Shown here: positions 1 to 64,000 of the stretch, piece by piece | Layout: every line of letters begins with the position of its first letter | How positions within the stretch are numbered: the first letter of the stretch is position 1 | Translations under genes and position numbers: made by a program | IMG/VR virus record: IMGVR_UViG_3300005573_000004 | Coordinates: 1-64,000 of that record | Source: a virus | Reading direction: 5' to 3' (one strand) | DNA length: 64,000 nt | Notes under the pieces: model-generated | Databases searched by the model: none | The model's input: the letters and a program-made list of their open reading frames with translations, nothing else | Told to the model about the DNA's origin: nothing

Positions 1-59
1 TATTACCTCCCCTGATTTACTCAAAACTAACGAGAGGCGTTAAAAGGAACCCTCCATTT

Positions 60-425
60 TCAAGTCGGCCTTTTCTTTTGAAGCCTATGAGGGCTTTTCT
101 TGGCACGTTTGGTAGGTTTGGTGGGTTTGGGCTCCGGTTTAGGTTTAGAAATAGGTTCGTCTTTGGCTTCCTCCTCTTCCTCTTCTGCATAATAATAATC
201 ATCTTTAAAGAGGTCTGGCGATAATTCTTCCCCACATTCCGGACAGGTATAGGTAACGTCATACTTCCTTAAATCTATAGAATCTTCTTCGTCGTCATCC
301 CATTCTATCTTGTCTAATTCAATATCATATTGCCCTGATTTGGTTTCATATGTTCCATCAGGTAGGACCGCAGTAATATCAAGAGTATAAATTACACTTC
401 CACAAAACGGACATTTGTTAGCCAT
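60..425 (-). CDS. Zn-ribbon protein with acidic stretch and basic/Pro-rich tail
   Basis: CPFC and CPEC pairs, poly-E, KPKPEPKP tail; GGAGG RBS upstream. Confidence 0.6.
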   Translation of the reverse strand: MANKCPFCGSVIYTLDITAVLPDGTYETKSGQYDIELDKIEWDDDEEDSIDLRKYDVTYTCPECGEELSPDLFKDDYYYAEEEEEEAKDEPISKPKPEPKPTKPTKRAKKSPHRLQKKRPT

Positions 426-431
426 AAGAAT

Positions 432-587
432 TTACCTCCCTTCCTTTTCAAAAAGTTGGTCTAAATTTATCTTTAACTCTTTGTCGTTACGTTCATTTAC
501 CTCACCTAACTTATTAACTACTTCCATATTATCCTTCGTTGCATCTTTTAATAACTCTAAAAATTTCTGTTCAAATCCAGGAAACAT
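432..587 (-). CDS. small hypothetical protein (51 aa, not in ORF track)
   Basis: Hand translation MFPGFEQKFLELLKD...EKEGR*, preceded by AAGGAGGTG RBS; fills the gap between neighbours. Confidence 0.65.
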   Translation of the reverse strand: MFPGFEQKFLELLKDATKDNMEVVNKLGEVNERNDKELKINLDQLFEKEGR

Positions 588-600
588 AAAGCACCTCCTT

Positions 601-840
601 CTATTTTAGAATCCAAACATATTCATACGTAACTCCCTTCGGCTCTGTGGACCAATAGGTCTCTTTCTCCCAGAAAATCTTAGGATGCTTCCACCAGGTT
701 AGTAGGGCTTCCCGGTCCTTCTTTTTGCTTAAATCATATTCATATACCTTCCCTTCATTATACTTATGCAATTCAATCTTGTCATAGTTCCTTGATAACT
801 GGGCTAACGCTCTCATACTATTCTTTATAACTTTCTTCAT
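601..840 (-). CDS. hypothetical protein
   Basis: 79-aa ORF with AGGAGGTG RBS, tightly packed. Confidence 0.6.
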   Translation of the reverse strand: MKKVIKNSMRALAQLSRNYDKIELHKYNEGKVYEYDLSKKKDREALLTWWKHPKIFWEKETYWSTEPKGVTYEYVWILK

Positions 841-846
841 ACTTTT

Positions 847-1386
847 TCACCTCCTTTCTTTTGTATATTGTTTTAATAGTCTTACCGTTGCTCTACGCTT
901 CATCTGTCTGGCCCACTCTAAAGCAGTATAACCTTCCATATCTTTAACATTAATATTAGCTCCGGCGTCTAATAATAACTTAACTACTGCAGCATACCCA
1001 TCACTACTGGCATATAGTAAAGCAGTATTTCCATAGTCATCCTTAACATTAACCTTAGCTCCTGCTTCTAATAATAACTTAACTATCTTAATACACCTAT
1101 TAAAAAACTTGTTACTACCAACAGCTACCATTAAAGCAGTCCTTCCGAAGTTGTCTGTAGCATTAACATTAGCTCCTAACTCTATTAATAATTTAACTAC
1201 TTCATAATGACTATTAGCACAAGCTACCATAAGAGCTGTCTCACCCACAACATTCCTATTATTAATATCTAATTCTAAATTAAATTCATTATATTCATTA
1301 GGATATAATTTCTTTATAGATACTAACTTAGTATAAATAGATACAGTTTTATCAATTAATAACTTCTTTAGTTGCTTTTTATTCAT
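847..1386 (-). CDS. ankyrin-repeat protein with conserved N-terminal module (~4 repeats)
   Basis: Repeated GxTALxxA...VVKLLxxAGAxVN motifs. Confidence 0.92.
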   Translation of the reverse strand: MNKKQLKKLLIDKTVSIYTKLVSIKKLYPNEYNEFNLELDINNRNVVGETALMVACANSHYEVVKLLIELGANVNATDNFGRTALMVAVGSNKFFNRCIKIVKLLLEAGAKVNVKDDYGNTALLYASSDGYAAVVKLLLDAGANINVKDMEGYTALEWARQMKRRATVRLLKQYTKERR

Positions 1387-1409
1387 TGCTTCTCATCTCC
1401 TTTTTTAAA

Positions 1410-1438
1410 ATTTTACAAAATTTAATTTAAATTGTCAA
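1410..1438 (-). promoter_or_regulatory. sigma70/sigmaA-type promoter TTGACA-N17-TAAAAT
   Basis: Near-consensus hexamers with 17-bp spacer upstream of 847..1386. Confidence 0.7.
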
Positions 1439-2262
1439 GTAATATATTCGGCTCCTGCATAAAATAATAAATCTACTACCTTAGTATACCCATTATCCTT
1501 AGCAAGTTCTAAAGCAGTAAGTCCATATCTATTTTTAACATTAACATTTGCTCCTGCTTCTACTAATAACTTTACTACTCCAAGATACCCATGCTCACTA
1601 GCTAACATAAGAGCAGTATTTCCATACCTATTCTTAACATTAATATCAGCTCCTGCTTTAATTAATAATTCTACTATTTTAGTATGTCCATAATAACTAG
1701 CTACTATAAGAGTGGTGTATCCGTCTTCATTTTTAGCATTAACATCTGCTCCAGCATCTATTAATAGTTTTACTATTTCAATATGCCCATTTGCACTAGC
1801 TTTTATAAGAGCAGTATCTCCATCTTTATCTTTAGCACTAATATCAGCTCCTGCTTCAATTAATAATTTAACTACTTCAATATTCCCCTGCTCACTAGCT
1901 TCTATAAGAGCAGTATATCCATATGTATTTTTAGCATTAATATCAGCTCCAGCATCTAATAATAACTTTACTGCTTCAGGATACCCATAATAACTAGCTA
2001 ACATAAGAGCAGTATATTCTTTTCTATTTTTAGCTTCGATATCTGCTCCAGCTTCTAATAATAGTTTTACTACATCAGTATGACCATAAACACAAGCTCT
2101 CATAAGAGCTGTTACACCTATATCATTTCCACTATCTACAGCAAGTCCAAAATTAAATTCACTATATTGTTTAGGATATAATTGCTTTATAGCCATTAAT
2201 CTAGAAAATATACTTGCAGTTTTATCAGTTAATAATTTTTCTAATTCTTCTTTTGTATTCAT
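1435..2262 (-). CDS. ankyrin-repeat protein (~7 repeats)
   Basis: 33-aa periodic ankyrin consensus; shared N-terminal module. Confidence 0.95.
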   Translation of the reverse strand: MNTKEELEKLLTDKTASIFSRLMAIKQLYPKQYSEFNFGLAVDSGNDIGVTALMRACVYGHTDVVKLLLEAGADIEAKNRKEYTALMLASYYGYPEAVKLLLDAGADINAKNTYGYTALIEASEQGNIEVVKLLIEAGADISAKDKDGDTALIKASANGHIEIVKLLIDAGADVNAKNEDGYTTLIVASYYGHTKIVELLIKAGADINVKNRYGNTALMLASEHGYLGVVKLLVEAGANVNVKNRYGLTALELAKDNGYTKVVDLLFYAGAEYIT

Positions 2263-2263
2263 T

Positions 2264-2989
2264 TTAGACCTCCTTAGCTCCGTATTGTTTTAGTAATTTT
2301 ATTATGTTAGCATTACCATACTGTTTAGCATACATTAAAGCAGTCCATCCACTTACATTCTTAGCATTAACATCTGCTCCAGCATCTATTAATAATTTAA
2401 CTATTTCAATATGTCCATAATAACTAGCTTCTAAAAAAGCAGTCCATCCACTTACATTCTTAGCATTAACATCTGCTCCTGCTTTAATTAATAATTTAAC
2501 TATATCAGTAAATCCATAATAACTAGCTTCTATAAGAACAGTCCAACCATTTCTATCTCTAGCATTTACATCTGCTCCAGCATCTATTAATAGTTTTACT
2601 ATATCAGTATAGCCATGCTCACTAGCTTTCATAAGAGCAGTATTCCCATAATTACTTTTAGCATTTACATCAGCCCCAGCATTTATTAATAATTTAACTA
2701 TTTCAGTATAGCCATAATAACTAGCTATCATTAAAGCAGTCAATCCACTTTTATTTCTAGCATTTACATCAGCTTCAGCTTCAATTAATAATTTTACTAC
2801 ATCAATATGCTTATAACTACAAGCCCTCATAAGAGCAGTATATCCTATCTCATCTTGACTATTTATATTAACGTCTAAATTAAATCTACCATATTCTTCC
2901 GGATATAATTGCTTTATAGCTACTAACCTAGAAAATTTACTTGTAGTATTATTAGCTAATAACTCTTTTAATTCTTTTTTAGTAACCAT
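2264..2989 (-). CDS. ankyrin-repeat protein (~6 repeats)
   Basis: Ankyrin consensus; shared N-terminal module. Confidence 0.95.
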   Translation of the reverse strand: MVTKKELKELLANNTTSKFSRLVAIKQLYPEEYGRFNLDVNINSQDEIGYTALMRACSYKHIDVVKLLIEAEADVNARNKSGLTALMIASYYGYTEIVKLLINAGADVNAKSNYGNTALMKASEHGYTDIVKLLIDAGADVNARDRNGWTVLIEASYYGFTDIVKLLIKAGADVNAKNVSGWTAFLEASYYGHIEIVKLLIDAGADVNAKNVSGWTALMYAKQYGNANIIKLLKQYGAKEV

Positions 2990-2999
2990 TTTAGTCCTC

Positions 3000-3620
3000 C
3001 TATCTGGCTTTATATTGTTTTAGTAATTCTACTATTTTAACATACTTATAATAACTAGCCTTCATAAGAGCAGTTTCTCCATATTTATTTTTGGCATTAA
3101 TATCTGCTCCTGCTTCTAATAATAACTTCACTATGTCAGTATGACCATATACACTAGCTTTCATAAGAGCAGTCCAACCATCTTTATTTCTAGCATTAAC
3201 ATCCGCTCCAGCTTCTAATAATAACTTTACTAGTTCAATATATCCACGTTCACTAGCTAATATAAGAGGGGTAACTCCATACGCACTTTTAACATTAACA
3301 TCAGCTCCTGCTTCTATTAACATCTTTGCTACACCAGGATTCTTACCATAAATGGATTCCATAAGAGCAGTCACATTAAATTTATTTTTAGCATTAATAT
3401 CAGCTCCAGCTTCTAATAATAACTTTACTATTTCAATCTGACCATATACACTAGCTATTATAAGAGCAGTATCTCCATCCTCATTCCGACTATTAATATC
3501 AGATTCTAAACTAAATTCACTATAGTCTTTCGGATATAACTTCTTTATAGCTACTAACCTAGAAAATTTACTTGTAGTATTATTAGCTAATAACTCTTTT
3601 AATTCTTTTATATTATCCAT
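3000..3620 (-). CDS. ankyrin-repeat protein (~5 repeats)
   Basis: Ankyrin consensus; N-terminal ELKELLANNTTSKFSRLVAIK identical to 2264..2989. Confidence 0.95.
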   Translation of the reverse strand: MDNIKELKELLANNTTSKFSRLVAIKKLYPKDYSEFSLESDINSRNEDGDTALIIASVYGQIEIVKLLLEAGADINAKNKFNVTALMESIYGKNPGVAKMLIEAGADVNVKSAYGVTPLILASERGYIELVKLLLEAGADVNARNKDGWTALMKASVYGHTDIVKLLLEAGADINAKNKYGETALMKASYYKYVKIVELLKQYKAR

Positions 3621-3643
3621 CGCTCTTACCTCCTTAGTATTAA

Positions 3644-4276
3644 CTAATGCTGGTCAAAATATACTCCTTTGATTTTACCATTCTGCTTTGCGTTCCAACA
3701 AATCTGACACCTGGTCCCACAATAATGCTCTTCTAAATCTCCAGGCATACAAGTAAAATATCCTTTCGGTGGAGTTTCACCCCTCAAAACTAAATGGGCT
3801 TTCGGAAGATCTTCTGGTGCTTCTTCAATTGTAGCATCATAATCAGTGCTAGCAAACAAAGATAAATTAGGTAGAGATTTTAATTCAGAAAAATTAAAAT
3901 ATTTACCCTTCTTTCTATACGATTTAGTATAGGCTAAAAACTTAACTTCTGGACACGCTTTTATTATCTTAACCCAAGCATTGATATATGCTTGTGAATA
4001 GAAGTCTCCAGACTCGTGTAGCCTTACTTTCTTTAACTTCCTCTCTTTTATTTCTTTAATCATCGCTTCGGCAAAGGCTTCTGTTCCTTGTGTTTCAATA
4101 AACATAAGATTTTGCATCCTTTTATTTCTTACTGTTCTGTAAAGTCTTTCAGCTTTATTTGCATAGCAAAGCTTACAAGCATCAGATTTACCTGGACAAG
4201 TTAAAGCCTGCGGCAAATTAAAGATGCCAATCTCCTTTCCTAATTTTTGATTCATACCAACTGATAATAACTTCAT
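3644..4276 (-). CDS. GP88-family (radical-SAM-like) phage protein
   Basis: FNLP..TCPG...C..CYA, RLHESGDF, F.AYTK and C-terminal C..C..C motifs. Confidence 0.7.
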   Translation of the reverse strand: MKLLSVGMNQKLGKEIGIFNLPQALTCPGKSDACKLCYANKAERLYRTVRNKRMQNLMFIETQGTEAFAEAMIKEIKERKLKKVRLHESGDFYSQAYINAWVKIIKACPEVKFLAYTKSYRKKGKYFNFSELKSLPNLSLFASTDYDATIEEAPEDLPKAHLVLRGETPPKGYFTCMPGDLEEHYCGTRCQICWNAKQNGKIKGVYFDQH

Positions 4277-4298
4277 AGAGCACCTCCTTTAATATTGT

Positions 4299-4799
4299 TT
4301 ATTGTGTTGCTCCGTAAGATTTTAAAAATTTTCCTATCTTTTCGTATAAGTTTACTTCCCACTTCTTCCCGGTTACTTTTGCTATATCCCTATAATTTAT
4401 TATATATCCATAAACAGTAGTTCCATAAGTATCTTTGATATTAACATCAGCTCCGGCATCTATTAACATCTTCATAATTTTTTTAGTAAGACGATAACCA
4501 TTTTCACGACAAAAGAAAAGGGCTATCATTAATGCTGTTTTGCCGGATTCATTTTTAATATTAACATCTGCTCCAGCTTCTAATAATAATTGTATACCAT
4601 CTAAATCTAGAATAGGCATAATAGCATTCATTAATGCTGTTGCCCCTAATTCATTCTGAGCATTAATATTAGATTCTAAACTAAGCTTGCCATATTTATC
4701 GGGATCTAATTTCTTTAAAGCCATTAGCCTAGAAGTTATACTCGCGGTCTTATCTTTTACTAAAGCTTTTAATTCATCTTCATAAGTCATTTTAATCAC
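4299..4799 (-). CDS. ankyrin-repeat protein (divergent, ~3 repeats; likely start 4790)
   Basis: GATALMNA, AGADVNIK repeats; shared N-terminal module. Confidence 0.88.
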   Translation of the reverse strand: MIKMTYEDELKALVKDKTASITSRLMALKKLDPDKYGKLSLESNINAQNELGATALMNAIMPILDLDGIQLLLEAGADVNIKNESGKTALMIALFFCRENGYRLTKKIMKMLIDAGADVNIKDTYGTTVYGYIINYRDIAKVTGKKWEVNLYEKIGKFLKSYGATQ

Positions 4800-5314
4800 C
4801 TCTCTGCTCCATATTTTAATAATAATCTTACTATATTATATTTTCTTCTACGCTCAGCCCAATCTAATGCTGTTTCCCATCTATCATTCATAGCATTAAC
4901 ATCTGCTCCTGCTTTTAATAATAATTTTACTGTTCCAATATTTCCATAATCAGCAGCTTTCATAAGAGCAGTGTTATTAAAATGATCTCTAGCATTTACA
5001 TCTGCTCCTGCTTCTAATAATAATTTTACAATTTTAGTATATCCTTCTGTGCAAGCTACTATAAGAGGAGTCCACCCATCATAATCTTTGCAATTAACAT
5101 CAGCTCCGACATCTAATAAGAATTTAACTACTCCATAATGTCCATTAAGGCAAGCTTCCAAAAGAGCTGTCCACCCTTTTGAATCTTTATTATTAATAGA
5201 TTCCATTAAATTAAATTGTTTATATTCAGGATATAATTTTTCTAAAGTTACTAACCTAGCAAATACACTAGCTCTCTTATTTTTTAGAAACCTCTTTAAT
5301 TTTAAAGCTTCCAT
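4796..5314 (-). CDS. ankyrin-repeat protein (~4 repeats)
   Basis: Ankyrin consensus; shared N-terminal module. Confidence 0.93.
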   Translation of the reverse strand: MEALKLKRFLKNKRASVFARLVTLEKLYPEYKQFNLMESINNKDSKGWTALLEACLNGHYGVVKFLLDVGADVNCKDYDGWTPLIVACTEGYTKIVKLLLEAGADVNARDHFNNTALMKAADYGNIGTVKLLLKAGADVNAMNDRWETALDWAERRRKYNIVRLLLKYGAER

Positions 5315-5316
5315 TT

Positions 5317-6261
5317 TTAACCCTCCTTTTCACTGATATAACCTTCTATTGCTTCATCCATCTCATAAGTAAAATTTGCACGATTAACTTTCTTTGCTTT
5401 TATTTTTATAACTTTCTTAGTTAAGGTATTTGAAATAACCTTGTTAATTTTGTCTTCAAACTTCTCTAACTCTATGCTAAAATCTAACTTCGAAAATTTT
5501 ATAGTAACTCCATTTCCACCATTTTCATTATTCCCACCATTTATTTTCTTAAAGCTTATTTCAAATTCAAAATCAATAGTTAAATCTAAATAACTATCAA
5601 AGGACTCTAGCTCCTCGTGAGTTAAACCAAAATCTTTTAATACTTCCTTAGTGCAAGGCATAGTAATAATTGCTTGACATTTATTTTCTGAGCCAACCCC
5701 AAATCCTTTATCACCTATAAATAAATCTACTTCTGATAACTTTTCTAACTTCTCCAATTTATTTTGAAGTTCCTTGACAGATCTTATCATAGCAAAATTA
5801 ATCATAGTTTTAGATGCTCTAGCAAACCGCTTAGCATTTCCAAAATATATTACTTTAGCTGATTTAAGGTATTGGGATAAAGCATCTCTTCTAGCTTTTA
5901 TTTTACTTGCTAGATTTGTTTTAAATATATTATCTATAAATTTAATTTTGGTTCTAATTGTTTCAAGCACTCTTATATTAGTTTCTTGTTCTAATAAAGG
6001 TTTTACTTGGTCAGGAGCATTCAATTCAGCCCAGTATAACAATATTGCGAACAATTCCGGCAACCTCATATAATATCCTAAATCAGAATCTTCTTTCGGT
6101 ATTGTATCCTTAATACTCTTATACAACAATACGACATCAGTATCTTTATTACACGCAGCACAGATATATGGAGCTAAGTCTTGTATCCTAATTCTAGATT
6201 CTACTGTCTGTAAAACTTTATCTAACCTATCCAAACCAAACAAAATAGTTGAAGTATGCAT
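5317..6261 (-). CDS. hypothetical protein, paralog family A
   Basis: N-terminal xxSTI...DTDxxLL...PxxxxxxLEQ pattern shared with neighbours; RBS. Confidence 0.6.
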   Translation of the reverse strand: MHTSTILFGLDRLDKVLQTVESRIRIQDLAPYICAACNKDTDVVLLYKSIKDTIPKEDSDLGYYMRLPELFAILLYWAELNAPDQVKPLLEQETNIRVLETIRTKIKFIDNIFKTNLASKIKARRDALSQYLKSAKVIYFGNAKRFARASKTMINFAMIRSVKELQNKLEKLEKLSEVDLFIGDKGFGVGSENKCQAIITMPCTKEVLKDFGLTHEELESFDSYLDLTIDFEFEISFKKINGGNNENGGNGVTIKFSKLDFSIELEKFEDKINKVISNTLTKKVIKIKAKKVNRANFTYEMDEAIEGYISEKEG

Positions 6262-6291
6262 AAAAACACCTCCTTTAAATTATTTTAAATT

Positions 6292-7413
6292 TTATCCGCC
6301 AATCTTTTTATATTCTACTTTAAATCCATTCTTTACGTGTTCTATTATCTGAGTAATCACATCAATAGCATAAGTATATTTATTCCCTGCCACTGCTATT
6401 CTTCCTTCATCAATAATAAAAGTTGGACCAGCATTAGCATTCAGCCAATCTACTGTTGGCAGGCTTGATTCCGCCCACCTGGTTATAGAATTTCTATAAC
6501 CTGTTAATAATTCTTTAGTTGAATCTCTGGTATGCCTTAACCAATTGAACCAAATATAGTCCACCTTTATATTAAAAAACGGAGGATAAATTGGAAGATC
6601 TTTAAATGCAAGATCTTCAGTATGCTTCCCGTTTAATTGTGAAAGTTCTACTTCAACAAAAACTGTTATAGCTCTTTCTTTAGATTCTAATCTATTTTCT
6701 ATTTGTTTAATTTCAGATCGTGTTAATGATAAAGGCACCCCTTTAATTATATCATCTAAAGGAACATCTACACTTATTCGTGGATAATCTTCTTTACGAG
6801 AGATACCATATGCATTTCTAATCCAAACATCATATTTAAGTTTAGTTAAGAATAGATTCTTTAATCCCTCAAATCCATTTACTGTAACTCCTGATTTATA
6901 ATCGTCAGGCCAATCTTTATGAATATTTGGAAATGTCTGTGTCAATAATTCATATAAAGGATGTCTTCCATTACGCCATAATATTCTTGGATATCTTTCT
7001 GTAAATTGTTTTACATACGGTAATATGGTCTTTTCAATATAAGACCATATAGGTTCACGGACAGTTGGAAGTAATACCTTCGGAACATCCTCGCAGATAC
7101 TATTAAAATATCTTCCAAGTTTAGCAGGACTAAGATCAGATTGTTCTAAAAACTTGGTAACCAATTCAGGATATTTAATTGAAGCATACTGTAATACTAT
7201 ATCCGCAACACCATATCTATCTAACTCAGTTAATAACAATTCAAGATCAGTATCCGCATCTATTAAACTAAACAATACTGGCAACGCCAAAAAACCACGT
7301 GGTCTTTGATCCCAATCTGAATCAACATCAGGATCAAAAACCGAATCAAAAACTGAATCATCTTTTCCTTTTAAAGATTGTTTTACAATTTCCATAATAG
7401 TTGAAGCATTCAT
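6292..7413 (-). CDS. hypothetical protein, paralog family A
   Basis: MNASTI...LPVLFSLIDADTDLELLL...KYPELVTKFLEQ. Confidence 0.6.
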   Translation of the reverse strand: MNASTIMEIVKQSLKGKDDSVFDSVFDPDVDSDWDQRPRGFLALPVLFSLIDADTDLELLLTELDRYGVADIVLQYASIKYPELVTKFLEQSDLSPAKLGRYFNSICEDVPKVLLPTVREPIWSYIEKTILPYVKQFTERYPRILWRNGRHPLYELLTQTFPNIHKDWPDDYKSGVTVNGFEGLKNLFLTKLKYDVWIRNAYGISRKEDYPRISVDVPLDDIIKGVPLSLTRSEIKQIENRLESKERAITVFVEVELSQLNGKHTEDLAFKDLPIYPPFFNIKVDYIWFNWLRHTRDSTKELLTGYRNSITRWAESSLPTVDWLNANAGPTFIIDEGRIAVAGNKYTYAIDVITQIIEHVKNGFKVEYKKIGG

Positions 7414-7467
7414 TGAAACACCTCCTTAAAAAGTTTTTAAAACTAACTAAATTGAACCTCCTTTCTT

Positions 7468-8505
7468 TTAATATAGATCATGGTAATCAAAATTTATAGC
7501 TCTAACTTCTTGCAATTTTTTAGATTCTAATAATATTCTAAAGCCCCAAAGACTCCCATCTAAATCATAATTATAATCATTGTCTTCATCTATTGGATGC
7601 CCTATCTGATTAAAATAGTCACGCACTTCCTTTGAATATGCTTTTAAAGTACGGCGTAGCTGCTCTGTTGTTTTATAGAATCTTCCTTTAGCATATATTT
7701 TTAACATAGATTCTTCAGCATTCACTTCTGCTTCTAATCGTGGTTCAGTTTTATATTCTTTTAATTGACGCATTAATTCATTTTTTATTTCCCATTTATA
7801 TTTCTTAAAGTATGGAGCTAAAGTTCTATCTGTATTCTGTACATGGTATATAATAAACTTTTTTCCACTGTTTTGTTTATCAAAATCATCCATAACAATA
7901 ACACGATTTATATTCTTATGCATAAACTCAGTAGTATCCCAAAACACTTTTTCTGCCGCTTCACCATTAAGTTCATCATCTGCATTATTCGTGTATATCC
8001 AATGACCATCAGATACCATAGGAAGCGTTTTTGAAAGAGATGCTACCTTTGCTACTCCAGTAGTATACGTATCATTAATAGTAATAAAAGTATCAGGCTT
8101 ATCCCAACCTGCTAATTGTGGATTTGTATTAAAAATATGAGTTAATCCTATCTTTGCAATCTCTTTAAACTCTGCTTTACGCGCAAGAATTTTACCCTCT
8201 TCCGGAAAAAACTGTGGACAAAATAGATACAGTTGTTCAGTTAAAGTTAAAGAATTTAACAAGTTCTTAAATCCTTCTTCATCCCCTGCTATATAGAATA
8301 ACATAGGTAATACATACGCTATACTATGAGCATTTATTTTATCGTATGCCTGACCAGCTTTCATATGCAAATAAATTAACCTTCTAACCACTATTGGCTC
8401 ATGATACCATTTTGGGATTGAAGTAAAAGCACAGGACGAATTAGGCATTAACTGATCCAAAGCACTAAAAGAAACATTAAACTCCTTTTGTTTAAGTTCT
8501 TCCAT
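7468..8505 (-). CDS. hypothetical protein, distant member of family A
   Basis: LPMLFYIAGDEEGFKNLL...FFPEE resembles LPVLFSLIDADTDLELLL...KYPEL. Confidence 0.5.
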   Translation of the reverse strand: MEELKQKEFNVSFSALDQLMPNSSCAFTSIPKWYHEPIVVRRLIYLHMKAGQAYDKINAHSIAYVLPMLFYIAGDEEGFKNLLNSLTLTEQLYLFCPQFFPEEGKILARKAEFKEIAKIGLTHIFNTNPQLAGWDKPDTFITINDTYTTGVAKVASLSKTLPMVSDGHWIYTNNADDELNGEAAEKVFWDTTEFMHKNINRVIVMDDFDKQNSGKKFIIYHVQNTDRTLAPYFKKYKWEIKNELMRQLKEYKTEPRLEAEVNAEESMLKIYAKGRFYKTTEQLRRTLKAYSKEVRDYFNQIGHPIDEDNDYNYDLDGSLWGFRILLESKKLQEVRAINFDYHDLY

Positions 8506-8517
8506 GATTGCACCTCC

Positions 8518-9648
8518 TTAATTAGATTTTGGAAAGAAGTTTTTTATTTCTTGGAATATTTTAGATTCACTTGCAGTTTCTATTATATCACCATCTATAG
8601 TTTCATTGTGTATTGGAATAACTTTTACTTTCAACGCTTTTAAAGCTTTAACTACATCATTAGTTGCATCTTTAAAGTAATTGTTTATTTTATTTATCAT
8701 AGCCTTTCTTGTTTTTATTACCTCTTCTGAAGGTTTCGCATCCTCAAATAGATCTATCTTTTCATTAAAGAAATAATTAAGTTTATATAGATCCCTCCCT
8801 TTTTTAGAAACAAATTTTATACTATTATCTAACACATCTTTAAATACTTTTCCATCAGCTTGAAATCTTACTTGAAATGTTTTTTGAGCACTACTTAAAT
8901 TGCTTATTGCATATCTTATATTTTTAGGCAAGCTTTTAAATCCAGGCATACTTTTTAAATTAAGAACATCCGCACCAAGACGAAAAATTATCTTTATTGG
9001 TTCAGTTCTACCAAGATAAACTGGAGATACAATTGTTTTAATACTACTTAGAAGCTTCTTATAATTCTCTTTAGTCACCGTGATATCATCAGTTATATCA
9101 ATAATTAGATCCTCTGTTAAATATAATCCTTCACATTCATGCTCTATATAATCAGATATTCTACTTGCTAAAGAGCTATACTCTTTATTAATAAATACTA
9201 AACCAGTTTGTAATTTCATCCATTCTTTTAAACCATTTATATAGACATCTAATATCTCTTGTATTATTGGTTTAATTTCTTTTTGCACTACATTAAGAGA
9301 GTATTCATGTAGTTTCATTGTAGATTTACTATGCTTCATTCCCAAATCTTTTAGGAAAGAATCTATAGCATCAAAATCTACAACATCATATAAAAAGGCT
9401 TTAGCTTTTTCAGGATAATGTAATAACATATATTTAAGCACTGCTAAATAAATATCACCAATATCATATCCTCTTTTAGTATGTTCCATTTTATATAGTT
9501 CCCTAACCAATAAATCAATATCAGTATTAGGACCTATAAGCATTAATATGTCTTCTGGCTCTAATTTATTATATGCTTGCATAGTTTTTAATTGTTTATC
9601 CTGTGCTTCAAGAATACTTAAAATAGTAGAAGCATTTAATTCTGACAT
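8518..9648 (-). CDS. hypothetical protein, paralog family A
   Basis: LNASTIL...NTDIDLL...HYPEKAKAFL. Confidence 0.6.
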   Translation of the reverse strand: MSELNASTILSILEAQDKQLKTMQAYNKLEPEDILMLIGPNTDIDLLVRELYKMEHTKRGYDIGDIYLAVLKYMLLHYPEKAKAFLYDVVDFDAIDSFLKDLGMKHSKSTMKLHEYSLNVVQKEIKPIIQEILDVYINGLKEWMKLQTGLVFINKEYSSLASRISDYIEHECEGLYLTEDLIIDITDDITVTKENYKKLLSSIKTIVSPVYLGRTEPIKIIFRLGADVLNLKSMPGFKSLPKNIRYAISNLSSAQKTFQVRFQADGKVFKDVLDNSIKFVSKKGRDLYKLNYFFNEKIDLFEDAKPSEEVIKTRKAMINKINNYFKDATNDVVKALKALKVKVIPIHNETIDGDIIETASESKIFQEIKNFFPKSN

Positions 9649-9705
9649 AGTTATTACCTCCTTTTAGGTTTTAGGCGAGCGGAGTAAACCGCCCGCCTTT
9701 ATTCT

Positions 9706-10218
9706 CTACTTAAATACTACTATAGTGTCGCCGTGTTTTAACCTCCTTATATTTTCTAATTTAATATTATACGTATTAGGCTCCACCTTATACTTAGCAG
9801 AAGGTTTAGCCCACGCTTCATATGCCGCTTCCCATTCTTCTTTAGATACCTTCTTGCCATCTTTATAATACATCAAAGTCTGTGGTGTATGGTTGCTATT
9901 GGCTATACGATAAAACCTCAGATAATAATCATCTTTAGTTTTATGTTTCCAAAGCAACTTGTTCTCTGATACAGGAACGCAATAAGTTCCTTTGCTTTCT
10001 CTTTCACCTCTGAGTATAAAGTCTTCATAATCTCTTTTGGTTAATGATACCACCAACTTTACAACCTTAGTGAGATTATGATCTTTATACTCTGCTGCCA
10101 AATCTTTACTCTTATCAGATACATACACCATTGAGAAAATACCATAAGTATCCATCTTTCTTATGGCATTTCTCTTTTCTCTGTTAGTCCTGCATACTAT
10201 TCGTGCCATATACTCCAC
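9706..10218 (-). CDS. hypothetical protein
   Basis: 170-aa ORF with RBS, followed by a GC hairpin at ~9672-9699. Confidence 0.6.
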   Translation of the reverse strand: MEYMARIVCRTNREKRNAIRKMDTYGIFSMVYVSDKSKDLAAEYKDHNLTKVVKLVVSLTKRDYEDFILRGERESKGTYCVPVSENKLLWKHKTKDDYYLRFYRIANSNHTPQTLMYYKDGKKVSKEEWEAAYEAWAKPSAKYKVEPNTYNIKLENIRRLKHGDTIVVFK

Positions 10219-10232
10219 CTCCTTTTTTATAT

Positions 10233-11279
10233 TTATTTTTTAGCTCCTGCTTTTTTCAAGAGTTCTACTATTTCAGTATGCCCAAATTTCTTTGCCAACC
10301 TTAAAGCAGTTTCTCCATCGTTATTTCTAGCATTTACATCAGCTCCTGCTTTTATTAATAGCTTCACTACATCAGTATGTCCATAGGTACTAGCCCATAT
10401 TAAAGCAGTCCATCCCCGTCTATCTTTAGCATTTACATCCGCTCCTGCTTTAATTAATAATTTTGCTATTTTAGTATTCAAATGTGCACTAGCAGATACT
10501 AAAGCAGCATTACCCCGTTTATCTTTAGCGTTCATATCCGCTCCTGCTTTAATTAATAGTTTTACTACTTCAGTATGTCCACGATCACTAGCTTCTAAAA
10601 GAGCAGTATTTCCATTTATAGTTTTAGCATTAACATCAGCTCCAGCTTTTAATAATAATTTTACCACTTCAGTTCTACCATCTATACTAGCCTCAATAAG
10701 AGCAGTTTCTCCATCTATAGTTTTAGCATTAACATCAGCTCCAGCTTCTATTAACTTTTTAACCAAGTCAGTTTGACCCTCTGCACTAGCACACATTAAA
10801 GCAGTATATCCATCTTTATCTTTAGCATTTACATCCGCTCCTGCTTTAATTAATAATTTTGCTACTTTAGTATCCAAAGTTCCACTAGCTATTATTAAAG
10901 CAGTATCACCCCGTCTATCTTTAGCATTAATATCCGCTCCTGCTTTTAATAATAATTTTACTACTTTAGGATGCCCGTTAAGACTAGCCAACATCAAAGC
11001 AGTTTCTCCCAAAGTATATTCCTTAGCATTTACATCAGCTCCTGCTTTAATTAATAATTCTACTACTTCAGTTAACCCGTGTCCACTAACATGCATTAAA
11101 GCAGTTTCTCCACTATCATTTATTACAGTATTAACTTTATCTGGAAATGCATTAGCAATCTGATAATCAGCCCATAGCTTTTTTAGAGCCATCAATCTAG
11201 AATATATACTTGCAGTTCTATCTTTTACTAGTTTTGATAAATCTTTCTGATATGGAGTAAGTTCGTCCATATATAACAC
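10233..11279 (-). CDS. ankyrin-repeat protein (~9 repeats)
   Basis: Highly regular KAGADVNAK..GxTALxxAS repeats; shared N-terminal module. Confidence 0.95.
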   Translation of the reverse strand: MLYMDELTPYQKDLSKLVKDRTASIYSRLMALKKLWADYQIANAFPDKVNTVINDSGETALMHVSGHGLTEVVELLIKAGADVNAKEYTLGETALMLASLNGHPKVVKLLLKAGADINAKDRRGDTALIIASGTLDTKVAKLLIKAGADVNAKDKDGYTALMCASAEGQTDLVKKLIEAGADVNAKTIDGETALIEASIDGRTEVVKLLLKAGADVNAKTINGNTALLEASDRGHTEVVKLLIKAGADMNAKDKRGNAALVSASAHLNTKIAKLLIKAGADVNAKDRRGWTALIWASTYGHTDVVKLLIKAGADVNARNNDGETALRLAKKFGHTEIVELLKKAGAKK

Positions 11280-11285
11280 CTCCTT

Positions 11286-11585
11286 TTAGTTTTTAGTTAT
11301 GGTTAATATATGACCATAATCTTCTTTATCTTTTAATGGATAAAAGACTCTTGCTTTTATAATTGAATTATTCTGTAATACTCGTTCAAGCACCCCCTTT
11401 CTTATTGCAGGAAATTCAACAACTGCAGTTCTATTTTCAGTAATACCCACAAATTCAGTTTTAGTGGCTTCAAACTCTAAATTAATTAATTCAAGATTAC
11501 TACTAATTTGATTTAAGATATTTTTCATAGAGCACCTCCGTATAATAAGATATCTAACTGAGAAAATATTACAATGAATAGCCAT
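11286..11585 (-). CDS. hypothetical protein (likely start 11528, MKNILNQ)
   Basis: GGAGGTG RBS precedes the internal Met. Confidence 0.5.
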   Translation of the reverse strand: MAIHCNIFSVRYLIIRRCSMKNILNQISSNLELINLEFEATKTEFVGITENRTAVVEFPAIRKGVLERVLQNNSIIKARVFYPLKDKEDYGHILTITKN

Positions 11586-11716
11586 AATAAAACTAATATT
11601 ATCAACGCAGTTATAACTCTACCAATCGGATGCTCAAGGCAAATATACTCTATCCATTCATCTAAAGTTCTTGGCTTAATAAATCTCTTGCTATTCTTAA
11701 TAATAAACCAATTCAT
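11525..11716 (-). CDS. small membrane protein
   Basis: Hydrophobic stretch VITALIILVLLWLFIVIF. Confidence 0.55.
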   Translation of the reverse strand: MNWFIIKNSKRFIKPRTLDEWIEYICLEHPIGRVITALIILVLLWLFIVIFSQLDILLYGGAL

Positions 11717-11946
11717 TATTCTACCTCCTTATTAGTTTTAGACCAATCAATTTCTTGAATCTTATACGTTTCTCTTAACAACATCTTCGCAGTTCCAATC
11801 ACAGCCCCAGTCTTACTCCAAGTTAATGCTACTGTCTTGTCATCAAATAACTGAGGCTGTATTCTTATTCCAACTTCGTTTAATAAATCTTCTAATACGA
11901 TATCACCTACACCAATCTTTACATCTTTGTTTTTCATAGTTATCAC
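11716..11946 (-). CDS. hypothetical protein
   Basis: Packed ORF with RBS. Confidence 0.55.
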   Translation of the reverse strand: MITMKNKDVKIGVGDIVLEDLLNEVGIRIQPQLFDDKTVALTWSKTGAVIGTAKMLLRETYKIQEIDWSKTNKEVE

Positions 11947-12371
11947 CTCCTTTTAGCTCCATATTGTTTTAGTAATTTTACTATTTTAATATAACCAGAA
12001 TCAATAGCCTTCACAAGAGCAGTATTTCCCCATTTATCTTTAGCATTAACATCAGCTCCAGCTTCTAATAATAACTTTACTATTTCAGTATGTCCATAGT
12101 CGCTAGCCCACTTTAAAGCAGTATCTCCATCTATAGTTTTAGCATTTACATCTGCTCCTGCTTCCAATAATAACTTCACTACTTCAATATGCCCATACAT
12201 ACTAGCCCACATTAAAGCAGTATCTCCATCTTTATCGCAACTATTAATATCAAATTCTAAATCAAATCTACCATATTCTTCAGGATATAACTTCCTTATA
12301 GCCATTAATCTAGTATAAATAGATGCAGTATCATCAGCTAATACTTTCTTTAATTCTTCTTTAGTAATCAT
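11943..12371 (-). CDS. ankyrin-repeat protein (3 repeats)
   Basis: Ankyrin consensus; shared N-terminal module. Confidence 0.94.
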   Translation of the reverse strand: MITKEELKKVLADDTASIYTRLMAIRKLYPEEYGRFDLEFDINSCDKDGDTALMWASMYGHIEVVKLLLEAGADVNAKTIDGDTALKWASDYGHTEIVKLLLEAGADVNAKDKWGNTALVKAIDSGYIKIVKLLKQYGAKRR

Positions 12372-12385
12372 TTTTATCCACCTCC

Positions 12386-13744
12386 TTACCTTTGTTCTGG
12401 ATCTATTAGAATATTTAAATATGGACGAGATGCTCCTTTAAAATTCACTGTATTATGCGTAGTAAATACTATCACATTACTACGCCTTGGACCATATTCT
12501 AACTCAGGGATTTCGCCATCAGTAAGCAATATAAAATTTAATTTTTCACTACCTCTTTTATTTTTCTCAAACTCTTCCCAACGTTTCATTATTGGGTTTA
12601 AATCTGTTCCACCCAATCCAGGAACTTTATTTGGTATTGGATCGCCTTTCTTAACTATATTCTGAATTTGAGTATCACAATATACTACTTCTTCAAATTC
12701 AGGTAATCCCATTATATAGCCAAGAAAGGATTCAATATAATCATCACACGAACCAGAAACATCTATCCCAGCATATACTCTAAATTTTTGATTTCTCTTT
12801 CTTGGAATAAATGTTTGTCTTAATCTACCAGTAGTATCACGTAGTCTGATTCTACGAGATGGTCTACTGAAATCATACTTTTCTTTATACAACATCACCT
12901 CAAGCACCTGATTAAACGGGAAATCTTTTCTTACAATTTCCATTAACTCCCTAACAAAATTTCCTGCTATAGAACCATACTCATTTGACTTTGCTGCCTT
13001 TATCATATTGTCTATGGTTTCTTTTATATCCCCGTTAACATCATCAGGATGAGGTTGACCATCATGATTATCCAACCTCATATTATCAAGATCTTCAAGA
13101 CTTATTTTACCGGATTTAGAACAACTGGAATTACTGGAATCCTTAGAATTATTGTTACTATTGTTACCATTGTTACCATTGTTACTATTGTTACTATTCT
13201 TCTTTAATATTTCATAGATTTCATCTGAAGTGACTTCGTCTACTGATCTATTTTCAAGAAAGTTTGCAGGAAGAATTTTCTCTTCCATTAAACTTTCAAT
13301 AGTAATACCAATTTTCTTCCCTGAATCATCAGTAGGTTGGTTAAGTGCTCCTTTATAATACTTATTTAGCAAAGAGTTTATTACGGCATCCTCTGCGATG
13401 TTTAAAGCTTCCGGATTATCATACTTTTCTACCCTAATTAAATGCGATAATAATAAATGTGCTGCTTCATGAGCTAAGATATACATTTGTTCAGAAATTG
13501 TGTGTTGTAATAACTGTGTTACGTTCACTTGCATATGTATATTCTTAGTCTTCTTATTCATTACCATCGCAGCATAGAAATGATCGTCTTTACTTTTAGG
13601 AATATATTCTTCAATTCGCAACATCAAGAATAATTCCATGAAGAATCTTAAATCTGAATTGAGTGCGAAGTGCTCAAATGGAAGGACGTTTCTAATTGGA
13701 TCAGTGCTGATATTTCTATTTCTTAATTCATCTCTTAAACTCAT
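12386..13744 (-). CDS. DUF2201-type putative metallopeptidase-vWA protein
   Basis: HEAAH (HExxH), N.A.D.VIN, Asn-rich linker, MIDAS DVSGS, GGTDL and LLTDG; adjacent to a MoxR ATPase. Confidence 0.85.
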   Translation of the reverse strand: MSLRDELRNRNISTDPIRNVLPFEHFALNSDLRFFMELFLMLRIEEYIPKSKDDHFYAAMVMNKKTKNIHMQVNVTQLLQHTISEQMYILAHEAAHLLLSHLIRVEKYDNPEALNIAEDAVINSLLNKYYKGALNQPTDDSGKKIGITIESLMEEKILPANFLENRSVDEVTSDEIYEILKKNSNNSNNGNNGNNSNNNSKDSSNSSCSKSGKISLEDLDNMRLDNHDGQPHPDDVNGDIKETIDNMIKAAKSNEYGSIAGNFVRELMEIVRKDFPFNQVLEVMLYKEKYDFSRPSRRIRLRDTTGRLRQTFIPRKRNQKFRVYAGIDVSGSCDDYIESFLGYIMGLPEFEEVVYCDTQIQNIVKKGDPIPNKVPGLGGTDLNPIMKRWEEFEKNKRGSEKLNFILLTDGEIPELEYGPRRSNVIVFTTHNTVNFKGASRPYLNILIDPEQR

Positions 13745-13811
13745 AATACACCTCCTTAGGTTTTATAAGGGGGCAGGATTCCCTGCCCCCTTAAGATTTT
13801 AGTTGAAAATT

Positions 13812-14960
13812 CTATTTGCTTTTACTCTTATTTTTATTCTTAGCTCCCGCTTCTTTAAGCAATGAATCATAATAACTACTGAATTTTTCACCTTTACAAG
13901 TCAAGGATTCAAATAATATCACATCTTTTTCTACAATACCACGTCCAAAACTCGTAATAATCTCTGCTACCGGCTCAGTTTCTACTAATTTATCTAAAAA
14001 TGGCTGTATTTTCTTCAGTAGTTTTTCTCTTATTTCTTTGTTTGGTTCAAAATCTACAGGAAATAAGATAGCAAGCACATCATTCAATGCTGATTTACGT
14101 TTCATAGGATTATTCTTAGCCGCTTCATATCTACTCCAAGCAGTTTTATCCAATTCCAACAATTTTTCCGCATTTATCACGGAATCTTTAATGAATTCGG
14201 CAAACAAACTTACTGTGCTTGGAGATAAGAAGCCTGATGCATACATTAAGATCTTATCTTGATCTTCATCTTTATCGGGATCTAATCCCATCTGTTTTAC
14301 AATATTGTCTAACTGAGACCAGCCCCTTGGATTGCTCCACGGTTCAAATGGAGCATCTTTTTTCGGGCGGACATAGAACACTTTGCTTTCATACGCCTTA
14401 ATAAAATCTGCGATGGCTTTCACTGGCTTTTGGAATTCAATCCACGCATCAATCTCTGGTCTTCTTACGGCAAAAATCATACCTCTTCCACCAGTTAACG
14501 CAGTGCTAAACGCCTTCGCAAATGTTCCATCTTCACCGCCCATATTCCCAAGCAGAACGAATAACGTTCCCTTGGGAAGTTTAACTCCATCTATTTCTTT
14601 CTGCCAAATCACATCTAAAATCGCACCCTGAACATCTTCTGCGGCCAATGTTGCTTCATCACATATTACAACTGCCTTTCCATTTGCTTCTATTACTTCT
14701 TTCCAGAAGTAAGGAAGCTTCCATTGCGTATAAGTCCCACTGACATCTGGAATACCTTTGATGTCATAGGGTTCAATCCTTCCCAAGGAAATTTTTACTG
14801 CTTTTCTCCCTTCTTCGGCAACCACCTGCTCAATGCCGAAGGATTTTCCAATACCAGGGTCACCAAAGAACATCACTGTTGGTGGGTCAGGAAGTTTCAT
14901 TAACCCCCTGACAAGTTCTTTCATCTCTGTGACTGTAACTACTTTTAAATTGGATGCCAT
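13812..14960 (-). CDS. MoxR-like AAA+ ATPase
   Basis: Walker A GDPGIGKS, Walker B VICDE, NPRGW motif. Confidence 0.85.
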   Translation of the reverse strand: MASNLKVVTVTEMKELVRGLMKLPDPPTVMFFGDPGIGKSFGIEQVVAEEGRKAVKISLGRIEPYDIKGIPDVSGTYTQWKLPYFWKEVIEANGKAVVICDEATLAAEDVQGAILDVIWQKEIDGVKLPKGTLFVLLGNMGGEDGTFAKAFSTALTGGRGMIFAVRRPEIDAWIEFQKPVKAIADFIKAYESKVFYVRPKKDAPFEPWSNPRGWSQLDNIVKQMGLDPDKDEDQDKILMYASGFLSPSTVSLFAEFIKDSVINAEKLLELDKTAWSRYEAAKNNPMKRKSALNDVLAILFPVDFEPNKEIREKLLKKIQPFLDKLVETEPVAEIITSFGRGIVEKDVILFESLTCKGEKFSSYYDSLLKEAGAKNKNKSKSK

Positions 14961-14995
14961 AAGACACCTCCTTCAGATTAATTAGATTAATACTG

Positions 14996-15031
14996 TGTCA
15001 GCGTATTATTAATTCCCCGCTGACAAGGGAA
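14996..15031 (-). promoter_or_regulatory. H-type pseudoknot element (fully covaried variant) upstream of the MoxR gene
   Basis: TTCCC T TGTCAGCG GGGAA TTAATAATA CGCTGACA. Confidence 0.7.
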
Positions 15032-15032
15032 G

Positions 15033-15061
15033 ATTTTAATATAATTTTACTGCAATGTCAA
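15033..15061 (-). promoter_or_regulatory. sigma70-type promoter TTGACA-N17-TAAAAT
   Basis: Near-consensus hexamers with 17-bp spacer. Confidence 0.65.
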
Positions 15062-15064
15062 GCT

Positions 15065-15736
15065 TTATTTTGTCTCACCTCCCTTCTCATTATGTATCTT
15101 CATATACTCTAACAGCTTTTCATACATAAATTCACCAGGCTTTATATCTGCTCCTGCCTTTACCAGCTCTAACATTACTGAAAAAGCATTCATTCTACTG
15201 GCATATGCTAGAGCGGTTTGTCCTAATTTATTCTTTATATTAACATCGGCTCCAGCAGATATTAGAGCTTTGACTATATCAACTCTATCATCAAAATTAT
15301 AGGCAGCTTTCATAAGAGCAGTGTCTCCGTCATTATCTTGAGCATTTATATCTGCTCCTGCCTTTATTAAAAGATTAACTATTGTATCACTATTATACAT
15401 ACAAGCAAACATAAGTGGACTTGTTCCAAAATAATCTTTGGCATTTATATCAGCTCCTGCTTCTATGAGAAGCTCTGCAACCTTAGTATGCCAATGTTCA
15501 CAAGTAATCATAAGAGCTGTTCTATTATATTCATTTTTTGCATCAATATCAATTTCTAAATCAAATTCTTCATAAATATCTGGATATAATTTTTTTAATG
15601 CCACAATACGAGAGAATAGACTGGCATTTTTGTCTAATAATAATTCTAATAATTCATTCCGATTATACCGATTATCCATAATAACACCCCTTTCAATAAA
15701 ATTATCTGAAAACTTTATATACTGTTTCTTTTCCAA
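15065..15736 (-). CDS. ankyrin-repeat protein (~5 repeats; likely start at MDNRYN)
   Basis: Ankyrin consensus; shared N-terminal module. Confidence 0.92.
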   Translation of the reverse strand: MEKKQYIKFSDNFIERGVIMDNRYNRNELLELLLDKNASLFSRIVALKKLYPDIYEEFDLEIDIDAKNEYNRTALMITCEHWHTKVAELLIEAGADINAKDYFGTSPLMFACMYNSDTIVNLLIKAGADINAQDNDGDTALMKAAYNFDDRVDIVKALISAGADVNIKNKLGQTALAYASRMNAFSVMLELVKAGADIKPGEFMYEKLLEYMKIHNEKGGETK

Positions 15737-15944
15737 ACAATTTAGAGAGCATATAAACCCAGCCGTGTTCCCTTATTGCACTCTCTAAACAATGTTTGGT
15801 TTTAATCTGAATAATCTTTCCGCCAGGTGTTAAGAACTTTGCTTGTTCTATTTCATCTGGCATTACTTTTTTCCAATAGATATCAAACGGAGCTGGGTAT
15901 CCGTATGATTCTAATTGTTTTTGTATTAAGTCCTTAACGTTCAT
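15702..15944 (-). CDS. hypothetical protein
   Basis: Packed ORF, overlapping start/stop with upstream gene. Confidence 0.55.
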   Translation of the reverse strand: MNVKDLIQKQLESYGYPAPFDIYWKKVMPDEIEQAKFLTPGGKIIQIKTKHCLESAIREHGWVYMLSKLFGKETVYKVFR

Positions 15945-16132
15945 AATGTGCCTCCATCCTTCATGGTCTTTTTTATTTGCCGCATTACATCTCTGATAGC
16001 TGCTTTATAAGCATACTCCAGAGTTAATTTCTTAACAAACTTTGGGCGAACATATTTTTGCCCAAAGAATTTCATATGTTTCTTCATCCTTTCTTCTGTA
16101 GTGATTACCGGAGCATTAAAAATGTCTTTCAT
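15941..16132 (-). CDS. hypothetical protein
   Basis: AGGAGGTG RBS. Confidence 0.55.
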   Translation of the reverse strand: MKDIFNAPVITTEERMKKHMKFFGQKYVRPKFVKKLTLEYAYKAAIRDVMRQIKKTMKDGGTL

Positions 16133-16150
16133 AAAGCACCTCCTATAGGA

Positions 16151-16564
16151 TTAGTATTCACGGAAACGAACGAATTTAAATTCGCTCGTTTTAATTCCGT
16201 CTTTTTCCACAGCAATTCTTGCTGTGGTCGCTGCAACAGGAACTTTTCCCTGTGCGAGCAATTCATTTACAAGCATATGCGTCAAGGTATGTTCACCTTG
16301 AATCATAATATGCTTGTAATTATATTTATTTAATTTCTTTAATACTTTTTGAGCTAACTTTGTTACATCTTCCTTAGATGCCTCAGGTGGCACCATAGGA
16401 AAATGAATATCAACTATCTGGGATGCTACGTGAGGAGCATATCCCTCAGTAGCAATGCTGTATAATGCGTCCCTTTGTTCTTGGGACCATTTGTTGCTCG
16501 GGTGATTGCTTAAATTTATCGCAACCACCTTTAAATTGTGTTCTAATGTTAATTCTAATTCCAT
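16151..16564 (-). CDS. Csx20-like CRISPR-associated ring-nuclease homolog (candidate anti-type-III protein)
   Basis: INLSNHPS.KWS.EQ, FP.VPPEAS, IQGE.TLT..LV, PV.ATT.R, K.SEF.FVRFREY match my recollection of the Csx15/16/20 group. Confidence 0.72.
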   Translation of the reverse strand: MELELTLEHNLKVVAINLSNHPSNKWSQEQRDALYSIATEGYAPHVASQIVDIHFPMVPPEASKEDVTKLAQKVLKKLNKYNYKHIMIQGEHTLTHMLVNELLAQGKVPVAATTARIAVEKDGIKTSEFKFVRFREY

Positions 16565-16629
16565 ATTACACCTCCTTTAGTTGCCTATGTATTATTTCCC
16601 CCATAGGCAGGGGAGAATTAAGAAATAGT

Positions 16630-17106
16630 TTATTTCAATCTTACGTCAGGAAGGATCTTAACTGTGCTGTCCATCTTGACAACACAATTAATCCCCCTCT
16701 TCTGCAACGCCGGTACTAAGAGGAACATTAGCACCGGAGTGCAGTCTATGAAGGCGATTTTATCCTCGCCTTCAGATATGTTTTGTAAATATATATTATC
16801 CATTCTTTTCAGGATATCATCAACAATATCCTGAAAGAAACTATAGTAATCCCCATTGGGATCACTATAGATAACTTCACTTTCCGTCTTTTCAGACGGA
16901 AAGTAATTATACTTTGTGAAGTTAATAATCTCTACGTCATCCCATTTGGGAGTGGCGTAGAACGTAGTTGCATTATCTATGATTATCACTCCTTCCTTTC
17001 CCGTGGTTGGATCTGCTTTATCCCCCATAAAGCAGTCCAAAATTTTTTCTTTCAGCTCTGGACTCCAGCGTTCTGCTGGAGTATTTGAAAAATTAAAAAG
17101 CTTCAT
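16630..17106 (-). CDS. divergent Csx15/Csx20-like paralog, copy 1
   Basis: LFNFSNTPAERWSPE aligns to INLSNHPSNKWSQE; C-terminal AFID...LVPALQKRGI.CV aligns to MIQG...LVNELLAQGKVPV. Confidence 0.5.
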   Translation of the reverse strand: MKLFNFSNTPAERWSPELKEKILDCFMGDKADPTTGKEGVIIIDNATTFYATPKWDDVEIINFTKYNYFPSEKTESEVIYSDPNGDYYSFFQDIVDDILKRMDNIYLQNISEGEDKIAFIDCTPVLMFLLVPALQKRGINCVVKMDSTVKILPDVRLK

Positions 17107-17161
17107 ATTACACCTCCTTTAGTTGCCTATGTATTATTTCCCCCATAGGCAGGGGAGAATT

Positions 17162-17464
17162 TTATTTATTATTTAATATTAATTTCTTGACAAACATATT
17201 AAGGGCATTTACTAAATACCCTTTTAAATGCATAATATAATATGTAGCGTATTCACCTCCTTCCGATCCGAAATCAACTTTCTTTACGAAGTAAAATGGA
17301 TCCTTCAGCTGTGCTGAAGAATCCTTTACTTCTACTACTGAATATGCAGGCCCTGGAATATATATCTCACAGGGACCTGTAAATCCTAACGCTTTGGAGC
17401 CTATAATATGCTCCAAAGATTTTTGTAACTCTTCTTTGCTTGAAAATTCTTTTAATTCTATCAT
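17162..17464 (-). CDS. small early protein, family B
   Basis: Near-identical to 18568..18870; RBS and pseudoknot leader. Confidence 0.7.
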   Translation of the reverse strand: MIELKEFSSKEELQKSLEHIIGSKALGFTGPCEIYIPGPAYSVVEVKDSSAQLKDPFYFVKKVDFGSEGGEYATYYIMHLKGYLVNALNMFVKKLILNNK

Positions 17465-17523
17465 ATTACACCTCCTTTAGTTGCCTATGTATTCTTATTT
17501 CCCCCATAGGCAGGGGAGAATTT

Positions 17524-17970
17524 TTATTCCCCAAATATTTTCTTCATCAAATCAGCCACCAACTTTTTGGTGGCTTCTTCATCGTGCTTAACCCACTTGA
17601 GTGAGTTAAGCCATTTTTTGTGGAGAGCTACTTTCTTCTCCACATGTTTCTTATTCTTGTCCCCATACTCTCCTTCGTGTATGGGGACTACAGAATAAAC
17701 ATCATTCGGTAAATCTTTTATATTGATATTTTCCGGAAGATGTCCGTCATCTACGACACCTCCGGAAAATGTTTTAATCTTACAATATTGTAATACAGAG
17801 AGATTACTCTTCTCTGTATCGTATACTTCCCCTTCTTCTGTGAAGAGGGGAAACTCTACCACATCGCCTGGAGCCCAGGCGATTACTACTTCTTCCCCCT
17901 GAATATATAACTCGTGAAGAAGTTTTTGAACTTCTTCAGAGTCATAATTGTTATTTTTTAATTTTATCAT
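17524..17970 (-). CDS. hypothetical acidic early protein
   Basis: RBS and pseudoknot leader. Confidence 0.7.
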   Translation of the reverse strand: MIKLKNNNYDSEEVQKLLHELYIQGEEVVIAWAPGDVVEFPLFTEEGEVYDTEKSNLSVLQYCKIKTFSGGVVDDGHLPENINIKDLPNDVYSVVPIHEGEYGDKNKKHVEKKVALHKKWLNSLKWVKHDEEATKKLVADLMKKIFGE

Positions 17971-18035
17971 AAGACACCTCCTACAAATTTGCCTATGTAT
18001 TATATTCCCCCATAGGCAGGGGAGAATTAAGAATA

Positions 18036-18512
18036 TTATTTTAACCTTACTTCTGGTAAAACTTTAAATGTGTTGTCAAAACGGACAACACATTTAATTT
18101 CTCTTCTCTGCAACGCCGGTACTAAGAAGAACATCAGTACCGGAGTGCAGTCTATGAAGGCGATTTTATCCTCGCCTTCAGATATGTTTTGTAAATATAT
18201 ATTATCCATTCTTTTCAGGATATCATCAACAATATCCTGAAAGAAACTATAGTAATCCCCATTGGGATCACTATAGATAACTTCACTTTCCGTCTTTTCA
18301 GACGGAAAGTAATTATACTTTGTGAAGTTAATAATCTCTACGTCATCCCATTTGGGAGTGGCGTAGAACGTAGTTGCATTATCTATGATTATCACTCCTT
18401 CCTTTCCCGTGGTTGGATCTGCTTTATCCCCCATAAAGCAGTCCAAAATTTTTTCTTTCAGCTCTGGACTCCAGCGTTCTGCTGGAGTATTTGAAAAATT
18501 AAAAAGCTTCAT
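18036..18512 (-). CDS. divergent Csx15/Csx20-like paralog, copy 2
   Basis: Identical to 16630..17106 except in the last ~30 aa. Confidence 0.5.
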   Translation of the reverse strand: MKLFNFSNTPAERWSPELKEKILDCFMGDKADPTTGKEGVIIIDNATTFYATPKWDDVEIINFTKYNYFPSEKTESEVIYSDPNGDYYSFFQDIVDDILKRMDNIYLQNISEGEDKIAFIDCTPVLMFFLVPALQRREIKCVVRFDNTFKVLPEVRLK

Positions 18513-18567
18513 ATTACACCTCCTTTAGTTGCCTATGTATTATTTCCCCCATAGGCAGGGGAGAATT

Positions 18568-18870
18568 TTATTTATTATTTAATATTAATTTCTTGACAAA
18601 CATATTAAGGGCATTTACTAAATACCCTTTTAAATGCATAATATAATATGTAGCGTATTCACCTCCTTCCGATCCGAAATCAACTTTCTTTACGAAGTAA
18701 AATGGATCCTTCAGCTGTGCTGAAGAATCCTTTACTTCTACTACTGAATATGCAGGCCCTGGAATATATATCTCACAGGGACCTGTAAATCCTAACGCTT
18801 TGGAGCCTATAATATGCTCCAAAGATTTTTGTAACTCTTCAACTGTGTTAAATTCTTTTAATTCTATCAT
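18568..18870 (-). CDS. small early protein, family B
   Basis: Duplicate of 17162..17464, offset 1406 bp. Confidence 0.7.
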   Translation of the reverse strand: MIELKEFNTVEELQKSLEHIIGSKALGFTGPCEIYIPGPAYSVVEVKDSSAQLKDPFYFVKKVDFGSEGGEYATYYIMHLKGYLVNALNMFVKKLILNNK

Positions 18871-18977
18871 ATTACACCTCCTTTTATAGCCTATGTATTA
18901 TTTCCCCCATAGGCAGGGGAGAATTTTTTTGCCTATAAATATTTTAGCTTCCTATAGGCAGGAAGCTAAACGAATTA

Positions 18978-19262
18978 TTAGAGATTACCCGCTAATAATT
19001 CGTTTAAAAATATCGTATTAGCATACTCTACGTTCCCTTTTACATAGATAATAGAGAACGTAACCTCTTCATAAGAGGCTTTCTTCACTATATAAAATTT
19101 ATGCTTCAATAATAAAGCTTCTTCATTTGCGTATTCTAATGCCCCGGCAATCCCTTGAACATAGATGCTTTCATCTTCCTTTTGAGAGGCGATAGCCTCT
19201 TTTAAGGAAGCTAGCAACTCTGGCATACCTGATACTTCTTTTACTTTAACATCTACATGCAT
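18978..19262 (-). CDS. small early protein, family B
   Basis: EL..SL...I.S, IY..G.A, LK..FY.VKK, I...KG motifs shared with 17162..17464. Confidence 0.65.
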   Translation of the reverse strand: MHVDVKVKEVSGMPELLASLKEAIASQKEDESIYVQGIAGALEYANEEALLLKHKFYIVKKASYEEVTFSIIYVKGNVEYANTIFLNELLAGNL

Positions 19263-19442
19263 ACGATGCCTCCTTTCATAGCCTATGTATTCTTATTTCC
19301 CCCATAGGCAGGGGAAAATTTAAATCCCCTTTAGGCGGGGTCAAAGAACTTTTGGAAGCGGAGAGTCTATGCTCCCCGCTTCCAAATAGCCTACGTATAT
19401 TTTAGCTCCCCCGTAGGCTGGGAGCTTAAGGAACTAATGTTC

Positions 19443-19859
19443 TTATTTTTTGGACATTAGTTCCTTAAGCTTTTTTTCCTCCTGCTCCCGCCTATTGGAG
19501 CGGTTTTTGTCAATTGCCTCTTTTAAAACTGGGAGGCTTGCCTCCCAGTTTATCCCTCCCCAACTATATTCATTAGCTAAGGCCATAATGGTCTTAGCTA
19601 CCTTGTCGGAATCAATACATTCCGACAAATTAGTAAAAATCCTGATATGGGGAACTCTGTTCCCCATATCCTCAAAAATCACCAAGGCGTTCCATGACAC
19701 CTTGGTGATTATCTCTTTCACCTTGGCGGGGGTATCAAGACCCCACCAAGTAAGATTTAAGAATTCCCCGCCTTTGACGAGGAATTCATTTCTTCTGGCA
19801 TATGGGTTTCCTCCCCATACGCCTTCCATTTGGTCTACCAATATAAATTTGGATTCCAT
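19443..19859 (-). CDS. hypothetical early protein
   Basis: RBS and pseudoknot leader. Confidence 0.7.
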   Translation of the reverse strand: MESKFILVDQMEGVWGGNPYARRNEFLVKGGEFLNLTWWGLDTPAKVKEIITKVSWNALVIFEDMGNRVPHIRIFTNLSECIDSDKVAKTIMALANEYSWGGINWEASLPVLKEAIDKNRSNRREQEEKKLKELMSKK

Positions 19860-20081
19860 AACACACCTCCTTTTATAGCCTATGTATTATATTCCCCCAT
19901 AGGCAGGGGAAGATTTTTCTTGCTTGTTGTTTTTTTACAAGGGGAGCAAGAGCCCCTTGCAAGCCTATATTTTAGGGGCTGGCTTGATGCCCCTTTGGGG
20001 GCGAGAATCAGGGACTTCTGCCCCCAAATAGCCTACGTATGTTTTAGCTCCCCGTAGGCGGGGAGCTACAAAATAACAGGG

Positions 20082-20261
20082 TTATTTCTTTATTTCAAAC
20101 CCTGTTATTTTGTATTTCTGAAGCTGGGCAGGAGCATCTGCCCAGCTCCATAATTTACCCGCAAGGGTAACAGATCCACCCCTGTGGGTAAAAACTATCT
20201 GTTGCACAGGCTTCCCTGTAGCCTGTGCCTTTTTAATGATTCTTAAATTATTCTTCGTCAT
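20082..20261 (-). CDS. 59-aa basic protein (not in ORF track), copy 1
   Basis: AAAGGAGGTGA RBS then MTKNNLRIIKKAQATGKPVQQIVFTHRGGSVTLAGKLWSWADAPAQLQKYKITGFEIKK*. Confidence 0.6.
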   Translation of the reverse strand: MTKNNLRIIKKAQATGKPVQQIVFTHRGGSVTLAGKLWSWADAPAQLQKYKITGFEIKK

Positions 20262-20446
20262 CTGTAATCACCTCCTTTCTTTTAATGAATAGTAGGCTCG
20301 GTTGCTCAAGCCGAGCCTACTTAAAACAAATCCCCTTTAGGCGGGGTCAAAAGAGCGTGTAGAGGCAGGGAGCATAAGCTCCCCTGCCTCTAAGAGCCTA
20401 CGTATATTTTGGCTCCCCGTAGGCGGGGAGTATAAATAAGGTCATT

Positions 20447-20764
20447 CTATTTTTTTAGAATGACCTTATTTATTAAGAATTCTATGGCACTATTTAAAAA
20501 TTCCGGCTTTGTAATAACTTCAAAGCCTGAGTCCATTATTTCATCATCCTGGTAGATCCTCTCTACCAGGAAATAATTTATTTTATCAGTCATTATTATT
20601 ATTTTATCTTTTTCCTCAGAGGAGGAAAAAGATAAAATTTTTTCCATACAGTCCTCTATGAGGACTGTATTATGTTCCCACCAACGGTGGGAATCTATCA
20701 GCCCAACCTTTTGGTTGGATAGCAAATCTTTAATGTCGTTTGAAACTTTTACTTTTACATACAT
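20447..20764 (-). CDS. small early protein (distant family B), copy 1
   Basis: Paralog of 21363..21680; RBS and pseudoknot leader. Confidence 0.7.
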   Translation of the reverse strand: MYVKVKVSNDIKDLLSNQKVGLIDSHRWWEHNTVLIEDCMEKILSFSSSEEKDKIIIMTDKINYFLVERIYQDDEIMDSGFEVITKPEFLNSAIEFLINKVILKK

Positions 20765-21004
20765 AATTACCTCCTATAAGTGCCTATGTATTATATTCCC
20801 CCATAGGCAGGGGAAATTTTTCCTACTCTAACCCGGTAGGACGGGCTTGCCTATGTTTTACAAGGAAGGCAAGCTCCTTGCAAGCCTTTTTAGTTTAGGG
20901 GCAGGCTTGTAGCCCCTTTGGGGGCGAGAATCAGGGACTTCTGCCCCCAAATAGCCTACGTATGTTTTAGCTCCCCGTAGGCGGGGAGCTACAAAATAAC
21001 AGGG

Positions 21005-21184
21005 TTATTTCTTTATTTCAAACCCTGTTATTTTGTATTTCTGAAGCTGGGCAGGAGCATCTGCCCAGCTCCATAATTTACCCGCAAGGGTAACAGATCC
21101 ACCCCTGTGGGTAAAAACTATCTGTTGCACAGGCTTCCCTGTAGCCTGTGCCTTTTTAATGATTCTTAAATTATTCTTCGTCAT
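21005..21184 (-). CDS. 59-aa basic protein, copy 2
   Basis: Duplicate of 20082..20261. Confidence 0.6.
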   Translation of the reverse strand: MTKNNLRIIKKAQATGKPVQQIVFTHRGGSVTLAGKLWSWADAPAQLQKYKITGFEIKK

Positions 21185-21362
21185 CTGTAATCACCTCCTT
21201 TCTTTTAATGAATAGTAGGCTCGGTTGCTCAAGCCGAACCTACAAAATCCCTTTTAAGCAGGGTCAAAGAACTTTTAGAAGCGGAGAGTCTATGCTCCCC
21301 GCCTCCAAATAGCCTACGTATGTTTATACTCCCCGTAGGCGGGGAGTATAAATAAGGTCATT

Positions 21363-21680
21363 CTATTTTTTTAGAATGACCTTATTTATTAGGAATTCTA
21401 AGGCACTTTCTAAAAACTCAGGCTTTGTAATAACTTCAAAGCCGGAATCAGTTTCTTCATTATCATCCTGGTAGATCCTCTCTACCAGGAAATAATTTAA
21501 TTTATCAGTCATTATTATTTTATCTTTATCCTCCTCTGAGTAGGAGGATAAAACTCCTCCATCGCAATCTACGTAGTATATTGTATTATGTTCCCACCAA
21601 CGGTTGGAACCTGTCATTCCAACCTTTTGGTTGGATAGCAAATCTTTAATGTCGTTTGAAACTTTTACTTTTACATACAT
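21363..21680 (-). CDS. small early protein (distant family B), copy 2
   Basis: Paralog of 20447..20764. Confidence 0.7.
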   Translation of the reverse strand: MYVKVKVSNDIKDLLSNQKVGMTGSNRWWEHNTIYYVDCDGGVLSSYSEEDKDKIIMTDKLNYFLVERIYQDDNEETDSGFEVITKPEFLESALEFLINKVILKK

Positions 21681-21867
21681 ATTACACCTCCTTTTATAGC
21701 CTATGTATTATATTCCCCCATAGGCAGGGGAGAATTTTTTCTTGCTTTTTGTTTTTACAAGGGGAGCAAGAGCCCCTTGAGAGTCTATATTTTATGGAGC
21801 GGACTCAACGCTCCATTTTTTTTTATCACCTCCTTTCTTTATGCTTCCTTGCAAAAGCAAGGAAGCA

Positions 21868-21980
21868 TTTATTATAATATATAGATAATATATTATATTA
21901 TTATAATATATTATCTATATATTATCTATATATTATATTATTATAATATTATATTATTATAATATTATTATTATTTTAAT
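21868..21980. repeat. almost pure A/T, partly palindromic tract
   Basis: TATTATATTATTATAA-type repeats with only a few G/C. Confidence 0.8.
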
Positions 21981-22052
21981 TCTCATAAGAGAAGAAGAAA
22001 GAGTTGATGATGGCCGTAGAATCCGCTATATATCCCCTTCAAAACCAGGAGA

Positions 22053-22252
22053 ATTTTGGAATTTAGGGTCCCCTGGAACCCAAAATTTTCTATAGGAAAA
22101 ATTTTTGGAATTTAGGGTCCCCTGGAACCCAAAATTTTCTATAGGAAAAATTTTTGGAATTTAGGGTCCCCTTTAACCTAAAAATTTCTATAGGAAAAAT
22201 TTTAGGGTCCCCCTGAACCGAAAATTTTCTATAGGAAAAATTTTTGGAATTT
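22053..22252. repeat. four tandem ~49-bp repeats
   Basis: GGGTCCCC cores at 22066, 22115, 22164, 22205, each followed by AAAA(T/A)TTTCTATAGGAAAAATTTT. Confidence 0.9.
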
Positions 22253-22275
22253 CCGCCCCCATAATTACTCCATAC

Positions 22276-22347
22276 CGTGAATACTGTGAATACTGTGAAT
22301 ACTGTGGATAATGTGTATAATGTGTATAATGTGAATAATGTGAATAA
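22276..22347 (-). promoter_or_regulatory. head-to-tail DnaA-box array
   Basis: TTATCCACA (22303-22311), TTATACACA x2, TTATTCACA x2, plus three degenerate boxes, all abutting at 9-bp period. Confidence 0.75.
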
Positions 22348-22407
22348 GGCAATTAAACTGCCGTATAGATATTTAGAAGGAAGTAGGAAGGAATATATTG
22401 GGTAGAA

Positions 22408-22452
22408 ATAAAAAAGCCGTTAACCAGCCTATTTCACACTGATTAACGGCTT
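22408..22452 (-). terminator. intrinsic terminator
   Basis: AAGCCGTTAA...TTAACGGCTT stem followed by a T tract on the minus strand, after 22480..22761. Confidence 0.7.
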
Positions 22453-22479
22453 ATATTAAGTATATTAGTCTTTGGTAGT

Positions 22480-22761
22480 TCAGTTTTCAAAAATTTTTAT
22501 AAAGGGATAAATTATAAAAGCTATTCCTAAAAATCCTATTATAAAAGAAACAACAAGTCCTAACAATTTTAAAGAAGATTCTAACCCAACTATAAAATTA
22601 TGATAAAAATCACAACACGGTAATGACCAAACGTGCCCACAATTCCAAAATCCTATTACAATACTTCCTAAAATAATTGCAATAGTTAATAAAATTAACC
22701 CTTTCGCTATATACATCATATACATCAATTGATAGATACCAAAATTAATTTTGTTTTTCAT
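22480..22761 (-). CDS. two-TM membrane protein
   Basis: Two long hydrophobic segments. Confidence 0.6.
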   Translation of the reverse strand: MKNKINFGIYQLMYMMYIAKGLILLTIAIILGSIVIGFWNCGHVWSLPCCDFYHNFIVGLESSLKLLGLVVSFIIGFLGIAFIIYPFIKIFEN

Positions 22762-23087
22762 TTTGTACCTTCCTTTCTGTATATTAGCCCTTTTCCATAT
22801 TTTTTGGCAATTTTTATTTCACGTTTCATGCCTTCTGTTATCCCTTTTTCGTTGTTTATATATACCATATCACAAATAGATACTAATTGTCCACAAAAAC
22901 TTAAAATTCTTTCCCTGGTCTTTTCATCCTCTTTTTCTATGAAACTAAAATTTAAATGAGGAATTACAGGTATATAGTTCAAACCTAAATCAAAAATTTC
23001 TTTACCTAATTTCTTGGCTATTTCTATATTCTTTTTTATACCTTTTTTGGTTTTTGCACTATATGGACTACAAATATAAACTAGCAT
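22758..23087 (-). CDS. DUF4406-like / nucleoside 2-deoxyribosyltransferase-fold protein
   Basis: VYICSPYS, P..PHL, CD.V, GM..EI..A motifs. Confidence 0.7.
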   Translation of the reverse strand: MLVYICSPYSAKTKKGIKKNIEIAKKLGKEIFDLGLNYIPVIPHLNFSFIEKEDEKTRERILSFCGQLVSICDMVYINNEKGITEGMKREIKIAKKYGKGLIYRKEGTK

Positions 23088-23088
23088 A

Positions 23089-23472
23089 TTATATCTCCTG
23101 ATTTTTGGGCAAATCCATAGTTCCTCTATTTAGTTCAAGCGTTGTTCTTATTTTTGCTTCTAGTTTGTCACTTAAATAATAAAAAGCTGCCCAGGGGTCT
23201 GTTTCTTCACCACACGTGAAAAGATCAACTGCAGCATAACCGTGCTCCGGCCATGTATGTATAGCAAGATGCGATTCCGCCACAACTACTACTCCACTCA
23301 CTCCGTGCGGACTGAATTTGTGGAATACTACCTGCACAATCGTAGACTTAGACTCCTTCGCCGCCTCTGTCATCGCCTCTTCAATAAATTTTAAATCGTT
23401 CAACTTCTTTTTATTACACCCGTAAAATTCAACTAGTAAATGCTTTCCCAAACTTTTCAATTTAAGGTTCAC
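23089..23472 (-). CDS. speH: S-adenosylmethionine decarboxylase proenzyme
   Basis: [35 protein letters not shown] (E-SH autocleavage site), DLFTCG. Confidence 0.93.
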
Positions 23473-23496
23473 CTCTATTTTTTTAAAATTTTTTAA

Positions 23497-23531
23497 GCCT
23501 ACGTATATTTTTTCTCCCCGTAGGCTGGGAG
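23497..23531 (-). promoter_or_regulatory. type-B pseudoknot element upstream of speH
   Basis: CTCCC A GCCTACG GGGAG AAAAAATATA CGTAGGC. Confidence 0.75.
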
Positions 23532-23627
23532 CAAAAGAAAGGTAGGAGTGAGTAAAACTAGTATATTATTCCTCTGATCCCATTAATGATATCATATACC
23601 ATTTCCTTTTCATCCTCAGTAAGAGGC

Positions 23628-23730
23628 GTGAACCTACCTCTGTCTAAAGGCAAAGGCTTCTTGCTTCTATCGAGCGGCATTGTTGCACCTACTCTCCACA
23701 AGCGTTAATTTCCTACGTTCCATAGGTATT
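23628..23730 (-). mobile_element. orphan IS200/IS605 right end / omegaRNA scaffold relic
   Basis: TACCTATGGAACGTAGGAAATTAACGCTTGTGGAG...TCGATAGAAGCAAGAAGCCTTTGCCTTTAGACAGAGGTAGGTTCAC; 3' part resembles the tnpB end at 50633-50664. Confidence 0.7.
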
Positions 23731-24019
23731 TTGTTTCTAATTCCTCATCCTTCTTTTTATAGTTTTTATAAGTGGAAAATAAACCAATAATCATAAAAAT
23801 AAAAGATATAACTGATAAACCCAAATAAAATTTTGCTTCAACACTAACTTTAACCAAAAAAGCATTGTAAATTTTATCAACCGTTACCCCAAGCCTGTTT
23901 GTTAATTCCTGTAAAACTTCTGTTAATTTATCCATTTTATATCTCCTATTTATTTTTAAATTTGCCGTTGCTTCGCTACGCTGGGGCAACGGCCAAACCC
24001 TCGATAGGGTCTTTACCAC
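23705..24019 (-). CDS. membrane protein (likely start MDKLTEV), probably truncated by the IS relic
   Basis: TM segment; AGGAG RBS before the internal Met; stop lies inside the IS-end relic. Confidence 0.5.
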   Translation of the reverse strand: MVKTLSRVWPLPQRSEATANLKINRRYKMDKLTEVLQELTNRLGVTVDKIYNAFLVKVSVEAKFYLGLSVISFIFMIIGLFSTYKNYKKKDEELETKYLWNVGN

Positions 24020-24052
24020 AGGTAAAAACCTCGATCGTTGTCATCTTTTAAT

Positions 24053-24502
24053 TTAATTTTTTGCTCCATATCGTTTTAATAATTTTACTATTTCCTTATG
24101 GCCATATACAGAAGCTAAATCTATCAATGAATCTCCATCTTGAGTTCTGACGTTTATATCAGCTCCAGATTCTAAAAGAAATTTAGCTATCTCTTTATTT
24201 CCATTCAAACACGCTACAGTAAGTGCCGTCCAACAAGCATTGTCTTTCGCATTTATATCTGAACCTGCTTCTAGAAAAAATTTTACTAAGTCTAGGTTTT
24301 GTTCAGCACATGCCTTCATTAAGGCTGTAGTTCCAAGAACCGTTCTATTGTCAATATTGGATATTAAATTAAATTCTTCATATTCCGGATATAATTTTAC
24401 CAATGCAACAAGTTTTGCCACTAAACTAGCATTTTTATCATTTAATAAATTTAATAATTCATCTTTAACTTTTTGTGATTTGATGGCTTTCTTTGGCTCC
24501 AT
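24053..24502 (-). CDS. ankyrin-repeat protein (3 repeats)
   Basis: Ankyrin consensus; shared N-terminal module. Confidence 0.92.
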   Translation of the reverse strand: MEPKKAIKSQKVKDELLNLLNDKNASLVAKLVALVKLYPEYEEFNLISNIDNRTVLGTTALMKACAEQNLDLVKFFLEAGSDINAKDNACWTALTVACLNGNKEIAKFLLESGADINVRTQDGDSLIDLASVYGHKEIVKLLKRYGAKN

Positions 24503-25250
24503 ATGACTCCAATAATTTTATCATTTCAATATTATTACTAACTCTGGCTTTGTCTAAAACCGTATACCCAGTATTATCTATCTCATTTACATTAGCTCCC
24601 GCTTTTAATAATATTTTTACTACGTCAATGCTATTAACCATACAAGCTAATGCAAGAGGAGTTCGGTTCCGTAAATCCTTAGCATTTAAATCAGCTCCAG
24701 CCTTTATTAACGTTTCTATAACTTTTGTGTCTCCAGAAACACAAGCTAACATAAGAGGAGTTTCAGAGTCATTGTTTCTATCATTGGCATTTGCTCCAAA
24801 TTTTAATAATAATTTGACTATAGCATCATTCCCGTGTAGACTGGCTAACATAATAGCAGTATTACCATTTTTATCTCTACTATTTACATCTGCTCCTACT
24901 TCTAATAAAAATTTTACTATTTTTACGTGATCGTACGAGCTAGCTAATTGAAGTGCAGTCCATCCAGCCAATTGAGTTTTCCAAATTGCATCAATATTTA
25001 CTTCTAATGCAAAAACGCTATATAATGGATATAACTTCTTTAACGCTACTAATCTAGACGTAATACTAGCATTTTTATTATTAAAAAGTTCCAGCAATTC
25101 CTTCCTTTCTTCCTTACTCATAACATTTTTATCATCTATATAGTGATTTGGTATTATTTCTTTTATTTCCTCTAATTCTTTGCGTCTTTTCGCTTTTAAA
25201 AGACTTGCTACACTATCATATTTTTTTGATTTCCTTGAAGTTTTACTCAC
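24465..25250 (-). CDS. ankyrin-repeat protein (~5 repeats)
   Basis: Ankyrin consensus; shared module begins at EERKELLELF. Confidence 0.92.
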   Translation of the reverse strand: MSKTSRKSKKYDSVASLLKAKRRKELEEIKEIIPNHYIDDKNVMSKEERKELLELFNNKNASITSRLVALKKLYPLYSVFALEVNIDAIWKTQLAGWTALQLASSYDHVKIVKFLLEVGADVNSRDKNGNTAIMLASLHGNDAIVKLLLKFGANANDRNNDSETPLMLACVSGDTKVIETLIKAGADLNAKDLRNRTPLALACMVNSIDVVKILLKAGANVNEIDNTGYTVLDKARVSNNIEMIKLLESYGAKESHQITKS

Positions 25251-25264
25251 AGGTCTCCTCCCAT

Positions 25265-25720
25265 TTATTTTTCGTTTTTGTAAATCGTATTCCGCAACAA
25301 CTCTATCTGCTTATCTTGAGAATCTACTCTGTCCTGTGTCTTTTTTAATTTTAATTGCAATGTTTTCATCTGCTTAGTTTGTATAGCAACAGTAGAATTA
25401 AGTTCTTCCAATTGATTTTTCATTTTCTGTGAGTCTTCAGCTAATAAACCTACCGATCTCTCTAAAAAAGGAATAGACGTATTGAAATCAGCTATATTTT
25501 TCTGAATTAGGAATAGTTTCAATCCAACAAGCAAAACTGCTACAATACATAGAATTAAAAATACGAATAGAATATTAGTCTCTTTAGATATATCATTAAT
25601 ACTATTTTTGAAAAATTCATTCTGTGCTGACGTTGACTTAGTTACCTTAGTTGACTTGGTTGATTTGGTCATTTTAATTGAATTCATTTTTTCCTCCTTT
25701 TTAATTACCAGTATATTCAA
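25265..25720 (-). CDS. single-TM coiled-coil protein
   Basis: Hydrophobic segment followed by heptad pattern. Confidence 0.55.
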   Translation of the reverse strand: MNILVIKKEEKMNSIKMTKSTKSTKVTKSTSAQNEFFKNSINDISKETNILFVFLILCIVAVLLVGLKLFLIQKNIADFNTSIPFLERSVGLLAEDSQKMKNQLEELNSTVAIQTKQMKTLQLKLKKTQDRVDSQDKQIELLRNTIYKNEK

Positions 25721-26288
25721 TCATCCAATTAACAAATCTTAAATTATTATTAATCTTTGATGTGCGGTCTGGGTTTTTCTCGTCCTCTGGTAAACTATCA
25801 TCTAATTCTTTTGCTTTCAATAGATATGTTTTTGCTTCAATACAATAATAAATTTTAGATCCAAAAATCTTCTTAGTCTCAGCGTCATATTCGTTCTTTT
25901 TAGCTGTATCAGTCATAGATTCATATGTTTCTATCCTCTCAAGGTATTCAGTTTCCATCTGAAAATCCTTGATTAGTTCATATGCTAAATTATTAAACTT
26001 CCAAGCTAATCTGGCGTGGAATTTTGGATCTTTCTCGGTAGCTACAGCATAAGCCAATGTTGCCTTCCTTAAACTATCTACATCTTCCTTTTTCTCAGCT
26101 TCTAATAAATCATTATACAATTTGTCTTGGTGAACTTGTTCCCAAGTCTTACCTTCTGGTAATTCCCAAGGTTGAGTAATACGTGCAGCAAAAATATTAA
26201 TAGTGAAAAATAACAAAAATATAATTTCTATTATTTTACTTATTTTTCTCATTTTGCTCATTTGCTTCCTCCTACTATTTAAAATCAT
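25701..26288 (-). CDS. exported helical (TPR-like) protein
   Basis: Signal-peptide-like N-terminus; paralog of 39843..40271. Confidence 0.55.
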   Translation of the reverse strand: MILNSRRKQMSKMRKISKIIEIIFLLFFTINIFAARITQPWELPEGKTWEQVHQDKLYNDLLEAEKKEDVDSLRKATLAYAVATEKDPKFHARLAWKFNNLAYELIKDFQMETEYLERIETYESMTDTAKKNEYDAETKKIFGSKIYYCIEAKTYLLKAKELDDSLPEDEKNPDRTSKINNNLRFVNWMIEYTGN

Positions 26289-26703
26289 GGTATAAGTGAC
26301 GCAAAATTTTGTCTAAATCACCGCTCTTTAAAGAAGTTAATACTTCTTTTATATAATTATCTAACTTAGTTAATGAATTAAAAACTTCATCATAAGACGA
26401 ATTATGACTTATAGACGAAATTTCATCTGAATCAATAGATTCATATAATTCAATAATAATATCAAAATTATTCTCTGAATTCACAATTTGAAGTTTTAAT
26501 CTTACGGGCATTTCCATTTGCTTCAATTGTGAATTTATACTACTAATAACGTTCGCAAGATCCTGCACTTGTCCATTTGTTAGTACTGACGAATTGGATT
26601 TAGATGTTTTTTTAGTGCTTTTAGTAATTTTAGTGCGTTTTGTGCTTTCAGTTTTTTTAATTTTTTTAATTCTCTTATCTTTTCCTGACTTTTTCAATGG
26701 CAT
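26275..26703 (-). CDS. hypothetical protein with basic N-terminus
   Basis: ORF with RBS. Confidence 0.55.
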   Translation of the reverse strand: MPLKKSGKDKRIKKIKKTESTKRTKITKSTKKTSKSNSSVLTNGQVQDLANVISSINSQLKQMEMPVRLKLQIVNSENNFDIIIELYESIDSDEISSISHNSSYDEVFNSLTKLDNYIKEVLTSLKSGDLDKILRHLYHDFK

Positions 26704-26714
26704 TGAAATCCTCC

Positions 26715-26978
26715 TTAGATTTGTGGAATATTATTTTGTGGATAAGAAGCATTAGAAATAGTTCTATTATAATTATCTAATAAAGCTACAAGTACTTGGT
26801 CCATAGTTTTACCCATATTTGTTGTAGCTGTAATAAGCTGATTAGCTAAATTTGGATTATCCCTTAAAACATCAAATGGTCCAGATATCTTATATTCAAT
26901 TTCAATATGCGTATAATTTCCAGTATTATATCTTCTCAATACTCTAATCTCTGCTACTATTTCAGGTTTAGATTCCAT
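26715..26978 (-). CDS. hypothetical protein
   Basis: AAGGAGGT RBS. Confidence 0.6.
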   Translation of the reverse strand: MESKPEIVAEIRVLRRYNTGNYTHIEIEYKISGPFDVLRDNPNLANQLITATTNMGKTMDQVLVALLDNYNRTISNASYPQNNIPQI

Positions 26979-27000
26979 AATATACCTCCTTTAAGGTTAT

Positions 27001-27672
27001 TTATTGATCACGAGGATCAGTAGACGTCAATGCCCGTTTTTCTCCTGAATATACTTCTTTAAATAAATAATACATATTTATAGCATAATCATATGCACTA
27101 TTTATATAAATCTGTGCTGCTTTAATTGAAGCTAATTCTTCTAATTTCTGAAGATAATTCGGGTCTTGTTTTGCTATTGCTTCACGCTTATCTTGAGAAC
27201 TTCCAGAAGCCTGGCTAATTGCAATTGAATATATCTTCTTTAATTCAGCATCTTGCTTTTCTTCTGTGTATTTTAACATAGATTTATATGTAGATAAATA
27301 TGCTGCAATTGTAGCTGCTTGGATAGCATATTGCACAGCAGAAACAGGATCTATCACACCCTTAATTTCATCACACTGCTGTTTAAATAATTCATAAGAT
27401 CCAATATCAATATCTTCAAGACGTATAATTCTATTTACTAAATGTTTTAATCCTCCCTCTATAACTTCAACCTGGTTCATAGAAACTACTGCTTCTGGAT
27501 ACGAAGCGTTCAATGGAGTGTCAAATGCAACGTGATATTTTGTACTTCCTACTAGCCTTTTTACAAAACCTGTGCTTCCAGCTTTAGCTAATAAAACTCC
27601 TTCGTGTGTAATATCTGTTTTAAATTTAACCAGCATTTGTTCCTCCTGGATCATCCGGAAGTTTTGAAACAT
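27001..27672 (-). CDS. hypothetical protein, helical C-terminus (possible UvsY-like mediator)
   Basis: Long amphipathic helices, ..KREAIAKQDPNY..; weak resemblance only. Confidence 0.35.
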   Translation of the reverse strand: MFQNFRMIQEEQMLVKFKTDITHEGVLLAKAGSTGFVKRLVGSTKYHVAFDTPLNASYPEAVVSMNQVEVIEGGLKHLVNRIIRLEDIDIGSYELFKQQCDEIKGVIDPVSAVQYAIQAATIAAYLSTYKSMLKYTEEKQDAELKKIYSIAISQASGSSQDKREAIAKQDPNYLQKLEELASIKAAQIYINSAYDYAINMYYLFKEVYSGEKRALTSTDPRDQ

Positions 27673-27838
27673 ATTCTTTAATTTTGTCAGTAGTTACCGC
27701 AAGATCCATTAACTGCTTTTCAAAAGTTTTCTTCAATTCTTCTGGCAGCTTCGCTTTTAGATCAATTCGTTTGTATACAGCAGCTATATTATTCAAATAT
27801 CCACTAATACTGTTTGAAAGCTGTACCAACAATCTCAT
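27626..27838 (-). CDS. hypothetical protein
   Basis: Packed ORF. Confidence 0.5.
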   Translation of the reverse strand: MRLLVQLSNSISGYLNNIAAVYKRIDLKAKLPEELKKTFEKQLMDLAVTTDKIKEYVSKLPDDPGGTNAG

Positions 27839-28101
27839 AACGCACCATGTATGCCAATAGATTTTTTTAATATACTAGAATAGTATTCCTTATTCTTTTG
27901 CGTAGTATCAGTCAATGATTTTAATTGCATTTCATAATTTGCTATCTGTGCTTTAAGTGCTTTATTTTCTTCTGTCAGTCTTTGGATTTCTACATCCTTC
28001 TGATCTTTCTGAATAACCGTTGGATTTACCGGATTAGGTGGAATAATTGGATTAATTGGATTTTGTTCCATTATGGTCCTCCTTGTAAAATATTTTTTCA
28101 T
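27835..28101 (-). CDS. coiled-coil protein (likely start MEQNP)
   Basis: RBS before the internal Met; heptads. Confidence 0.55.
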   Translation of the reverse strand: MKKYFTRRTIMEQNPINPIIPPNPVNPTVIQKDQKDVEIQRLTEENKALKAQIANYEMQLKSLTDTTQKNKEYYSSILKKSIGIHGAL

Positions 28102-28354
28102 AATGTTTAATTATCTTTTCAAAAAGTAACAAAATACGTTCTAAATGAGAATATGGAACTACTAGTTTAAATGTCCACGCTGGAATTGGGGCTGTTTTAG
28201 CCTGTGCAGCTACAGTTATTTCAAACAACCTATTATCATAGTCATAAGCGATATAATGTATCATTTCCTGGTCCAATTCTACCGCAGATTTAAACAAAGC
28301 TCTTATTCCTAGTAGTTTTTTAAATAAGCTTCCTTCAACTTCCATCTTCAGCAC
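28052..28354 (-). CDS. hypothetical protein
   Basis: Follows the conserved phage promoter motif. Confidence 0.55.
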   Translation of the reverse strand: MLKMEVEGSLFKKLLGIRALFKSAVELDQEMIHYIAYDYDNRLFEITVAAQAKTAPIPAWTFKLVVPYSHLERILLLFEKIIKHYEKIFYKEDHNGTKSN

Positions 28355-28355
28355 C

Positions 28356-28380
28356 TCCTACTATATATAGACGACAAATT
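28356..28380 (-). promoter_or_regulatory. conserved phage promoter-like motif, copy 1
   Basis: AATTTGTCGTCTATATATAGTAGGA; four copies in the window. Confidence 0.7.
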
Positions 28381-28403
28381 TCAGTATTTTAAAAAAAATT
28401 TTT

Positions 28404-28856
28404 TCAAAAATTTGAATTGTTTTCTACAATAAACCTTTCATCAAAATATTTATCAAAAATTTCTTCAATTACCTTCCATTCCAATCCACCATCTTCGTTT
28501 TTAGACCTACCTAAAACAATTTTCTCCCACTTATTCTGATCAGCCATATGTCTAAGTTGTTCAGCCGAAGTTTCTACTAATTTTGCATCTTCTCTGAGAT
28601 ACCATTGTGCTTTCGTAGGAAATACTCCGAGTTTTATCTCTTCAAAGTACATTACACGTAAACCATTTTCTGCTATGGCTCGTCCGATAACCAAAGCAAT
28701 ATTTGGAAGTCTATCTTTTGCTTCTTTAGCATTTCCTCTTCCCATGACAAGCTTGTTTCCCCGTTGTATAGTGCCGTTAATATTAATGAAAATCTTTGCC
28801 TTTGGATCTTCAGCATAATCCCATATACTCTTTTTCTCTTCAATAAATTTTCCCAT
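28404..28856 (-). CDS. macro-domain (DarG/TARG1-like) ADP-ribose-processing protein
   Basis: N....VMGRG.A, FPTK..W, GGLEW motifs. Confidence 0.65.
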   Translation of the reverse strand: MGKFIEEKKSIWDYAEDPKAKIFININGTIQRGNKLVMGRGNAKEAKDRLPNIALVIGRAIAENGLRVMYFEEIKLGVFPTKAQWYLREDAKLVETSAEQLRHMADQNKWEKIVLGRSKNEDGGLEWKVIEEIFDKYFDERFIVENNSNF

Positions 28857-28857
28857 A

Positions 28858-30000
28858 TTAGCCTCCTTTTTGTGTTAAAAGATTTTTATAGAATGCAAAC
28901 CATTTTTGTCCTATTATTTTTTGATCAAAATTATCATCAACGAATTGAGCTCCACTAACTCCTAACATATGTCTAAATTTTGGATTTTCAATAAGTTCTT
29001 CAATAGCATCTCTCCAAACCTTATATGTATTACCAGAAGTTTTTACTAATATACCTGTTTTTCTATCTTTAATAGTATTTTGATATGGGTATATTGATGA
29101 AGCAATTACAGGTATTCCTAAAGATGCAAATTCTAAATATTTTATATTGCTTTTACTTTCGTTGAAAACAATTGGTGCTAATGGACAAATAGCAATATCA
29201 ACTTTTTGAAGACTTCTATAATAATCTAAAACATTATCATACCAGGAACCGTAAATAATTTGATCCGAATTAATATCTTTGAATAAAGGACAATCTGACC
29301 ATCCTCCTAAATAGAATTTAACATTTTTATGGGTTTTCAAAACATCTTTTATTACAGGAACTACAACTTTAAGATCTATATAATGTGTAAAACCGCCAGC
29401 CCAACCAATTATTATTGGATCATCGCGATAATAATCTTCTTTTTTCTTACGTAAAGTTTTCATAAAATCTGTATTTACAAAATTTGGAAGAACGTGTACA
29501 TTGTCGTGTAAATGATTTAAAACTTTCTTAAGAGGTTCAGTACTGACAGTTACTGCGTCCACTTTCTTTAGAAATTCATAAATATTTTTTAACGTATCTG
29601 GTGTATAAGCTTTTGCTGCCGGAGATGTTGGATGAATTTTAAATAAATCATCATCTAATTCATAAACTAAAGTTATATTTTCCTGCTTAAATTTATGTAA
29701 TAAATTTAATATCGTATCCGATGTTTGTCTCTGTAATACTATCATATCCCAAGATATATGATTTGGATGGTCTTTTTCAATATCCTCTTTCATAATACAA
29801 TTACTTACAACAATATTTATATAATCAGAATACTTCGTATTTAAAAAGCTTGCAGGAGTTCTACCACGATACCATCCACATCCATTAAGGTCAGCAAGTA
29901 AAAATAAAATTTTTTTAGAATTTGGAACAAAATTTTCTAATTCATACATATGTCTAATTGGTTTGTGTTCAATATGAGCTAATGATGCTTGTTCTGGCAT
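28858..30000 (-). CDS. GT4-like glycosyltransferase
   Basis: GCGWYR, YELDDD, VTVSTEPL, IGWAGG..H..DL, FN..KSNIKYLEF. Confidence 0.85.
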   Translation of the reverse strand: MPEQASLAHIEHKPIRHMYELENFVPNSKKILFLLADLNGCGWYRGRTPASFLNTKYSDYINIVVSNCIMKEDIEKDHPNHISWDMIVLQRQTSDTILNLLHKFKQENITLVYELDDDLFKIHPTSPAAKAYTPDTLKNIYEFLKKVDAVTVSTEPLKKVLNHLHDNVHVLPNFVNTDFMKTLRKKKEDYYRDDPIIIGWAGGFTHYIDLKVVVPVIKDVLKTHKNVKFYLGGWSDCPLFKDINSDQIIYGSWYDNVLDYYRSLQKVDIAICPLAPIVFNESKSNIKYLEFASLGIPVIASSIYPYQNTIKDRKTGILVKTSGNTYKVWRDAIEELIENPKFRHMLGVSGAQFVDDNFDQKIIGQKWFAFYKNLLTQKGG

Positions 30001-30002
30001 GT

Positions 30003-30599
30003 TTAGTTATCTCCTTTTTTTACTCTATAAAATACTAAAAATCCATTTCCTACCTGATCATCAGATTCTAATATCAATTCTTTTATGTAATTCCAAAGTT
30101 TTTGTTCGTTTCCATATTGTATTAAATTATCAAATGTCTTAGTATCCCAAACGGTTTGATGAGCTGCAGGATCAAAATTTGAATATAAATGTGGGTTCTT
30201 CCAACGGTCTATAAATTCTGACAATGTTGTTAATGGTCTTCCAATATCATTGGGCGAAGCATCCCGCTTTGGAATAATAGCAACTATTAACCCATCATTT
30301 TTAATAACTCTAAACCATTCTATCAATACAGCAATTGGATTTGGGTGATGCTCTAACATATGAGATGAAAAAACAAAATCTTGAGAAGAATCTTCTACTG
30401 GAATAGAAGCTGCATCCGCTTCATAATCAACTGGTGCCGGAGAAAGCCCTAGTTTTCTGGAATAATCTTCCCATACTTTTCTATTTGGTATATCTACATT
30501 TTTAGCATCTAAATGAAAATCATTCCATGCTGATTTTCCAATTTCTAATCCTTTTTTACCTTTTAATAGTTCTGATATAATTTTACTCATGAAATTCAC
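30003..30599 (-). CDS. class I SAM-dependent methyltransferase
   Basis: GLEIG, DFVFSSHMLEH..NP...L.EW.RV. Confidence 0.8.
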   Translation of the reverse strand: MNFMSKIISELLKGKKGLEIGKSAWNDFHLDAKNVDIPNRKVWEDYSRKLGLSPAPVDYEADAASIPVEDSSQDFVFSSHMLEHHPNPIAVLIEWFRVIKNDGLIVAIIPKRDASPNDIGRPLTTLSEFIDRWKNPHLYSNFDPAAHQTVWDTKTFDNLIQYGNEQKLWNYIKELILESDDQVGNGFLVFYRVKKGDN

Positions 30600-31000
30600 T
30601 CATCCCTCTCTAAATCTATACCTTCTTGTTTATATACCGCCTTTTCCGCTGTACATATTGGACAATCCTTTTTAACACATTCATATTTGTGTCCGTGCGA
30701 AATATATGTACTAACTCTCTTTTCTTTCCATCTAGTACTAGGTTGAAATTCTTCTATTACACTATCAATAAATTGTTTGAACTTTTCAACATCAAAATTG
30801 TCTTCATCACCAAAGTCAAAACATTCAGTATAATTTTCACTATCATATTGATAGGAATTATGATACCGCAATACTACTCCGTTTTCTGTCCGTTCAATAC
30901 ATAATGTATATTTTCCTTCTAAAAGTTTTAGGATCTTTTTAAGAGTATCTTCTTTTTTTATTCGTTTCATCTTAATTCCTCCTTTATTTTTTAAATTCAA
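30596..31000 (-). CDS. hypothetical protein with C-terminal Cys/His cluster
   Basis: HGHKYEC....CPIC. Confidence 0.5.
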   Translation of the reverse strand: MNLKNKGGIKMKRIKKEDTLKKILKLLEGKYTLCIERTENGVVLRYHNSYQYDSENYTECFDFGDEDNFDVEKFKQFIDSVIEEFQPSTRWKEKRVSTYISHGHKYECVKKDCPICTAEKAVYKQEGIDLERDE

Positions 31001-31259
31001 TTAATTTAGCTTCAGTCAACTCATATACAACTGATCTTGGGATTGGCAAATCTTTATGAAATATAACTCCAAGATATCCATTCTGTATTATGTCTGGATG
31101 ATCTTCCAAAAATTTTTTCAATTTTGGCAAATATTGATCTATACATATTTGACATATTTGTTCTTTATTAAATGTAGGTTTACCGCATATTTTACACGGA
31201 TTTCCTTCCTGTTCTATATTAAGATCTTTCAAATCTATTTTATCATCTGCCATTTTCAC
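30984..31259 (-). CDS. Zn-finger protein
   Basis: CKICG...CQIC. Confidence 0.55.
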   Translation of the reverse strand: MKMADDKIDLKDLNIEQEGNPCKICGKPTFNKEQICQICIDQYLPKLKKFLEDHPDIIQNGYLGVIFHKDLPIPRSVVYELTEAKLIEFKK

Positions 31260-31621
31260 TCCTCTACAGTATCAACCTTTTTTCTAGCTTTTTTCTTTTT
31301 GCTTTTATATGGTTTCACCGTTAAGGATTTATTAGATTCTGCAAAGCTTCCCATTCCTGTTTTCTTATCAACATCTAATTTTATAGGTTGAATAAATTTC
31401 ATTTCAATAGCTTCATCTATACCATATAATGCTTCCCGTTCTATCTGTGACCCAGCGAAATCTCTACTAACAACTAAAATTGAAGTAATGTTTTCTGGTA
31501 AAACATGCAAACGAAATTGACCGTTAAAAACTATAGTACTAGCTGCTTTAGTCGGTCCGTAATAAAGGTCAAAATCTTGTTCAACTGTGATTTCTGTTAA
31601 TGCATAGTAACCTATTACCAT
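31256..31621 (-). CDS. hypothetical protein
   Basis: ORF with RBS. Confidence 0.55.
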   Translation of the reverse strand: MVIGYYALTEITVEQDFDLYYGPTKAASTIVFNGQFRLHVLPENITSILVVSRDFAGSQIEREALYGIDEAIEMKFIQPIKLDVDKKTGMGSFAESNKSLTVKPYKSKKKKARKKVDTVEE

Positions 31622-31633
31622 AAGATCACGCTC

Positions 31634-32437
31634 CTATCCCCAGCAAAATTTTTTAAATAAACAGTTATAACACGCTTTTGGGTTTCTGTTAAATTTAGTT
31701 GTAGTCTCTAATTTATAAATAAGATCAATTAGGTTATTCAATGTATTTAGTCGTTCTGATTGTTTAATCTCTAAAGTACGAACTATTAATTTACTATGTA
31801 AATAAACATACTGGAAAATCATATCTTTGTCAAATAAAATCGTATAAATCTGTGTCTGAAAACTCTTTCTTAATTCTCTGATAGCAGATGGACTAGACTG
31901 AGTTTTAAAATCAATAATAAGGTTTGGATAGATAATTAAATCAATTTTCCCTGTTATAACTACATCCTTAAACGTTGTATATTGCGGATGCAACTGGTCT
32001 TTCGGAAATACTTGAGCCAATTCTCCAATTGTTGTATCAAAAGTTTTTTCTGTTTCTATTCTACGTGTATAAAATTGATTTGTTATAAAATAATCATAAT
32101 ATGGATAAATATAAGATTTAAAGATTTCTTCATCATTAAATCCAATTTTAGTTAACATATTTGGATTTTGGCTTCTTGAATTGGCTATATTAACCATAGT
32201 TAATTGGTGAATTTTTGCATATAAATCTTTTGCTAAAGCAAGATGGTCTTCTGGTAGTTTTGAATTAATTATATACTTATGGAAATCCTCTAAAATTTTA
32301 TGTATCATAATTCCAAATAACATATGCTGTGTCGGAGATACGTGTCTATTATAATTCTTAACGTATCTTAAATAATATCTATATGGACACGATACATAGT
32401 TATCTAACCCTGTAGCAGAAATTCTCGTGATTTTCAT
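31634..32437 (-). CDS. PD-(D/E)XK exonuclease, Cas4/AddB-like
   Basis: S.T.L..Y..CP, GKIDL, IIDFKT, Q..IY, C..C.F...C (four-Cys staple). Confidence 0.82.
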   Translation of the reverse strand: MKITRISATGLDNYVSCPYRYYLRYVKNYNRHVSPTQHMLFGIMIHKILEDFHKYIINSKLPEDHLALAKDLYAKIHQLTMVNIANSRSQNPNMLTKIGFNDEEIFKSYIYPYYDYFITNQFYTRRIETEKTFDTTIGELAQVFPKDQLHPQYTTFKDVVITGKIDLIIYPNLIIDFKTQSSPSAIRELRKSFQTQIYTILFDKDMIFQYVYLHSKLIVRTLEIKQSERLNTLNNLIDLIYKLETTTKFNRNPKACYNCLFKKFCWG

Positions 32438-32445
32438 ATATACTC

Positions 32446-34479
32446 CTAATTCAAAACTACTACACTTGATACGCCATTTTCTTTTTTTACCAAAAGTGAA
32501 TTATTAAACTCATAGGCAAAATCTGGAAAATGCGTTATTAAAAATATTTGGAATTGCCCAGATATACTTTTTAACATACTGGCAACAAATTCACGATATG
32601 GTTCGTCTAGGTCCTTTATACCTTCATCTACTATCAAATATTGAAAATTATATTTATTTGCGACCAACGTAGTTAAAGCTAAACGTAACGCAAAATTCAC
32701 TAAAACAAATTCAGCTCCCGATAATTCATCTAATTCACAAACTTCTTTATATTGATTAACTACCATAGTGTCAAAAACAGGTATAGTACCTTCAGAAGAT
32801 TTCTTAGACTTTTCAAATTGAAAAAATACTGATTTACCCAAACGAGTTAAATAAGAATTAGCTAAAATTGTTATCTCTTCTAATGCTTCAGAAATAAGAG
32901 CCTTTTGTATTCCATTTATAGATAAAATATTTGCACTATGTGTAGTTAAACTTTGAGCTTTTGCATATTGCTGTATTTCAGAATCTAATTGTACTATTTG
33001 ATCCTTTATAGTTAATATGTTTGCTTGCATATTTTCAATTTTCATAATATTCCTTTGTAAATCTTCAATTTCTGTTTTAAGTATATCAATAGATGCATAT
33101 AATTCTTTTAATTGATCTGGATTGCTTCCTTGAAGTAGTTTCTCAGTATCTTCTAATTGTTTTTTATTAAATGCTAATTCCTGTTGTTCTTTCTCACATT
33201 GTTTAGTTAATAATTGATTTATAGATTCTAATTGATTTATTTTTCCTTCTAATTCTGTTTGAGTCCTTATATTTTCATTATAAATAGCTATTTGCTTATT
33301 CATTTCATCTACCTGTTTAGCTAAATTTGAACGAATATCTATTAAATTATTATATTCTTCTCCAAGCTTTTGATAAGTATTATTCATTGAAGCTATCTCA
33401 CCATTAAGATGTTTTTCCAATTCTGACTTATATGAGTCGTCCATAACTCGCCTACAAAAAGGACACATATTCTGTTGTAAAATTAATGGTTTCTTTCTTT
33501 CAGCCTCTCTAATCTGGTCCTCTATCATTTTCATTTCCTGTTGCTTTGCAGCTACAGTTTTTTCTGCAGATAAAAAACTACCCAGTAAATTCTTTTTATA
33601 ATTTTCATCAATAGGGGTGACTCTATGCTTAATTAAATCCTCTAGAATTGGTTTATATTTTTGTAATTGGGCATTATTGTCTGCTAAAGTTTTATTTGCA
33701 TTCTCTAATGATTCGGTTAATGTTTTAATTTTTTTAATGATTTCTTCCTTTTTATTTAATAAAAGTTCTGTTTGTTTATTAGCTTCTAAAAGCTGCTGTT
33801 TCTCTTTTAGCATAGATTGTTTCAAAGAAAGTTGCTGTTGTAATTGTTCAATATCACTTTTAGATAATGCTTCTTGAATAGAAGCAAGTTGCATTTCTAA
33901 TATTTCTTTTTGCTGTTTACTTTTAGATCCATAATCAACGATTAGTTTAGTTAAATTCTTAGCTACTTGATGGTATGTTTCCCATTGTTTTATTTCCATA
34001 AGTGACATTATGAAATCTGTTTTAACTTGTTTCGGTGCATTACCAAAAGCATCGGAAAAATGTTGGCTTTGATAGATAGTATATTCATAAAGTTTACGGT
34101 CTATACCTAATAAATCATACATATATCTTTCAACTTCTGTTTTTTGTTGAGAAATCAATTGTCCGTCTTTATATAAAGACGGTTTATAATCACTATTAGT
34201 AAATTCTTTTATAATATTATAAATATGACCATTATGTTCAAAAGTTAAGGATGCCTTACCTTCCGTCGCTCCTCTACGTAATCTATGTTTACGTTTTGTA
34301 AATAAACAATAATCTATACCCTTAAATAAGGTTGATTTTCCAGCCTCATTTGAATGCTTTTCAGATCCCCTATCTAAATTTATACCTTTAATCAAGACTG
34401 GTGAGCCTAATTGAGTGAAATCTATATATGTATTGGCATGTGCCATAAAATTTTTTAATTCTAAGTTAAGTAATCTCAT
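32446..34479 (-). CDS. sbcC: SbcC/Rad50-like ATPase
   Basis: NEAGKST Walker A, coiled coil with CPFC hook, LSGAE signature, LIVDE. Confidence 0.9.
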   Translation of the reverse strand: MRLLNLELKNFMAHANTYIDFTQLGSPVLIKGINLDRGSEKHSNEAGKSTLFKGIDYCLFTKRKHRLRRGATEGKASLTFEHNGHIYNIIKEFTNSDYKPSLYKDGQLISQQKTEVERYMYDLLGIDRKLYEYTIYQSQHFSDAFGNAPKQVKTDFIMSLMEIKQWETYHQVAKNLTKLIVDYGSKSKQQKEILEMQLASIQEALSKSDIEQLQQQLSLKQSMLKEKQQLLEANKQTELLLNKKEEIIKKIKTLTESLENANKTLADNNAQLQKYKPILEDLIKHRVTPIDENYKKNLLGSFLSAEKTVAAKQQEMKMIEDQIREAERKKPLILQQNMCPFCRRVMDDSYKSELEKHLNGEIASMNNTYQKLGEEYNNLIDIRSNLAKQVDEMNKQIAIYNENIRTQTELEGKINQLESINQLLTKQCEKEQQELAFNKKQLEDTEKLLQGSNPDQLKELYASIDILKTEIEDLQRNIMKIENMQANILTIKDQIVQLDSEIQQYAKAQSLTTHSANILSINGIQKALISEALEEITILANSYLTRLGKSVFFQFEKSKKSSEGTIPVFDTMVVNQYKEVCELDELSGAEFVLVNFALRLALTTLVANKYNFQYLIVDEGIKDLDEPYREFVASMLKSISGQFQIFLITHFPDFAYEFNNSLLVKKENGVSSVVVLN

Positions 34480-35567
34480 GGTTTTAATCCTAAAATTGGA
34501 ATTTCAAATGGAGAAGTTTCCATTTTTATTTTCTCAGAAACTATATCTTCACAAATAGATAATATGGCTTTATGTTCAGGAACTAAATTGTTTCTTTTAA
34601 CATAATCATCTATATAATTTTCTAAAGTCACTTTTTGTCTCCTAACAAATTCAGGAGCTGATGTATAAGAAATCGGTTTAAAGTTCTTTATTATACGAAC
34701 AGGATACCCTTTCGCTTCTAATTCTTTTTGAAGTTTATCCAATTCTGGAACTAAACTAACATCTATATCTTTTGCTATGATTTTGACCATAGTTCCTGGA
34801 ACAGATATTTTTGACTGATCAAATGTTTCAAAATCAAACACTTGTATAGGTCTAGCATTTGTGGGTATAAACCCTACATTTCCTGAATCATACAAAGAAA
34901 TATATTTTGTAGGTTCTTCTTCTCCCCAATCAGTCCTATAAGGTGAACCGCTATAATAAAAGTTTCCTATAATCTGTCCTCCAGTATGGATATGGCCTAT
35001 TGCTCCATATTTTACTTTGGATAAACTTTGTAACCATCCTGATGAAACAGTAAATTCAGATGAAGATGGAGTTATCGCAGAGAACTCATTAACCCAAAGA
35101 TGTCCTATTAAATATAATTCATTTCCTTTATAATCATCGTGAAGTCTTTGAATTGTATTAAGACAAACATCTTTTGCGTGGTATTTATATGGTATCACAA
35201 GAATATCTATGTCTTTTACTCTATATAAACCTTCTTCATCAAAAATAAAAAGATTTTGTAAGTTTAAATTTTTTAAAGGTTTAAGTGTGTGATGTGCTTC
35301 TTCATTATCAGGTTGGTCATGATTTCCAGGTATCATAACAATTGTACACCCAAGATCTAATAATTGTTTTAAGAATATATGAGCCAATGAATATTCCGTA
35401 GGAGTTGGTTCTTTTTTATCAAACAGATCCCCAGCAAAAAATATATATTCTGGTTGGTATTGTTTTACTACATCAAGAATAAAACGTAATTGTCCTAATA
35501 AATCGTATTTATATCTGTCATCACTCTTTAATTTAATATGTAAATCTGCAAAATGAAGTATTTTCAT
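34476..35567 (-). CDS. sbcD: SbcD/Mre11-like nuclease
   Basis: FADLH, AGDLFD, GNHD, GHIH, YSGSP. Confidence 0.92.
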   Translation of the reverse strand: MKILHFADLHIKLKSDDRYKYDLLGQLRFILDVVKQYQPEYIFFAGDLFDKKEPTPTEYSLAHIFLKQLLDLGCTIVMIPGNHDQPDNEEAHHTLKPLKNLNLQNLFIFDEEGLYRVKDIDILVIPYKYHAKDVCLNTIQRLHDDYKGNELYLIGHLWVNEFSAITPSSSEFTVSSGWLQSLSKVKYGAIGHIHTGGQIIGNFYYSGSPYRTDWGEEEPTKYISLYDSGNVGFIPTNARPIQVFDFETFDQSKISVPGTMVKIIAKDIDVSLVPELDKLQKELEAKGYPVRIIKNFKPISYTSAPEFVRRQKVTLENYIDDYVKRNNLVPEHKAILSICEDIVSEKIKMETSPFEIPILGLKP

Positions 35568-35965
35568 AAATATTCCTTCATGATTTTCATAATTCGTCTA
35601 ACCCTTCTATTTAAAATTTCTTGATTCGCATATGTCTTTCTTTTATTTCTAATTGTGGTTATTAGTCCTCGTATTTGAGTTAATTTATCTTTAAATGCCA
35701 ATTTCTTTTCTTTAATCTTGTTTATACGTTCTCTTTCTTCTTCTAATAAATCTACGGTAATTGGGTCACCAAACAAACGCATTAGAGTAGTGACATTTCC
35801 ACTTCTTTTACACCCCCAACAAAAGAAACTATTAGTTTTCGGATATATAGTAAAAGATCCAATTGTTTCTTTATGGTCTGGATATGGACATAGCATCCTA
35901 TAAATAGATCCAACAGGCTTTGGATTATATCCTTTACTTTTTAAATAATCTAATATATCCATCAT
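35564..35965 (-). CDS. stand-alone CHC2 zinc-finger (primase ZBD-like) protein
   Basis: CPYPDH.E...SF......F.CWGC...G. Confidence 0.8.
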   Translation of the reverse strand: MMDILDYLKSKGYNPKPVGSIYRMLCPYPDHKETIGSFTIYPKTNSFFCWGCKRSGNVTTLMRLFGDPITVDLLEEERERINKIKEKKLAFKDKLTQIRGLITTIRNKRKTYANQEILNRRVRRIMKIMKEYL

Positions 35966-36339
35966 ACATTATTCCTAATATCATCTAATATTTTCGTAAG
36001 AAATTCAATAGGAGATAACCGTGCTAAACGTTCCATATAGGTTGGTTCTGAATCTTCTACTTTTATCCTGTGTTTCTCAGCGTGGATCAATAATTTAATA
36101 TAATCATCATTTACATTATTAGTTTTTATATATACTTTACCACATTGTATTTCAATTTTTGCCAATCCTTTAGTAGTAAAAACACTAAAATCACAATCTA
36201 ACATCTTTTTAATTTTTCTAAATGTTTCGCTTATATATGGGTCATCTGGTCTAGTTACTAACTGCACCCAAGGTAGTTTAGCTAACTTACGTGCCTGTTC
36301 TAAATTTAATCTTTTGTTATGAAATTTTATTATTCTCAT
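35962..36339 (-). CDS. hypothetical protein
   Basis: Packed ORF. Confidence 0.5.
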   Translation of the reverse strand: MRIIKFHNKRLNLEQARKLAKLPWVQLVTRPDDPYISETFRKIKKMLDCDFSVFTTKGLAKIEIQCGKVYIKTNNVNDDYIKLLIHAEKHRIKVEDSEPTYMERLARLSPIEFLTKILDDIRNNV

Positions 36340-36745
36340 TTATTAGTTTTCTCCTTTTATCCTCTAGAAATAAACATTTAATTTTTGACCTAACTTGGTA
36401 AATTGGAATACGTAATCTTTCTACTATCTCGAATTCTGGAATTAACAAGTCTAAACTTTTTATTTTATAGAATTGATTTTCTTCAACCATATAACTTACA
36501 TAATTTGATCTACCAACTGCAAATACAATCAAATCTAATGAAAATTCTTTTCCTATCTTTGCTACTTGATAGATTATTTTTTCAGGAGTTGATTCGTCTG
36601 GATTAAATCTAATCCAGAGCATCTTAATTCCAGTACTTTGTTCTACAACATATGTTTCAACAAAAATATTTGCGTTATGCTCCTCAACCAAAGCTCTAAT
36701 ATGCCAGTATTCTTCGGAGGAATCGTCTATAGGTCTGTCGGACAT
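36317..36745 (-). CDS. hypothetical protein
   Basis: Packed ORF. Confidence 0.5.
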   Translation of the reverse strand: MSDRPIDDSSEEYWHIRALVEEHNANIFVETYVVEQSTGIKMLWIRFNPDESTPEKIIYQVAKIGKEFSLDLIVFAVGRSNYVSYMVEENQFYKIKSLDLLIPEFEIVERLRIPIYQVRSKIKCLFLEDKRRKLINENNKIS

Positions 36746-36752
36746 CTTTTGC

Positions 36753-37826
36753 TCATCTGTGCAAGAAATCTAAGATATCAATATAACTATTGTTTTTATA
36801 ATCCCAACCTAACCCTTTTGTTGCATAATCATATCCATCTTGTAAAATCTGTGTTTTTGTAAAATCTAATGAATCGCATGGAGCTTTTTCTGGCCAAAGA
36901 GCCATAACATCCCAATCAGAATTTTTAACCTTATCAATAATAAGCATTTCTGCTAATTGTTCTTGAGCACTTAATGCTGCTGGGATGGTGCCTAATAATG
37001 CATCCCTGTAAGCTTTAAATGATTTATCTGAAGTTTGTGGAGCTTCGTTTGTCCAAGTATCTATAGTTTCATCTGGAAAACAAAATATAATTATAGCTTT
37101 TTTAACTGCATTATCTGGAAAAGCTTCATTATATTTTGAAAGCGAAATAAAAGGATTATTTGCTCCAGCACCGCCATCTACATACCAATTAGTTTTACCA
37201 TTGATAGTTATAGGTACAGATTTAAAAATACCAGGAATAGCAGACGTAGCCTTTAATGCATCCGCAACTTTTACATTTGCCACTCTTTGATCAAAACTAC
37301 TAAAAAATTCTTCTTTCTGAGTATTAAGATTTAATGCAGAAACAATGATTTTCATATTAAATAGAGTTGAAGCTTCTTTAAAAGTCATATCTCTAAAAAC
37401 ATTATCAATAAGTTTATGCAAATTTGAATTATCTAAAATTGATTCTGCTCCAGTTAAAAAACCTATACCTGCTCCGATCTTGCCTAATAAATTTAATTCA
37501 CCTTGATAAATATCACTATTCTTTGTAATTCCTTCCCAAACATCAATTGCAGCAGTATATGGTTCTGGCGGACGTCCTCCAGAACCCATATCAATTCCAG
37601 TTTCTATCTTATCTTTAGGTAATGTTCCGCCATACAAAGCGAATAAACCCGAGTTCAACCCTCCTACCGAAGTTCCAGTAACGACCTTAGCTTGTTCCAA
37701 AATACCTAATTGAGCTAAGGCTACCAAAACTCCGGCTTGCCACCTTCCAGCTCCCCCTCCACCTGCAAGAACTATCCCAAATGGTGGTAATTGTTCCTGA
37801 ACAAATATTCCTTCTTTTAATTTCAT
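36753..37826 (-). CDS. patatin-like phospholipase
   Basis: LAGGGGAG oxyanion loop, GTSVG nucleophile, SAIPG, DGG. Confidence 0.88.
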   Translation of the reverse strand: MKLKEGIFVQEQLPPFGIVLAGGGGAGRWQAGVLVALAQLGILEQAKVVTGTSVGGLNSGLFALYGGTLPKDKIETGIDMGSGGRPPEPYTAAIDVWEGITKNSDIYQGELNLLGKIGAGIGFLTGAESILDNSNLHKLIDNVFRDMTFKEASTLFNMKIIVSALNLNTQKEEFFSSFDQRVANVKVADALKATSAIPGIFKSVPITINGKTNWYVDGGAGANNPFISLSKYNEAFPDNAVKKAIIIFCFPDETIDTWTNEAPQTSDKSFKAYRDALLGTIPAALSAQEQLAEMLIIDKVKNSDWDVMALWPEKAPCDSLDFTKTQILQDGYDYATKGLGWDYKNNSYIDILDFLHR

Positions 37827-37838
37827 TTCATCCTCCTA

Positions 37839-39799
<1,961 letters not shown>

Positions 39800-39842
39800 A
39801 GTATCCTCCTTTCTTTTTATTTAAATTATGAATTACCTAAAC

Positions 39843-40271
39843 TTATTTTACAGAATTGATCCAAAATTTACAAAAATCAATATTCTTATCAATTTTCGGA
39901 ATTACTTTTTTTACATTTAATTCTTTTGCTTTCTCTAAGTAAGTCAAGGCTTCTTTTAACAAATTTATATTTTCTATTTTGTTACCTAATGTCCTAAATT
40001 TTTTAATTAAGCAATATCCTGCACTATTAAGCTGATATGCCTGTATTTCAACAGTTGCTGATTTTGCTGCAAAGTCTGCCGCTTTGAGATAATTCACGAT
40101 TGCTATAGTAGTACTTCCATCAGTATCGGCTTTTATTGCTGCATCTCTAGCTAATTTATACGCCTTATAATCACCTGCATTCTTCCAAGAACCTGCTACT
40201 AAAGAATTAACAAAAATCAAAGATAAACCTATTAACATAATTAATTTTAATTTTTTCATATAGACCTCCAT
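39843..40271 (-). CDS. exported helical (TPR-like) protein
   Basis: Signal peptide; EA.TYL.KAKEL and KI..N..F..W shared with 25701..26288. Confidence 0.6.
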   Translation of the reverse strand: MEVYMKKLKLIMLIGLSLIFVNSLVAGSWKNAGDYKAYKLARDAAIKADTDGSTTIAIVNYLKAADFAAKSATVEIQAYQLNSAGYCLIKKFRTLGNKIENINLLKEALTYLEKAKELNVKKVIPKIDKNIDFCKFWINSVK

Positions 40272-40276
40272 TTATA

Positions 40277-40576
40277 TTATTTTTTATTTTCCTTTTGTGT
40301 CGGAAATTCAAGTCTTACACGTTCAACAGTTATTGCTTTTAATGCTCCTAAGATTTTGAAATCTACAAAATTTCCTGAACCTTTTCTTTTATTTACTGTT
40401 TCAGTCCATTTTTCTTTAAGCCATTCTGTAGTTATCTTTTCTGGTAAAACAAGTACACCACCTTTTTGAAAAATGTCATTTACTATTCTGCAAATACTAT
40501 CCATTCCGACAGCATCTGGTGCGTAATTTGGATCTGTAAATTCCATTCTGAAAATTATTGATTCTACTTCAGGCAT
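40277..40576 (-). CDS. hypothetical protein
   Basis: AAGGAGG RBS. Confidence 0.55.
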   Translation of the reverse strand: MPEVESIIFRMEFTDPNYAPDAVGMDSICRIVNDIFQKGGVLVLPEKITTEWLKEKWTETVNKRKGSGNFVDFKILGALKAITVERVRLEFPTQKENKK

Positions 40577-40672
40577 AGATTTGCCTCCTTTCTCATTAAA
40601 ATGGAATTATAATCATGAACCCTATTATGGAACCAAAAGTTATTGAACTTGTAAATATAGGAACCAAAAACA

Positions 40673-41200
40673 TTATTCGCCTCCTTTTGGATTATCTAAA
40701 CCGTCTTCATCATCTTTTGACGGAAATAAATCACACCATAACAAAAATAACAAGCAACAACCAGCATGAGCTAAATGCATAAGTCCTGATTCTTTATCAT
40801 AAATCTTCTCACGGTTACGTCCATAATTTGCATCTTCCTTCCAAGCAATTAAATGTCTCATTAATGCATCATAGTATCTCCAACGTCTTCCTTTTACTAA
40901 TTTCCAATTATTTGGTGCATATTTTTTTGCTCCATAAGTTAAAACTTTAACTATTTCTCTTACTGCGGCATCAGGCAATAGTCCCCATCTTAATTTTTCT
41001 CCGTCAAACTTCATTCCTGTATCATTTTGTTTATCCTCTTTTAATTCAGAAATTTCTTTTTCCTCTAGCACTACCAAAGACTTTGAAGATATATCATTAA
41101 AATCGTATGCCTTCGTTATAGCATTAAATTGTTCAAATTTTATATGCCCATATTCTGGATGAAAATATATTTTACCACTTACTAATTCTTCTTTTTTCAT
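40673..41200 (-). CDS. DUF5664 dATP/dGTP diphosphohydrolase-like protein
   Basis: G.KFD..K.RW.LLP, VLTYGAKKY...NW, DA..RH, ESGL.HLAHA. Confidence 0.85.
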   Translation of the reverse strand: MKKEELVSGKIYFHPEYGHIKFEQFNAITKAYDFNDISSKSLVVLEEKEISELKEDKQNDTGMKFDGEKLRWGLLPDAAVREIVKVLTYGAKKYAPNNWKLVKGRRWRYYDALMRHLIAWKEDANYGRNREKIYDKESGLMHLAHAGCCLLFLLWCDLFPSKDDEDGLDNPKGGE

Positions 41201-41232
41201 TTTTCCTCCTTATGTTCTGTATCATACTTAAA

Positions 41233-41400
41233 CTAACGTATAATTTTTGCTTGATGTTTGTCAATGAACCAATACTTACCAAGATATTTAACAAGATACT
41301 TGTTTCTATGTATTTCATAAACTGGCAAAATAGTTCCTACTGGAATAATTATCTTGGTAGCATTACCTTTAATTTCTTTTACTGTTTTTACTTGTTTCAT
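41233..41400 (-). CDS. small hypothetical protein (55 aa, not in ORF track)
   Basis: AAAGGAG RBS; MKQVKTVKEIKGN...AKIIR*. Confidence 0.55.
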   Translation of the reverse strand: MKQVKTVKEIKGNATKIIIPVGTILPVYEIHRNKYLVKYLGKYWFIDKHQAKIIR

Positions 41401-41424
41401 ATCTTACTCCTTTCACTGTTACTC

Positions 41425-41450
41425 TCCTACTATATATATACGACAAAATT
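41425..41450 (-). promoter_or_regulatory. conserved phage promoter-like motif, copy 2
   Basis: AATTTTGTCGTATATATATAGTAGGA. Confidence 0.7.
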
Positions 41451-41483
41451 ATGTATTTTTTAGAAAAAATTTTAAAAAATTTT

Positions 41484-41560
41484 TGGCGCCCCCGGAAGGG
41501 ATCGAACCTTCGGCCCTTTCATTCGTAGTGAAATGCTCTGATCCACTGAGCTACGGGGGC
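41484..41560 (-). tRNA. tRNA-Arg(ACG)
   Basis: Cloverleaf: GCCCCCG acceptor stem, GCTC D-stem, TTTCA-CTACGAA-TGAAA anticodon arm, TTCGATC T-loop, encoded CCA. Confidence 0.95.
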
Positions 41561-41567
41561 ATTCCGT

Positions 41568-42266
41568 TCAATCTAATATTTCTAATTTTTGAACATTATT
41601 TTTAATAGTTTCAGCTAAATCTTGCATTTCTTGCTTTGTATAAGAATGATATTTAGACCATTCTGGATCAAGTGTAGTTATTGGTCTAAACGCTTGCAAA
41701 ACATAAAGTTTTGCCCCAATTATTATAGTGCTAATGTTATAAATATCTACATCAGTATGAAATTCTTTAATTAAGGTTGTACGAAATTGATAATCTATAT
41801 TAGATTGTTTTAATAAAGCAATAGATTCTAAAATTTTTGTAGTATCTATTTTTATACCAGCTGCTTGACTATATTTTTCGTCATTTAAAGGGTCTTGTTT
41901 AATATCCATAGCTATATAATCAACTAAATTACTATTTAATAATTTAAGCAGCATTTCTGGGTTATATCCATTAGTATCTAATTTTATAGATAACCCAAGG
42001 TCTCTAACTTTTTTTAAAAAATCTAAGATATCTTTTTGAATAGTAGGTTCTCCTCCAGAAATTACTAAACCTTCTATTAGTTTAGAACGAGATTTTAATA
42101 TTGATAAGATTTGGTCTTCTGACGAAATTTCAGTTTTATAATTTACCAATTCATAGTTCTGACAGAACGGACATTTAAAATTACATCCAGGAGTAAATAC
42201 GACAATTGATATCTTATCTGGATAATCTATGGAGGAACTTGGTATAATCCCACCAAACTGCATCAT
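41568..42266 (-). CDS. nrdG: anaerobic RNR activating radical-SAM protein
   Basis: GCNFKCPFCQN, ISGGEPT, KLDTNG; adjacent to nrdD. Confidence 0.92.
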   Translation of the reverse strand: MMQFGGIIPSSSIDYPDKISIVVFTPGCNFKCPFCQNYELVNYKTEISSEDQILSILKSRSKLIEGLVISGGEPTIQKDILDFLKKVRDLGLSIKLDTNGYNPEMLLKLLNSNLVDYIAMDIKQDPLNDEKYSQAAGIKIDTTKILESIALLKQSNIDYQFRTTLIKEFHTDVDIYNISTIIIGAKLYVLQAFRPITTLDPEWSKYHSYTKQEMQDLAETIKNNVQKLEILD

Positions 42267-45262
42267 TTATCATCTCCTTCCTGCAATTTTCTTAACTCTT
42301 CCTCTAAAGCCTTTTTCTCTTCTAAACATTTTGGACATACGCTATGCTCTCCTGAAATATACCCGTGTTTTGGACAAATACTAAATGTAGGCGTAATTGA
42401 TATATAGGGTAAATTATATTTTTCAAATATTTTCTTTACCAACAATTTTGCTTGCTTTGCTACTAATCTTTCTCCGGTATATATGTGCAATACCGTTCCA
42501 CCAGTATATGAAGATTGAATTTTATCTTGGTGTTCAAGTACTGTTGCTATATCATTTGTGAAATTAACTGGTAGCATAGTTGAATTAGTAAAGTATGGAG
42601 TATCTTTACCAGAAGTAAAAATTTTAGAACTCCGTCTTTTAGCAGCAAGAGCTAATTTATAAGATGCTCCTTCAGCTGGAGTAGCCTCTAGATTATAAAA
42701 GTTTTTAGTTTCATTTTGAAATTCTAATAATTTTTTATTCATAAATGCTAATACTCTTTCAGCTAATTTTTTACCTTCTTCGGTTTCATATTTAATTCCT
42801 AACATTTGTGCCGCTTCATACATTCCAATTATACCTATAGTTGAAAAATGGTTTGCCCAATACCGACCATCACGTAACTTTACGTTTTTTAGATAATGCT
42901 TTGAATAAGGATATAGTCCTTTCTCAGTTAATTCTTCTAATACCTTTCTTTTTGCTTCCAATGCTTCTTTTGCAATTATCATATATTTCTCTATGCCTGT
43001 AAAAAATTTATCAATAGAACCATTAGCATCATAAGCAATCATCGGTAAACTCAAAGTTATAACACCAATACTTCCTGTTAATGACCCAGACCCAAATAAT
43101 CCTCCACCACGTTTATGTAATTCCTTTAATGATAGTCTTAATCTACAATTGTGCGTAAGAGTTCCGACTCTACCTACTGTAAATAAATGGTCATCTGTAT
43201 CTACTTCTAAACAATAAGCATCTTCAATACGATCTAAATCTTTAATTGATTCTATACGTATCCATAATTTGTTTTCACGTTTAAATACTATGTCTTTACT
43301 GTATTTTTTATTTGATTGGTATAATGAAACAGTATATTTTGTTTTTGAAAAAATATTTTTATTAGTAACATTTTCTACAAACGTAGTAGTTCCTAAAGAT
43401 GCGGCTATTAAATTCAACATTTCTACCATCTTAGATGAAGATGTATGAATTTTGTCTCCGCCATATGTATCAAAATGTCCATCAATCAGTCCTTGTCTAA
43501 ACTCAGCAGAAGTATTCAATACTGATGGAAGATAGTATTTATCTTGTCTAATTCCACCTACATAATCTCTACATAGACCAACTGCAGCTTTGGATTTAAT
43601 ATTTAAACTAATAGAATTTCCAGAATCATTTACATTAACTTCTGATCCCCATAAATTTTTTGAAATTATAAAATCGCGTATTTTTTGTAATATCTTTGAA
43701 CTTATATTTTTATTTAATATAAAAGTTAAACTGGAGTCTCCTTGACAGAATCCTGATCCAGCATAACATCCGACAAAATATCCTAATTCATATGTACCAC
43801 CATCTCCTGGTAGGACCTCCAACGAATATGGTAGATACATTCCAGGTTTTAACTCATTTGTAGGTAGTGTAATAGATTTTTTACTTTTATTATTTTGCAT
43901 TACCAAATTAGCGTGGTCGTTGGATGTAACTAGTTTATGTCCGTTTGCTAAAGTAATTTCAACCATTTTTTTACCTTCAAATTTATTTACCCTTGCAGGA
44001 ACGTATTTATTACCAGATAGTACTTGAATTTCTTTTCCACTATAAGAGTTATAATATAAATCTTTTATTGTAGATATTTTTACACCATAGTCGCCTTTAG
44101 ACTTGTAAACTATCAATTCATTCTTTTCTAAAGGACACATTGACCTAGCATCCTCTGGACTTAAGTCTGAATTAATAAAATTTGCAAAATATGGAAGTCC
44201 ATATTTCGCCGTTGCTTCCCATAAGATATCTAAATTTGGATTATCCCAATCAAAATTTTTATCTATATTTATAGTTGGAATAGGAAAAGTAAATATTCTT
44301 CCGTGTGCATCTCCTTCTATCATAACTTCAAAGAACGCTCTATTAAACATATCCATCTCTTTCTGAAATTCCTTAAAAGTCTCTTTTTGATATTGTCCAC
44401 CAATTATTACTGGTTGATCCGCTAAATGTTTTGGAACTACTAAATCTAAGGTTATATTACTAAAAGGTGTTTGCCCACCAACTCTTGTCGGTACGTTCAT
44501 ATTGAATACAAAATTCTGCATAGCTTGTTTTACTTCTTTATAAGTCAATTTGTCATAATAAATAAATGGAGCTAAATATGTATCAAAATTTGAAAAAGCT
44601 TGAGCTCCACTAGATTCGTTTTGTAATGTAAATATGAAATTAACTGCTTGTCCTAATGCTGTATCAAAATGTTTTGGAGGTGCTGAATACACCTTTCCTG
44701 GAACGCCTCCAAATCCTTGAAGTAGTAAGTCCTGAATATCCCAACCTACACAATACACTGAAAACGAGTCTAAATCGTGAATATGCATATATCCCTCTTT
44801 ATATGCAGTTGTAGCCTTTTGCGGATAATATAATTCCAACCATTGTTTTTCAATTACCGCTCTAACTATGGCGTTATTAAGACCTTGTAACGAATAACTC
44901 ATATTTGCATTTTCATTTATTTCCCATGAGTCTTTATTTATGTATTTTGTAAAAACTTGTCTTAGTCCAGCTGGAGTTTGTATAGCATTTTGTAGTTGAC
45001 GCTGATATCTGTATTTTATATAAGCCCTAGCTACATGAAATAATTTATTTGACATAAGTACATCTTCTATGGTTTCTTCTACTTCATCTTTTGAAATTAT
45101 TTCTTTTTCCAAATTTTTTAATTTTTGAGTAACTTTGTCCGCCAATTCTTTAACCATATCTGGTATTAGTACATTTCCAGATGCTTGAAAGGCTTTTTCA
45201 ATTGATTCTACAACCAAAGCTTTGTCGTATTCTACTATTCCGCGTTTAGTTTCTATTTTCAT
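42263..45262 (-). CDS. nrdD: class III ribonucleotide reductase with ATP cone and intein
   Basis: HIHDL, RSMC/CRL finger loop split by an intein, EATPAEG, YTGGTVLH, FSICPKHGY...CPKC. Confidence 0.93.
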   Translation of the reverse strand: MKIETKRGIVEYDKALVVESIEKAFQASGNVLIPDMVKELADKVTQKLKNLEKEIISKDEVEETIEDVLMSNKLFHVARAYIKYRYQRQLQNAIQTPAGLRQVFTKYINKDSWEINENANMSYSLQGLNNAIVRAVIEKQWLELYYPQKATTAYKEGYMHIHDLDSFSVYCVGWDIQDLLLQGFGGVPGKVYSAPPKHFDTALGQAVNFIFTLQNESSGAQAFSNFDTYLAPFIYYDKLTYKEVKQAMQNFVFNMNVPTRVGGQTPFSNITLDLVVPKHLADQPVIIGGQYQKETFKEFQKEMDMFNRAFFEVMIEGDAHGRIFTFPIPTINIDKNFDWDNPNLDILWEATAKYGLPYFANFINSDLSPEDARSMCPLEKNELIVYKSKGDYGVKISTIKDLYYNSYSGKEIQVLSGNKYVPARVNKFEGKKMVEITLANGHKLVTSNDHANLVMQNNKSKKSITLPTNELKPGMYLPYSLEVLPGDGGTYELGYFVGCYAGSGFCQGDSSLTFILNKNISSKILQKIRDFIISKNLWGSEVNVNDSGNSISLNIKSKAAVGLCRDYVGGIRQDKYYLPSVLNTSAEFRQGLIDGHFDTYGGDKIHTSSSKMVEMLNLIAASLGTTTFVENVTNKNIFSKTKYTVSLYQSNKKYSKDIVFKRENKLWIRIESIKDLDRIEDAYCLEVDTDDHLFTVGRVGTLTHNCRLRLSLKELHKRGGGLFGSGSLTGSIGVITLSLPMIAYDANGSIDKFFTGIEKYMIIAKEALEAKRKVLEELTEKGLYPYSKHYLKNVKLRDGRYWANHFSTIGIIGMYEAAQMLGIKYETEEGKKLAERVLAFMNKKLLEFQNETKNFYNLEATPAEGASYKLALAAKRRSSKIFTSGKDTPYFTNSTMLPVNFTNDIATVLEHQDKIQSSYTGGTVLHIYTGERLVAKQAKLLVKKIFEKYNLPYISITPTFSICPKHGYISGEHSVCPKCLEEKKALEEELRKLQEGDDK
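43148..44137 (-). mobile_element. 330-aa intein with LAGLIDADG-type endonuclease remnant
   Basis: Starts CPL, block-B T.DH, LGYFVGCYAGSG and GLIDGHFDTYG helices, ends LTHN followed by Cys+1. Confidence 0.9.
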
Positions 45263-45271
45263 AGTTCCTCC

Positions 45272-46624
45272 TTAACCTAGATTTGATTCATCCCATAGCC
45301 CTTTAAGTGTGGGATTATCTTTAATTGACATAAGGGATGTTATATTAAAATCTTTCATTAGTTCAAATGAATCATTGGACCCATAACGGGATATTACACG
45401 GAAACGTAATGGAGAAACATTCAAACTATCTGGTTGGTCGTTCTGAATTACAAATAAGACATCTGCAGTTTGATACCAAACAAATGACCTTCCTATTGAT
45501 TCTCCACCTACTTCAAAATTATTTTTAGCATCATCTTGACTTTGTTTAAATGCTTTTTTAATACGAGCTTCATCGTTCTTACGTTGTACAGCAGCTAAAA
45601 CCGTAATATGATGTTTCCTTGCTATTTCTCTTAAATCTTCTGCTATATGTGCCTGATCTAAATGATCTTTGCCTGAAGGTATATTTGGACGCATCATAGT
45701 TCCGTGGTCAACTACTATTACATCATATTTTATCCCTGTCCTTAATTGCTGTTCTTCTAACTGTGCTTGAATAAAATCCGGAGTGCAACCTCCAAGAGTA
45801 TCAATAATAGTCAATTTTCCCCAATTATTTTCAATTTCATATTTAACTTGAGATAATTTTTGTAAGTCTTCTTGCGTCAATGTATGTTTTTCTAACGATG
45901 AATACGGAATTTTAGAAAAACAACTCATACATAAATTTACGTATTGATCTCTTGGAACTTCCAAAGTAAAAATTAAAACATTTACTTTTTGTTTAACCAT
46001 TCCACACGCCCAATTAATTAAAGTCCTTGTTTTTCCGATTTTTGGTAATGCAGCAACTAATACAAGCCATTCTGGTCTAAACCCGCCGACAAGGTCATCT
46101 ATTTCTGGATATCCAGTCATTATAGATTTAATATTTTTCTGAATTTTATAATTTTCAATAACATTTCCAACTTCTGAATTTAAATCAATAGTAAGTCGTT
46201 GTGTTGTTTCTATTTGAGCTAAATTTTGAATTATTTTCTTTATATTATTTTCTGCACTAGTTGGATCTGAACTTCTAAGGTTTATTAAAGTAGATTGCAA
46301 TCCCTGCTCAATTATCACCGATTTTTTCTTTGTTCTTAATTGGTCGGCTAAGAATTCTATATGCAATTCACTTAATTCATCTGGATTAAACTTAACATAT
46401 TCATCAATTATAGCTTCTGGAGTTTGCAATTGTGCCAATTTTAATTTTAAAGCTTCTGAAGAAATCGGTTTATTATATTCTCTAAAATAATCAAACATGA
46501 CTCTAGCAACAGTTTGATTGGCCGGTGTCATAAAATATGTAACATCTATCCCTAACGATATCAGTTCTCGCATACTATCTGGAGAATATAATAAAAAATG
46601 AATCGTTAATTTTTCTATATCCAT
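45272..46624 (-). CDS. dnaB: DnaB-like replicative helicase
   Basis: TGY..ID...GG, A.PKIGKT, FTLE, VVDH, L..IAR, Q.AD. Confidence 0.88.
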   Translation of the reverse strand: MDIEKLTIHFLLYSPDSMRELISLGIDVTYFMTPANQTVARVMFDYFREYNKPISSEALKLKLAQLQTPEAIIDEYVKFNPDELSELHIEFLADQLRTKKKSVIIEQGLQSTLINLRSSDPTSAENNIKKIIQNLAQIETTQRLTIDLNSEVGNVIENYKIQKNIKSIMTGYPEIDDLVGGFRPEWLVLVAALPKIGKTRTLINWACGMVKQKVNVLIFTLEVPRDQYVNLCMSCFSKIPYSSLEKHTLTQEDLQKLSQVKYEIENNWGKLTIIDTLGGCTPDFIQAQLEEQQLRTGIKYDVIVVDHGTMMRPNIPSGKDHLDQAHIAEDLREIARKHHITVLAAVQRKNDEARIKKAFKQSQDDAKNNFEVGGESIGRSFVWYQTADVLFVIQNDQPDSLNVSPLRFRVISRYGSNDSFELMKDFNITSLMSIKDNPTLKGLWDESNLG

Positions 46625-46649
46625 TATTAGATGACTCCTTTCAGGATTT

Positions 46650-47330
46650 TTAACTATTTCTTGCGTTTGGCCTAAAATTTACTCCTACTACTTCTGATAT
46701 CCATTGAGGTGAAAGCATTGCTGATAAAACTGGAAATTTTACTACTAAATCTCTATAATCTCTGGATGAAACAAGAATAGTTGGCATCTTATTTCCATAT
46801 CTCGGTTTAATTATCTTCTCTAATAAATCTTGGGCGTATTGAGAAGTGCTGTTAATGTTAAGTTTGTCTTTTCCTAAATCATCTATAACTAAAAAATCTA
46901 CAGAGCGTAATTTTTCTATTAGTTCATCGTCTACAATATTGCCATCTACTAAATCCGTCCAAATAATATATAAACACGTATAATCCTTTTTCAAAGCTTC
47001 TTTTAAAATTAGTGAAGCTGCAAGTGTCTTTCCTACGCCAACATCCCCATAAATTAACCAAAGCGTTCCGTCTTGTCTATGCTTATGTATGTTTTTCATA
47101 TAAGCTTCAACATCCCTAGTAAACTGAACGTGCTTAATATGCTGCACTTGTGGTTGAAAATCTTTAAACGTTAAAGACCAGTACGCTCTCTGAATTCCTG
47201 CTTCTAAAAATTTTTGTTCTCTAATTTTTTGTTTAAGTTGCTGACCTGCTATGCAATCACAATAAGCTACAAATTTGTTGTTTCCATCTGTAATATAACC
47301 TGTATCATGACATTTTATACAGTTACTCAC
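46650..47330 (-). CDS. DnaC/IstB-like helicase loader
   Basis: C..C.D.G...C.C Zn site, GDVGVGKT, LVIDDLG, R.....PTI; adjacent to dnaB. Confidence 0.85.
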   Translation of the reverse strand: MSNCIKCHDTGYITDGNNKFVAYCDCIAGQQLKQKIREQKFLEAGIQRAYWSLTFKDFQPQVQHIKHVQFTRDVEAYMKNIHKHRQDGTLWLIYGDVGVGKTLAASLILKEALKKDYTCLYIIWTDLVDGNIVDDELIEKLRSVDFLVIDDLGKDKLNINSTSQYAQDLLEKIIKPRYGNKMPTILVSSRDYRDLVVKFPVLSAMLSPQWISEVVGVNFRPNARNS

Positions 47331-47901
47331 GATGACTCTCCTTGTATAAATGATATAGTTTTCTTTTTAATGATAGTATACGAATTATACTATATTTCAT
47401 GTGTTTGTCAAGCTTTATCTTACATAATTTTAAATATAATTTATTTAAAACATCTGGAGATTGAACATCTGTCATGCTAGCAACTATTATTGCTTTTCCT
47501 TCAGGTTTTAATCTATAAAATAAAGATTTCTTGTCTATACTTACTGGAGTGCCTAATAAAAATTTTCTTATTAACGAGAGCGACTGATAATAAATTCCGT
47601 GTGAATATTTCGGATTTCCAGCATCTAACGAAACTATCAAGATAATATGTCCACTATGTATTTTTACATCAAAATGAAATGCACTAGTAGGAACAACAAC
47701 TACATTAAAGTCGTATGATAACGGCACTAAATCAGATATTCCAATATGATATATGTTTTTAACTTTTATTTGTTTAATTGCATCTGGTTTAACAGCATCT
47801 ATAAATTTTTTAATAGCTAAACTTGGATAATGTCTTTTATAAATAGGTTCATCTGGATTAACAAGATAAAGACATACTTTATGTTTAATAATTTGTGCCA
47901 T
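47323..47901 (-). CDS. hypothetical protein
   Basis: Packed ORF in the replication cluster. Confidence 0.5.
   Translation of the reverse strand: MAQIIKHKVCLYLVNPDEPIYKRHYPSLAIKKFIDAVKPDAIKQIKVKNIYHIGISDLVPLSYDFNVVVVPTSAFHFDVKIHSGHIILIVSLDAGNPKYSHGIYYQSLSLIRKFLLGTPVSIDKKSLFYRLKPEGKAIIVASMTDVQSPDVLNKLYLKLCKIKLDKHMKYSIIRILSLKRKLYHLYKESHRE
47384..47411 (-). promoter_or_regulatory. sigma70-type promoter TTGACA-N16-TATAAT upstream of loader/helicase
   Basis: Perfect hexamers with 16-bp spacer. Confidence 0.6.
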
Positions 47902-47913
47902 AAGTTTTCTGCC

Positions 47914-48552
47914 TCACTTTACTATGACTAAGGTATCTGATTGTGGGCTTAATTCAATTTGTACTGTTAAATCAAACTTTTCAAGAAGGTCTAATATTTT
48001 TGCTGAAATAATATCTCTGTTCTTACAAATAAAATACCAATTTCCATATTCATCTGTGAATAATGCTGAAAAATATTTTCCTAGTATTTTACTATTTTTA
48101 TCCAATAATCTGGATAAGCGTTCACTAGTTGTAGTATATGGCAATGTTAGAGAATGAAATAATGTATTCCCAATAAATAATTTATCAACATAAGTATTAT
48201 CATAAAATACATATTTATGGTTAAATGAGCCTGTTTCTTTTTCTGGTAGTCCTCCTAGAATATAAAATACATAACGTTCGTCTACTATATTACCTTTAAC
48301 CCATGTAAAAAGTATTCCATCTTTTACTGCTCCAGAAACAATAGTTCCGTTATAGTTTAAATAAGATGCCATTTTCTTTTTAACTTCTAGATTTTTTTCT
48401 TTAGATAATTTTAAATTATAAAATCTAGGGTCCAGAAAATACATTTCTCGTTGAACAGGAGACATAGATGGTAAATTTTTCTCAATTATAGGTTGTATTA
48501 GTAATGGTTTTTTCTCTCTGTTGTAAGCTGCTAATAAATCCAAATATTCCAT
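47914..48552 (-). CDS. hypothetical protein
   Basis: Packed ORF. Confidence 0.55.
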   Translation of the reverse strand: MEYLDLLAAYNREKKPLLIQPIIEKNLPSMSPVQREMYFLDPRFYNLKLSKEKNLEVKKKMASYLNYNGTIVSGAVKDGILFTWVKGNIVDERYVFYILGGLPEKETGSFNHKYVFYDNTYVDKLFIGNTLFHSLTLPYTTTSERLSRLLDKNSKILGKYFSALFTDEYGNWYFICKNRDIISAKILDLLEKFDLTVQIELSPQSDTLVIVK

Positions 48553-50367
48553 TCACTCCACCTTGATAGTTTTTGATAATCTACTTAAACTAACATTATA
48601 CTTCGGAAATACTTTATCAGATTCACGTTCTTTAGTTTCAATGATTTTTATAATTCTCTCTTCAATAGTTCCAAGAGTAACTAAATTGTAAATATATAAT
48701 TTGGGTGCTGTATTGTTTGATCTATCAATTCTTCCTATGCGTTGTTCTAAATCAGCACTAGACCAAGGTAAATCAAAATTAACAATCGTATCACAGGTAT
48801 ATAAATTATGGGCTCTGGACAAACTATCAGTTCCAAGAAGTATATTAACATCTCCTTCTACAAATTCAAAAATCTCTTTCTTAATCATCTTGCAATATCT
48901 ATATTTTGGGCACTCATTACATTTTGCTATCATTGGATATTTACAACCACGTGCCGAATCTCCAGTTACAACTTTTACAGCATATGTTGGTGAAAGAATT
49001 TTTGCAAGCAATTCTACAGCGGTTTTAAAGAAACTAAATACAACTATTTTTTTCTTCTGTAAATCTACTACCTGATGAATTATTTCTTTTAGTTTATCTA
49101 TTTTATTTGTTGAGTCTTCTATGCTTATATTTGGATATAACAAATATGATTTAGTTTTTGGTCTTCCATGAGAATCAAATATTGGATTACCTTCTAGGTC
49201 TAAAACTGGACGAACTTCTGATACTATAGCTAAAGTATTACAAATCTGACGAAGTATAGTGCCGCTTTCAAATGCAGTCCTTTCTCCACTTTCAATCTCT
49301 TGTTTAATTCTATCCAATTCTTTTTGCTGCAATGGAGTTAATGGAACTGGAAATGAAATCATCTCTTTTGGTTTAACTTCCATAACATCCTTTTTGACAA
49401 TAAAAACTGTCCAAGGAAAAATTTTTCGTTTAATCTCTTCTTCTGCTCCTGGTTTTAATCCTCTTGGATTATTAAATATATCCAATTGTAAATATCTATC
49501 TGAAAAATTCTGTTTACTAGTAAATATATTTGGGTTTATAGTTTTCATTATTCCATACAGATCATAATAATTAGTAACTATTGGTGTAGCTGACAAACCA
49601 TATTTGTATGGTGCATCTAATTCTGATACCCCCTTAAACACATCAGTTGAAATATTTTTTATTTTTGTTATTTCATCAAATAATAAGACAGTCCAATTTT
49701 TGGGAAGATTTTTAAATTCTATTTTTACTGTATCATAAGATGCAATCCAAAGCCAGTATTTGTTCATATCTGCCTTCCCGTATTGAATCCGTCTAGCACG
49801 TTCTTCCGCATTTCCTTCAATAATCAAAAAATCTTTTAAGTCTGTAAATTTTAAAATAGTGTCTATCCAAGGTTTATGAATTTGATTTGATTCGCATACT
49901 ATTAAAACTTTAGCATCAACAAGTTCTTTAAGTTTTAAAATTGTATATAAAGACATAACAGTCTTTCCAAGTCCAACTGGAACGACCAATAAACATTTAT
50001 GCATCAACAACATCTGAGAAATAATACTATACTGATAATTGTATTTTTCTTCTAATTCATTCTTAAACAAACTAGGCTTTGTAATATTAAATGATTTAAT
50101 TTCATTGTTTTTTAATTTTTTAACAATTTCTACTTTTGTAGTAAAATCAATGTATGCCTTTTCTACAACTGGATCTAATTCTACGTGCTCTTGTATTTTA
50201 TTAGCGTATTCCAAAATATCTGCAATCTCCGTAATAGGATATGCCCAAATTTTTTCTAATCTAAAATATACACGTGATGGACTCTTTGGTAACCATTTAT
50301 TAACTAAATAATTATCAGATATTACTTTGCAAAATTCTGGATTAGCACTATGTTCTAGTTTTATCAT
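48553..50367 (-). CDS. SNF2-family helicase
   Basis: GLGKT, LFDE, LSATP, VVFS.F, NFDLPW....EQRIGRIDR, GTIEE. Confidence 0.88.
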   Translation of the reverse strand: MIKLEHSANPEFCKVISDNYLVNKWLPKSPSRVYFRLEKIWAYPITEIADILEYANKIQEHVELDPVVEKAYIDFTTKVEIVKKLKNNEIKSFNITKPSLFKNELEEKYNYQYSIISQMLLMHKCLLVVPVGLGKTVMSLYTILKLKELVDAKVLIVCESNQIHKPWIDTILKFTDLKDFLIIEGNAEERARRIQYGKADMNKYWLWIASYDTVKIEFKNLPKNWTVLLFDEITKIKNISTDVFKGVSELDAPYKYGLSATPIVTNYYDLYGIMKTINPNIFTSKQNFSDRYLQLDIFNNPRGLKPGAEEEIKRKIFPWTVFIVKKDVMEVKPKEMISFPVPLTPLQQKELDRIKQEIESGERTAFESGTILRQICNTLAIVSEVRPVLDLEGNPIFDSHGRPKTKSYLLYPNISIEDSTNKIDKLKEIIHQVVDLQKKKIVVFSFFKTAVELLAKILSPTYAVKVVTGDSARGCKYPMIAKCNECPKYRYCKMIKKEIFEFVEGDVNILLGTDSLSRAHNLYTCDTIVNFDLPWSSADLEQRIGRIDRSNNTAPKLYIYNLVTLGTIEERIIKIIETKERESDKVFPKYNVSLSRLSKTIKVE

Positions 50368-50401
50368 GTCTTTTTCCTCGTATACTTAATTTTTAAACAG
50401 G

Positions 50402-50428
50402 TCCTACTGTATATATACGACAAATTTT
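50402..50428 (-). promoter_or_regulatory. conserved phage promoter-like motif, copy 3
   Basis: AAATTTGTCGTATATATACAGTAGGA. Confidence 0.7.
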
Positions 50429-50495
50429 GGTATTTTTATGAAAAAATTTTTTAAATTTTAATTTTTTCTTATGTTACGAAAACAACGAAAGATAA

Positions 50496-50637
50496 CGAAA
50501 ATACTCCGAAAGAGTAAAAATTTGATAGGTCAAAACTCATGTTTTACACCGCTTTTTTATAGATTAAAGAGTGTTTGATAGGTCAAAACTCTTATTTTAT
50601 ACCGCACTAATTTTTATCAAATTCAATGCGGTGTGAA
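50496..50637. repeat. ~142-bp imperfect direct repeat, left copy
   Basis: Matches 51860..52001 (offset 1364); contains TTTGATAGGTCAAAACT twice. Confidence 0.9.
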
Positions 50638-50725
50638 CTACTTCTGCCTAAAGGCAGAGGCTTCAAGTGACACACTATTTGGAGAAAGATTGGAAGGATT
50701 GTCACTTAGGCTCGTTCCGAGCCTT
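50609..50725 (-). ncRNA. predicted TnpB omegaRNA (scaffold plus guide; 5' boundary uncertain)
   Basis: IS200/IS605-type end GAAGCCTCTGCCTTTAGGCAGAAGTAGTTCAC overlapping the tnpB 3' end. Confidence 0.7.
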
Positions 50726-51792
50726 AATATATTTAAAGCTGAATTAAAATCTCTATCTAAGGAGCAGTTACAATGAGGACAATTATGAATACGAATATCA
50801 AGAGTTTTAGGAACTACTTTTCCACATTGGCTACAAATCTGAGATGTATCTTTGGCTGGAACTTTAACTATTGTTCTACCAGCTTCTGCCGCTTTATAGG
50901 ACAAAATGTTAAAGAACTGAAACCAGGCTACATCTCTCATGCTCCTATTAAGATTTCTAAAACTTGTAAAAGCATTCATTTTTTCGTGACAAATAGTATC
51001 ATAATTATCTACATAATATCTAGCAACTTTATGATGAAAATCAAGACGTTGATTAGCGACCTTCTCATGAACTTTACTCAAAAGCAATTTAGTTTGTTTG
51101 TATTTATTAGAACCTTTGACTTGTTTAGAAAGTTTCTGTTGAAGTTTTTTAATTTTCTCAAAAGATTTATTCAACCATCTTGGATTTTCAATCTTTTTTC
51201 CTTCACTATCTGTAAGAAAACTTTCACAACCTACATCTATTCCAATTGCTTTATTAACCTTTGGAAGAACTTTAGGAGTTATATTATCACAAACAAAACT
51301 AATATACCATTTTCCAGTACTAGTTCTGCGGATAGTAACTGTTTTGATTTTGGCCTCTTTAGGAATTTGTCTATGAAACCTAATTTTGAATATACCTATT
51401 TTAGGAATATTCAAAACAGAACCTTCCAAAGACCAACTTGCTTGTTTAAGAGTAAAGGAATCATATCTATTAGTTCCTTTAAACCTTGGAAATCCTGGAT
51501 TTTCTCCTTTTTTGACTCTATTAAAAAAATTTTGATAAGCTCTATCAAGACGTTCTATAACATCTTGGAGACTTTGAGAAGGAATTTGTTTAAATTCAGG
51601 ATAATATTGTTTGAGTTCCGGAAGTTGTTTTATTTGATCAAATTTAGAAATAGACTTCCTATGGAGCTTCCAAGCATTAATTCTTTGACTAAGACAAAGA
51701 TTATATACTTGGCGACAAAGTTCAAGGACTATATTTGTTTGTTTCTCTGTTGCCTGATTGATATAGGCTCTGAATTTATATGTCTTTTTCAT
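50638..51792 (-). CDS. tnpB: RNA-guided endonuclease TnpB (solo, no tnpA)
   Basis: YKFR HTH start, GFPRFK, RuvC GIDVG / ICHE / DRDFNSALNI, TSQICSQCG...CPHC. Confidence 0.95.
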   Translation of the reverse strand: MKKTYKFRAYINQATEKQTNIVLELCRQVYNLCLSQRINAWKLHRKSISKFDQIKQLPELKQYYPEFKQIPSQSLQDVIERLDRAYQNFFNRVKKGENPGFPRFKGTNRYDSFTLKQASWSLEGSVLNIPKIGIFKIRFHRQIPKEAKIKTVTIRRTSTGKWYISFVCDNITPKVLPKVNKAIGIDVGCESFLTDSEGKKIENPRWLNKSFEKIKKLQQKLSKQVKGSNKYKQTKLLLSKVHEKVANQRLDFHHKVARYYVDNYDTICHEKMNAFTSFRNLNRSMRDVAWFQFFNILSYKAAEAGRTIVKVPAKDTSQICSQCGKVVPKTLDIRIHNCPHCNCSLDRDFNSALNILRLGTSLSDNPSNLSPNSVSLEASAFRQK

Positions 51793-51859
51793 TTAGTTTC
51801 TCCAAATAGTGTTTATAGCTTTTGTTTATTTAGACAACTTTATGTCAAAAAAGTTTCGG

Positions 51860-52051
51860 CGAAAATACTACGAAAAAGTAAAAATTTGATAGGTCAAAAC
51901 TATTATTTTATACCGCTTTTTTATATGTTAAATGCTATTTGATAGGTCAAAACTCTTATTTCACACCGCATCAATTTTTATCAAATTCAATGCGGTGTGA
52001 ATCGGCAGTTTTGACCTAAAAAACGGTGTAAATTAACAGTTTTGACCTATC
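51860..52051. repeat. right copy of the direct repeat plus inverted iteron-like units
   Basis: TTTGATAGGTCAAAACT at 51885 and 51938; inverted partial copies at 52007 and 52038; TTCACACCGCAT/ATGCGGTGTGAA inverted repeat 51960-52001. Confidence 0.88.
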
Positions 52052-52366
52052 CTAAAATTTGACTTTTATCTAAAATTCACTTGTAAAATAAGGCACTTTT
52101 TAGATTTGTTCAAGTGAAGGTTGAGGGTGATATATAATAGTATTATAGTATATATTTATTTGGTAGTACTAATAGTATTAATAGTACCATCTAGTAGTAC
52201 TATTAATAAAAATAATATAATTAATACTACATGTACTATTATATACACGCTTTCGTAAATTTTCGTAAACTATCAAAAATCTCTCTTAACTAAATGACTA
52301 CAAGATAGCGTGTACGTTGCGGCCGAAAATTTTTAAATTTTTAAAAATTTTTTTAAAAAAATCCTG

Positions 52367-52392
52367 AATTTTGTCGTATATATACAGTAGGA
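52367..52392 (+). promoter_or_regulatory. conserved phage promoter-like motif, copy 4 (divergent from copy 3)
   Basis: AATTTTGTCGTATATATACAGTAGGA. Confidence 0.7.
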
Positions 52393-52419
52393 GCGAAATT
52401 TTATTAAAACTGAAAGGAT

Positions 52420-53331
52420 TTGTATATGCATAAAAAAGCATTACTTGAATTAAAAAAATTTCAGAGCAGAAAGAATAATAATATCTTTGGATTAAGATTT
52501 AGGTCTTTTAATACAGCTTTGTTTTTTCTTAAACATAAAATTTTTGAAGACGAGTTAAATTTTTATTTGTCCAACATACAATTTACAACTGCTAAGTTTA
52601 TTACTTTTCTTTCTTCAAAAGTTTTTGTATTTTGTCCTTTTGGATCAAAAAAATCCAAAAACAAATCTTGTATAACTTGTCCTTTTAAAGATGGAGCTAC
52701 GTTGTCAATTGAACCAATATTAGTTCTTGGATATTTAGATCCGTTTAAACTTCAAGATTTTATTAGAACTCAAGTACAAATTAAATTTGCACTTCCGTGC
52801 AAACAATTTATAACTCCAAAGTATAGATTTTTGGAAAAGGATAAAGCTTTATTTTTATTGTCTACAAAACAAAATCAAGATGTATATTTATTAACTAGTT
52901 CAGACTATTCTTTAGACCGTATTAATAAACTTTATATTGGATTTAATTTTTTCGGAAATTTAAAAGTTTGGTCTTCAGAAAACTATTTTTGTATTGGGAC
53001 TACTGAGAAAGATTTAAAAACAAATAATATAAATCACGCATTAGAAGAATTGTTATGGATATTAAATAAACCAGAATATAAAAATTCAATTGATAATGTT
53101 TTGATATTTGCCGATTATTTTAAATCTAATAGAATTTCAAAAAAATATTGGAACAGTTATGGGCTCCCGGAGAAACTTTTAGCCGATTTACATAAACACG
53201 GTTTTTTATCTTACAGTGATTATAGATATTATAAAACTAAAAAATTAAACACAGTTTTAAATACTTTAGTGCCTAGCACTAAAATTGAATGTTGTATAGA
53301 TGTTCCATCTGAAGTAGTTGCAGGCTCTTGA
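52420..53331 (+). CDS. hypothetical protein with Cys cluster
   Basis: CPF...CITCPF; first gene after the strand switch. Confidence 0.55.
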   Translation: MYMHKKALLELKKFQSRKNNNIFGLRFRSFNTALFFLKHKIFEDELNFYLSNIQFTTAKFITFLSSKVFVFCPFGSKKSKNKSCITCPFKDGATLSIEPILVLGYLDPFKLQDFIRTQVQIKFALPCKQFITPKYRFLEKDKALFLLSTKQNQDVYLLTSSDYSLDRINKLYIGFNFFGNLKVWSSENYFCIGTTEKDLKTNNINHALEELLWILNKPEYKNSIDNVLIFADYFKSNRISKKYWNSYGLPEKLLADLHKHGFLSYSDYRYYKTKKLNTVLNTLVPSTKIECCIDVPSEVVAGS

Positions 53332-53381
53332 TTTTTTGAGCCTAGTAGTGTATACTTGATTAAAACCAGAAAGGAGAAAAA

Positions 53382-53936
53382 ATGATCGTGGGAAGAAGAC
53401 TCAGAGCTATTAATCCTGCTGTAATGGAATTAAGAAGAATTGTTTCAGTAGCTATGGATCATATTGCGACCCTTAAAGGATTAAGCTCTACCAATCCAAC
53501 TAGTTATACAGTCTTCCAAATTGAGTTCTATAATTTTTTAAAAAAAGCAAAGCAATTAGACAAAATAGATCCACAGGAATTATTAACCATTCTCATAAGA
53601 AATCCAAATTTAGTAAATTTTATAAAAAGAAAAAAATTTGGTGATTTTATGAACGCAGTTAGACAACTAACGCATTCACAAGAAGATAGAGAAATAGTTT
53701 TTGTAACTTTGTATTATGAGTATTATTATAAAACCCGGAAGGTATCTTCTGCTATATTGCGTGCTACAAAATATAAGCTGGATAAATTTGATCTTAAATT
53801 CGTTAAGAACGTATTTGATAAATATCCATTTTTAGTTGAACAAGACCATTTAAAGCACGTAATAGAATTACTTGACAAGCATAAGTATTCTTGTTTATTA
53901 ACTCAAAACGGAATTAAGGAGAAATATAATGTCTGA
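53382..53936 (+). CDS. hypothetical protein
   Basis: AAAGGAG RBS. Confidence 0.6.
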   Translation: MIVGRRLRAINPAVMELRRIVSVAMDHIATLKGLSSTNPTSYTVFQIEFYNFLKKAKQLDKIDPQELLTILIRNPNLVNFIKRKKFGDFMNAVRQLTHSQEDREIVFVTLYYEYYYKTRKVSSAILRATKYKLDKFDLKFVKNVFDKYPFLVEQDHLKHVIELLDKHKYSCLLTQNGIKEKYNV

Positions 53937-54711
53937 AAAATTATCTTATTATGAATGGATTGTTAATGATGTTATGCCGAATGATCTTTTCCCGTTCAAA
54001 GATTTTGATGTTCAAAAATTCTTGGTTGATAAAAATTCGTTTTTGAAGGACTATGTTATAAACCAAACTGAGCTTGAAAATGAGTTAGAGATGACTATAA
54101 AAACCAGAGAAGATATTTCTAATTGGCTCAATAGCATTACTTCTCCAAGTGCTGCACAGCAGGACGAATATAAACAGAAAAAACGTCAGTTAGAAAATTT
54201 AGATAAAAGAATTAACTGGTTAACAGAGTTAAAACCGTATTTTGGAAAACCATATTCACAATTTTTAACAACTTTATGTCAGCAGTTTAATATTAACACA
54301 AAAATAATTTTAGCTACATTACAAAAAGAACAGAGTTTAGTAGTTAAACCCACTCAACTCCCAAGAAAAATAATGGATAGAGCTCTTGGTTTTGGAGCGA
54401 CCGATAGAGGAGATTTAATATATTACTATGGATTTGAAATACAAAATTATAAAGCCATCCAGGATCTTAAATCTGATTTTGATAAATATTCTCAATTAGA
54501 TACTCAGCCTATGAAATTTGTTGATAATGGATTTTTACAAATTACCCCAGCCAATGCTTTTACTTCTGTGCTTTATGAATATACTCCGTGGACAGGTTCT
54601 CCAGATTCTGCATATTATCCGAAATGGGGAGTGCACGGAGTATACCTATTTTGGAAGATTTGGCGTTGGTGGTGGGGAGACGAATTAAAAGAATTTTATC
54701 ATATTGTTTAA
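53929..54711 (+). CDS. putative lysozyme-like cell-wall hydrolase
   Basis: IN.KIILATLQKEQSL, ALGFG..D, YGF..Q, N..T..LY.YTP motifs recalled from an uncharacterised lysozyme-like family. Confidence 0.5.
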   Translation: MSEKLSYYEWIVNDVMPNDLFPFKDFDVQKFLVDKNSFLKDYVINQTELENELEMTIKTREDISNWLNSITSPSAAQQDEYKQKKRQLENLDKRINWLTELKPYFGKPYSQFLTTLCQQFNINTKIILATLQKEQSLVVKPTQLPRKIMDRALGFGATDRGDLIYYYGFEIQNYKAIQDLKSDFDKYSQLDTQPMKFVDNGFLQITPANAFTSVLYEYTPWTGSPDSAYYPKWGVHGVYLFWKIWRWWWGDELKEFYHIV

Positions 54712-55708
54712 GGAGGAAACTATGAAATTTTTTATTAAATGTGATCAATGTGGTTTTAAATTATCACAAGAGATGAAGCACGCAGTTGATAAGGGTGAAT
54801 GTCCTAGTTGTGGTGCAAAATTAGATATACAGAATGCTTTAGGAGTTTTAGAGTTTTTAGTTACAGTAAACGAACTCAAGCTACCTCTTACAGGCAATCA
54901 TCTTAAACAAATTGTTGATGCTTATTTTAAAAAACTTCCTGGTTTTGAGACTTTGCCAGAAATTTTTATTGAAGAAGAAATGTCAGACAAAATTCGTTTT
55001 GGTAGACAGGTTCAGCAAGTTCAGCAGACTCAACCAGCTCAGCCAGTTCTACAGAATAAATCTGTTTCACCCGCACAGGAAGTACAACGTATAGAAGAAG
55101 ATGTGGATACTACTAATAACACGGATAACACTGGCGATATAAGTAATAGCACTATCAATTCTGAAGAAGAAAATATAGTTAAAAAAATAATTAAACCAGG
55201 AGATAAGGATCATCCTGCTATAATAGTTGACAAAGATGGACTTATAACGCAAAAAGGAGGTTCAAATGCAAAGTTGACACCAGAAGAAATAGAAGAGGTG
55301 AAAAGAGGATTGGGCGTGAGACCTATTACAAAACCTTCTGATCCAAACAAAGGTGACCAATTCACTGAGAGAGTTCCAGGATTGCGTTTTATTACAAACA
55401 AAAAATTCAGAGAACTAAAAGAGGAAATGAAAGCTAAGACTCCAGACTACTATGAGGCTTTAGAAAAACAAGCTGAAGAAGAAGCTACTCAATTAAGAAA
55501 TGATTTAGGTTCAGAATCTCCAATACAGGGACCAACATCAGAAGATAATACTACATCAAGTATAAATAATATACTTAATTCCGGATACACTGAAGATTTT
55601 GAGGGTGGAAGACCAATTACGTTGCCAAAATTATCCAATCCGGCTAAAGGAAATACAATTTTGGATCCATCTGCCATCATCAAACCAAAAGGAGTTCACA
55701 ATGGATAA
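54704..55708 (+). CDS. Zn-ribbon protein with low-complexity C-terminus
   Basis: CDQC...CPSC. Confidence 0.55.
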   Translation: MFKEETMKFFIKCDQCGFKLSQEMKHAVDKGECPSCGAKLDIQNALGVLEFLVTVNELKLPLTGNHLKQIVDAYFKKLPGFETLPEIFIEEEMSDKIRFGRQVQQVQQTQPAQPVLQNKSVSPAQEVQRIEEDVDTTNNTDNTGDISNSTINSEEENIVKKIIKPGDKDHPAIIVDKDGLITQKGGSNAKLTPEEIEEVKRGLGVRPITKPSDPNKGDQFTERVPGLRFITNKKFRELKEEMKAKTPDYYEALEKQAEEEATQLRNDLGSESPIQGPTSEDNTTSSINNILNSGYTEDFEGGRPITLPKLSNPAKGNTILDPSAIIKPKGVHNG

Positions 55709-56621
55709 CAAAACAACTATAGCATCAAATATTCAGATTGATAAACAAGAACCTCCGACAATTTATACTGTTGGATACCAGCCGATTGAGATAATCGGAC
55801 GTGATTATCGTTTAGTTGATCTTGTAAATCTTATTACAGATAAATGGGATGTAACTGGAAACGTATATGATGCTGTAATTGAATATGTAAAAAAATTTCA
55901 ATTAAGACCAGAGGATAAATATTTTTTAAACACAAAGAAAAATTCTCAGGTTATTCCATATATTTGGGAAAATCTAAATAGATTTGATTCTTTGAAGCAA
56001 TTACTAATTTATGACCCATCTTATGTTGCATCGGATGCTGAAATTTATAAAATATTAAAGGATCTAAAATCAGTCATTGGTCCAAAACAAGGATACAGAT
56101 CTTACATTGATGCGGCTAATGCCGTTAGAGAGACTTTAGTGCGGGTAAAGGATAATATGTCACAAAAGGATTATTTTAATGCTTTAATGCTTTTATCTGA
56201 TCTAAATAAAAGTTCAGTTGATGCTTTTATTCAATATCTTTTGTCATTTACACAGCCGTATCAAATGAATATGACTAAAAAAGTAATTTTCTTTGGAGAT
56301 CCTGTAACTCCAAGATATTTTGAATATTTAAATTCTCAAGGAATTTTTGTAGTTTCTTTTTTACCATATGAATTCTTTTTAACTCCTTGTATGACTCCAG
56401 AACAATATTATTTTGAAAATCCGATGTATCAATCTCATTTATTTACACTTGTTGAGCTTAGAAGGCTAATAACGATTTATATGCCAGACGCATTGATCTT
56501 AAATCCTGGAGGTTTATATCTTACTCCAGGAGATGCAAAATTTTTTGCGTATGAATTGCAAAACGATGTAAAAATAAAAATTTTGTCTGGGAATTATCCA
56601 GGCGAACAAATTTCAATTTAA
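55599..56621 (+). CDS. hypothetical protein (likely start 55701); weak resemblance to 2-hydroxyacyl-CoA dehydratase D fold
   Basis: AGGAG RBS before MDNKTT; P.EII....VDL.NL and G.P......YL...G..VV patterns. Confidence 0.35.
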   Translation: MRVEDQLRCQNYPIRLKEIQFWIHLPSSNQKEFTMDNKTTIASNIQIDKQEPPTIYTVGYQPIEIIGRDYRLVDLVNLITDKWDVTGNVYDAVIEYVKKFQLRPEDKYFLNTKKNSQVIPYIWENLNRFDSLKQLLIYDPSYVASDAEIYKILKDLKSVIGPKQGYRSYIDAANAVRETLVRVKDNMSQKDYFNALMLLSDLNKSSVDAFIQYLLSFTQPYQMNMTKKVIFFGDPVTPRYFEYLNSQGIFVVSFLPYEFFLTPCMTPEQYYFENPMYQSHLFTLVELRRLITIYMPDALILNPGGLYLTPGDAKFFAYELQNDVKIKILSGNYPGEQISI

Positions 56622-56632
56622 GGAGGAAGATT

Positions 56633-56893
56633 ATGTATATTCAAGCATCAAGTTACGGAATGAACCCACCGCAGAAAGAAAACGAAGAAGTCAAAGAAGG
56701 AGCTTATTTTATCGTTGATTGGGTTGGTAATGATCCTATTCGTCGTGGAAATAGAAAGCCAATAATAATTGCAGGTAATTTAACAGAAGAAGAACTAGCC
56801 AGCGTTAAGGATGGAAGGATTAAGCTTGAGCCACCAAGATTTGGAACTGTCCAGAGAGTTTTATTAAAAGTTGTGTCTGTAGAAAAACTTTAA
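56633..56893 (+). CDS. hypothetical protein
   Basis: AAGGAGG RBS. Confidence 0.6.
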   Translation: MYIQASSYGMNPPQKENEEVKEGAYFIVDWVGNDPIRRGNRKPIIIAGNLTEEELASVKDGRIKLEPPRFGTVQRVLLKVVSVEKL

Positions 56894-56935
56894 CCGTTTC
56901 CAAAATGGAAACAGTTTCTTCTGGGAGGAGCACGA

Positions 56936-59440
56936 ATGTTTGAAAATTTCAAATGTGAAAAATGTGAGCTTCATAAAGTAAAATTGAATTATGTATTACC
57001 ACACGGTAATATTAACGGTCGTATTCTAATCATAGGTGAAGCTCCAGGGCGTGAAGAAGATAGAGAGGGAAAGCCGTTTGTAGGTCCTTCTGGGGCTTTA
57101 TTACGTGAAGCTTTAGACAAAGCAGGCATTTCAATTTCAGACATTAATATTACAAACACAATAATGTGTAGGCCGCCGAATAATCGTCAGCCTATGAAAG
57201 AAGAATTAGAAGCGTGTAAAGAACACTGGCAAGCTGTTATTGCTGCAATGCCTAATCTTCAATTGATTATTCTTTTGGGTGCTATTGCGGTTCAAGCTGT
57301 GCTCAAACAGAAAAATATTATGGACAAACGTGGGACAATAATTAAGAAAGACGGAAGAGATTTTCTTCCAATTTTACATCCTGCAGCAATTTTAAGAGAT
57401 CCAAACAAGAAAGAGATGTTCTTTAGAGATTTTGTTTTTGCGAAAAATTATATTGAAAAATCCTTCCAAGTCGGAGAATATAAACTTTGCAATACTCTTG
57501 AACTAGCTAATAATGCTCTTGATCTTATTCAGGATAAAGAATATATAGCATTTGATATTGAGACATCTGCTATAGATGAGGATGAACCGAATTTAGCAAA
57601 TGATGAGATTATTGGAGTATCATTTACCTCAGAGCCATATAGGGGTTATTATATTCCATTTATTAGTGCTAACACCCAAGTTTTTTCAGATGAGCAAAAA
57701 ACTCATATTGTAAATAGACTACGTGATATACTTACGCATCCGAAAAAGAAATTGATATTGCATAATGGAAAATTTGATGCTAACTTTTTGAAGGCAAAAT
57801 TTAACATAGATATTGTAAAATTTTTTAAAAGAGACGATGGTTCTTTAGGAACAAATTTATATTTTGATACTATGCTTGCTCATCATTTACTTTGGCAAGC
57901 TCCACCACACGGGTTAAAATTCTTATCTAGAATTTATCCAGATTTAGCATATTATGAATCAGAACTCAAGGAGTATAAAGACAAAAATAAGATTAAGAAT
58001 TATGCTATGATTCCACAAGACGTTATGTATAAATATGCAGCTACTGATGCTGATGCGACGATACGTTTATTTTATAAATATTGGGAAGAGCTTTCCCAGA
58101 AAAATTTGCTTGGGCTCTTTTTTACTGCTGTTATGCCTTTAGTTCCTGTTTTATGTCAAGCAGAATATTATGGAGCTAAAATAGATAAAAAGGCGTTATT
58201 GGATTTAAAAGTTATTTTAGAAAACAAGATAAAAACTTTAGAAAAAGAAATTTATGAATTAGCTGGAGAGGAATTTAATATTAACTCCCCAATTCAAAAG
58301 GCAAAAATTTTATACGAAAAATTAGGTATTCCGAAACCGAAGAATAGAACCAAAAAGAGTGGGAGTCTTCCTACTGATAAAGAAACTTTATCAAAGATTG
58401 ACCATCCTATTGTTACAAAGTTGATAGAATATGCTCACGAAACTAAAATGAAATCTACATATGTTGATAGTTTATTAGAAAAAGCAGATCGTTTAGACAG
58501 AATCCATACTAATTATAAACAGCACGGAACAGCCACTGGGCGTCTGAGTTCATCCCAGCCTAATTTACAAAATATTCCTGCTGAGAAACAATATCGTCAA
58601 ATCTTTATATCTGAAAAAGGATATTCATTGGTAGGTTCAGATTTTTCTCAGATAGAATTAAGAGTTTTGGCTAGAGTATCACAGGATCCGAAATTATTAC
58701 AAGCATTTATGAACGGAGAAGATATTCACGACCAAGTAGCAAGAGAAATTTTTAATATTCCTCCGGAAGAAAAAGTTCCCAAAGATATACGTCGTGTAGC
58801 TAAAACTATTAATTTTGGAATTGTATATGGTATTCAAGCCCAAGCTCTTTCAAAGCAAATTAATAGTGACGAAGGTACTGCTCAGGAATATATTAATAGA
58901 TATTTATACAAATATCGTAAGGTTGCAGAGTTCCAGGAATATATTAAGGCTTTTGTACGTGAGCATAAATTTGTAAAGAATATTTTTGGACGTATACATC
59001 ATATTCCAGAAATAGATTCTCCAGATAGATTTATTCAGGGTGAAGCAGAACGAACAGCTTTAAATAGTCCTATTCAAGGAAGTGCAGCAGAAATAACTAA
59101 TGCAAGTGCAGTTCAAATATATTTAGCTTTTGAAAGAGAAAATATTGATGCAAAACTTGTGTTGACTGTACACGACGAGCTTGTATATGAAGTAAAGAAT
59201 GAACAAGTAATTAGAGCAGCTACAATAATTTATAATACTATGAGGTCTATTGCGGAACATCATCTTAAAATACCAGTTCCAGTTGATCAATATGTAAATG
59301 ACAAATGGCTGGAACACGATATTGATGATCATAAATTTCCAGCTTTACATCAAGCAAGATATTTACGTAAGATAGGAATTAAGGCTCGTGATTTTTATAA
59401 TATTCCGAAGGGATATATATCTGCAATTCCCAGAGGATGA
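56936..59440 (+). CDS. polA: family A DNA polymerase with N-terminal family-4 uracil-DNA glycosylase and 3'-5' exonuclease
   Basis: C..C.L, GEAPG, PFVG.SG, CRPP.NR, HPA; FDIET, HN.KFD, YA..D; TGRLSS..PNLQN, DFSQIELR, R..AK..NFG..YG, VHDE. Confidence 0.95.
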   Translation: MFENFKCEKCELHKVKLNYVLPHGNINGRILIIGEAPGREEDREGKPFVGPSGALLREALDKAGISISDINITNTIMCRPPNNRQPMKEELEACKEHWQAVIAAMPNLQLIILLGAIAVQAVLKQKNIMDKRGTIIKKDGRDFLPILHPAAILRDPNKKEMFFRDFVFAKNYIEKSFQVGEYKLCNTLELANNALDLIQDKEYIAFDIETSAIDEDEPNLANDEIIGVSFTSEPYRGYYIPFISANTQVFSDEQKTHIVNRLRDILTHPKKKLILHNGKFDANFLKAKFNIDIVKFFKRDDGSLGTNLYFDTMLAHHLLWQAPPHGLKFLSRIYPDLAYYESELKEYKDKNKIKNYAMIPQDVMYKYAATDADATIRLFYKYWEELSQKNLLGLFFTAVMPLVPVLCQAEYYGAKIDKKALLDLKVILENKIKTLEKEIYELAGEEFNINSPIQKAKILYEKLGIPKPKNRTKKSGSLPTDKETLSKIDHPIVTKLIEYAHETKMKSTYVDSLLEKADRLDRIHTNYKQHGTATGRLSSSQPNLQNIPAEKQYRQIFISEKGYSLVGSDFSQIELRVLARVSQDPKLLQAFMNGEDIHDQVAREIFNIPPEEKVPKDIRRVAKTINFGIVYGIQAQALSKQINSDEGTAQEYINRYLYKYRKVAEFQEYIKAFVREHKFVKNIFGRIHHIPEIDSPDRFIQGEAERTALNSPIQGSAAEITNASAVQIYLAFERENIDAKLVLTVHDELVYEVKNEQVIRAATIIYNTMRSIAEHHLKIPVPVDQYVNDKWLEHDIDDHKFPALHQARYLRKIGIKARDFYNIPKGYISAIPRG

Positions 59441-59509
59441 AGGAGGTGAATAATTTGTTTTTTGCAGAACGTCGTTTCGACGTAAAAATCTATTTTAGGA
59501 GGTTCAACT

Positions 59510-60433
59510 ATGGCATCGTGGGATGATCCAAGAGCTGTACAAGCAGCACATCAAGGTCCGAGAGAACAGTTGTTTTTAAGTCTCAAAGAAGATTTACGCG
59601 TTAGGGTTATTGGTGCACCAGAATTTTTTGAAAGACATTGGGTAAGTAGTCGTACAGGCAAATATGTCGGTATTAGATGTCCAGGTGCTTCACACTGCCC
59701 TGTTTGTGCGATGGGAGACAAACCAAGACTGAGAGCTATTTTGCCAGTTTTAGACAGAAAGACTAACAAGGTAAGATTATTAGACGCTCCTCAAATCATC
59801 ATTGGCTATTTGAAAGCATTAAAAGATGGAGAATGGGGAGACTTGTCTGGATATGACGTTGTTATTCAACGTGTCCAAGTTGGTAAGAAAACTGACTATC
59901 AGGTAACGCCACAACCATCAAGAACTCCGTTAACGGAAGCAGATAAAGCTGAGATTAATAGATTTTTTGAAACTGTAGACTATAAGAAATATGCACAGCC
60001 ACATACGATTGAAGAAGCGTTAGCACTTTTAAATGGTCAGCAATTACCAAGTAAGAGACCAGAAACGATTTCATATACCGGAGAACCAGCACGTATGCAG
60101 ACAGCATATACTAATGCATATGTACCTCAGGCACCAGCACCAGCGTATATTCCTCCAAATTATTCGCAGTCTCAGACTGTTGCTACTCCAATGGCACCGC
60201 AGATGCAGGCACCTGCACCACAGACTGGGGCTCCAATTTCATCAGGTACGCCAAATATACCAAATACACAGCCAGGAACGAACGCACAGCCGTCGTATGT
60301 TCCACCAGCACCAGCTAATACGCCTAATACAGTTACAGATCAATTAATTCAACAATTTTTGCCACAGGGGTATCCGTCATCACCTCCGATACCTCCGTCT
60401 CTTTCATCTCCTCCCAATTCCGGCTTGAGGTGA
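59510..60433 (+). CDS. single-stranded DNA-binding protein (gp32-like, Zn-binding) with Pro-rich tail
   Basis: RHW...CPG...CPVC, GYDV.I.R....T.Y.V.P; located between polA and resolvase. Confidence 0.65.
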   Translation: MASWDDPRAVQAAHQGPREQLFLSLKEDLRVRVIGAPEFFERHWVSSRTGKYVGIRCPGASHCPVCAMGDKPRLRAILPVLDRKTNKVRLLDAPQIIIGYLKALKDGEWGDLSGYDVVIQRVQVGKKTDYQVTPQPSRTPLTEADKAEINRFFETVDYKKYAQPHTIEEALALLNGQQLPSKRPETISYTGEPARMQTAYTNAYVPQAPAPAYIPPNYSQSQTVATPMAPQMQAPAPQTGAPISSGTPNIPNTQPGTNAQPSYVPPAPANTPNTVTDQLIQQFLPQGYPSSPPIPPSLSSPPNSGLR

Positions 60434-60442
60434 TTTGATTTC

Positions 60443-60478
60443 ATTAGAGGCTCCGGCTTTTTCGTCGGAGCCTCTAAT
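60443..60478 (+). terminator. stem-loop after the SSB gene (terminator or processing site)
   Basis: ATTAGAGGCTCCG...CGGAGCCTCTAAT. Confidence 0.5.
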
Positions 60479-60493
60479 AACTTAGGAGAAATT

Positions 60494-60976
60494 ATGAAAT
60501 CACTTGGATTAGATATATCACAGACTTCTACAGGTTGGGCTGTTTTACAAGACCGTTCGTTGGTTGACTATGGTTATTTTCAATTTAATAAAAATAACCG
60601 TTTAGGAGACAATCTTCTTTTGTTTTATAGTTATTTGGAGACTATAGTAACAAAGCATCCAGATTTAGATTTTATTTGTATTGAAGATACGTTCTTTGGT
60701 AAAAATATTAAAACATTAAAACTCTTGACTAGATATAGTGGTGTAGCGATAGTAGCTTGTCGTAAATTATTGCCTAAAGCTCGTATATTAGTTTTGACAG
60801 TTGCATCTATTCGTTCTGCATATTTTCCTGGGCGGAAACTTGACAAAGATGAAGTTTATAAGTATATTTGTACTGACTATAAATTAGGTAATATTCCAGA
60901 TGATGTAACAGATGCAATTGCAGTTGCATCATTTCCATTTTTAGGAAAGAAGATTGATAAAAAATGGGAGATATGA
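60494..60976 (+). CDS. RuvC-like Holliday junction resolvase
   Basis: LGLDIS..STGWAV, ICIED.F, DD.TDAIAVA. Confidence 0.85.
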   Translation: MKSLGLDISQTSTGWAVLQDRSLVDYGYFQFNKNNRLGDNLLLFYSYLETIVTKHPDLDFICIEDTFFGKNIKTLKLLTRYSGVAIVACRKLLPKARILVLTVASIRSAYFPGRKLDKDEVYKYICTDYKLGNIPDDVTDAIAVASFPFLGKKIDKKWEI

Positions 60977-61263
60977 AACAGAATAAAGTTTGGATAGTTG
61001 GCAATGGAATGATAATTGACACTGGATATATGACTGAATCTGAAGTTAACGAGTTTTATAAGATGTCTTCTGACGCTCGTAAATTGTTTATTGAGGAATA
61101 TATTGCAAAGTTTCCAAAAGCTTTTATTAATACAGCTGGATTTTGTACTCTTAGGAGAAAGCATATGAGTGAAAAAGACTGTATAGCTTGTGCTAGGGCA
61201 CAAGGTATGACAAAATTAGCAGAATTTAATGTATGTAGAAGTCAACATCTTAGTAGACCCTGA
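60964..61263 (+). CDS. Cys-rich hypothetical protein
   Basis: Packed ORF with four Cys. Confidence 0.5.
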   Translation: MGDMKQNKVWIVGNGMIIDTGYMTESEVNEFYKMSSDARKLFIEEYIAKFPKAFINTAGFCTLRRKHMSEKDCIACARAQGMTKLAEFNVCRSQHLSRP

Positions 61264-61276
61264 AGGAGGTTAAATT

Positions 61277-62428
61277 ATGACTAGTAAAAAGAAAATATCA
61301 GAGGCCAAAACAAACTCAAAAGTTGATAATGCCGTAAATTCAGATCTGAGAAAACGTATGGAAGCAGCAAATGCTAAACTTAATAAAATTATTCAAAAAG
61401 ATAATTTACCAGTAATTGACGATGAAGTAGAAGGCTCACAGGATTTAAGTATCCCATTATTTTCTACTGGTATATTAGCTCTTGATAGGGCTCTTTCTGG
61501 TGGAATGCCGATGGGACGTATTACTGAATTGTATGGTGAAGAAGGCAGTGGAAAATCTCTTATTTCATTAATGGCGATTGCAGAAACTCAAAAAAATGGA
61601 GGACGTTGTCTATTATTTGATGCTGAATCTTCGTATGATCCTATTTGGGCAGCAAAGTTAGGAGTTAATACAAAAGAGCTTATGGTATCAGATGCTAACA
61701 TAGCTGAAGATGTTTTTAAAATTATTCAGACTTATGCAGAAGAAAAATTAGTTAATTTAGTTGTAATAGATAGTATAGCTAGTTTAACTACGTTAGATAT
61801 TATGAATAGCGAACTTGGAGCTGCAAAGTATGCTTCTCTAGCTGGTGTTTTATCTAGGATACTTCCAGTTTTATTAAAATATTTAAAACGTAATAATGTT
61901 TCACTTATAGTGGTAAACCAAGTTCGTGATGCTATTGGATCCTATACGCCTATGTTACGTACTCCTGGTGGAAGGAGTTTAAAACATTTATATCATACGA
62001 GAATTAAAGTATTTAAAGCTGGAAGTTCCAAATTGTTAAAAGATGGAGACACGGTAAGAGGAGTTGAAATTGAAACACAAGTTACCAAACATAGAGGTGG
62101 ACCAAATTATCTTGGAGCGACTTTTAGGATAGATTATAACAATGGTTTTGATTATGTTTATGATTTAGTTAGTTTTTTACTTGCAACTGGACATATAACT
62201 AAAAATGGAGCATTCTATACTTATTCTAATCAGAAATATCAAGGTTTAGAGAACCTTATGGATGCATTTCGCAAGGATCCAGCTGCGTTTAAAGCTGGAA
62301 TTGAATTTGCTAAAGAGATTTTAAAATCAGAAGCTGGAAATAAAAATGTGATTCCATCAGTTCCAACTGATAAAGATTTAGTAGAACCTATAGATGTGTC
62401 AGGAGATAATGATGAATCAAATGACTAA
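61277..62428 (+). CDS. recA: RecA/UvsX recombinase
   Basis: STG...LD.AL.GG.P.GRI.E.YG.E.SGK, DAE, IDSIA, NQVR, TPGG..LK. Confidence 0.95.
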   Translation: MTSKKKISEAKTNSKVDNAVNSDLRKRMEAANAKLNKIIQKDNLPVIDDEVEGSQDLSIPLFSTGILALDRALSGGMPMGRITELYGEEGSGKSLISLMAIAETQKNGGRCLLFDAESSYDPIWAAKLGVNTKELMVSDANIAEDVFKIIQTYAEEKLVNLVVIDSIASLTTLDIMNSELGAAKYASLAGVLSRILPVLLKYLKRNNVSLIVVNQVRDAIGSYTPMLRTPGGRSLKHLYHTRIKVFKAGSSKLLKDGDTVRGVEIETQVTKHRGGPNYLGATFRIDYNNGFDYVYDLVSFLLATGHITKNGAFYTYSNQKYQGLENLMDAFRKDPAAFKAGIEFAKEILKSEAGNKNVIPSVPTDKDLVEPIDVSGDNDESND

Positions 62429-63059
62429 TATAGTCCAAAGCCTTCCTCCAACTTTGTTGGATGTTAGTCTTGAGCATAAGTATGAAGGAAGTTATTTTGA
62501 ACAGCGTGGTGTTTCAAAAGAAATTTTTCAAAAATTTAATTTAGGTACAGTAGTTTCGGCTATTAATACTCTGCCCTCATCTGTTATTGGATCACCCGCA
62601 TTTCCTGTATACGATGAAAGTGGCTATTTTGTTGGTTGGATCTTTAGACCAGGACATCAAGATTTTAAATATAGATATCATGGTTTAAAGACGTTTGATT
62701 ATGTTTATGGTTTAATTCATGCTATTCCGGCAATTATTAGAGAAGGATCTGTTATTATTGTTGAAGGACCTTTTGATGTGTTGCTTGCTCATTCTGCCGG
62801 AATAGAAAACGTCATAGCAGTTCTTGGAGCACATATTTCTGTTAACCAAATTTTGTTGTTAGGATCGTATACTAATAAATTTATTTTTGCATTAGATTCA
62901 GACAAAGCAGGGTTGGAAGGAATGGACAGAAGTATACAATTAGTTAATAAAATATTACCGGAGGTATCTACCGATCGTATGCTGCTTTATCCGTATAAGG
63001 ATTTTGCAGACTACGCATTGGCAAAAATAAAAAATGAAAAAGAGACACAAAAACACTAA
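62394..63059 (+). CDS. DnaG-type primase catalytic core (TOPRIM) lacking a Zn-binding domain
   Basis: F..RG, FP......G, IVEG.FD, A.LG, LDSD.AG, KD. Confidence 0.85.
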   Translation: MCQEIMMNQMTNIVQSLPPTLLDVSLEHKYEGSYFEQRGVSKEIFQKFNLGTVVSAINTLPSSVIGSPAFPVYDESGYFVGWIFRPGHQDFKYRYHGLKTFDYVYGLIHAIPAIIREGSVIIVEGPFDVLLAHSAGIENVIAVLGAHISVNQILLLGSYTNKFIFALDSDKAGLEGMDRSIQLVNKILPEVSTDRMLLYPYKDFADYALAKIKNEKETQKH

Positions 63060-63528
63060 AAGTACTAGAAGTATTAGAAAAATAAAGAATGAGACCGACG
63101 ATATACGTAATTCAAAAGAAATATTTTTATCTGATTATTTAGAAGATGAAAAATTACCACTAGAGTTTTTTACACAAAAATTTGTCACAGAGATGGAGCC
63201 ATTTAACGAAGCTATAGAAGTATATAAATCTAATTTGTTATATGTAATGATGGATTTAATTTCGACAGAAATTATGCGTTTGACTGCGGCACAAAGGGAA
63301 GTAATTATTCGTTATTTTTTTAATTCAGAATCTATAAGGATGATTGCTAAGTGTCTTAATAAGGATCTAAGCAGTGTTAGGGATTTAAAATCAAGAGCAC
63401 TTAAAACTTTACGCAGGCGTTTATCTGAAAATCCATATTTTATGCAATTATTTAAGGAGTATCAAGAAGGCGACCCTAAATTATCTATACTAATAGAGAT
63501 AGAAAAATTTTTAGAAAAAAATGTCTAA
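63034..63528 (+). CDS. sigma-70 region-4 HTH protein
   Basis: LT..QREVI..YFF...S...IA..L......V......AL..LR. Confidence 0.78.
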   Translation: MKKRHKNTKSTRSIRKIKNETDDIRNSKEIFLSDYLEDEKLPLEFFTQKFVTEMEPFNEAIEVYKSNLLYVMMDLISTEIMRLTAAQREVIIRYFFNSESIRMIAKCLNKDLSSVRDLKSRALKTLRRRLSENPYFMQLFKEYQEGDPKLSILIEIEKFLEKNV

Positions 63529-63579
63529 AACCCACCCACACCCCCACCCTAATATATAATAGGACCATAAGGAGTCTCT

Positions 63580-64000
63580 ATGCTTTTAGGAAGAGAAAAT
63601 AAAAGAGATTTTGACCATATAATTAATGTTTTAGATATATTGGACCATAAAACTGATGGTAGATATAGACATAGTATAGACAGAATAAAAGAAATATTAC
63701 AGGAATTAGATAAAAATTTAAGTGAAGAAGTAGATCTTCGTTCTACTCTTGAAAAGTTTCGTAGTAAAGGTTTTAAGGTTTCAAAGTATTTAACAACTTC
63801 TTTTTCAGATCCTAATAGTATGATGAGGAAACTTAATAAACTCTGTGATGAACTTAAAGAACTTGATAAAATAGTAATGGCATATAATAATTTAAAACGA
63901 GAATTAAAAGAAACTGAAACTGCGAAACGATTAGAATCCATTATGTATGATCCGGAAAAAATAATGGAGGCTAAATCGCTTTGGCATAAATTAAATAAAT
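63580..64000 (+). CDS. hypothetical protein, truncated by the window end
   Basis: AAGGAG RBS then MLLGRENKRDFDH..., runs to the window edge. Confidence 0.6.
   Translation, partial: MLLGRENKRDFDHIINVLDILDHKTDGRYRHSIDRIKEILQELDKNLSEEVDLRSTLEKFRSKGFKVSKYLTTSFSDPNSMMRKLNKLCDELKELDKIVMAYNNLKRELKETETAKRLESIMYDPEKIMEAKSLWHKLNK

Follow-up and report, generated by a model that had tools for sequence, protein, structure and literature searches.

Large viral paralog families of ankyrin-repeat (ANK) proteins with a constant terminal module are known from poxviruses and giant viruses (ANK-PRANC/F-box), where they are clustered in plastic regions and relatives differ in their numbers of both genes and repeats; the poxvirus ANK-PRANC proteins deliver their targets to SCF ligases. 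ANK-repeat proteins are also encoded by phages, among them the sponge 'Ankyphage' (ANKp), Wolbachia phage WO and the Megaira MAnkyphage, and two of the ankyphage ANKs have N-terminal signal peptides (10.1101/608950). Within single ANK domains, N-terminal caps (the DARPin N-cap and atypical units such as that of KANK1) are placed directly before the first full repeat, and the composition of the N-cap is known to govern how stable the ANK domain is (PMC8683736).

The uncultured phage considered here (complete genome 149,961 bp; the window is a stretch of 64,000 nucleotides, positions 1–64,000 of IMG/VR record IMGVR_UViG_3300005573_000004) differs from the other ankyrin-bearing phages in its 21 ANK genes, which take up 9.7% of its bases, and in provenance: one contig, 98.75% identical, derives from hot-spring sediment of Obsidian Pool and not from an animal host. 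Its ANK set shares with the poxvirus-type families the paralogy, the constant terminal module and the clustering in a plastic region of variable gene and repeat number, and poxvirus and giant-virus ANK proteins are structural matches to it. In contrast, the phage module is N-terminal and modelled within the repeat stack, the host, presumably bacterial, would have no SCF ligase, and Pfam finds no PRANC or F-box in 11 of the proteins (E≤0.01) or in the module (E≤10). With the ANK caps the module has in common its place before the first full repeat, two predicted helices of ~9–11 residues, the second of them superposable on its counterpart in the DARPin N-cap, and a terminal D-(V/I)-N hairpin; it is, however, ~12 residues longer, carries an aromatic linker and, on the searches described below, appears in one phage lineage only, with no detectable sequence similarity to caps over residues 1–39.

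We suggest, with a probability of about 0.7, that this ~45-aa module serves one ANK paralog family as an N-terminal cap peculiar to the lineage. The reading is favoured by rigid packing on repeat 1 in the models, the superposition of helix 2 on DARPins, the conservation pattern, an evolution no slower than that of the ANK framework, and a distant relative in which helix 2 and the aromatic linker are kept but helix 1 is not.

The ankyrin genes and their common N-terminus

Eleven minus-strand ANK genes lie at 847–25250 (Table 1), and the module heads all 11 proteins (consensus ELKxLLxDKTASIxSRLVALKKLYPxxYxxFNLExxIN; mean column identity 57% in the alignment of all 11). A 45-position profile of it scores 70–86 bits per copy (E 1e-20 to 1e-25) in a genome search, which adds two copies just past the window's left edge, at genome positions 141735–141863 and 142482–142607; the module is thereby common to 13 of the 21 ANK proteins, the remaining eight (the sister ANKs) being without it. 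Pfam Ank, Ank_2, Ank_4 and Ank_5 are matched by every one of the 11 proteins (best E 1e-79 to 1e-80). The match table of one member has the first ANK match beginning at about residue 39–48, C-terminal to the module. The proteins are 142, 149, 166, 172, 179, 206, 223, 241, 261, 275 and 348 aa long, with 3 to ~9 repeats spaced mostly by exactly 33 aa. The genes look real because AAGGAGG lies ~7–12 nt 5' of most of them and pooled regional dN/dS is 0.3–0.6. From the Shine–Dalgarno positions, the listed GTG/TTG starts of g05, g07 and g09 probably lie a few codons too far upstream.

Table 1. Module-bearing ANK genes of the window (module positions in window coordinates; SD, Shine–Dalgarno)
Gene	Coordinates	Strand	Product	Module	Remarks
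g01	847..1386	-	179 aa, 4 repeats	1246-1380, 82.4 bits	Pfam Ank_2 E 1.8e-31; SD AAGGAG upstream; missing from related contig L004
g02	1435..2262	-	275 aa, 7 repeats	2119-2253, 84.4 bits	L004 ortholog 176 aa, exactly 99 aa (3 repeats) shorter
g03	2264..2989	-	241 aa, 6 repeats	2846-2980, 86.5 bits	
g04	3000..3620	-	206 aa, 5 repeats	3477-3611, 85.6 bits	L004 ortholog 177 aa, minus one 33-aa repeat
g05	4299..4799	-	166 aa (~163 aa from internal ATG)	4647-4781, 80.9 bits	Degenerate repeats and non-ANK C-terminal part; ortholog P0008 75% identical
g06	4796..5314	-	172 aa, 4 repeats	5177-5308, 74 bits	
g07	10233..11279	-	348 aa, ~9 repeats	11112-11249 (variant), 70.3 bits	Probably 345 aa, from ATG at codon 4; counterpart in L085 called as 345 aa
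g08	11943..12371	-	142 aa, 3 repeats	12228-12362	AF2-modelled member
g09	15065..15736	-	223 aa as listed	15527-15661, 80.2 bits	Probably 204 aa, from internal ATG; no SD ahead of listed TTG; orthologs P0005 and P0014 201 aa
g10	24053..24502	-	149 aa, ~3 repeats	24335-24466, behind 12-aa leader, 73.3 bits	Module dN/dS 0.12 against L087 ortholog
g11	24465..25250	-	261 aa, 5 repeats	24966-25106, behind 48-aa basic leader, 76.5 bits	GGGAGGAG precedes GTG start (SD check); orthologs P0009 and P0018 likewise 261 aa

An earlier sequence-only reading had described 11 ANK proteins at this place with a common N-terminal module, and the ORFs, Pfam matches and module alignment agree with it for all 11, as they do for the lengths it quoted (142, 172, 206, 241, 275 and 348 aa) and for the repeat spacing and number. 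Its statement that all 11 begin with one motif requires an amendment, in that g07 carries the module but diverges from the motif past KKL and is without YP..Y..F. The repertoire of paralogous binders that it proposed stands, and is larger than was thought (21 genes, 13 with the module); the docking function attached to it gained no support, as discussed below.

Across 70 canonical repeats (GxTALMxASxxGHTxVVKLLIxAGADVNAKDxx) entropy is high at positions 2, 7, 10, 11, 13–15, 32 and 33, in agreement with the fixed framework and variable hairpin and helix-1 positions noted earlier; mapped on the DARPin register, these are mostly what we take to be the hairpin tip and the helix-1 face randomised in DARPins. 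Such a pattern is generic to ANK repeats. Between relatives, whole 33-aa repeats and whole genes are gained or lost, and amino-acid change is faster at the hairpin and helix-1 positions. The 13 genes would be duplicates of one ancestor within a plastic, co-oriented block of ~34 kb, and their common module would be due to that descent.

Distribution and conservation of the module

Searched against 1.84 billion (1.84e9) protein representatives, as had been proposed, the module profile finds ~10 clusters only, all N-terminal on ANK proteins; the 12 matches at E≤1e-3 comprise 10 such N-termini, one truncated 48-aa fragment and one spurious repeat translation, so that the module was found nowhere apart from ANK repeats among these representatives. 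No Pfam family matches it even at E≤10, and on this evidence the module is confined to one phage lineage. At its C-terminal end, columns 37–44 align by hhalign to ADVNAKDx of the repeat profile in the correct register (probability 2.4%), and phmmer alignments to PDB ankyrins start at residue 40–41, placing fDINSCD on xDVN or xDIN; judged from these alignments, the module ends in a normal ANK hairpin. Since hhalign, phmmer against PDB and Pfam detect no similarity of residues 1–39 to ANK repeats or caps, the label 'cap' is founded on predicted structure and not on homology.

Considering 22 sequences, the columns of lowest entropy are L4, L7, S14, A21, L25, L19, P27, Y30, F33, L35, I39 and N40; hydrophobic or small residues make up most of the conserved positions, and variation falls in columns 1, 2, 5, 6 and 9 of helix 1, the outer face of which varies, and in the loop columns. 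In helix 2 the conserved residues lie on two i/i+3/i+4 stripes (15-18/19-22-25/26 and 14-17-21-24), a helical periodicity which suggests that helix 2 is packed on two sides and that the conserved residues of the module may be buried.

Between orthologs the module differs by 22%, the ANK framework by 15% and the ANK variable positions by 24%, with pooled dN of 0.118, 0.130 and 0.250, respectively. Paralog identity is 0.42 in the module vs 0.45 in repeat 1, and 0.54 vs 0.45 for the ungapped 24-codon helical core. By these measures the module is under no more constraint than the ANK framework and is evolving no more slowly. In the dN/dS comparison suggested in the sequence-only reading, made on values pooled by region, module dN is close to that of the framework, and no region has a lower dN/dS than the module (0.31, from 131 module codons only, vs 0.57 and 0.60).

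The low dN/dS could fit a docking handle, in which the constant module would attach to a single shared partner and the variable ANK surface would deliver different host proteins, and so could the basic residues R/K18 (the sole invariantly basic column in the 22 sequences) and K24, less so K23, which may be exposed. We consider such a handle unlikely, given that helix 1 varies on its outer face, that K23 is replaced by E and K24 by N in distant relatives, that amino-acid divergence of the module is at least that of the framework, and that no F-box or PRANC is matched. The docking to a shared partner that had been inferred from the letters found no support: the module is always on ANK proteins, forms a rigid cap in the models, shows core-type conservation and is under no extra constraint. 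The alternative mentioned at the same time, that the module is just an N-cap, fits best, with a predicted capping unit on repeat 1 and mainly core-type conserved positions.

Third-codon-position identity is somewhat higher in the module core than in repeat 1 (0.61 vs 0.51), which, with the active recombination indicated by changes in repeat number and gene content, would agree with a 5' segment kept at the DNA level for cassette recombination or regulation, and not for the protein. We regard this as extremely improbable, considering that orthologs have diverged at synonymous sites as much in the module (dS 0.375) as elsewhere (0.23–0.41), that its dN/dS is 0.31, that conservation tracks helix periodicity and that the paralogs align along whole genes (66–79% DNA identity), beyond the 5' end alone.

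Predicted structure of the N-terminus

The AF2 model of g08 (pLDDT 95.5, pTM 0.89; module blocks 89–93) has helices at residues 4–12, 18–28 and 30–33 and a loop to residue 51, followed by the first ANK repeat; an ESM Atlas model of the identical sequence has pTM 0.82, and the AF2 model of the divergent g12 (pLDDT 95.3, pTM 0.90) has the same two helices at 3–13 and 19–29. As modelled, the module is a helix-loop-helix rigidly packed against repeat 1. Many DARPin chains superpose on g08 from residue 21–24 on (rmsd 1.2 Å over 108 residues, Z 20–21), with model residue 24 on chain residue 29, within the second helix of the N-cap, and the KANK1 ANK-repeat domain (ANKRD; 5yaz) superposes on model residues 1–138 (2.6 Å over 119 residues).

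We propose that in the capping unit the conserved D-K-T-A-S turn connects the two helices, after which come a short aromatic linker (L-Y-P-x-x-Y-x-x-F) and a canonical ANK beta-hairpin (x-D-I-N-x-x-D/N) leading into repeat 1, and that the unit would shield the first repeat on its hydrophobic side. A shared helical hairpin that terminates the repeat stack might be pictured as an oligomerisation element, by which ANK paralogs would form homo- or heterodimers and hence bivalent binders. This appears highly improbable, because in the high-confidence monomer models the conserved hydrophobic stripes would already be buried against repeat 1 and helix 1 is variable and charged on its other face.

Relatives, other N-termini and neighbouring genes

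In a distant relative (L002, 242 aa) helix 2, L-Y-P and the NID hairpin are retained, and a different segment replaces helix 1. Its contig, of 4.4 kb only, has ANK genes alone in common with the phage and no neighbouring gene, a point against a docking partner encoded nearby. Among 50,697 deposited phage records, 29 match, most at few places and, in phage WO records only, at many; tblastn with g03 against the same records gives ANK-repeat matches only, nearly all from residue 38 on.

Of the eight sister ANKs, two to four have an ordinary N-cap (L-F/L-x-A-x-x-x-D/N-x-x-x-V-x-x-L-x-x-x-G-A-D/N-V/I-N) resembling that of DARPins, and five (o3, o5–o8) have a hydrophobic signal or anchor (Kyte–Doolittle 15-mer maximum 2.2–3.4), paralleling the signal peptides of the ankyphage ANKs. 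The ordinary cap has 25 aa; the 13 paralogs and their relatives nevertheless keep the longer module, a point against the capping reading. By hydropathy scan, none of the 13 module proteins has a hydrophobic N-terminal stretch (maximum 15-mer ≤1.6 in every member), in line with the earlier statement that signal peptides are absent. We picture the module proteins, conditionally, as soluble and cytoplasmic, with variable concave surfaces by which they would bind different, probably bacterial-host, proteins during infection, and the hydrophobic sister subfamily as one that would be exported.

When each internal repeat is paired with its nearest neighbour, the repeats do not sort by presence of the module on their protein (27 vs 25), so the class of an ANK is defined by its N-terminus, which marks 13 of 21 otherwise similar proteins. 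This would suit a docking handle and would also fit an address tag by which the proteins would enter the capsid and be co-injected, leave by a non-Sec export route or reach a particular subcellular site: discrete N-terminal classes sit on similar repeat bodies, most members have the module within 2–12 residues of their start codon, and it would parallel the hydrophobic N-termini of the five sister ANKs. Such an address seems very improbable, since the module is modelled as a folded part of the ANK domain and not as a free peptide, occurs on no other protein type and stands behind 48 residues in g11, and since five ORFs at 104.6–109.3 kb begin with another leader, MSF[IV]NFK[KR]. A capsid-targeting leader of the T4 CTS type was rejected, the module being on ANK proteins only and not on unrelated proteins.

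Between g08 and g09 lie a DUF2201_N metallopeptidase/vWA gene and an AAA+-like gene, a setting that would favour a docking handle, whose candidate partners would be the phage pair nearby (MoxR-type AAA+ and HExxH/vWA) or, on the host side, a chaperone or protease. That the 13 module-bearing ANKs are substrate adaptors docking on one host protease/unfoldase or on this phage pair is decidedly unlikely; if true, they would be a phage counterpart of the poxvirus ANK-PRANC adaptors, a programmable system for the removal of host proteins. No toxin family was found by Pfam among the neighbouring genes. Matches to ANKs of Mycobacterium prophages are annotated as ANK immunity proteins of polymorphic toxin systems.

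Ankyrin genes and their N-terminal classes

The whole-genome scan places 21 ankyrin-repeat (ANK) genes in this phage, amounting to 14.5 kb or 9.7% of its genome, and 13 of them carry the module, an N-terminal segment of about 45 residues, which is absent from the other eight. ORFs, Pfam and alignment agree on the eleven ANK ORFs with a common N-terminal module that had been recognized in the sequence-only reading, and a 45-position profile, which gives 70–86 bits for every copy, located two additional copies. Since L004 (a contig of a related phage) reads from window base 1 directly into genome base 149961, and so spans both genome ends, the two 'ends' form one continuous, co-oriented ANK-rich block of ~34 kb; a strong AAGGAGG Shine–Dalgarno site precedes most of the ANK genes. 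The window covers bases 1–64000 of the 149,961-bp genome. Completeness of this genome is indicated by its direct terminal repeat of 121 bp and by CheckV, which puts it at 100%; the genome is of the tailed-phage type and has ~31% G+C. Its family A DNA polymerase is ~30% identical to Caudoviricetes polymerases, and reading of the translations further identified GroEL/GroES, a DnaB-type helicase, RecA, SbcCD, and an anaerobic ribonucleotide reductase with its activase.

The 21 near-consensus ANK proteins fall into three N-terminal classes (own cap, ordinary cap, and signal or anchor). Because single repeats of module and non-module genes are intermixed in a nearest-neighbour comparison (27 vs 25), it is the N-terminus that defines these classes; the same analysis was uninformative as to separate lineages of module and non-module ANK bodies. 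The eight module-less genes (o1–o8) are an informative internal control. Between two and four of them (o1, o2, o6, o8) have an ordinary N-cap, L-F/L-x-A-x-x-x-D/N-x-x-x-V-x-x-L-x-x-x-G-A-D/N-V/I-N, similar to that of DARPins (one such sister ANK lies at genome 142640-143164), and o5 has a looser form of the pattern. In five (o3, o5, o6, o7, o8) an initial MIKKLL or MFKKLL leads into a strongly hydrophobic stretch, with a maximum KD 15-mer of 2.2–3.4 as against ≤1.6 in all 13 module proteins, and these N-termini look like signal peptides or signal anchors. The N-terminus of o4 is chimeric, resembling a C-cap fused to MIKKLL.

Coordinates of the ANK genes and neighbouring features
Feature	Position	Strand	Remarks
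Module-bearing ANK genes g01–g11	window 847-25250	minus	
Ten further ANK genes	genome 141351-149797 (L001, the phage's own sequence: 6352-14798)	co-oriented	just left of window across 121-bp terminal repeat; 2 with module
Additional module copies	genome 141735-141863; 142482-142607		found by profile
Module-less ANK genes o1–o8	genome 142640-149797		
o4	genome 144771-145646		
TTTTGTAAAAT copies	window 1410-1420; genome 143185-143195, 144144-144154, 146466-146476	minus	
Four large ORFs between ANK genes	window 5317-9648		314, 373, 345, 376 aa; no Pfam match
HExxH DUF2201_N + vWA-like protein	window 12386-14960, between g08 and g09		452 aa; DVSGS MIDAS-like motif
Walker-A-like GDPGIGKS protein	window 12386-14960, between g08 and g09		382 aa
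Duplicated 158-aa + 100-aa gene pair	window 16630-17464 vs 18036-18870		
Duplicated 105-aa gene	window 20447-20764 vs 21363-21680		
Anaerobic ribonucleotide reductase ORF; IS605-type TnpB	window 42263-45262 and 50638-51792		reductase 999 aa
MSF(I/V)NFK(K/R) ORFs/internal starts	genome 104664-109340	plus	five

Predicted structure and distribution of the module

The AF2 prediction for g08 (142 aa; alignment of 21 sequences; pLDDT 95.5, pTM 0.89) puts two helices (residues 4–12 and 18–28) and a short third (30–33) in the module, followed by a loop up to residue 51 and then by the helices of repeat 1 (52–59 and 62–70). For the divergent g12, which has no YP..Y..F motif in its module, the same two helices were predicted (3–13 and 19–29; pLDDT 95.3, pTM 0.90), with a less confident linker, and ESM Atlas provides an independent g08 model (pTM 0.82). 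The g08 model superposes on DARPins at an rmsd of 1.2 Å over 108 residues (Z about 20), and with many DARPin chains its residue 24 falls on chain residue 29, inside the second helix of the N-cap; for the KANK1 ankyrin domain (5yaz) the superposition covers residues 1–138 (2.6 Å over 119 residues). In sequence, only the module end, x-D-I-N-x-x-D/N, aligns to ANK repeats, in the register of A-D-V-N-A-K-D. Residues 1–39 matched nothing known by sequence, the helical part had no similarity to a double-repeat profile (hhalign), an ESM Atlas search with residues 1–48 retrieved nothing more specific than helical hairpins of generic type (HTH, TPR; scores ≤0.77), and a BFVD fold search gave nothing beyond generic viral ANK proteins. 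Considering the models, superpositions and sequence comparisons together, the module is predicted to be an N-cap in place, size and packing, with a sequence of its own; the aromatic linker makes it ~12 residues longer. Thus 'just an N-cap', the fallback in the sequence-only reading, has become the best-supported interpretation, and we suggest, with a probability of roughly 0.7, that the module is an N-terminal cap peculiar to this family, whose members inherited it through duplication.

The profile search that had been proposed for the module was run against 1.84 billion protein-cluster representatives (E≤1e-3) and gave 12 matches, all metagenomic and in clusters of 1–4 members: ten are ANK proteins of 133–261 aa with the module N-terminal, and the other two are a 48-aa truncated fragment and a spurious repeat translation. 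None of 33 pattern matches in IMG/VR was confirmed (the window's own record perhaps lay outside that scan), and no Pfam family matched the module even at E≤10. Few deposited phage genomes encode ANK repeats: tblastn with g03 matched 29 of 50,697 records (Wolbachia WO, Megaira 'MAnkyphage', and Leptospira, Acinetobacter, Enterococcus and Mycobacterium prophages), in nearly all cases from query residue 38 or later, i.e. behind the module. Since most of the matching records show only few places, this phage appears to have an exceptionally large repertoire. From these outcomes the module is real and, as judged by the sequences searched, restricted to one lineage, where it always accompanies ANK repeats; it is apparently an N-cap to which no sequence elsewhere is related. 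The stability of DARPins is limited by the design of their caps, and the module, which offers consensus-like ANK stacks a different and compact N-cap, could therefore interest protein engineers.

Sequence change in module and repeats

Among 22 module sequences entropy is lowest at columns L4, L7, S14, A21, L25, L19, P27, Y30, F33, L35, I39 and N40, and the only invariantly basic column is R/K18; columns 1, 2, 5, 6 and 9 of helix 1 and most linker columns vary. The conserved residues of helix 2 form a hydrophobic stripe and a stripe of small residues, both with i/i+3/i+4 spacing, a periodicity that would suit packing on helix 1 and repeat 1. Module conservation is not unusual in degree. Mean pairwise identity among the 13 paralogues is 0.42 for the module (0.54 for its 24-residue helical core) and 0.45 for repeat 1, and in five orthologous pairs 22% of residues differ in the module, 15% in the ANK framework and 24% at ANK variable positions. 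In three orthologue pairs dN (Nei–Gojobori) is 0.118, 0.130 and 0.250, respectively, and dN/dS, in what is a small sample (131 module codons), is 0.31, 0.57 and 0.60.

This low module dN/dS, the conservation of a few basic residues, and persistence of the module although an ordinary cap is available in the same genome are what might be expected if it were a 'common handle' docking one shared partner, as had been proposed. The present evidence nevertheless includes nothing positive for such docking and lends the proposal no support, and we consider it improbable. Oligomerization through the module, or a role of its segment at the DNA level, are minor possibilities.

The most distant relative, L002, has one ANK protein with a full module (K23 replaced by E) and a neighbouring one in which, of the module, just helix 2, L-Y-P and the NID hairpin remain; none of the other genes on this 4.4-kb contig resembles this phage. 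Closer relatives are L085 (98.75% identical to window 5065–16510) and L087 and L004 (~88% in aligned parts). In L004, an ENA contig compared with window 1–4580, the g02 orthologue is shorter by exactly 99 aa (three repeats), that of g04 by 33 aa (one repeat) and that of g03 by 59 aa, and g01 is missing, so that repeat number and gene content vary between close relatives. The high-entropy repeat positions are 2, 7, 10, 11, 13–15, 32 and 33. They make up the binding face usual for ANK repeats, on the hairpin and helix 1, in agreement with the claim of a DARPin-like variable surface, but such variation is general to ANK repeats and not special here.

Putative targets, host and neighbouring elements

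We suggest that the module proteins would act as cytoplasmic binders with diversifying surfaces, beside an exported sister ANK class, and that the phage family would work like the ANK multigene families of poxviruses and giant viruses. The ANK repertoire of this phage is a natural, evolving binder library, whose targets are likely to be bacterial and to lie in two compartments of the cell. Pfam found no PRANC or F-box domain in the family, which argues against adaptors of that kind, and the 13 module proteins, having no signal peptide in a hydropathy scan, differ from the secreted Ankyphage type. Phage ANK repeats have mostly been discussed for phages of animal symbionts; since nothing here points to an animal-associated host, we take bacterial targets as the simpler assumption.

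The L085 contig derives from IMG metagenome 3300017461, one of five hot-spring sediment samples from Obsidian Pool, Yellowstone (PMC6421429). Proteome composition (IVYWREL fraction 0.395) points to a host that is mesophilic or at most mildly thermophilic, with the usual rough formula giving a growth temperature near 35 °C; despite the sample's origin, we have on this value rejected, for now, the idea that the near-consensus repeats and the elaborate cap reflect thermophily. TnpB, whose homologues (up to 53% identity) occur in bacterial and archaeal genomes, was uninformative as to the host, since its best match is a sediment Actinomycetota MAG and the matches after it are scattered across phyla. 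The gene lies at the junction of the leftward and rightward gene blocks, and the reductase ORF contains an apparent intein-like insertion.

That the module might tag ANK proteins for capsid packaging is less likely, given that a different leader, MSF[IV]NFK[KR], is common to five ORFs at 104.6–109.3 kb; this leader, unrelated to the ANK module, is itself a candidate for capsid targeting. The 11-mer TTTTGTAAAAT has four minus-strand copies, each a short way upstream of one of the ANK genes g01, o1, o2 and o5, whereas the plus strand has only a single copy genome-wide; the 11-mer may represent a promoter-like element or a junction. Three of the four large ORFs resemble one another weakly in the N-terminal ~90 residues (blastp E 0.001–0.009, six-sequence database). 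The GDPGIGKS protein had no Pfam match at E≤1e-3, and its arrangement with the DUF2201_N/vWA-like gene recurs in L085. Between g09 and g10, small-gene cassettes encoding near-identical proteins are duplicated in tandem.

Follow-up and report, generated by a model that had tools for sequence, protein, structure and literature searches.

Candidate H-type pseudoknots at gene boundaries in a small-gene cluster of a hot-spring phage

Introduction

Why should most spacers in a cluster of small phage genes hold a potential RNA pseudoknot? The question is raised by a complete hot-spring phage genome (149,961 bp, 31% GC), of which a stretch of 64,000 nucleotides (the window) was analyzed. Within 14996-23531 (-), we found 24 interleaved inverted repeats, each able to adopt an H-type pseudoknot fold, all on the minus strand, which is also the coding strand of all genes at 13812-23472. 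The genes that host these knots are small orphans and form a hyperplastic cluster.

A preliminary description of this locus had counted about 25 knots. The figure holds, with 24 solid copies and one doubtful copy that may be a plain hairpin rather than a knot, because its L3 is only 3 nt long. The RNA sequences given in that description are right for the minus strand, and its core UCCCC-U-GCCUAUG-GGGGA occurs in 10 copies with zero mismatches (0 expected). It knew of no such phage repeat family, in agreement with our finding neither a match to the knots in Rfam 15 nor a description of such a family in the literature searched.

Results

The 24 knots share one geometry (S1 5-9 bp, L1 0-2 nt, S2 5-8 bp, L3 4-13 nt), in units of 33-42 nt with A-rich flanks. 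Their stems are GC-rich despite the low GC content of the genome, and L3 is 67% A, compared with a sense-strand background of 35% A. A strict scan of the sense strand of 14901-23600, requiring 5 Watson-Crick bp in S1 and at least 6 in S2, gave 23 matches; 100 dinucleotide shuffles averaged 0.24, and none exceeded 2. In the rest of the 150-kb genome, a scan of this type on both strands returned just two GC-containing matches besides the cluster, and a sequence-only nhmmer profile run over the whole genome detected no knot copy outside 14996-23534.

At least eight classes can be distinguished, which have no stem sequence in common and yet share the geometry and the A-rich L3 (Table 1). In type A, the core is followed by 7-10 A/U-rich nucleotides, CAUAGGC, the SD and the start codon, while type B combines its S2 with an extended S1 (AGCUCCC/GGGAGCU). 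The variants already named in the preliminary description (GCCUACG/CGUAGGC, the S2 of type B; AGCUUCC/GGAAGCU; UUCCC/GGGAA with UGUCAGCG/CGCUGACA) are present at the sites where it had placed them. In the same spacers, we found six more copies in four extra classes, with the arms GGGGC / CAAGCC (E), CAAGG / GCUUGCC (F), AAGGGG / UCUUGCU (G) and GGAGCG / GAGUC (H). The S1 of the type H knot also contains the AUG of a 3-codon mini-ORF with a strong SD.

Table 1. Knots, neighboring hairpins and promoter-like matches in the cluster
Position	Strand	Feature	Context
14996..15031	-	type D knot, S1 UUCCC/GGGAA, S2 UGUCAGCG/CGCUGACA	leader of MoxR-like ATPase gene 13812-14960
15033..15061	-	sigma-70-like promoter match TTGACA-17-TAAAAT	11/12 matches; conserved in L025, L034
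16582..16614	-	type A knot	7 nt 5' of SD, gene 16151-16564
17124..17156	-	type A knot	5' of gene 16630-17106
17482..17517	-	type A knot	5' of gene 17162-17464
17990..18023	-	type A knot	5' of gene 17524-17970
18530..18562	-	type A knot	5' of gene 18036-18512
18889..18920	-	type A knot	5' of gene 18568-18870
18930..18967	-	type C knot, S1 AGCUUCC/GGAAGCU, S2 GCCUAUA/UAUAGGC	begins 10 nt past stop, gene 18978-19262
19281..19316	-	type A knot	5' of gene 18978-19262
19317-19344	-	promoter-like match TTGACC-16-TAAATT	ends directly at S1 of 19281..19316 knot
19351..19386	-	long imperfect hairpin, weak U-rich tail	between B and A knots; sisters 21274-21309, 20361-20391, 19995-20028, ~20918-20951
19388..19426	-	type B knot	3' of stop, gene 19443-19859
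19878..19911	-	type A knot, last in E-G-A stack	5' of gene 19443-19859
19918..19959	-	type G knot, S1 CAAGGGG/CCCCUUG, S2 UCUUGCU/AGCAAGA, L3 13 nt	class also at 21740-21779 and in relatives
19960..19994	-	type E knot, S1 AGGGGC/GCCCCU, S2 CAAGCC/GGCUUG
20031..20068	-	type B knot	3' of stop, gene 20082-20261
20396..20430	-	type B knot	3' of stop, gene 20447-20764
20434..20466	-	perfect hairpin, ~14-15 bp	sisters 19428-19467, 20071-20105, 20994-21028, 21350-21382
20781..20815	-	type A knot	5' of gene 20447-20764
20821..20847	-	doubtful 25th copy, S1 AGCCCG/CGGGUU, S2 UCCUAC/GUAGGA, L3 3 nt	conserved in L024, L032, L121
20846..20883	-	type F knot, S1 CAAGG/CCUUG (extendable), S2 GCUUGCC/GGCAAGC
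20881..20917	-	type E knot
20954..20991	-	type B knot	3' of stop, gene 21005-21184
21312..21347	-	type B knot	3' of stop, gene 21363-21680
21699..21731	-	type A knot, last in H-G-A stack	5' of gene 21363-21680
21740..21779	-	type G knot
21781..21816	-	type H knot, S1 AUGGAGCG/CGCUCCAU, S2 GAGUC/GACUC
23496..23531	-	B-like knot	21 nt 5' of SD-like GAGG(UG), AdoMet decarboxylase gene 23089-23472

Among copies that include relatives from hot-spring metagenomes and were gathered partly with a finder requiring pairing, the A/B/C/D types (40 distinct copies) pair in 99% of 480 cells, with compensatory change in 10 of 12 pairs, and the E/H types (11 copies) pair in 97%, with compensatory change in 6 of 12. 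The A/B/C/D pairing was not reached in any of 500 shuffles, and slid controls gave 26-60%. An unbiased check with sequence-only nhmmer added only three copies to those of the Watson-Crick finder: two retain pairing via G·U (L032:343-304 and L028:216-254), and one has lost the 5' arm of S1 (L121:3200-3240). Departures from Watson-Crick pairing comprise at least 8 G·U pairs versus 2 terminal A·C mismatches. In the orthologous knot of the ATPase leader in a relative (L031:5923-5957), S1 is kept and all 8 bp of S2 are swapped. Each hairpin by itself is marginal at 65-75 C.

Because relatives keep both stems by compensatory change, and departures are mostly G·U, comparison of the copies makes it very likely that the pseudoknot fold is genuine and that the sense strand is where it acts. 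This bears out the structural reading in the preliminary description, across copies as well as related phages, and the loop lengths, with an L1 of 1 nt, are compatible with the H-type geometry proposed there.

The same data bear on a role at the DNA level, with the repeats serving as promoters for a phage sigma factor, as recombination sites or as selfish REP- or MITE-like elements, and the RNA fold being incidental. The modules do coincide with breakpoints of cassette shuffling, the phage has a gene for a protein of the sigma-70 family, L3 frequently resembles a -10 hexamer, promoter-like matches abut two copies, and on the antisense strand the S1 hairpin and a T-run read as a weak terminator. 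Recombination and promoters, however, need sequence and not two interleaved helices maintained by compensatory change, and the copies are all co-oriented with transcription and fixed relative to SD and stop codons. A role confined to DNA or to promoters is a poor fit and strikes us as very improbable, because L3 varies from 4 to 13 nt (so that there is no fixed -35/-10 spacing), the classes share neither a stem sequence nor a -35-like one, and on the sense strand mismatches lean to G·U. Neither a Y1 transposase nor a T7-type RNAP was found in the phage, the control for the latter search being likewise silent.

With respect to genes, the knots occupy fixed sites. At eleven genes a copy of type A or D lies on the 5' side, its end 7-10 nt from the SD; at six, a type B or C copy lies on the 3' side and begins 10-17 nt past the stop. 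Of 37 distinct SD-adjacent contexts, 33 place the end of the knot 7-10 nt from the SD and 16-21 nt ahead of the start codon, with linkers that differ in sequence though the spacing is constant. Types E to H are found in longer spacers, where two or three knots of differing class are stacked; same-class knots are never adjacent within one spacer. The hairpin at 20434..20466 has the last codons of the upstream gene as its 5' arm and a 3' arm that begins at or just past the stop, and a type B knot lies 3' of this and each sister hairpin.

According to the preliminary description, transcription could start inside S1 at the 14996 copy. The caveat was well placed, as the promoter-like match there ends 1 nt before S1, and the 19316 copy provides a second case. 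With such matches abutting S1 at two copies, some primary transcripts may therefore start within S1 and keep the S2 hairpin alone at their 5' end. Most copies are without a recognizable promoter, and no U-tract follows 3' of the structure on the sense strand.

Knots close to the SD could be translational operators: a protein of the phage (RegA-like or gp32-like) or of the host would occupy them and exclude the 30S subunit, shutting off the entire cluster together. The 30S subunit contacts the mRNA around the start codon, and the knot end falls inside this region. S1 and the A-rich L3 of SD-adjacent knots are conserved in sequence, with S2 free to covary. Their S1 (UCCCC/GGGGA-like) hardly varies, also in a relative whose neighboring genes are just 72-75% identical, and type A stems are identical in the distant relative L031. 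T4 gp32 acts in such a manner, via a pseudoknot and then an AU-rich tract (PMC3014915), and the phage has a gene for an SSB-like protein (59510-60433). Nevertheless, we consider operators unlikely, if with an appreciable chance of being correct: the leader of the SSB-like gene itself has no knot, no RNA-binding regulator was identified, and a single operator protein would not suffice for types B, C, E, F, G and H, which have unrelated stems and are not SD-adjacent.

Nearly every knot is flanked by A-rich, single-stranded linkers, and these could be where an endonuclease (host RNase P, Z, Y or III, or a phage enzyme) cuts the transcript into monocistronic units. Parallels are tRNA punctuation, T7 RNase III sites and ribozymes at phage gene boundaries; hammerhead ribozymes have reportedly been found in phage-associated contexts. 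S1 stacked on S2 would give a coaxial helix of 12-14 bp, the length of a tRNA acceptor arm, and the long imperfect hairpins lie between B and A types. We regard such processing as improbable, since searches of the phage genome turned up neither an RNase III gene nor a ToxN-like one, and no nucleotides are conserved across classes except for A-richness.

In comparisons of the window with the relatives L024-L032, blocks of homology mostly stop within 0-50 nt of a knot, although, with a knot in most spacers, breakpoints close to knots are expected by chance. Tandem gene duplications have knot modules as borders. In L031, the knot is positioned 3' of a canonical terminator and promoter-like module. 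In relatives at 45-56% ATPase identity, small-gene clusters are equally dense and knots are absent.

Discussion

The gene 32 operator of T4, T2 and RB69 (PMC3014915) is likewise an H-type knot in a phage mRNA leader; its stems are coaxial, its L1 is very short, and an A/U-rich linker leads from it to the RBS. It is a single copy, carried about 40-70 nt upstream on the mRNA of the SSB gene itself and bound by gp32 (PMC3014915), in contrast to 24 copies in at least eight classes at unrelated orphan genes, some past stop codons and others 7-10 nt from the SD. Promoter-early stem-loop (PeSL) cassettes of T4-type phages (PMC2839356, PMC4122927) are also repeated between genes, with G-run/C-run stems; they flank orphan genes in a hyperplastic region, have an SD and start codon at their end, and coincide with indel or swap breakpoints among close relatives. 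Their core is a plain terminator stem-loop with a strong sigma-70 promoter, whereas that of the knots is a covarying pseudoknot. Like the knots, REP/BIME elements and the early RNase III sites of T7 are structured repeats in the spacers of co-transcribed genes; they set segmental mRNA stability or processing. Unlike the knots they are simple hairpins, and REP is spread by the Y1 transposase that the phage appears to lack. An NMR structure of the T2 gene 32 knot is said to have been determined by Holland et al. in 1999.

ToxI and its relatives, including a phage pseudo-ToxI (PMC3475682), resemble the knots as short pseudoknot units with A-rich single-stranded flanks that are potentially phage-borne; ToxI forms an identical head-to-tail array beside its toxin gene, whereas the knots are dispersed and diverse. 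Type III antitoxins consist of arrayed pseudoknot repeats, 36 nt long in ToxI, and mimicry of them by a phage is known (PMC3475682; reference list of PMC3997798). Knots of 33-42 nt might similarly be anti-defense decoys, sponges for host RNA-targeting toxins or effectors. This is highly improbable, as the units form no head-to-tail array of identical repeats, keep to SDs and stop codons, have no ToxI-like match by Rfam and are without a known toxin partner; no toxin gene was found in the phage, though the search control was likewise silent.

The interpretation that we prefer, tentatively and at somewhat less than an even chance, is that the knots are autonomous mRNA boundary modules, acting as end-caps and RBS insulators and also as crossover points. 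A physical role is favored over sequence recognition because the classes have one geometry and an A-rich L3 but no common stems, same-class knots are never neighbors in a spacer, the stems are GC-rich in a hot-spring genome of 31% GC, and single hairpins are marginal at 65-75 C. The constant distance to the SD across differing linkers and the gene duplications bordered by modules also speak for this interpretation. Exonuclease-resistant xrRNAs of flaviviruses and plant viruses (PMC5760640, PMC8374639) are, like the knots, pseudoknot folds, often in tandem, that would face a 5'-3' exonuclease; a flaviviral xrRNA halts bacterial RNase J1 in vitro, a precedent for capping by a folded, pseudoknot-containing viral RNA (PMC5760640). 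They differ in a ring-like fold on a three-way junction or special hairpin, none of which is evident in the knots.

Several observations speak against this interpretation. The near-invariant S1 and tight SD spacing suggest that a factor or the ribosome recognizes the knots, rather than that they are passive caps, and we know of no plain H-type knot that halts exonucleases as ring-shaped xrRNAs do. The promoter-like matches at two copies would place the transcription start inside S1. Relatives with equally dense clusters are free of knots, and the function is therefore dispensable.

As boundary modules, the knots can each fold on their own into a compact GC-rich structure with an A-rich L3, and both stems are preserved in evolution. 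Their sites are fixed, before the SD for A and D, past the stop behind a hairpin for B and C, and in stacks within the longer spacers for E to H. They could physically cap the 5' and 3' sides of a cistron against exonucleases and heat, and hold the adjoining SD unpaired in a context that stays constant whatever the upstream gene. Cassettes would then be expressed independently of their neighbors and, because the modules are repeated, these may in part serve as sites of cassette duplication, loss and exchange between related phages.

Genomic setting of the knots

The virus record is complete at 149,961 bp and has direct terminal repeats; the window covers its first 64 kb. GC amounts to about 31%, and the runs containing the window are hot-spring and sediment metagenomes only. 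From position 1 to about 52 kb, the minus strand is the coding strand for all genes, which include those for SbcCD-like proteins, a DnaB-like helicase, NrdD with an intein, a SNF2 helicase, a PD-(D/E)XK nuclease, a chaperonin, a patatin-like protein, TnpB, and many ankyrin proteins. The intein-interrupted gene for NrdD, the anaerobic ribonucleotide reductase (42263-45262, minus), implies an anaerobic host. The best genome match of the AdoMet decarboxylase (SpeH-like) gene (23089-23472, minus) is 78% to a Candidatus Goldbacteria MAG, a weak sequence hint at a host or donor lineage.

The H-type pseudoknots analyzed here (knots, with helices S1 and S2 and loops L1 and L3) are encoded on the minus strand between 14996 and 23531, in a run of about 20 small genes without a Pfam or PHROG family. 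This run is flanked by an iteron and AT-rich block (21869-22347), which is probably an origin or control region, and by a pair of genes for a MoxR-like ATPase and a DUF2201 protein (12386-14960). An analogous iteron block is present at ~5200-5600 in the 45%-identical relative L033.

Among the products of the small genes, a 137-aa protein (16151-16564, minus) had no significant hit in a Pfam search, and its homologs carry a precomputed Pfam hit to PF27247 (MJ1673). A duplicated 158-aa cassette protein (16630-17106 and 18036-18512, minus) has only four homologous clusters outside its own genome among 5.8 billion. All four are on contigs of a few kb, and the two that were fetched are close relatives; by this measure the protein is an extreme orphan family.

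Repeated features in and around the knot cluster
Feature	Position	Remark
AT-rich palindromic block	21869-21978	directly upstream of the knot cluster
49-bp iteron, 4.2 copies	22054-22252	directly upstream of the knot cluster
9-bp repeat, ~8 copies	22277-22347	directly upstream of the knot cluster
Perfect stop hairpins, ~14-15 bp	19428-19467, 20071-20105, 20434-20466, 20994-21028, 21350-21382	
(U)UGACC-hairpin module	19317-19350, ~20325-20352, ~21240-21268; L031 ~660-690, 1330-1360	

Covariation of both helices

The knots fall into several classes. Type A is adjacent to the Shine-Dalgarno sequence (SD) and has the core UCCCC-U-GCCUAUG-GGGGA, type B has GCCUACG/CGUAGGC as S2, type C is the copy at 18930, type D precedes the MoxR-like ATPase gene (13812-14960), and types E to H lie in longer spacers. 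The sequences in the preliminary description are indeed those of minus-strand RNA, and all copies that it contained were recovered by independent scans for interleaved inverted repeats, which added six copies and four further classes. Its estimate of about 25 knots agrees with our 24 solid copies and one doubtful copy. Ten mismatch-free occurrences of the type A core were counted, versus 0 expected, and a strict scan found 23 matches versus a mean of 0.24 in dinucleotide shuffles. The interleaved-repeat scan found essentially no knots in the rest of the 150-kb genome, and a sequence-only nhmmer profile identified no copy outside 14996-23534. A weaker interleaved repeat outside the cluster (9667-9697, minus; S1 of 6 bp with G·U pairs, S2 of 5 bp, L3 not A-rich) ends 1 nt 5' of the SD region of gene 8518-9648 and may be due to chance.

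One metagenome scan yielded nine stretches (L024-L032), located on eight contigs and each containing several copies, and protein look-ups added L034, L119, and L121. These relatives have approximately 72-97% nucleotide identity. The copies used for pair counts were partly picked by a finder that requires pairing. Among 40 distinct copies of types A to D, pairing holds in 99% of cells and both sides have changed in 10 of 12 pairs; none of 500 shuffles scored as high, and slid controls reached 26-60%. Types E and H (11 copies) are 97% paired, with 6 of 12 pairs compensatory. As a check on the finder, copies were also gathered by sequence alone. This collection contained three extra copies, of which two still pair through G·U and the third is a truncated B without the 5' arm of S1 (L121:3200-3240).

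Some of the changes are extensive. The ATPase-leader knot of a 74%-identical relative (L031:5923-5957) has the same S1 and an entirely different 8-bp S2, an SD-adjacent knot with GCCAGCG/CGCUGGC is present in L029 and L121, and type E combines four different S1 helices with a single S2. In the copy at L030:1956, a U·G pair in S2 is intermediate between the U-A pair of type A and the C-G pair of type B. G·U pairs are found at least 8 times, versus two A·C mismatches, both at helix ends. This bias favors a single-stranded molecule of the sense strand, most simply mRNA. With loops of this length, simultaneous formation of both stems of an H-type knot would be sterically unremarkable. We therefore consider the pseudoknot structure very probably real.

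Placement at gene boundaries

The knots have an S1 of 5-9 bp, an L1 of 0-2 nt, an S2 of 5-8 bp and an L3 of 4-13 nt, the latter composed of 67% A and 23% U, versus a background of 35% A. They precede 11 unrelated genes. The 3' end of all 10 type A copies is 7-10 nt from a strong SD, the single type D copy being the exception with 25 nt. In short spacers of 61-71 nt, type A begins just 5-15 nt past the upstream stop codon. Type C and five of the six type B copies begin 10-17 nt past a stop codon.

Each of these five post-stop B copies is preceded by a perfect hairpin overlapping the gene end, with a coding 5' arm and a 3' arm that starts at or just past the stop codon. The five hairpins belong to three unrelated genes, which all end in ...KK-stop, and the A-run of the loop represents the two lysine codons. 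Evolution seems to have fitted the non-coding arm to the coding one. Longer spacers begin with the stop hairpin, B and a long imperfect hairpin; these are followed by a small conserved hairpin module or by a stack of E and F/G, and finally by A and the SD. Copies of the same class are never adjacent within one spacer.

A mini-ORF of three codons (AUG GAG CGU UGA) follows a strong SD at 21804-21840 (minus), with its start codon within S1 of type H, and L024 conserves it. Possible readings are a leader peptide and the scar left by deletion of a cassette.

Promoter-like sequences

The preliminary description had cautioned that a consensus -10 ends 2 nt before S1 at 14996, so that transcription could start inside S1. 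This concern applies to two copies: in a consensus scan, which is weak evidence, only the knots with 5' edges at 15031 (type D) and 19316 (type A) abut promoter-like matches, and the 61-71 nt spacers contain no -35/-10 pair. Some primary transcripts may thus carry only a 5'-terminal S2 hairpin. L3 and S1 were rejected as a promoter, as there is no common -35 and L3 varies in length. A T7-type promoter, suggested by the CUAU-GGGGGA resemblance, was discarded too, no phage-type RNA polymerase having been found in a search whose control was silent. The genome encodes a sigma-70 family protein (134064-134270, minus).

The small conserved hairpin module of the long spacers consists of (U)UGACC, a hairpin (CCCYGYYUAAAAGGG) and AUU, and recurs in a distant relative. 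It can be read as a -35 box whose promoter spacer contains a hairpin. At L121:3180-3280, it flanks the truncated B copy as a direct repeat.

Distribution and cassette behavior

As far as the collected sequences tell, the knots are restricted to one lineage. Relatives whose ATPase is at least 74% identical have the type D knot, which is absent at 54-56% (L035-L037). In the 53% and 45% relatives, no knots were detected in the ~21 kb read around the ATPase gene in each, where small genes are tightly packed. Scanning IMG/VR with the ATPase protein returned nothing, and with the ATPase alignment two relatives, L123 and L124 (the latter being the contig read as L033), both without knots. An IMG/VR pattern scan for A- and B-type cores gave 23 single, chance-like matches and no array, and a megablast of the knot region had no match in GenBank phages.

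Within the lineage, gene order varies among relatives, and the internal ends of homology blocks are mostly 0-50 nt from a knot, a closeness that is partly unavoidable because most spacers hold a knot. The window itself contains two tandem duplications (16630-17464 versus 18036-18870, and 20031-20764 versus 20954-21680), both bounded by modules. In the 74% relative L031, the stems of the type A knot are identical, and upstream of its leader lie a canonical terminator, then a promoter-like module that includes a small hairpin, and then a further hairpin.

Comparison with known systems

No Rfam family covers the knots. Rfam 15 at gathering score identified only a tRNA in the window, nothing matched the knots at E-values up to 5, and literature searches found no description of a repeated pseudoknot family in phage spacers, in line with the initial impression of novelty. 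Most similar are the gene 32 operator knot, PeSL cassettes, xrRNAs and ToxI-type pseudoknot repeats; the knots lack one defining feature each of the gene 32 operator, the PeSL cassettes and the ToxI-type repeats.

The likeness to the T4-type gene 32 operator that had been proposed holds for the H-type geometry, the coaxial stems and the very short L1, but not for the setting. The gene 32 operator sits in the leader of an SSB gene, with a long AU-rich tract over the ribosome binding site, and is bound by the product of its own gene, which represses translation; the knots have a 7-10 nt linker and precede unrelated genes. It has been suggested that gene 32 may be the sole viral example of autoregulation through a pseudoknot of this kind (PMC3014915). 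The phage has an SSB-like gene (59510-60433, plus strand; PHROG SSB families and a sub-threshold gp32 Pfam hit), which adjoins genes for a DNA polymerase, a RuvC-like resolvase and a UvsX-like recombinase; no knot is present in its leader.

Like PeSL, the knots recur between genes, flank the orphan genes of a hyperplastic region and coincide with breakpoints of indels or swaps. In PeSL, each motif contains a strong sigma-70 promoter, and the stem-loop is a plain terminator. The knots differ from such a terminator in having two interleaved helices and no U-tract after the core on the sense strand. Apart from the knot added in the 5' UTR, the L031 arrangement looks much like a PeSL-type terminator-promoter cassette. 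ToxI-like repeats are identical, head-to-tail and located beside a ToxN-family toxin gene, whereas the knots are dispersed and of at least eight classes; no ToxN match was found (the control of that search was silent), nor any Rfam match on the knots. In xrRNAs, a ring-like fold halts a processive exoribonuclease.

REP/BIME elements are imperfect palindromes with a cognate Y1 transposase, whereas the knots are interleaved and not palindromic; PF01797 (Y1 transposase) had no match in the complete phage genome, with a positive control. A self-cleaving ribozyme is unlikely because no nucleotides are conserved across classes. Mimicry of CRISPR repeats, which the knots resemble only partly, was rejected, as no CRISPR-DR model matches them, and a Coremin-like AGAC-N3-AAAC loop occurs at chance level in the window.

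Possible functions

Together, the knots are a genuine family of covarying pseudoknot modules, unusually rich, that occupies gene boundaries in the hyperplastic region of a hot-spring phage. Tentatively, we infer a physical role as boundary end-caps and insulators of ribosome binding sites. Such a role would be favored by the retention of one geometry across unrelated sequences, by an A-rich L3 as in compact triple-helix knots, by the stacking of knots and their location on both sides of cistrons, and by the thermophilic setting. In type A, the minimum free energy structure from ViennaRNA, which covers nested structures only, pairs the pyrimidine-rich 5' arm of S1 with the SD, so that knot formation would also free the SD.

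The main rival is that the knots are an operator recognized by a binding partner. The nearly invariant S1 sequence of the SD-adjacent types and their tight distance to the SD speak for recognition. Readings as promoters, transposon repeats or decoys agree poorly with the data.

A more specific proposal is true mRNA punctuation. Knots at the 5' and 3' ends would bracket each cistron and halt exonucleases of both directions (5'-3' and 3'-5') once endonucleases have cut the A-rich linkers, yielding stable monocistronic mRNAs in a thermophilic host. We regard this full scheme as unlikely. If true, it would give bacteriophages their first equivalent of the exonuclease-resistant RNAs found in eukaryotic viruses, built of interchangeable knots of unrelated sequence. 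So far, the structured RNAs known to block exonucleases come from eukaryotic viruses.

If the knots work as caps and insulators, they would constitute a natural toolkit of small, thermostable and mutually orthogonal RNA parts that insulate ribosome binding sites and cap message ends, as hand-built in synthetic biology. They would also extend two ideas with few examples, pseudoknot control of phage translation and exonuclease-blocking RNAs. The at least eight classes and approximately 60 distinct copies, with G·U intermediates, form a clean covariation data set on which the definition of a new RNA family could be based. Whatever their function, the knots represent repeated regulatory modules that appear to drive the shuffling of cassettes, here in a phage lineage not related to T4.

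Follow-up and report, generated by a model that had tools for sequence, protein, structure and literature searches.

The locus considered here raises the question of whether a small phage gene encodes a ring nuclease of the Csx20 type, and whether the phage would use such a protein against the type III CRISPR defense of its host. An earlier note on this DNA had recognized motifs of small proteins from type III CRISPR loci in a minus-strand open reading frame at 16151..16564, and had proposed that the product degrades cyclic oligoadenylate (cOA). The gene encodes 137 aa (P0001) and is treated below as a canonical member of the Csx20/MJ1673 family, and as a candidate both for a cA4 ring nuclease and for an anti-CRISPR of type III systems. 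Its source is a closed single IMG/VR virus record of 149,961 bp with 32% GC, rated 100% complete; the window analyzed here is the first 64 kb of that record.

AcrIII-1 is the best-known viral ring nuclease. It is a cA4 phosphodiesterase that works as a dimer and independently of metal, clearing the second messenger of type III systems (PMC12409355), and AcrIII-2/Crn5 is another viral ring nuclease (PMC13148439). The cellular Csx20 characterized by Hoikkala et al. (2025; PMC12409355) degraded cA4 fully, cA3 at high enzyme concentration only, and cA6 not at all. A survey of the Millard database, covering 28,114 genomes of phages, found Csx20 in 4, Csx16 in 2 and AcrIII-1 in 36 (PMC12409355). Homologues of csx20 have since been described in acr-type operons under the RHH regulator Aca14, and were proposed to be co-opted for counter-defense (NAR 2026; PMC13551039). 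The idea of phage Csx20 as an anti-CRISPR is already in print (PMC12409355, PMC13551039) and is not new here; what is new is a pair of neighboring, degenerate Csx20 copies without the conserved residues.

The 137-aa protein and its family

The open reading frame and all of the motifs claimed in the earlier note were found on the minus strand at 16151-16564. The sequence NLSNHPSNKWSQEQ makes up residues 17-30, IQGE residues 88-91, ATTAR residues 112-116, and FKFVRFREY residues 129-137, the C-terminus. These motifs fall on invariant columns of the Csx20 alignment, arguing that they are not a matter of chance. The start codon is ATG, with a strong Shine-Dalgarno sequence, AAAGGAGG, upstream at 16571-16578 and at optimal spacing.

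The earlier note's assignment to a Csx20-type family is borne out by profile searches, by the homologues and by conservation. The PADLOC Csx20 profile (PDLC01397) matches the protein with E 3.6e-28, residues 16-137 aligning with positions 3-114 of its 114, and the PADLOC profile for CARF-HEPN-Csx20 fusions matches with E 1.1e-22; the match to the PADLOC Csx15/20 profile (E 3e-13) is far weaker than that to the Csx20 profile. The NCBIfam profile CAS_Csx20 (NF040559) gives E 3.4e-12 and 46.8 bits, which is under its 70-bit equivalog cutoff. This score weakens the claim that the protein is an equivalog rather than the claim of family membership, and the viral group has diverged from the CRISPR-linked seed sequences. 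Homologues in a collection of 5.8 billion proteins all carry the newer Pfam family PF27247 'MJ1673' (as a precomputed annotation in the close ones). By exhaustive HMMER search the family comprises 1594 cluster representatives at E<=1e-3, many of them located at the C-terminus of larger proteins (500-600 aa) that are fusions of an effector with a ring nuclease.

An HMM built from 26 homologues scores the 137-aa protein at 149.7 bits. In the 26-sequence alignment the protein keeps all 18 invariant columns (I16, N17, L18, S19, N20, H21, W26, D52, F55, P56, G90, E91, R116, F129, F131, F134, R135 and Y137 in its own numbering) and all 5 near-invariant ones. The Csx20 motifs are thereby all represented: INLSNHP..W after beta1, D..FP, GE after beta3, TT.R, and the terminal F.FVRFR.Y. 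A Pfam profile set gave no match because PF27247 is absent from the set searched. PHROGs likewise gave no match for the protein, and among INPHARED phages neither the region nor the protein had a counterpart at the DNA or the protein level. Judged by its sequence, the 137-aa protein is a true member of the Csx20/MJ1673 family.

Two further points of the earlier note concern neighboring families. The separateness of AcrIII-1/DUF1874 holds up, the 137-aa protein being unrelated to it by sequence and the whole genome having no match to DUF1874 (PF08960) at E<=1. The grouping of Csx15, Csx16 and Csx20 as ring nucleases stands for Csx20, for which the activity is confirmed (PMC12409355), and only partly for Csx15, which binds cA4 well but is very slow as a nuclease (PMC13148439).

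The AlphaFold2 model of the protein, calculated on the 26-sequence alignment, has a pLDDT of 90.6 and a pTM of 0.80. Its elements (beta1 13-19, alpha1 28-38, beta2 48-54, alpha2 64-78, beta3 85-88, alpha3 92-104, beta4 108-121 and beta5 124-136) run in the CARF-like order beta-alpha-beta-alpha-beta-alpha-beta-beta, forming a five-stranded sheet with flanking helices. This order places the invariant S19-N20-H21 of the model in the beta1-alpha1 loop, the 'motif I' position that holds the catalytic His13 in Csx15 and an important Ser in Crn1 (PMC13148439). The viral group has a helix of about 13 residues at the N-terminus (pLDDT about 52) and an insertion of about 10 residues after alpha1, both of which are missing in cellular members.

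A profile or structural comparison with the Csx20 group had been suggested as a check on the assignment, and its outcome was mixed. In addition to the PADLOC match, the model matches an MJ1673 cluster of the ESM Atlas (TM 0.81/0.89), in which 50% of the taxon-labelled members are viral, as well as further largely viral clusters; the Foldseek comparison with the PDB gave no match at E<=1e-3. A sequence search of the PDB with the family profile returned nothing meaningful (the best match was ribosomal protein S6, E 0.11), and by sequence the PDB yielded no Csx20 structure and no significant match to solved CARF structures. Exhaustive alignment of the model against the PDB with VIA-align gave middling scores, with CARF and SAVED domains prominent but mixed with generic Rossmann-like folds. 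Matches included the SAVED-CHAT protein 8tl0 (Z 6.4, rmsd 3.2 A, 97 residues aligned), Cap5 7rwk (Z 5.7, rmsd 4.3, 105 aligned), Csm6 9w3u (Z 5.5, rmsd 5.1, 121 aligned) and Csx1-Crn2 8y7g (Z 5.2, rmsd 3.9, 105 aligned). These structural matches of the model agree with the CARF-like character described for Csx20 (PMC12409355), without being decisive.

The homodimer model of the protein scored 0.78, as against 0.00 for the best of three controls, with 100% contact agreement between runs and a partner pLDDT of at least 88. Among benchmark proteins of solved structure, 20 of 30 pairs of one chain attained this mark, as did 1 of 23 single chains; these counts hold only approximately, since an alignment made for this analysis was used. 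The complex model favors the binding of two copies as a symmetric homodimer, and so supports such a dimer without showing it. The predicted symmetric interface consists of residues 58-67, 89-100, 111-115 and 132-137, with G90, T113-A115 and the VRFREY strand at the terminus all inside it. Such a pattern is to be expected if the conserved face spanned the two-fold axis, as in CARF dimers.

Genomic setting and relatives

The whole 150-kb genome has a single canonical Csx20 gene. The statement in the earlier note that no cas genes or array occur in the window holds within what was searched: no Cas10/Csm1 profile match above cutoff was found in the whole genome, and no CRISPR-like tandem array in the 64-kb window. 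A 20-bit Csm1 match at 86702-87034, outside the window, was rejected as a Cas10 because it covers the HD region only. No CARF or cOA-responsive effector and no cyclase was found in the phage. The 137-aa gene is outside any type III CRISPR-Cas locus, as one would expect of a co-opted copy.

Among the products of the genome are an intein-containing NrdD, GroEL, a UDG-PolA fusion, DnaB and a helicase of the SNF2 type, and no close cultured relative of the phage was found. The anaerobic ribonucleotide reductase NrdD (42263-45262, minus strand; 999 aa) has an ATP-cone, and its intein lies at about residues 394-705. The family A DNA polymerase (56936-59440, plus strand) has an N-terminal domain of the uracil-DNA glycosylase superfamily fused to the 3'-5' exonuclease and polymerase domains. 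At 22758-23472 (minus strand) a DUF7768 protein (SLOG/deoxyribosyltransferase-like, E 1.4e-18) adjoins a homologue of S-adenosylmethionine decarboxylase (E 7e-44), and DUF7768 is also present in two related phage contigs (L004 and L005). The 'direct terminal repeat' of the record is exact and only 121 bp long (1-121 and 149841-149961); with so short a repeat, it is probably an overlap from circular assembly rather than biological terminal redundancy. An analogy to the terminal host-takeover module of SPO1-type phages was dropped for this reason.

The closest relatives of the 137-aa protein (P0002-P0005, P0037 and P0038; 54-96% identity) are all encoded in phage-like contigs, one of them 97.9 kb long, where the neighboring genes include ERF, PD-(D/E)XK, methyltransferase, SLT, ParB and GH108 endolysin. 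Comparison of the gene with its orthologues gives dN/dS values of 0.17-0.24, indicating purifying selection. Two related contigs (L100:68-457 and L102:275-661) have a further canonical Csx20, which is 128-129 aa long, shares about 39% identity with the 137-aa type and is absent from the 149,961-bp genome. The copy number of Csx20 thus varies within the phage lineage.

When one genome was taken per prokaryotic species, cellular relatives were found at 235 loci, mostly in Bacteroidota and Ignavibacteriota with some in Bacillota, and the best identity was 45%. The sampled cellular copies lie by type III genes. In one contig (L007) the cellular relative adjoins a RAMP gene and two Card1 genes; in a Melioribacter sp., a Cas10-like match is found 15 kb from Csx20 (E 9.4e-15), although at 54 bits it is weak and under the 170-bit cutoff. 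A different arrangement was seen in a bacterial contig, where a tandem double MJ1673/Csx20 protein of 293 aa (P0039; L018:8001-8882) is encoded amid helicase, MZB, NERD and Vsr genes, with sortase/pilin genes nearby. These surroundings resemble a defense island and have no visible cas genes.

In a quick tree the 137-aa protein groups with other phage-context sequences, with SH-aLRT values of 80-91 that are not strong. Two other IMG/VR copies of Csx20 are found elsewhere in the tree, which suggests more than one capture by phages. The phage group lies beside Csx20 sequences of Bacillota; this placement was dropped as host evidence, as its SH-aLRT values are 80-91 and none is starred. Other proteins of this phage pointed to no particular host. 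TnpB has one relative only, 53% identical, and for PolA the identity to phages, Herelleviridae-like ones and others, is about 30%. GroEL is at best about 55% identical to proteins in phage records; its identities in 301 genomes (one Bacillota-centered phylum draw) are all 55-60%, with no outlier.

The cassette array and the degenerate paralogues

The 137-aa gene is preceded by a 65-nt intergenic leader (16565..16629, minus strand) that holds the Shine-Dalgarno sequence AAAGGAGG (16571-16578) and a conserved hairpin, GCCTATG...CATAGGC, at 16583-16608. Ahead of the hairpin stands CTCCCC, a potential pairing partner for the GGGGGA of its loop. The leader has 4 exact copies in the window, where 0 are expected. 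Between 16.5 and 21.7 kb, small genes follow one another with a conserved leader of some 58 nt upstream of each, about 10 copies in all, which has CTCCCC, the GCCTATG-loop-CATAGGC hairpin and AAAGGAGG. All are on the minus strand within 16562-21735, starting near 16619, 17161, 17519, 18025, 18567, 18925, 19320, 19914, 20818 and 21735, and the Csx20 gene is the last of the roughly 10 leader-bearing cassettes. In a genome-wide pattern search, the motif was confined to 16.5-23.5 kb apart from a single site near 129 kb. The minimum-free-energy fold contains the hairpin, with an energy z of only -1.5, no better than shuffles; the signal is one of conservation and not of folding energy. The leader might act in translation or stability, or might be a site of processing, and early expression of the array, though putative, is plausible.

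Several features of the array and its surroundings have been recorded. Directly upstream of the array, 21869-22347 consists of an AT-rich tract followed by four 49-nt direct repeats or iterons (22054-22252) and 9-nt repeats (22277-22347), a candidate origin or control region. Within the array, a tandem duplication of about 1.4 kb (16630-17464 and 18036-18870) comprises a pair of genes for 158 aa and 100 aa, with the copies 92-97% identical, and a 148-aa gene (17524-17970) lies between the two copies. Three small proteins of 100, 100 and 94 aa (17162-17464, 18568-18870 and 18978-19262, minus strand) are paralogous, with about 30% identity between the two types, and are conserved in the related contig L100. 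They have no match in Pfam or PHROGs, and an Atlas search with the 100-aa protein gave no usable match. Downstream, 18 nt after the Csx20 stop codon, a lysine/arginine-rich ORF of 63 aa (15941-16132, minus strand) has no family match. It keeps its place after Csx20 in three related contigs, including L100:2927-3118 (94% identity) and L103:937-1128. No RHH or Aca gene was recognized next to the 137-aa gene.

The two 158-aa genes of the duplication (copy a, 16630..17106; copy b, 18036..18512, within repeat family D5; both minus strand) encode proteins that are 94% identical to each other and that have no family match in the Pfam, NCBIfam, PHROGs or PADLOC profiles. Their relationship to Csx20 is seen in several comparisons. 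When all ORFs of the genome were searched with the canonical Csx20 HMM, the two copies ranked second and third (E 4e-4 and 2e-3), with noise at 0.1 or above. In the reciprocal search from the 158-aa proteins, the 137-aa protein ranked next (E 0.039). BLASTP aligned the 158-aa proteins over nearly their full length with the canonical 129-aa phage Csx20 of contig L100 (L100:68-454; E 5e-7 to 5e-8, in a small search), and hhalign paired their residues 104-144 with the beta3-alpha3-beta4 region of the family at 94.6% probability. The N-terminal sequence FNFSNTPAERWS aligns to INLSNHPSNKWS, and the joint alignment with Csx20 is collinear. Language-model neighbors of the 158-aa protein all belong to MJ1673 clusters (score 0.80), a result to be taken as a lead only. 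The 158-aa genes are syntenic with Csx20 in three related contigs; the order in L100 is Csx20-129, 159, 94, 158, 102, Csx20-137, 63, 52, ankyrin.

Relative to the 137-aa protein, the 158-aa proteins show the changes H21->T, D52->N, G90-E91->D-C and R116->K. They also have an insertion of about 45 residues, and have lost the C-terminal hairpin, which in the 137-aa protein contributes to the predicted interface of the dimer. The AlphaFold2 model is poor (pLDDT 46.5), and so no fold is claimed for these paralogues. The 158-aa genes are thus Csx20-derived and depleted of the conserved residues, yet with dN/dS values of 0.24-0.27 they are kept by purifying selection.

It is conceivable, and proposed here tentatively, that the phage lineage has made Csx20 into an evolving gene family, with one predicted catalytic copy (and a second canonical one of 129 aa in relatives) and duplicated 158-aa derivatives. 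The derivatives could bind cOA without catalysis (as sponges for another ring size), serve as decoys, or be modulating partners of the catalytic copy or of a host CARF protein. If this were true, it would amount to a mixed nuclease-plus-sponge anti-signalling module, which has not been described for ring nucleases. The residue-depleted paralogues also constitute a natural experiment on which residues serve binding and which cleavage.

Proposed role and comparison with known systems

We consider it probable that the 137-aa gene encodes a functional Csx20-family protein that cleaves host cA4 as a homodimer and would thus be a type III anti-CRISPR. Cleavage of cA4 is inferred from homology to the enzyme assayed in PMC12409355. 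Because the Csx20 family has a confirmed cA4 ring nuclease and the phage has no type III genes, an anti-CRISPR role is the most likely one for the phage protein. In the mechanism envisaged, a small protein with a CARF-like, Rossmann-derived fold would most likely form a symmetric homodimer. Its two-fold axis would be lined by the beta1-alpha1 loop (S19-N20-H21), G90-E91 after beta3, T113-T114/R116 and the C-terminal FVRFREY strand. There, cA4 would bind and be cut to linear products. By destroying the cA4 that host Cas10 makes on infection, the phage would keep CARF effectors (such as Csm6/Csx1, Can2 or Card1) from ever being activated, and the result would be a type III anti-CRISPR that acts like AcrIII-1 with another fold. 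A literature search turned up no assay of any phage Csx20 and no Csx20 catalytic residues defined by mutagenesis.

One might instead suppose that the 137-aa protein is mainly a cOA sponge, or a very slow nuclease like Csx15, and that it would hold the signal captive instead of turning it over at speed. The related small CARF protein Csx15 is indeed a good cA4 binder that cleaves very slowly, and phage sponges are common against other cyclic-nucleotide defenses, although type III systems have been argued to make too much cOA for good sponging (PMC13148439). In addition, the two Csx20 paralogues retained by this phage are depleted of conserved residues and could do no more than bind. The 137-aa protein, however, keeps every invariant residue of a family whose tested member fully degrades cA4, and we regard the sponge or slow nuclease as unlikely.

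It is likewise improbable that the target is another oligoadenylate-signalling defense, for example a CBASS that makes cA3 and has a NucC-like or SAVED effector, or both this and type III. The assayed Csx20 prefers cA4, even though it degraded cA3 at higher enzyme concentration (PMC12409355), and in cells the family occurs in type III loci and in fusions with CARF-HEPN effectors. The best structural neighbors of the 137-aa model do include SAVED domains of CBASS effectors (8tl0, Z 6.4; 7rwk, Z 5.7), but with Z scores that are within the range of a common fold. A passenger gene, or a role internal to the phage such as adenine nucleotide binding in phage metabolism or regulation of a phage protein, might be suggested by the lack of assigned function among the neighboring genes, but is very improbable given purifying selection, ligand-site residues that are all conserved in several lineages of phages, the apparent repeated capture of the family by unrelated phages, and the finding of no CARF or cOA-responsive effector or cyclase in the phage.

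A type III anti-CRISPR that cleaves cA4 remains the preferred reading of the 137-aa gene. If phages are shown to deploy Csx20, the set of anti-type III tools would be wider, and this would help to explain the diversification of type III signals and effectors. The gene is a good candidate for such a test, being highly conserved, carried by a complete genome, and accompanied by several phage orthologues for comparison.

Among known systems, stand-alone Csx20 (NF040559; PF27247) shares with the 137-aa protein its sequence family, length class and invariant residues; the layout modelled for the 137-aa protein is a five-stranded sheet between helices, and a homodimer is predicted for it. The 137-aa protein differs in being phage-encoded without a type III locus, and its group, made up of phage sequences only, has an additional N-terminal helix and an insertion after alpha1; its identity to the cellular Csx20s sampled does not exceed 45%, and it falls under the NCBIfam equivalog cutoff. 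With the published phage and mobile-element csx20 genes (PMC12409355, PMC13551039) it shares the proposal itself, that of a cas-derived ring nuclease co-opted for counter-defense. In contrast to the csx20-aca14 operons (PMC13551039), no RHH or Aca gene was recognized beside it, and the setting is instead a leader-bearing cassette array with two degenerate paralogues. Crn1 (Sso2081-type), Csx15 and Csx16 have a CARF-like, Rossmann-derived fold, as predicted for the 137-aa protein, and the functional residue of the beta1-alpha1 loop is a Ser in Crn1 and His13 in Csx15, with the invariant S19/H21 in this position in the 137-aa protein; the likeness to these proteins is bounded by the lack of a significant sequence match to solved CARF structures and by structural scores that are middling. 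Finally, AcrIII-1/Crn2 (DUF1874, PF08960) has the same mode of action as that proposed for the 137-aa protein, and belongs to a different family with a different fold.

Follow-up and report, generated by a model that had tools for sequence, protein, structure and literature searches.

Stop-spanning hairpins as possible 3' caps in a structured early operon of a hot-spring phage

What purpose is served by the perfect hairpins that lie across the stop codons of some, though only some, genes in the early array of this phage? The window analysed here is a stretch of 64,000 nucleotides (positions 1 to 64,000 of the IMG/VR record IMGVR_UViG_3300005573_000004), and its array genes are all on the minus strand. 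A stop-spanning hairpin is present in only 6 of the 12 cassettes of the window. An earlier note, made from the letters alone, had listed six inverted repeats here, and all six are perfect, with stems of 15–18 bp. The hairpin of the 94-aa gene is at 18967–19006 (arms 18967–18981 and 18992–19006, 15 bp, loop of 10), and that of the 138-aa gene is at 19423–19471 (arms 19423–19440 and 19454–19471, 18 bp, loop of 13 with the stop codon inside it). The 59-aa gene has one at 20067–20114 (arms 20067–20083 and 20098–20114, 17 bp, loop of 14), which is duplicated at 20990–21037 (arms 20990–21006 and 21021–21037, again 17 bp and a loop of 14). The 105-aa gene also has two copies: copy a at 20432–20473 (arms 20432–20449 and 20456–20473, 18 bp, loop of 6, the stop codon being the first three nucleotides of the 3' arm) and copy b at 21348–21389 (arms 21348–21365 and 21372–21389, 18 bp, loop of 6). 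The arms of copies a and b are identical, but identity between their ORF bodies is only 78%. A 923-bp tandem duplication contains the 59-aa/105-aa cassette pair, and the six hairpins represent four independent sequences.

The 5' arm, in minus-strand sense, consists of the gene's own last codons, as the earlier note had it, and ends the 94-, 138-, 59- and 105-aa ORFs. In the six window hairpins the stop codon is found in the loop or at the very start of the 3' arm; across the 16 stems tabulated from the window and related loci it is always in the loop or the 3' arm, at positions that range from the last base of the 5' arm to 9 nt into the 3' arm. The arms share no common motif, have no extrahelical bases and pair perfectly. 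In the whole 149,961-bp genome there are eight inverted repeats with perfect arms of at least 15 bp and a loop of 3–20, all of them at 18.9–21.9 kb; ten shuffles of the genome yielded none. The stems are predicted to stay folded up to about 75–85°C, and the sequence was found in three hot-spring DNA runs; no RNA run was listed among the runs that hold it.

Intrinsic (Rho-independent) terminators were considered and rejected: the stems are A/U-rich, a B module begins where a U-run would be expected, and a terminator consensus scan listed none of the six hairpins. The description of the stems as gene-specific and lacking a U-tract was borne out, as no U-run follows any of them. There is no canonical terminator inside the window's array. 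One at 22430–22414 is upstream of the leader region, an AT-rich, promoter-like stretch at the head of the array (21860–22000, minus strand, with promoter-like sites at 21928 and 21986).

The pseudoknot said to adjoin each stem is there, and is backed by covariation: helix 1 of a B-type module begins right at or near the stem end. These modules, all on the minus strand, are at 18929–18970 after the 94-aa hairpin (a variant, B', in which S1 and S2 are changed), 19387–19430 after the 138-aa hairpin (4 nt are common to the knot and the 3' arm), 20029–20070 and 20952–20993 after the two 59-aa copies, and 20394–20435 and 21310–21351 after copies a and b of the 105-aa hairpin. In the last of these, S1 reaches 13 bp and runs into the hairpin arm; stem 1 is otherwise 7–9 bp. 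It starts 0–1 nt past the hairpin or overlaps the hairpin's last bases, by 2–5 nt in several copies. Over 23 copies of modules A and B, 92.7% of cells are paired in the proposed fold, versus 30–55% with the partners slid; 9 of the 14 pairs change on both sides, and none of 500 shuffles reached the observed score. This pattern argues that both modules form an H-type RNA pseudoknot, two interleaved helices kept by compensatory change. Rfam gave only a tRNA elsewhere in the sequence at gathering score, plus weak hairpin-like noise at E up to 1, and when IMG/VR was scanned for the patterns of the A and B cores, only chance single hits without the downstream partner came up. Two further module assignments were rejected: module H as a promoter, for the spacing of its promoter-like hexamers varies from 15 to 19 nt in our own reading of the copies, and module C as a canonical terminator, for its upstream U-run and downstream A-run merely lengthen the stem.

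The presence of a stop-spanning stem goes with the module that comes next. The window was compared with seven related loci (L020–L025 and L027). All 22 junctions that lead into a B or C module had a stem of 14–18 bp, and none of the 16 that lead into an A pseudoknot or a plain SD (ribosome-binding site) did (Fisher p = 4e-11, uncorrected for shared ancestry – the relatives come from a few hot-spring samples and are closely akin, and the junction counts are thus not independent). The cassette layout proposed in the earlier note, knot, ribosome-binding site, ORF, hairpin and knot, therefore holds where a B or C module comes next and fails where an A knot follows directly, with no stop-spanning stem. 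Ten gene families have a stem of their own, and some of them change state with their neighbour. The stem of the 94-aa gene is 15 bp in the window, versus only a 7-bp core, predicted to melt near 60°C, in L021 and L024, where an A knot follows. The 132-aa family has no stem in L022 and one of 14 bp in L027, and Csx20-like genes are stemless at the end of the array but have a stem of 15–18 bp ahead of B or C. About 30 nt beyond the stem of L027, after a degenerate B, comes a canonical terminator of stem plus U-run. What would be expected of a 3' stabiliser, a stable stem at the 3' end of a cistron and at a segment boundary, is what the 22 of 22 against 0 of 16 junctions and the predicted 75–85°C describe.

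Searches for more distant relatives of the array returned little. A blastn search of 6.4 kb against the phage record database gave no match, and related-locus searches with the 138-aa protein and with the neighbouring ATPase found no relatives.

Among the relatives that are available, the downstream arm changes along with the end of the ORF, which is the comparison the earlier note had proposed. In the 105-aa family, two pairs of the stem are changed on both sides (in L024 and L025), and both mirror synonymous codon changes. The 59-aa family has one compensatory pair change, in L021. In the Csx20-like stem two compensatory pairs separate L020 from L024 and a third separates L020 from L025, and the register is shifted in L023, in a family whose divergence reaches a dS of 1.4; stems stay perfect across dS above 1. 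In one of the comparisons, 8 of 11 departures from the commonest pair are G-U wobbles. Among the 134 distinct array stems of at least 10 bp, G-U outnumbers A-C by 64 to 35 (p = 0.005), while for the gene-end stems alone the numbers are only 4 and about 2–3. This bias is moderate; together with the wobble-only changes, it points to sense RNA rather than DNA as the level at which the pairing matters.

The stems could also be neutral by-products, if frequent template switching at inverted repeats perfects and lengthens small palindromes wherever the downstream arm is unconstrained. That template switching can turn imperfect inverted repeats into perfect ones is documented (PMC5941160, PMC7202029). 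Stems saturate the array, and in one lineage a core of 7 bp has grown to 15 bp. Such a process would leave unexplained the strict presence of stems before B and C and their absence before A, the G-U bias, and the weaker structure of the homologous genes in other phages, and it does not fit the stems inside genes that are kept by compensatory changes that alter amino acids. It is a highly improbable account of the hairpins.

A second possibility is that the hairpins act in DNA with no RNA role, as recombination scars or recognition structures of cassette exchange in the manner of PeSL or attC. The array does appear to be plastic. The window has its cassettes in another order than L020, L021 and L024, and there are tandem duplications of cassettes; the breaks between identity blocks fall within B or just after it, the 5' half of B moving together with the stem and gene upstream of it and the 3' half with the following sequence. 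In one copy stem 1 of B extends into the flanking arm, and stems recur independently within one gene family. Against a DNA-level role are the lack of a conserved core motif and of extrahelical bases in the arms, the A junctions, which recombine too yet are stemless, the signs of sense RNA given by the wobble pairs, and the perfection of the stems across dS above 1. The phage has neither a tyrosine recombinase nor a reverse transcriptase: PF00589 had no match anywhere in the complete genome of 150 kb, whereas each of the 14 control genomes has one. We regard cassette exchange as an unlikely reason for the stems.

The closest parallel to the plasticity is with the PeSL cassettes (promoter-early stem-loops) of T4-type phages (PMC2839356, PMC4122927). 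In both, conserved regulatory modules lie between small orphan early genes in a plastic region, and the modules are exchange points at which genes are shuffled, deleted and duplicated – here the inter-ORF modules are conserved, gene order differs, and identity blocks break at the modules. The stem-loop itself is another matter. That of PeSL is inside the conserved module and is a terminator beside a strong sigma-70 promoter, whereas the array stem is gene-specific, half coding and without a U-run, the conserved modules are chains of H-type pseudoknots, and the promoter-like hexamers of module H are 15–19 nt apart. Integron attC sites also place a cassette-specific inverted repeat at the 3' end of a gene cassette, sometimes over the stop codon, but they have conserved core sites (R''/L''-L'/R') and extrahelical bases and need the IntI integrase, all of which are absent here. 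Origins of the attC, retroelement and DGR type were rejected, with no core motif, no integrase and no reverse transcriptase.

RNase III sites were one of the roles put forward in the earlier note, and the stems could be places where RNase III, or another double-strand RNase, cuts the early polycistronic RNA into units or starts its decay. The models for this are the early R sites of phage T7 and the early RNA of SP82. RNase III is present in Firmicute hosts, and these process the early RNAs of phages. The stems are at intercistronic boundaries of an early operon, and perfect duplexes of 14–18 bp that may stack on stem 1 of B (7–9 bp) would give more than two helical turns. The geometry stands against it: with a coding 5' arm and the stop in the loop or 3' arm in 16 of 16 stems, a cut through both strands would sever the ORF 5' of its stop and leave non-stop mRNAs. 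Sites of the T7 early type are duplexes of about two helical turns, wholly between cistrons, that leave the upstream cistron intact, with internal loops that limit the cut to one strand, and the perfect, half-coding stems here are not of that form. Nor was an RNase III gene found in the phage. Maturation by RNase III is thus disfavoured, and quite unlikely.

The same position of the stop codon could make the hairpin a sensor of translation. A ribosome finishing the ORF would open the stem, free the 3' arm and alter the fold of B and the spacer, and the expression or stability of the next segment would then depend on translation of the one upstream. As the stop falls no earlier than the last base of the 5' arm and no later than 9 nt into the 3' arm, termination and the stem are mutually exclusive, and the overlap of 2–5 nt between the 3' arm and stem 1 of B in several copies sets up competition. 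Against this, the 3' arms are gene-specific and lack any conserved downstream sequence with which to pair instead, no second fold was detected, and the next start codon is 200–280 nt beyond the stem, behind several more autonomous structures. Such a sensor seems very unlikely.

Of the readings considered, the '3' protector' suggestion of the earlier note remains the most coherent, as judged from sequence comparison. The hairpins are tentatively viewed as selected sense-RNA caps at the 3' ends of mRNA segments, made by local inverted duplication, a possibility that stands a little below even. Wherever a long structured spacer (module B or C onward) punctuates the operon, the 3' end of the cistron would be capped: the last 14–18 nt of the ORF would pair with an inverted copy directly past the stop, and the helix would continue, across a gap of 0–3 nt, into stem 1 of B or hairpin C, so that the coding end and the spacer become one folded block. 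Once the polycistronic RNA has been cut, or has ended, within the spacer, this block could guard the end of the ORF against 3'-to-5' exonucleases and single-strand endonucleases. A cap may also free the folding of the spacer modules from the influence of whichever gene lies upstream, and the overall role would be selective RNA processing and stabilisation, tuned for high temperature. Local inverted duplication, or template switching, would create the downstream arm from the coding one and keep it perfect – copying would run from the coding to the non-coding arm because protein function fixes the coding one. Three points weigh against caps. The genes at A junctions do without them, and protection is thus no general need of every cistron; a later hairpin (module C, or the terminator of L027), were transcripts to stop there, would already block exonucleases and make the cap redundant; and with the stop codon inside the stem, no ribosome can terminate without melting it.

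Intercistronic 3' stem-loops of selective RNA processing and stabilisation (e.g. PMC10667835) and the RNase III sites of T7 are similar to the putative caps in being stable stems at the 3' end of the upstream cistron, at a segment boundary of a polycistronic RNA. They differ in lying wholly in the spacer, in making no use of the gene's own codons and in having no need to follow the ORF through synonymous changes. A stem at the 3' end of an mRNA is nothing unusual; we found no description of a stem that borrows a gene's last codons, is rebuilt for each gene and follows its synonymous drift.

The stop-spanning stems are the terminal members of an operon-wide structure island of 5.8 kb (16200–21960, minus strand), in which the whole early array, ORFs and spacers together, folds far better than shuffled sequence. 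Its 180-nt windows have fold z scores of about −2 to −14.5, most below −4, while most flanking windows are at roughly 0 to −3. Ten A-type units of pseudoknot plus SD, with ten exact A cores, precede the island genes. The ORF bodies themselves are full of conserved hairpins, which the earlier note overlooked. The mRNA of the 138-aa orphan gene (19443–19859, minus strand, as are all of the following) is about 11 consecutive local hairpins (z = −10.8), and four hairpins cover most of the 59-aa orphan gene (20082–20261, with its copy at 21005–21184; z = −9.3; dN/dS 0.23–0.45). The 94-aa orphan gene (18978–19262) has a dN/dS of 0.20–0.34. The 105-aa orphan gene (20447–20764, paralogue at 21363–21680) belongs to a family with only three members among 5.8 billion proteins, and 10 compensatory pairs are found among the three sequences. 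Intragenic stems are kept via compensatory changes that alter amino acids, and homologous genes in other phages have much weaker structure.

Long inverted repeats in functional coding sequence, near-perfect and with protein and structure conserved together, are also found in the coding palindromes of Nematomorpha mitochondrial genes (PMC6649704). Those are in animal mitochondria and have two coding arms of up to 284 bp, whereas the stems here belong to a phage operon, are short and occur many to a gene, and in the terminal one only the first arm is coding.

Pfam, PHROGs and NCBIfam gave nothing credible for the 59-, 94-, 100-, 105-, 138- and 148-aa proteins. One cassette family, with several paralogues, resembles the Csx20 ring nuclease; a structure search gave middling matches only (best Z 6.6), enriched in CARF and SAVED sensors. 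The array likely carries anti-CRISPR genes, namely these Csx20-like ring nucleases. A wider and improbable reading is that the early operon is an armoured mRNA, in which hairpin-saturated ORFs, pseudoknot chains and stop-spanning caps evolved together, hiding anti-type-III-CRISPR transcripts from crRNA pairing and letting them survive single-strand RNases (Csm6/Csx1 type) switched on by cyclic oligoadenylate. The caps would then close the last single-stranded gap at the end of each ORF, and a nucleic-acid-level counter-defence would be layered on a protein-level one.

The putative caps are the visible tip of something rarer, a 5.8-kb coding operon whose RNA folds 4–18 standard deviations better than shuffled while its proteins are under purifying selection. 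Should that structure shield messages from defence RNases, phages would have a new layer of counter-defence, and heat-stable mRNAs could be designed by the same rule. Ten gene families, each seen with or without a stem according to the neighbouring module, make the array a clean natural system in which to ask how templated inverted duplication makes RNA structure and whether caps stabilise cistrons at high temperature. The Csx20-like family speaks for such a templated origin: its genes that have a stem are 2–3 codons longer than those without one, the extra residues and the stop being read from the loop and the 3' arm, with a 5'-arm codon supplying the stop as its reverse complement.

The virus record is complete (149,961 bp with direct terminal repeats, the window being its first 64 kb), and public reads place the phage DNA in hot-spring metagenomes. 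The G+C content is ca. 31%, rising to 37–39% at 14–22 kb, and every gene between 15.6 and 22 kb is on the minus strand. In the sense direction, a canonical terminator (22430–22414, minus strand) comes first, followed by an AT-rich, promoter-like leader (21860–22000, minus strand) and then by 12 small ORFs of 105, 59, 105, 59, 138, 94, 100, 158, 148, 100, 158 and 137 aa. All 12 have a strong ribosome-binding site, and 10 have upstream of them module A, an H-type pseudoknot with an SD sequence, the core of which occurs 10 times in the genome and only within the array.

An earlier note described perfect hairpins of 15–18 bp over stop codons in the array, each directly followed by a pseudoknot of type B. 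On recheck, all six of its inverted repeats were perfect – 18967–19006, 19423–19471, 20067–20114, 20432–20473, 20990–21037 and 21348–21389. As it had claimed, one arm consists of the gene’s own final codons; on the sense strand this is the 5’ arm, and the stop codon falls within the loop or at the start of the 3’ arm. No stem is followed by a U-run, and stem 1 of module B starts 0–1 nt later or overlaps the arm. The proposed cassette layout, with a hairpin at each gene end, holds for six of the 12 cassettes but not for the other six, which lack a stem. Owing to tandem duplication of the 59/105 cassette pair (20029–21389, period 923 bp), the six stems amount to four independent sequences; a second tandem segmental duplication, of the 158/100 pair, is at 16581–18570.

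There are eight perfect inverted repeats of at least 15 bp in the whole genome, all at 18.9–21.9 kb, and none in shuffled sequences. Stop-spanning stems of at least 11 bp were found in one of 150 ORFs in the rest of this genome and in two of ca. 230 ORFs across 14 viral loci, which were collected with a profile of one cassette protein and include L027, a locus with the same junction type and the source of one of the two stems. The sole other stop-spanning stem in the phage genome (14–15 bp) is outside the window at 133806–133838 (minus strand); the loop complements 7 nt of sequence that begin 17 nt further downstream, and the stem thereby also serves as stem 1 of a pseudoknot.

No close relatives were found in phage databases or IMG/VR, and six related loci (L020–L025) were recovered by scanning metagenome contigs once with a degenerate pattern. 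In junction counts that include L027, a stop-spanning stem of 14–18 bp is present at 22 of 22 junctions (one of them cut by a contig end) before module B or module C, the latter a hairpin, and at 0 of 16 where the gene is followed by module A or by a ribosome-binding site alone (Fisher p = 4e-11, shared ancestry not corrected for). Ten gene families have a stem of their own, and three families were seen both with and without one. The 94-aa gene has a 15 bp stem in the window, of which L021 and L024 have no more than a 7-bp core; the 132-aa family has a 14 bp stem in L027 and none in L022; and the 137/130-aa family is stemless at the array end, with 15–18 bp before B or C.

The earlier note had proposed comparing relatives for downstream arms that track synonymous changes, and they do: in the 105-aa family, the downstream arm mirrors two silent last-codon changes (aat to aac, gtc to gtt). 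One pair in the 59-aa family is altered on both sides in L021. In the 137/130-aa family, with dS of up to 1.4, each member has a near-perfect stem private to it. Compared with L020, L024 has two pairs altered in both arms and L025 has one. There are also three G-U wobbles, a single one in each of L020, L023 and L024, and one A-C mismatch, at a stop-codon base; the L023 stem is offset by a few bases. Stem-bearing members are 2–3 codons longer; the loop and 3’ arm encode their added residues and stop, as expected from an inverted copy of the gene end over the old stop. Template switching from the constrained coding arm would be the simplest way for the arm to arise and stay perfect (PMC5941160, PMC7202029). 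That the stems are a neutral by-product is considered very improbable.

The B pseudoknot also proved real. In an alignment of 23 copies of A and B, 92.7% of cells pair, against 30–55% with the partners slid; 9 of 14 pairs have two-sided changes, and the observed score was unmatched by any shuffle. The long spacers contain additional modules that share this pseudoknot architecture but differ in sequence. Two isolated pseudoknots are outside the array, at 23496–23531 and 14994–15036 (both minus strand). One is B-type, upstream of a SAM-decarboxylase-like gene; the other, upstream of an ATPase gene, is an A-type variant, also found in L021, with a stem 2 that is wholly different yet complementary.

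The best-fitting model for the junction dichotomy, which we infer tentatively, is that the stop-spanning stems are 3’ caps at the boundaries of a divided operon. Cistrons would stay joined at A junctions, and the long B and C spacers would be sites where the RNA divides or ends, the upstream ORF there being closed by a helix stacked on the first pseudoknot of the spacer. The stem would then be a 3’ cap as in selective RNA processing and stabilisation (PMC10667835). A stem enclosing a stop codon might instead act as a translation sensor, a role that seems improbable. The suggestion that the stems are RNase III sites fared poorly: since coding sequence forms one strand and the structure contains the stop, a two-strand cut would break the ORF ahead of its stop codon. 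No RNase III gene was found in the phage genome, and an RNase III or decay site is judged rather unlikely. The stems were rejected as terminators, being A/U-rich and without a U-run. In L027, a separate canonical terminator follows a degenerate B. At 841–900 in L027 and at 22414–22446 (minus strand) in the window is the same canonical terminator, with related stem sequence and a U-run; it closes a junction in the former and the operon upstream of the array in the latter. The stems were also rejected as attC sites – they lack a core motif and unpaired bases, and no tyrosine recombinase is encoded in the genome. No reverse transcriptase was found in the phage genome.

Cassette order varies among the loci. 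Blocks of identity have their breaks within B or immediately downstream of it, which means that the upstream gene takes its stem and the 5’ half of B along. This exchange is similar to the shuffling mediated by PeSLs in T4-type phages, for which a crossover in the loop of a stem-loop has been mapped (PMC2839356, PMC4122927). The two 105-aa copies have 78% protein identity, yet their final ca. 60 nt, including the stem, are identical, which indicates exchange inside the ORF. The stems could be a DNA-level by-product of exchange, though this is unlikely. Among array stems, G-U outnumbers A-C by 64 to 35 (p = 0.005), and wobbles make up 8 of the 11 departures from the commonest pair in the 59-aa family; both point to sense RNA rather than DNA.

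The stop-spanning stems are the last of many stems in the array. The 138-aa mRNA folds into about eleven local hairpins in series (z = −10.8) and the 59-aa mRNA into four (z = −9.3), compared to z = −1.0 and +0.9 for two control genes. Windows of 180 nt across 16.2–21.96 kb have z of ca. −2 to −14.5, most below −4, while nearly all flanking windows are at ca. +2 to −3, with one at −4.0. Distinct stems of at least 10 bp number 134 in ca. 21 kb of arrays and 12 in 41 kb of control sequence from the same phage. The array ORFs are real genes, with dN/dS of 0.15–0.45 when one nearly identical pair is left out, and their intragenic stems are kept through compensatory changes (ten pairs among three 105-aa sequences). 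A perfect 17-bp hairpin is within the 105-aa coding sequence at 20601–20638 (minus strand), with a counterpart at ca. 21520–21560; in the paralogue and in the L024 orthologue, this position is also occupied by a stem, but of other sequence, and the peptide is altered accordingly. Whole-ORF folds have z of −11 to −18 in the hot-spring lineage, compared to −2.5 to −7.8 for homologues of the same protein in other phages, and the stems are predicted to be stable to 75–85 °C.

Csx20 belongs to type III CRISPR loci. All six members of the 137/130-aa family tested matched the full NCBIfam CAS_Csx20 profile (E 3e-12, score below the curated cut-off). The AF2 model has a Rossmann-like fold, and SAVED and CARF cyclic-nucleotide sensors are among its best structural matches (Z 5–6.6). 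The 158-aa family is related but diverged (hhalign 96.9%). Together these cassette genes are at 16151–16564, 16630–17106 and 18036–18512 (minus strand), with paralogues in L020–L025; homologues are on 14 other viral contigs. Csx20 is a confirmed cA4 ring nuclease known from four cultured-phage genomes (PMC12409355). From its sequence match and modelled fold, the 137/130-aa family is likely a multi-copy anti-CRISPR, and the match together with the ring-nuclease activity of Csx20 makes the array probably an anti-type-III-CRISPR operon. This probable role prompted a further reading, thought unlikely, that the extreme RNA structure of the array shields its messages from crRNA pairing and cOA-activated single-strand RNases.

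Three repeat features upstream of the array could be an origin, packaging site or operator region: an AT-rich block (21869–21978) with a 24-bp perfect palindrome at 21874–21925, a 49-bp direct repeat in 4.2 copies (22054–22252) and a 9-bp repeat in 7.9 copies (22277–22347). For an ORF at 32446–34479 (minus strand), the PHROG match carries the annotation of an SbcC-like subunit of a palindrome-specific endonuclease, and the adjacent 363-aa ORF (34476–35567, minus strand) as its SbcD partner is only a guess. The match is of interest given how densely inverted repeats fill the early array of this genome.
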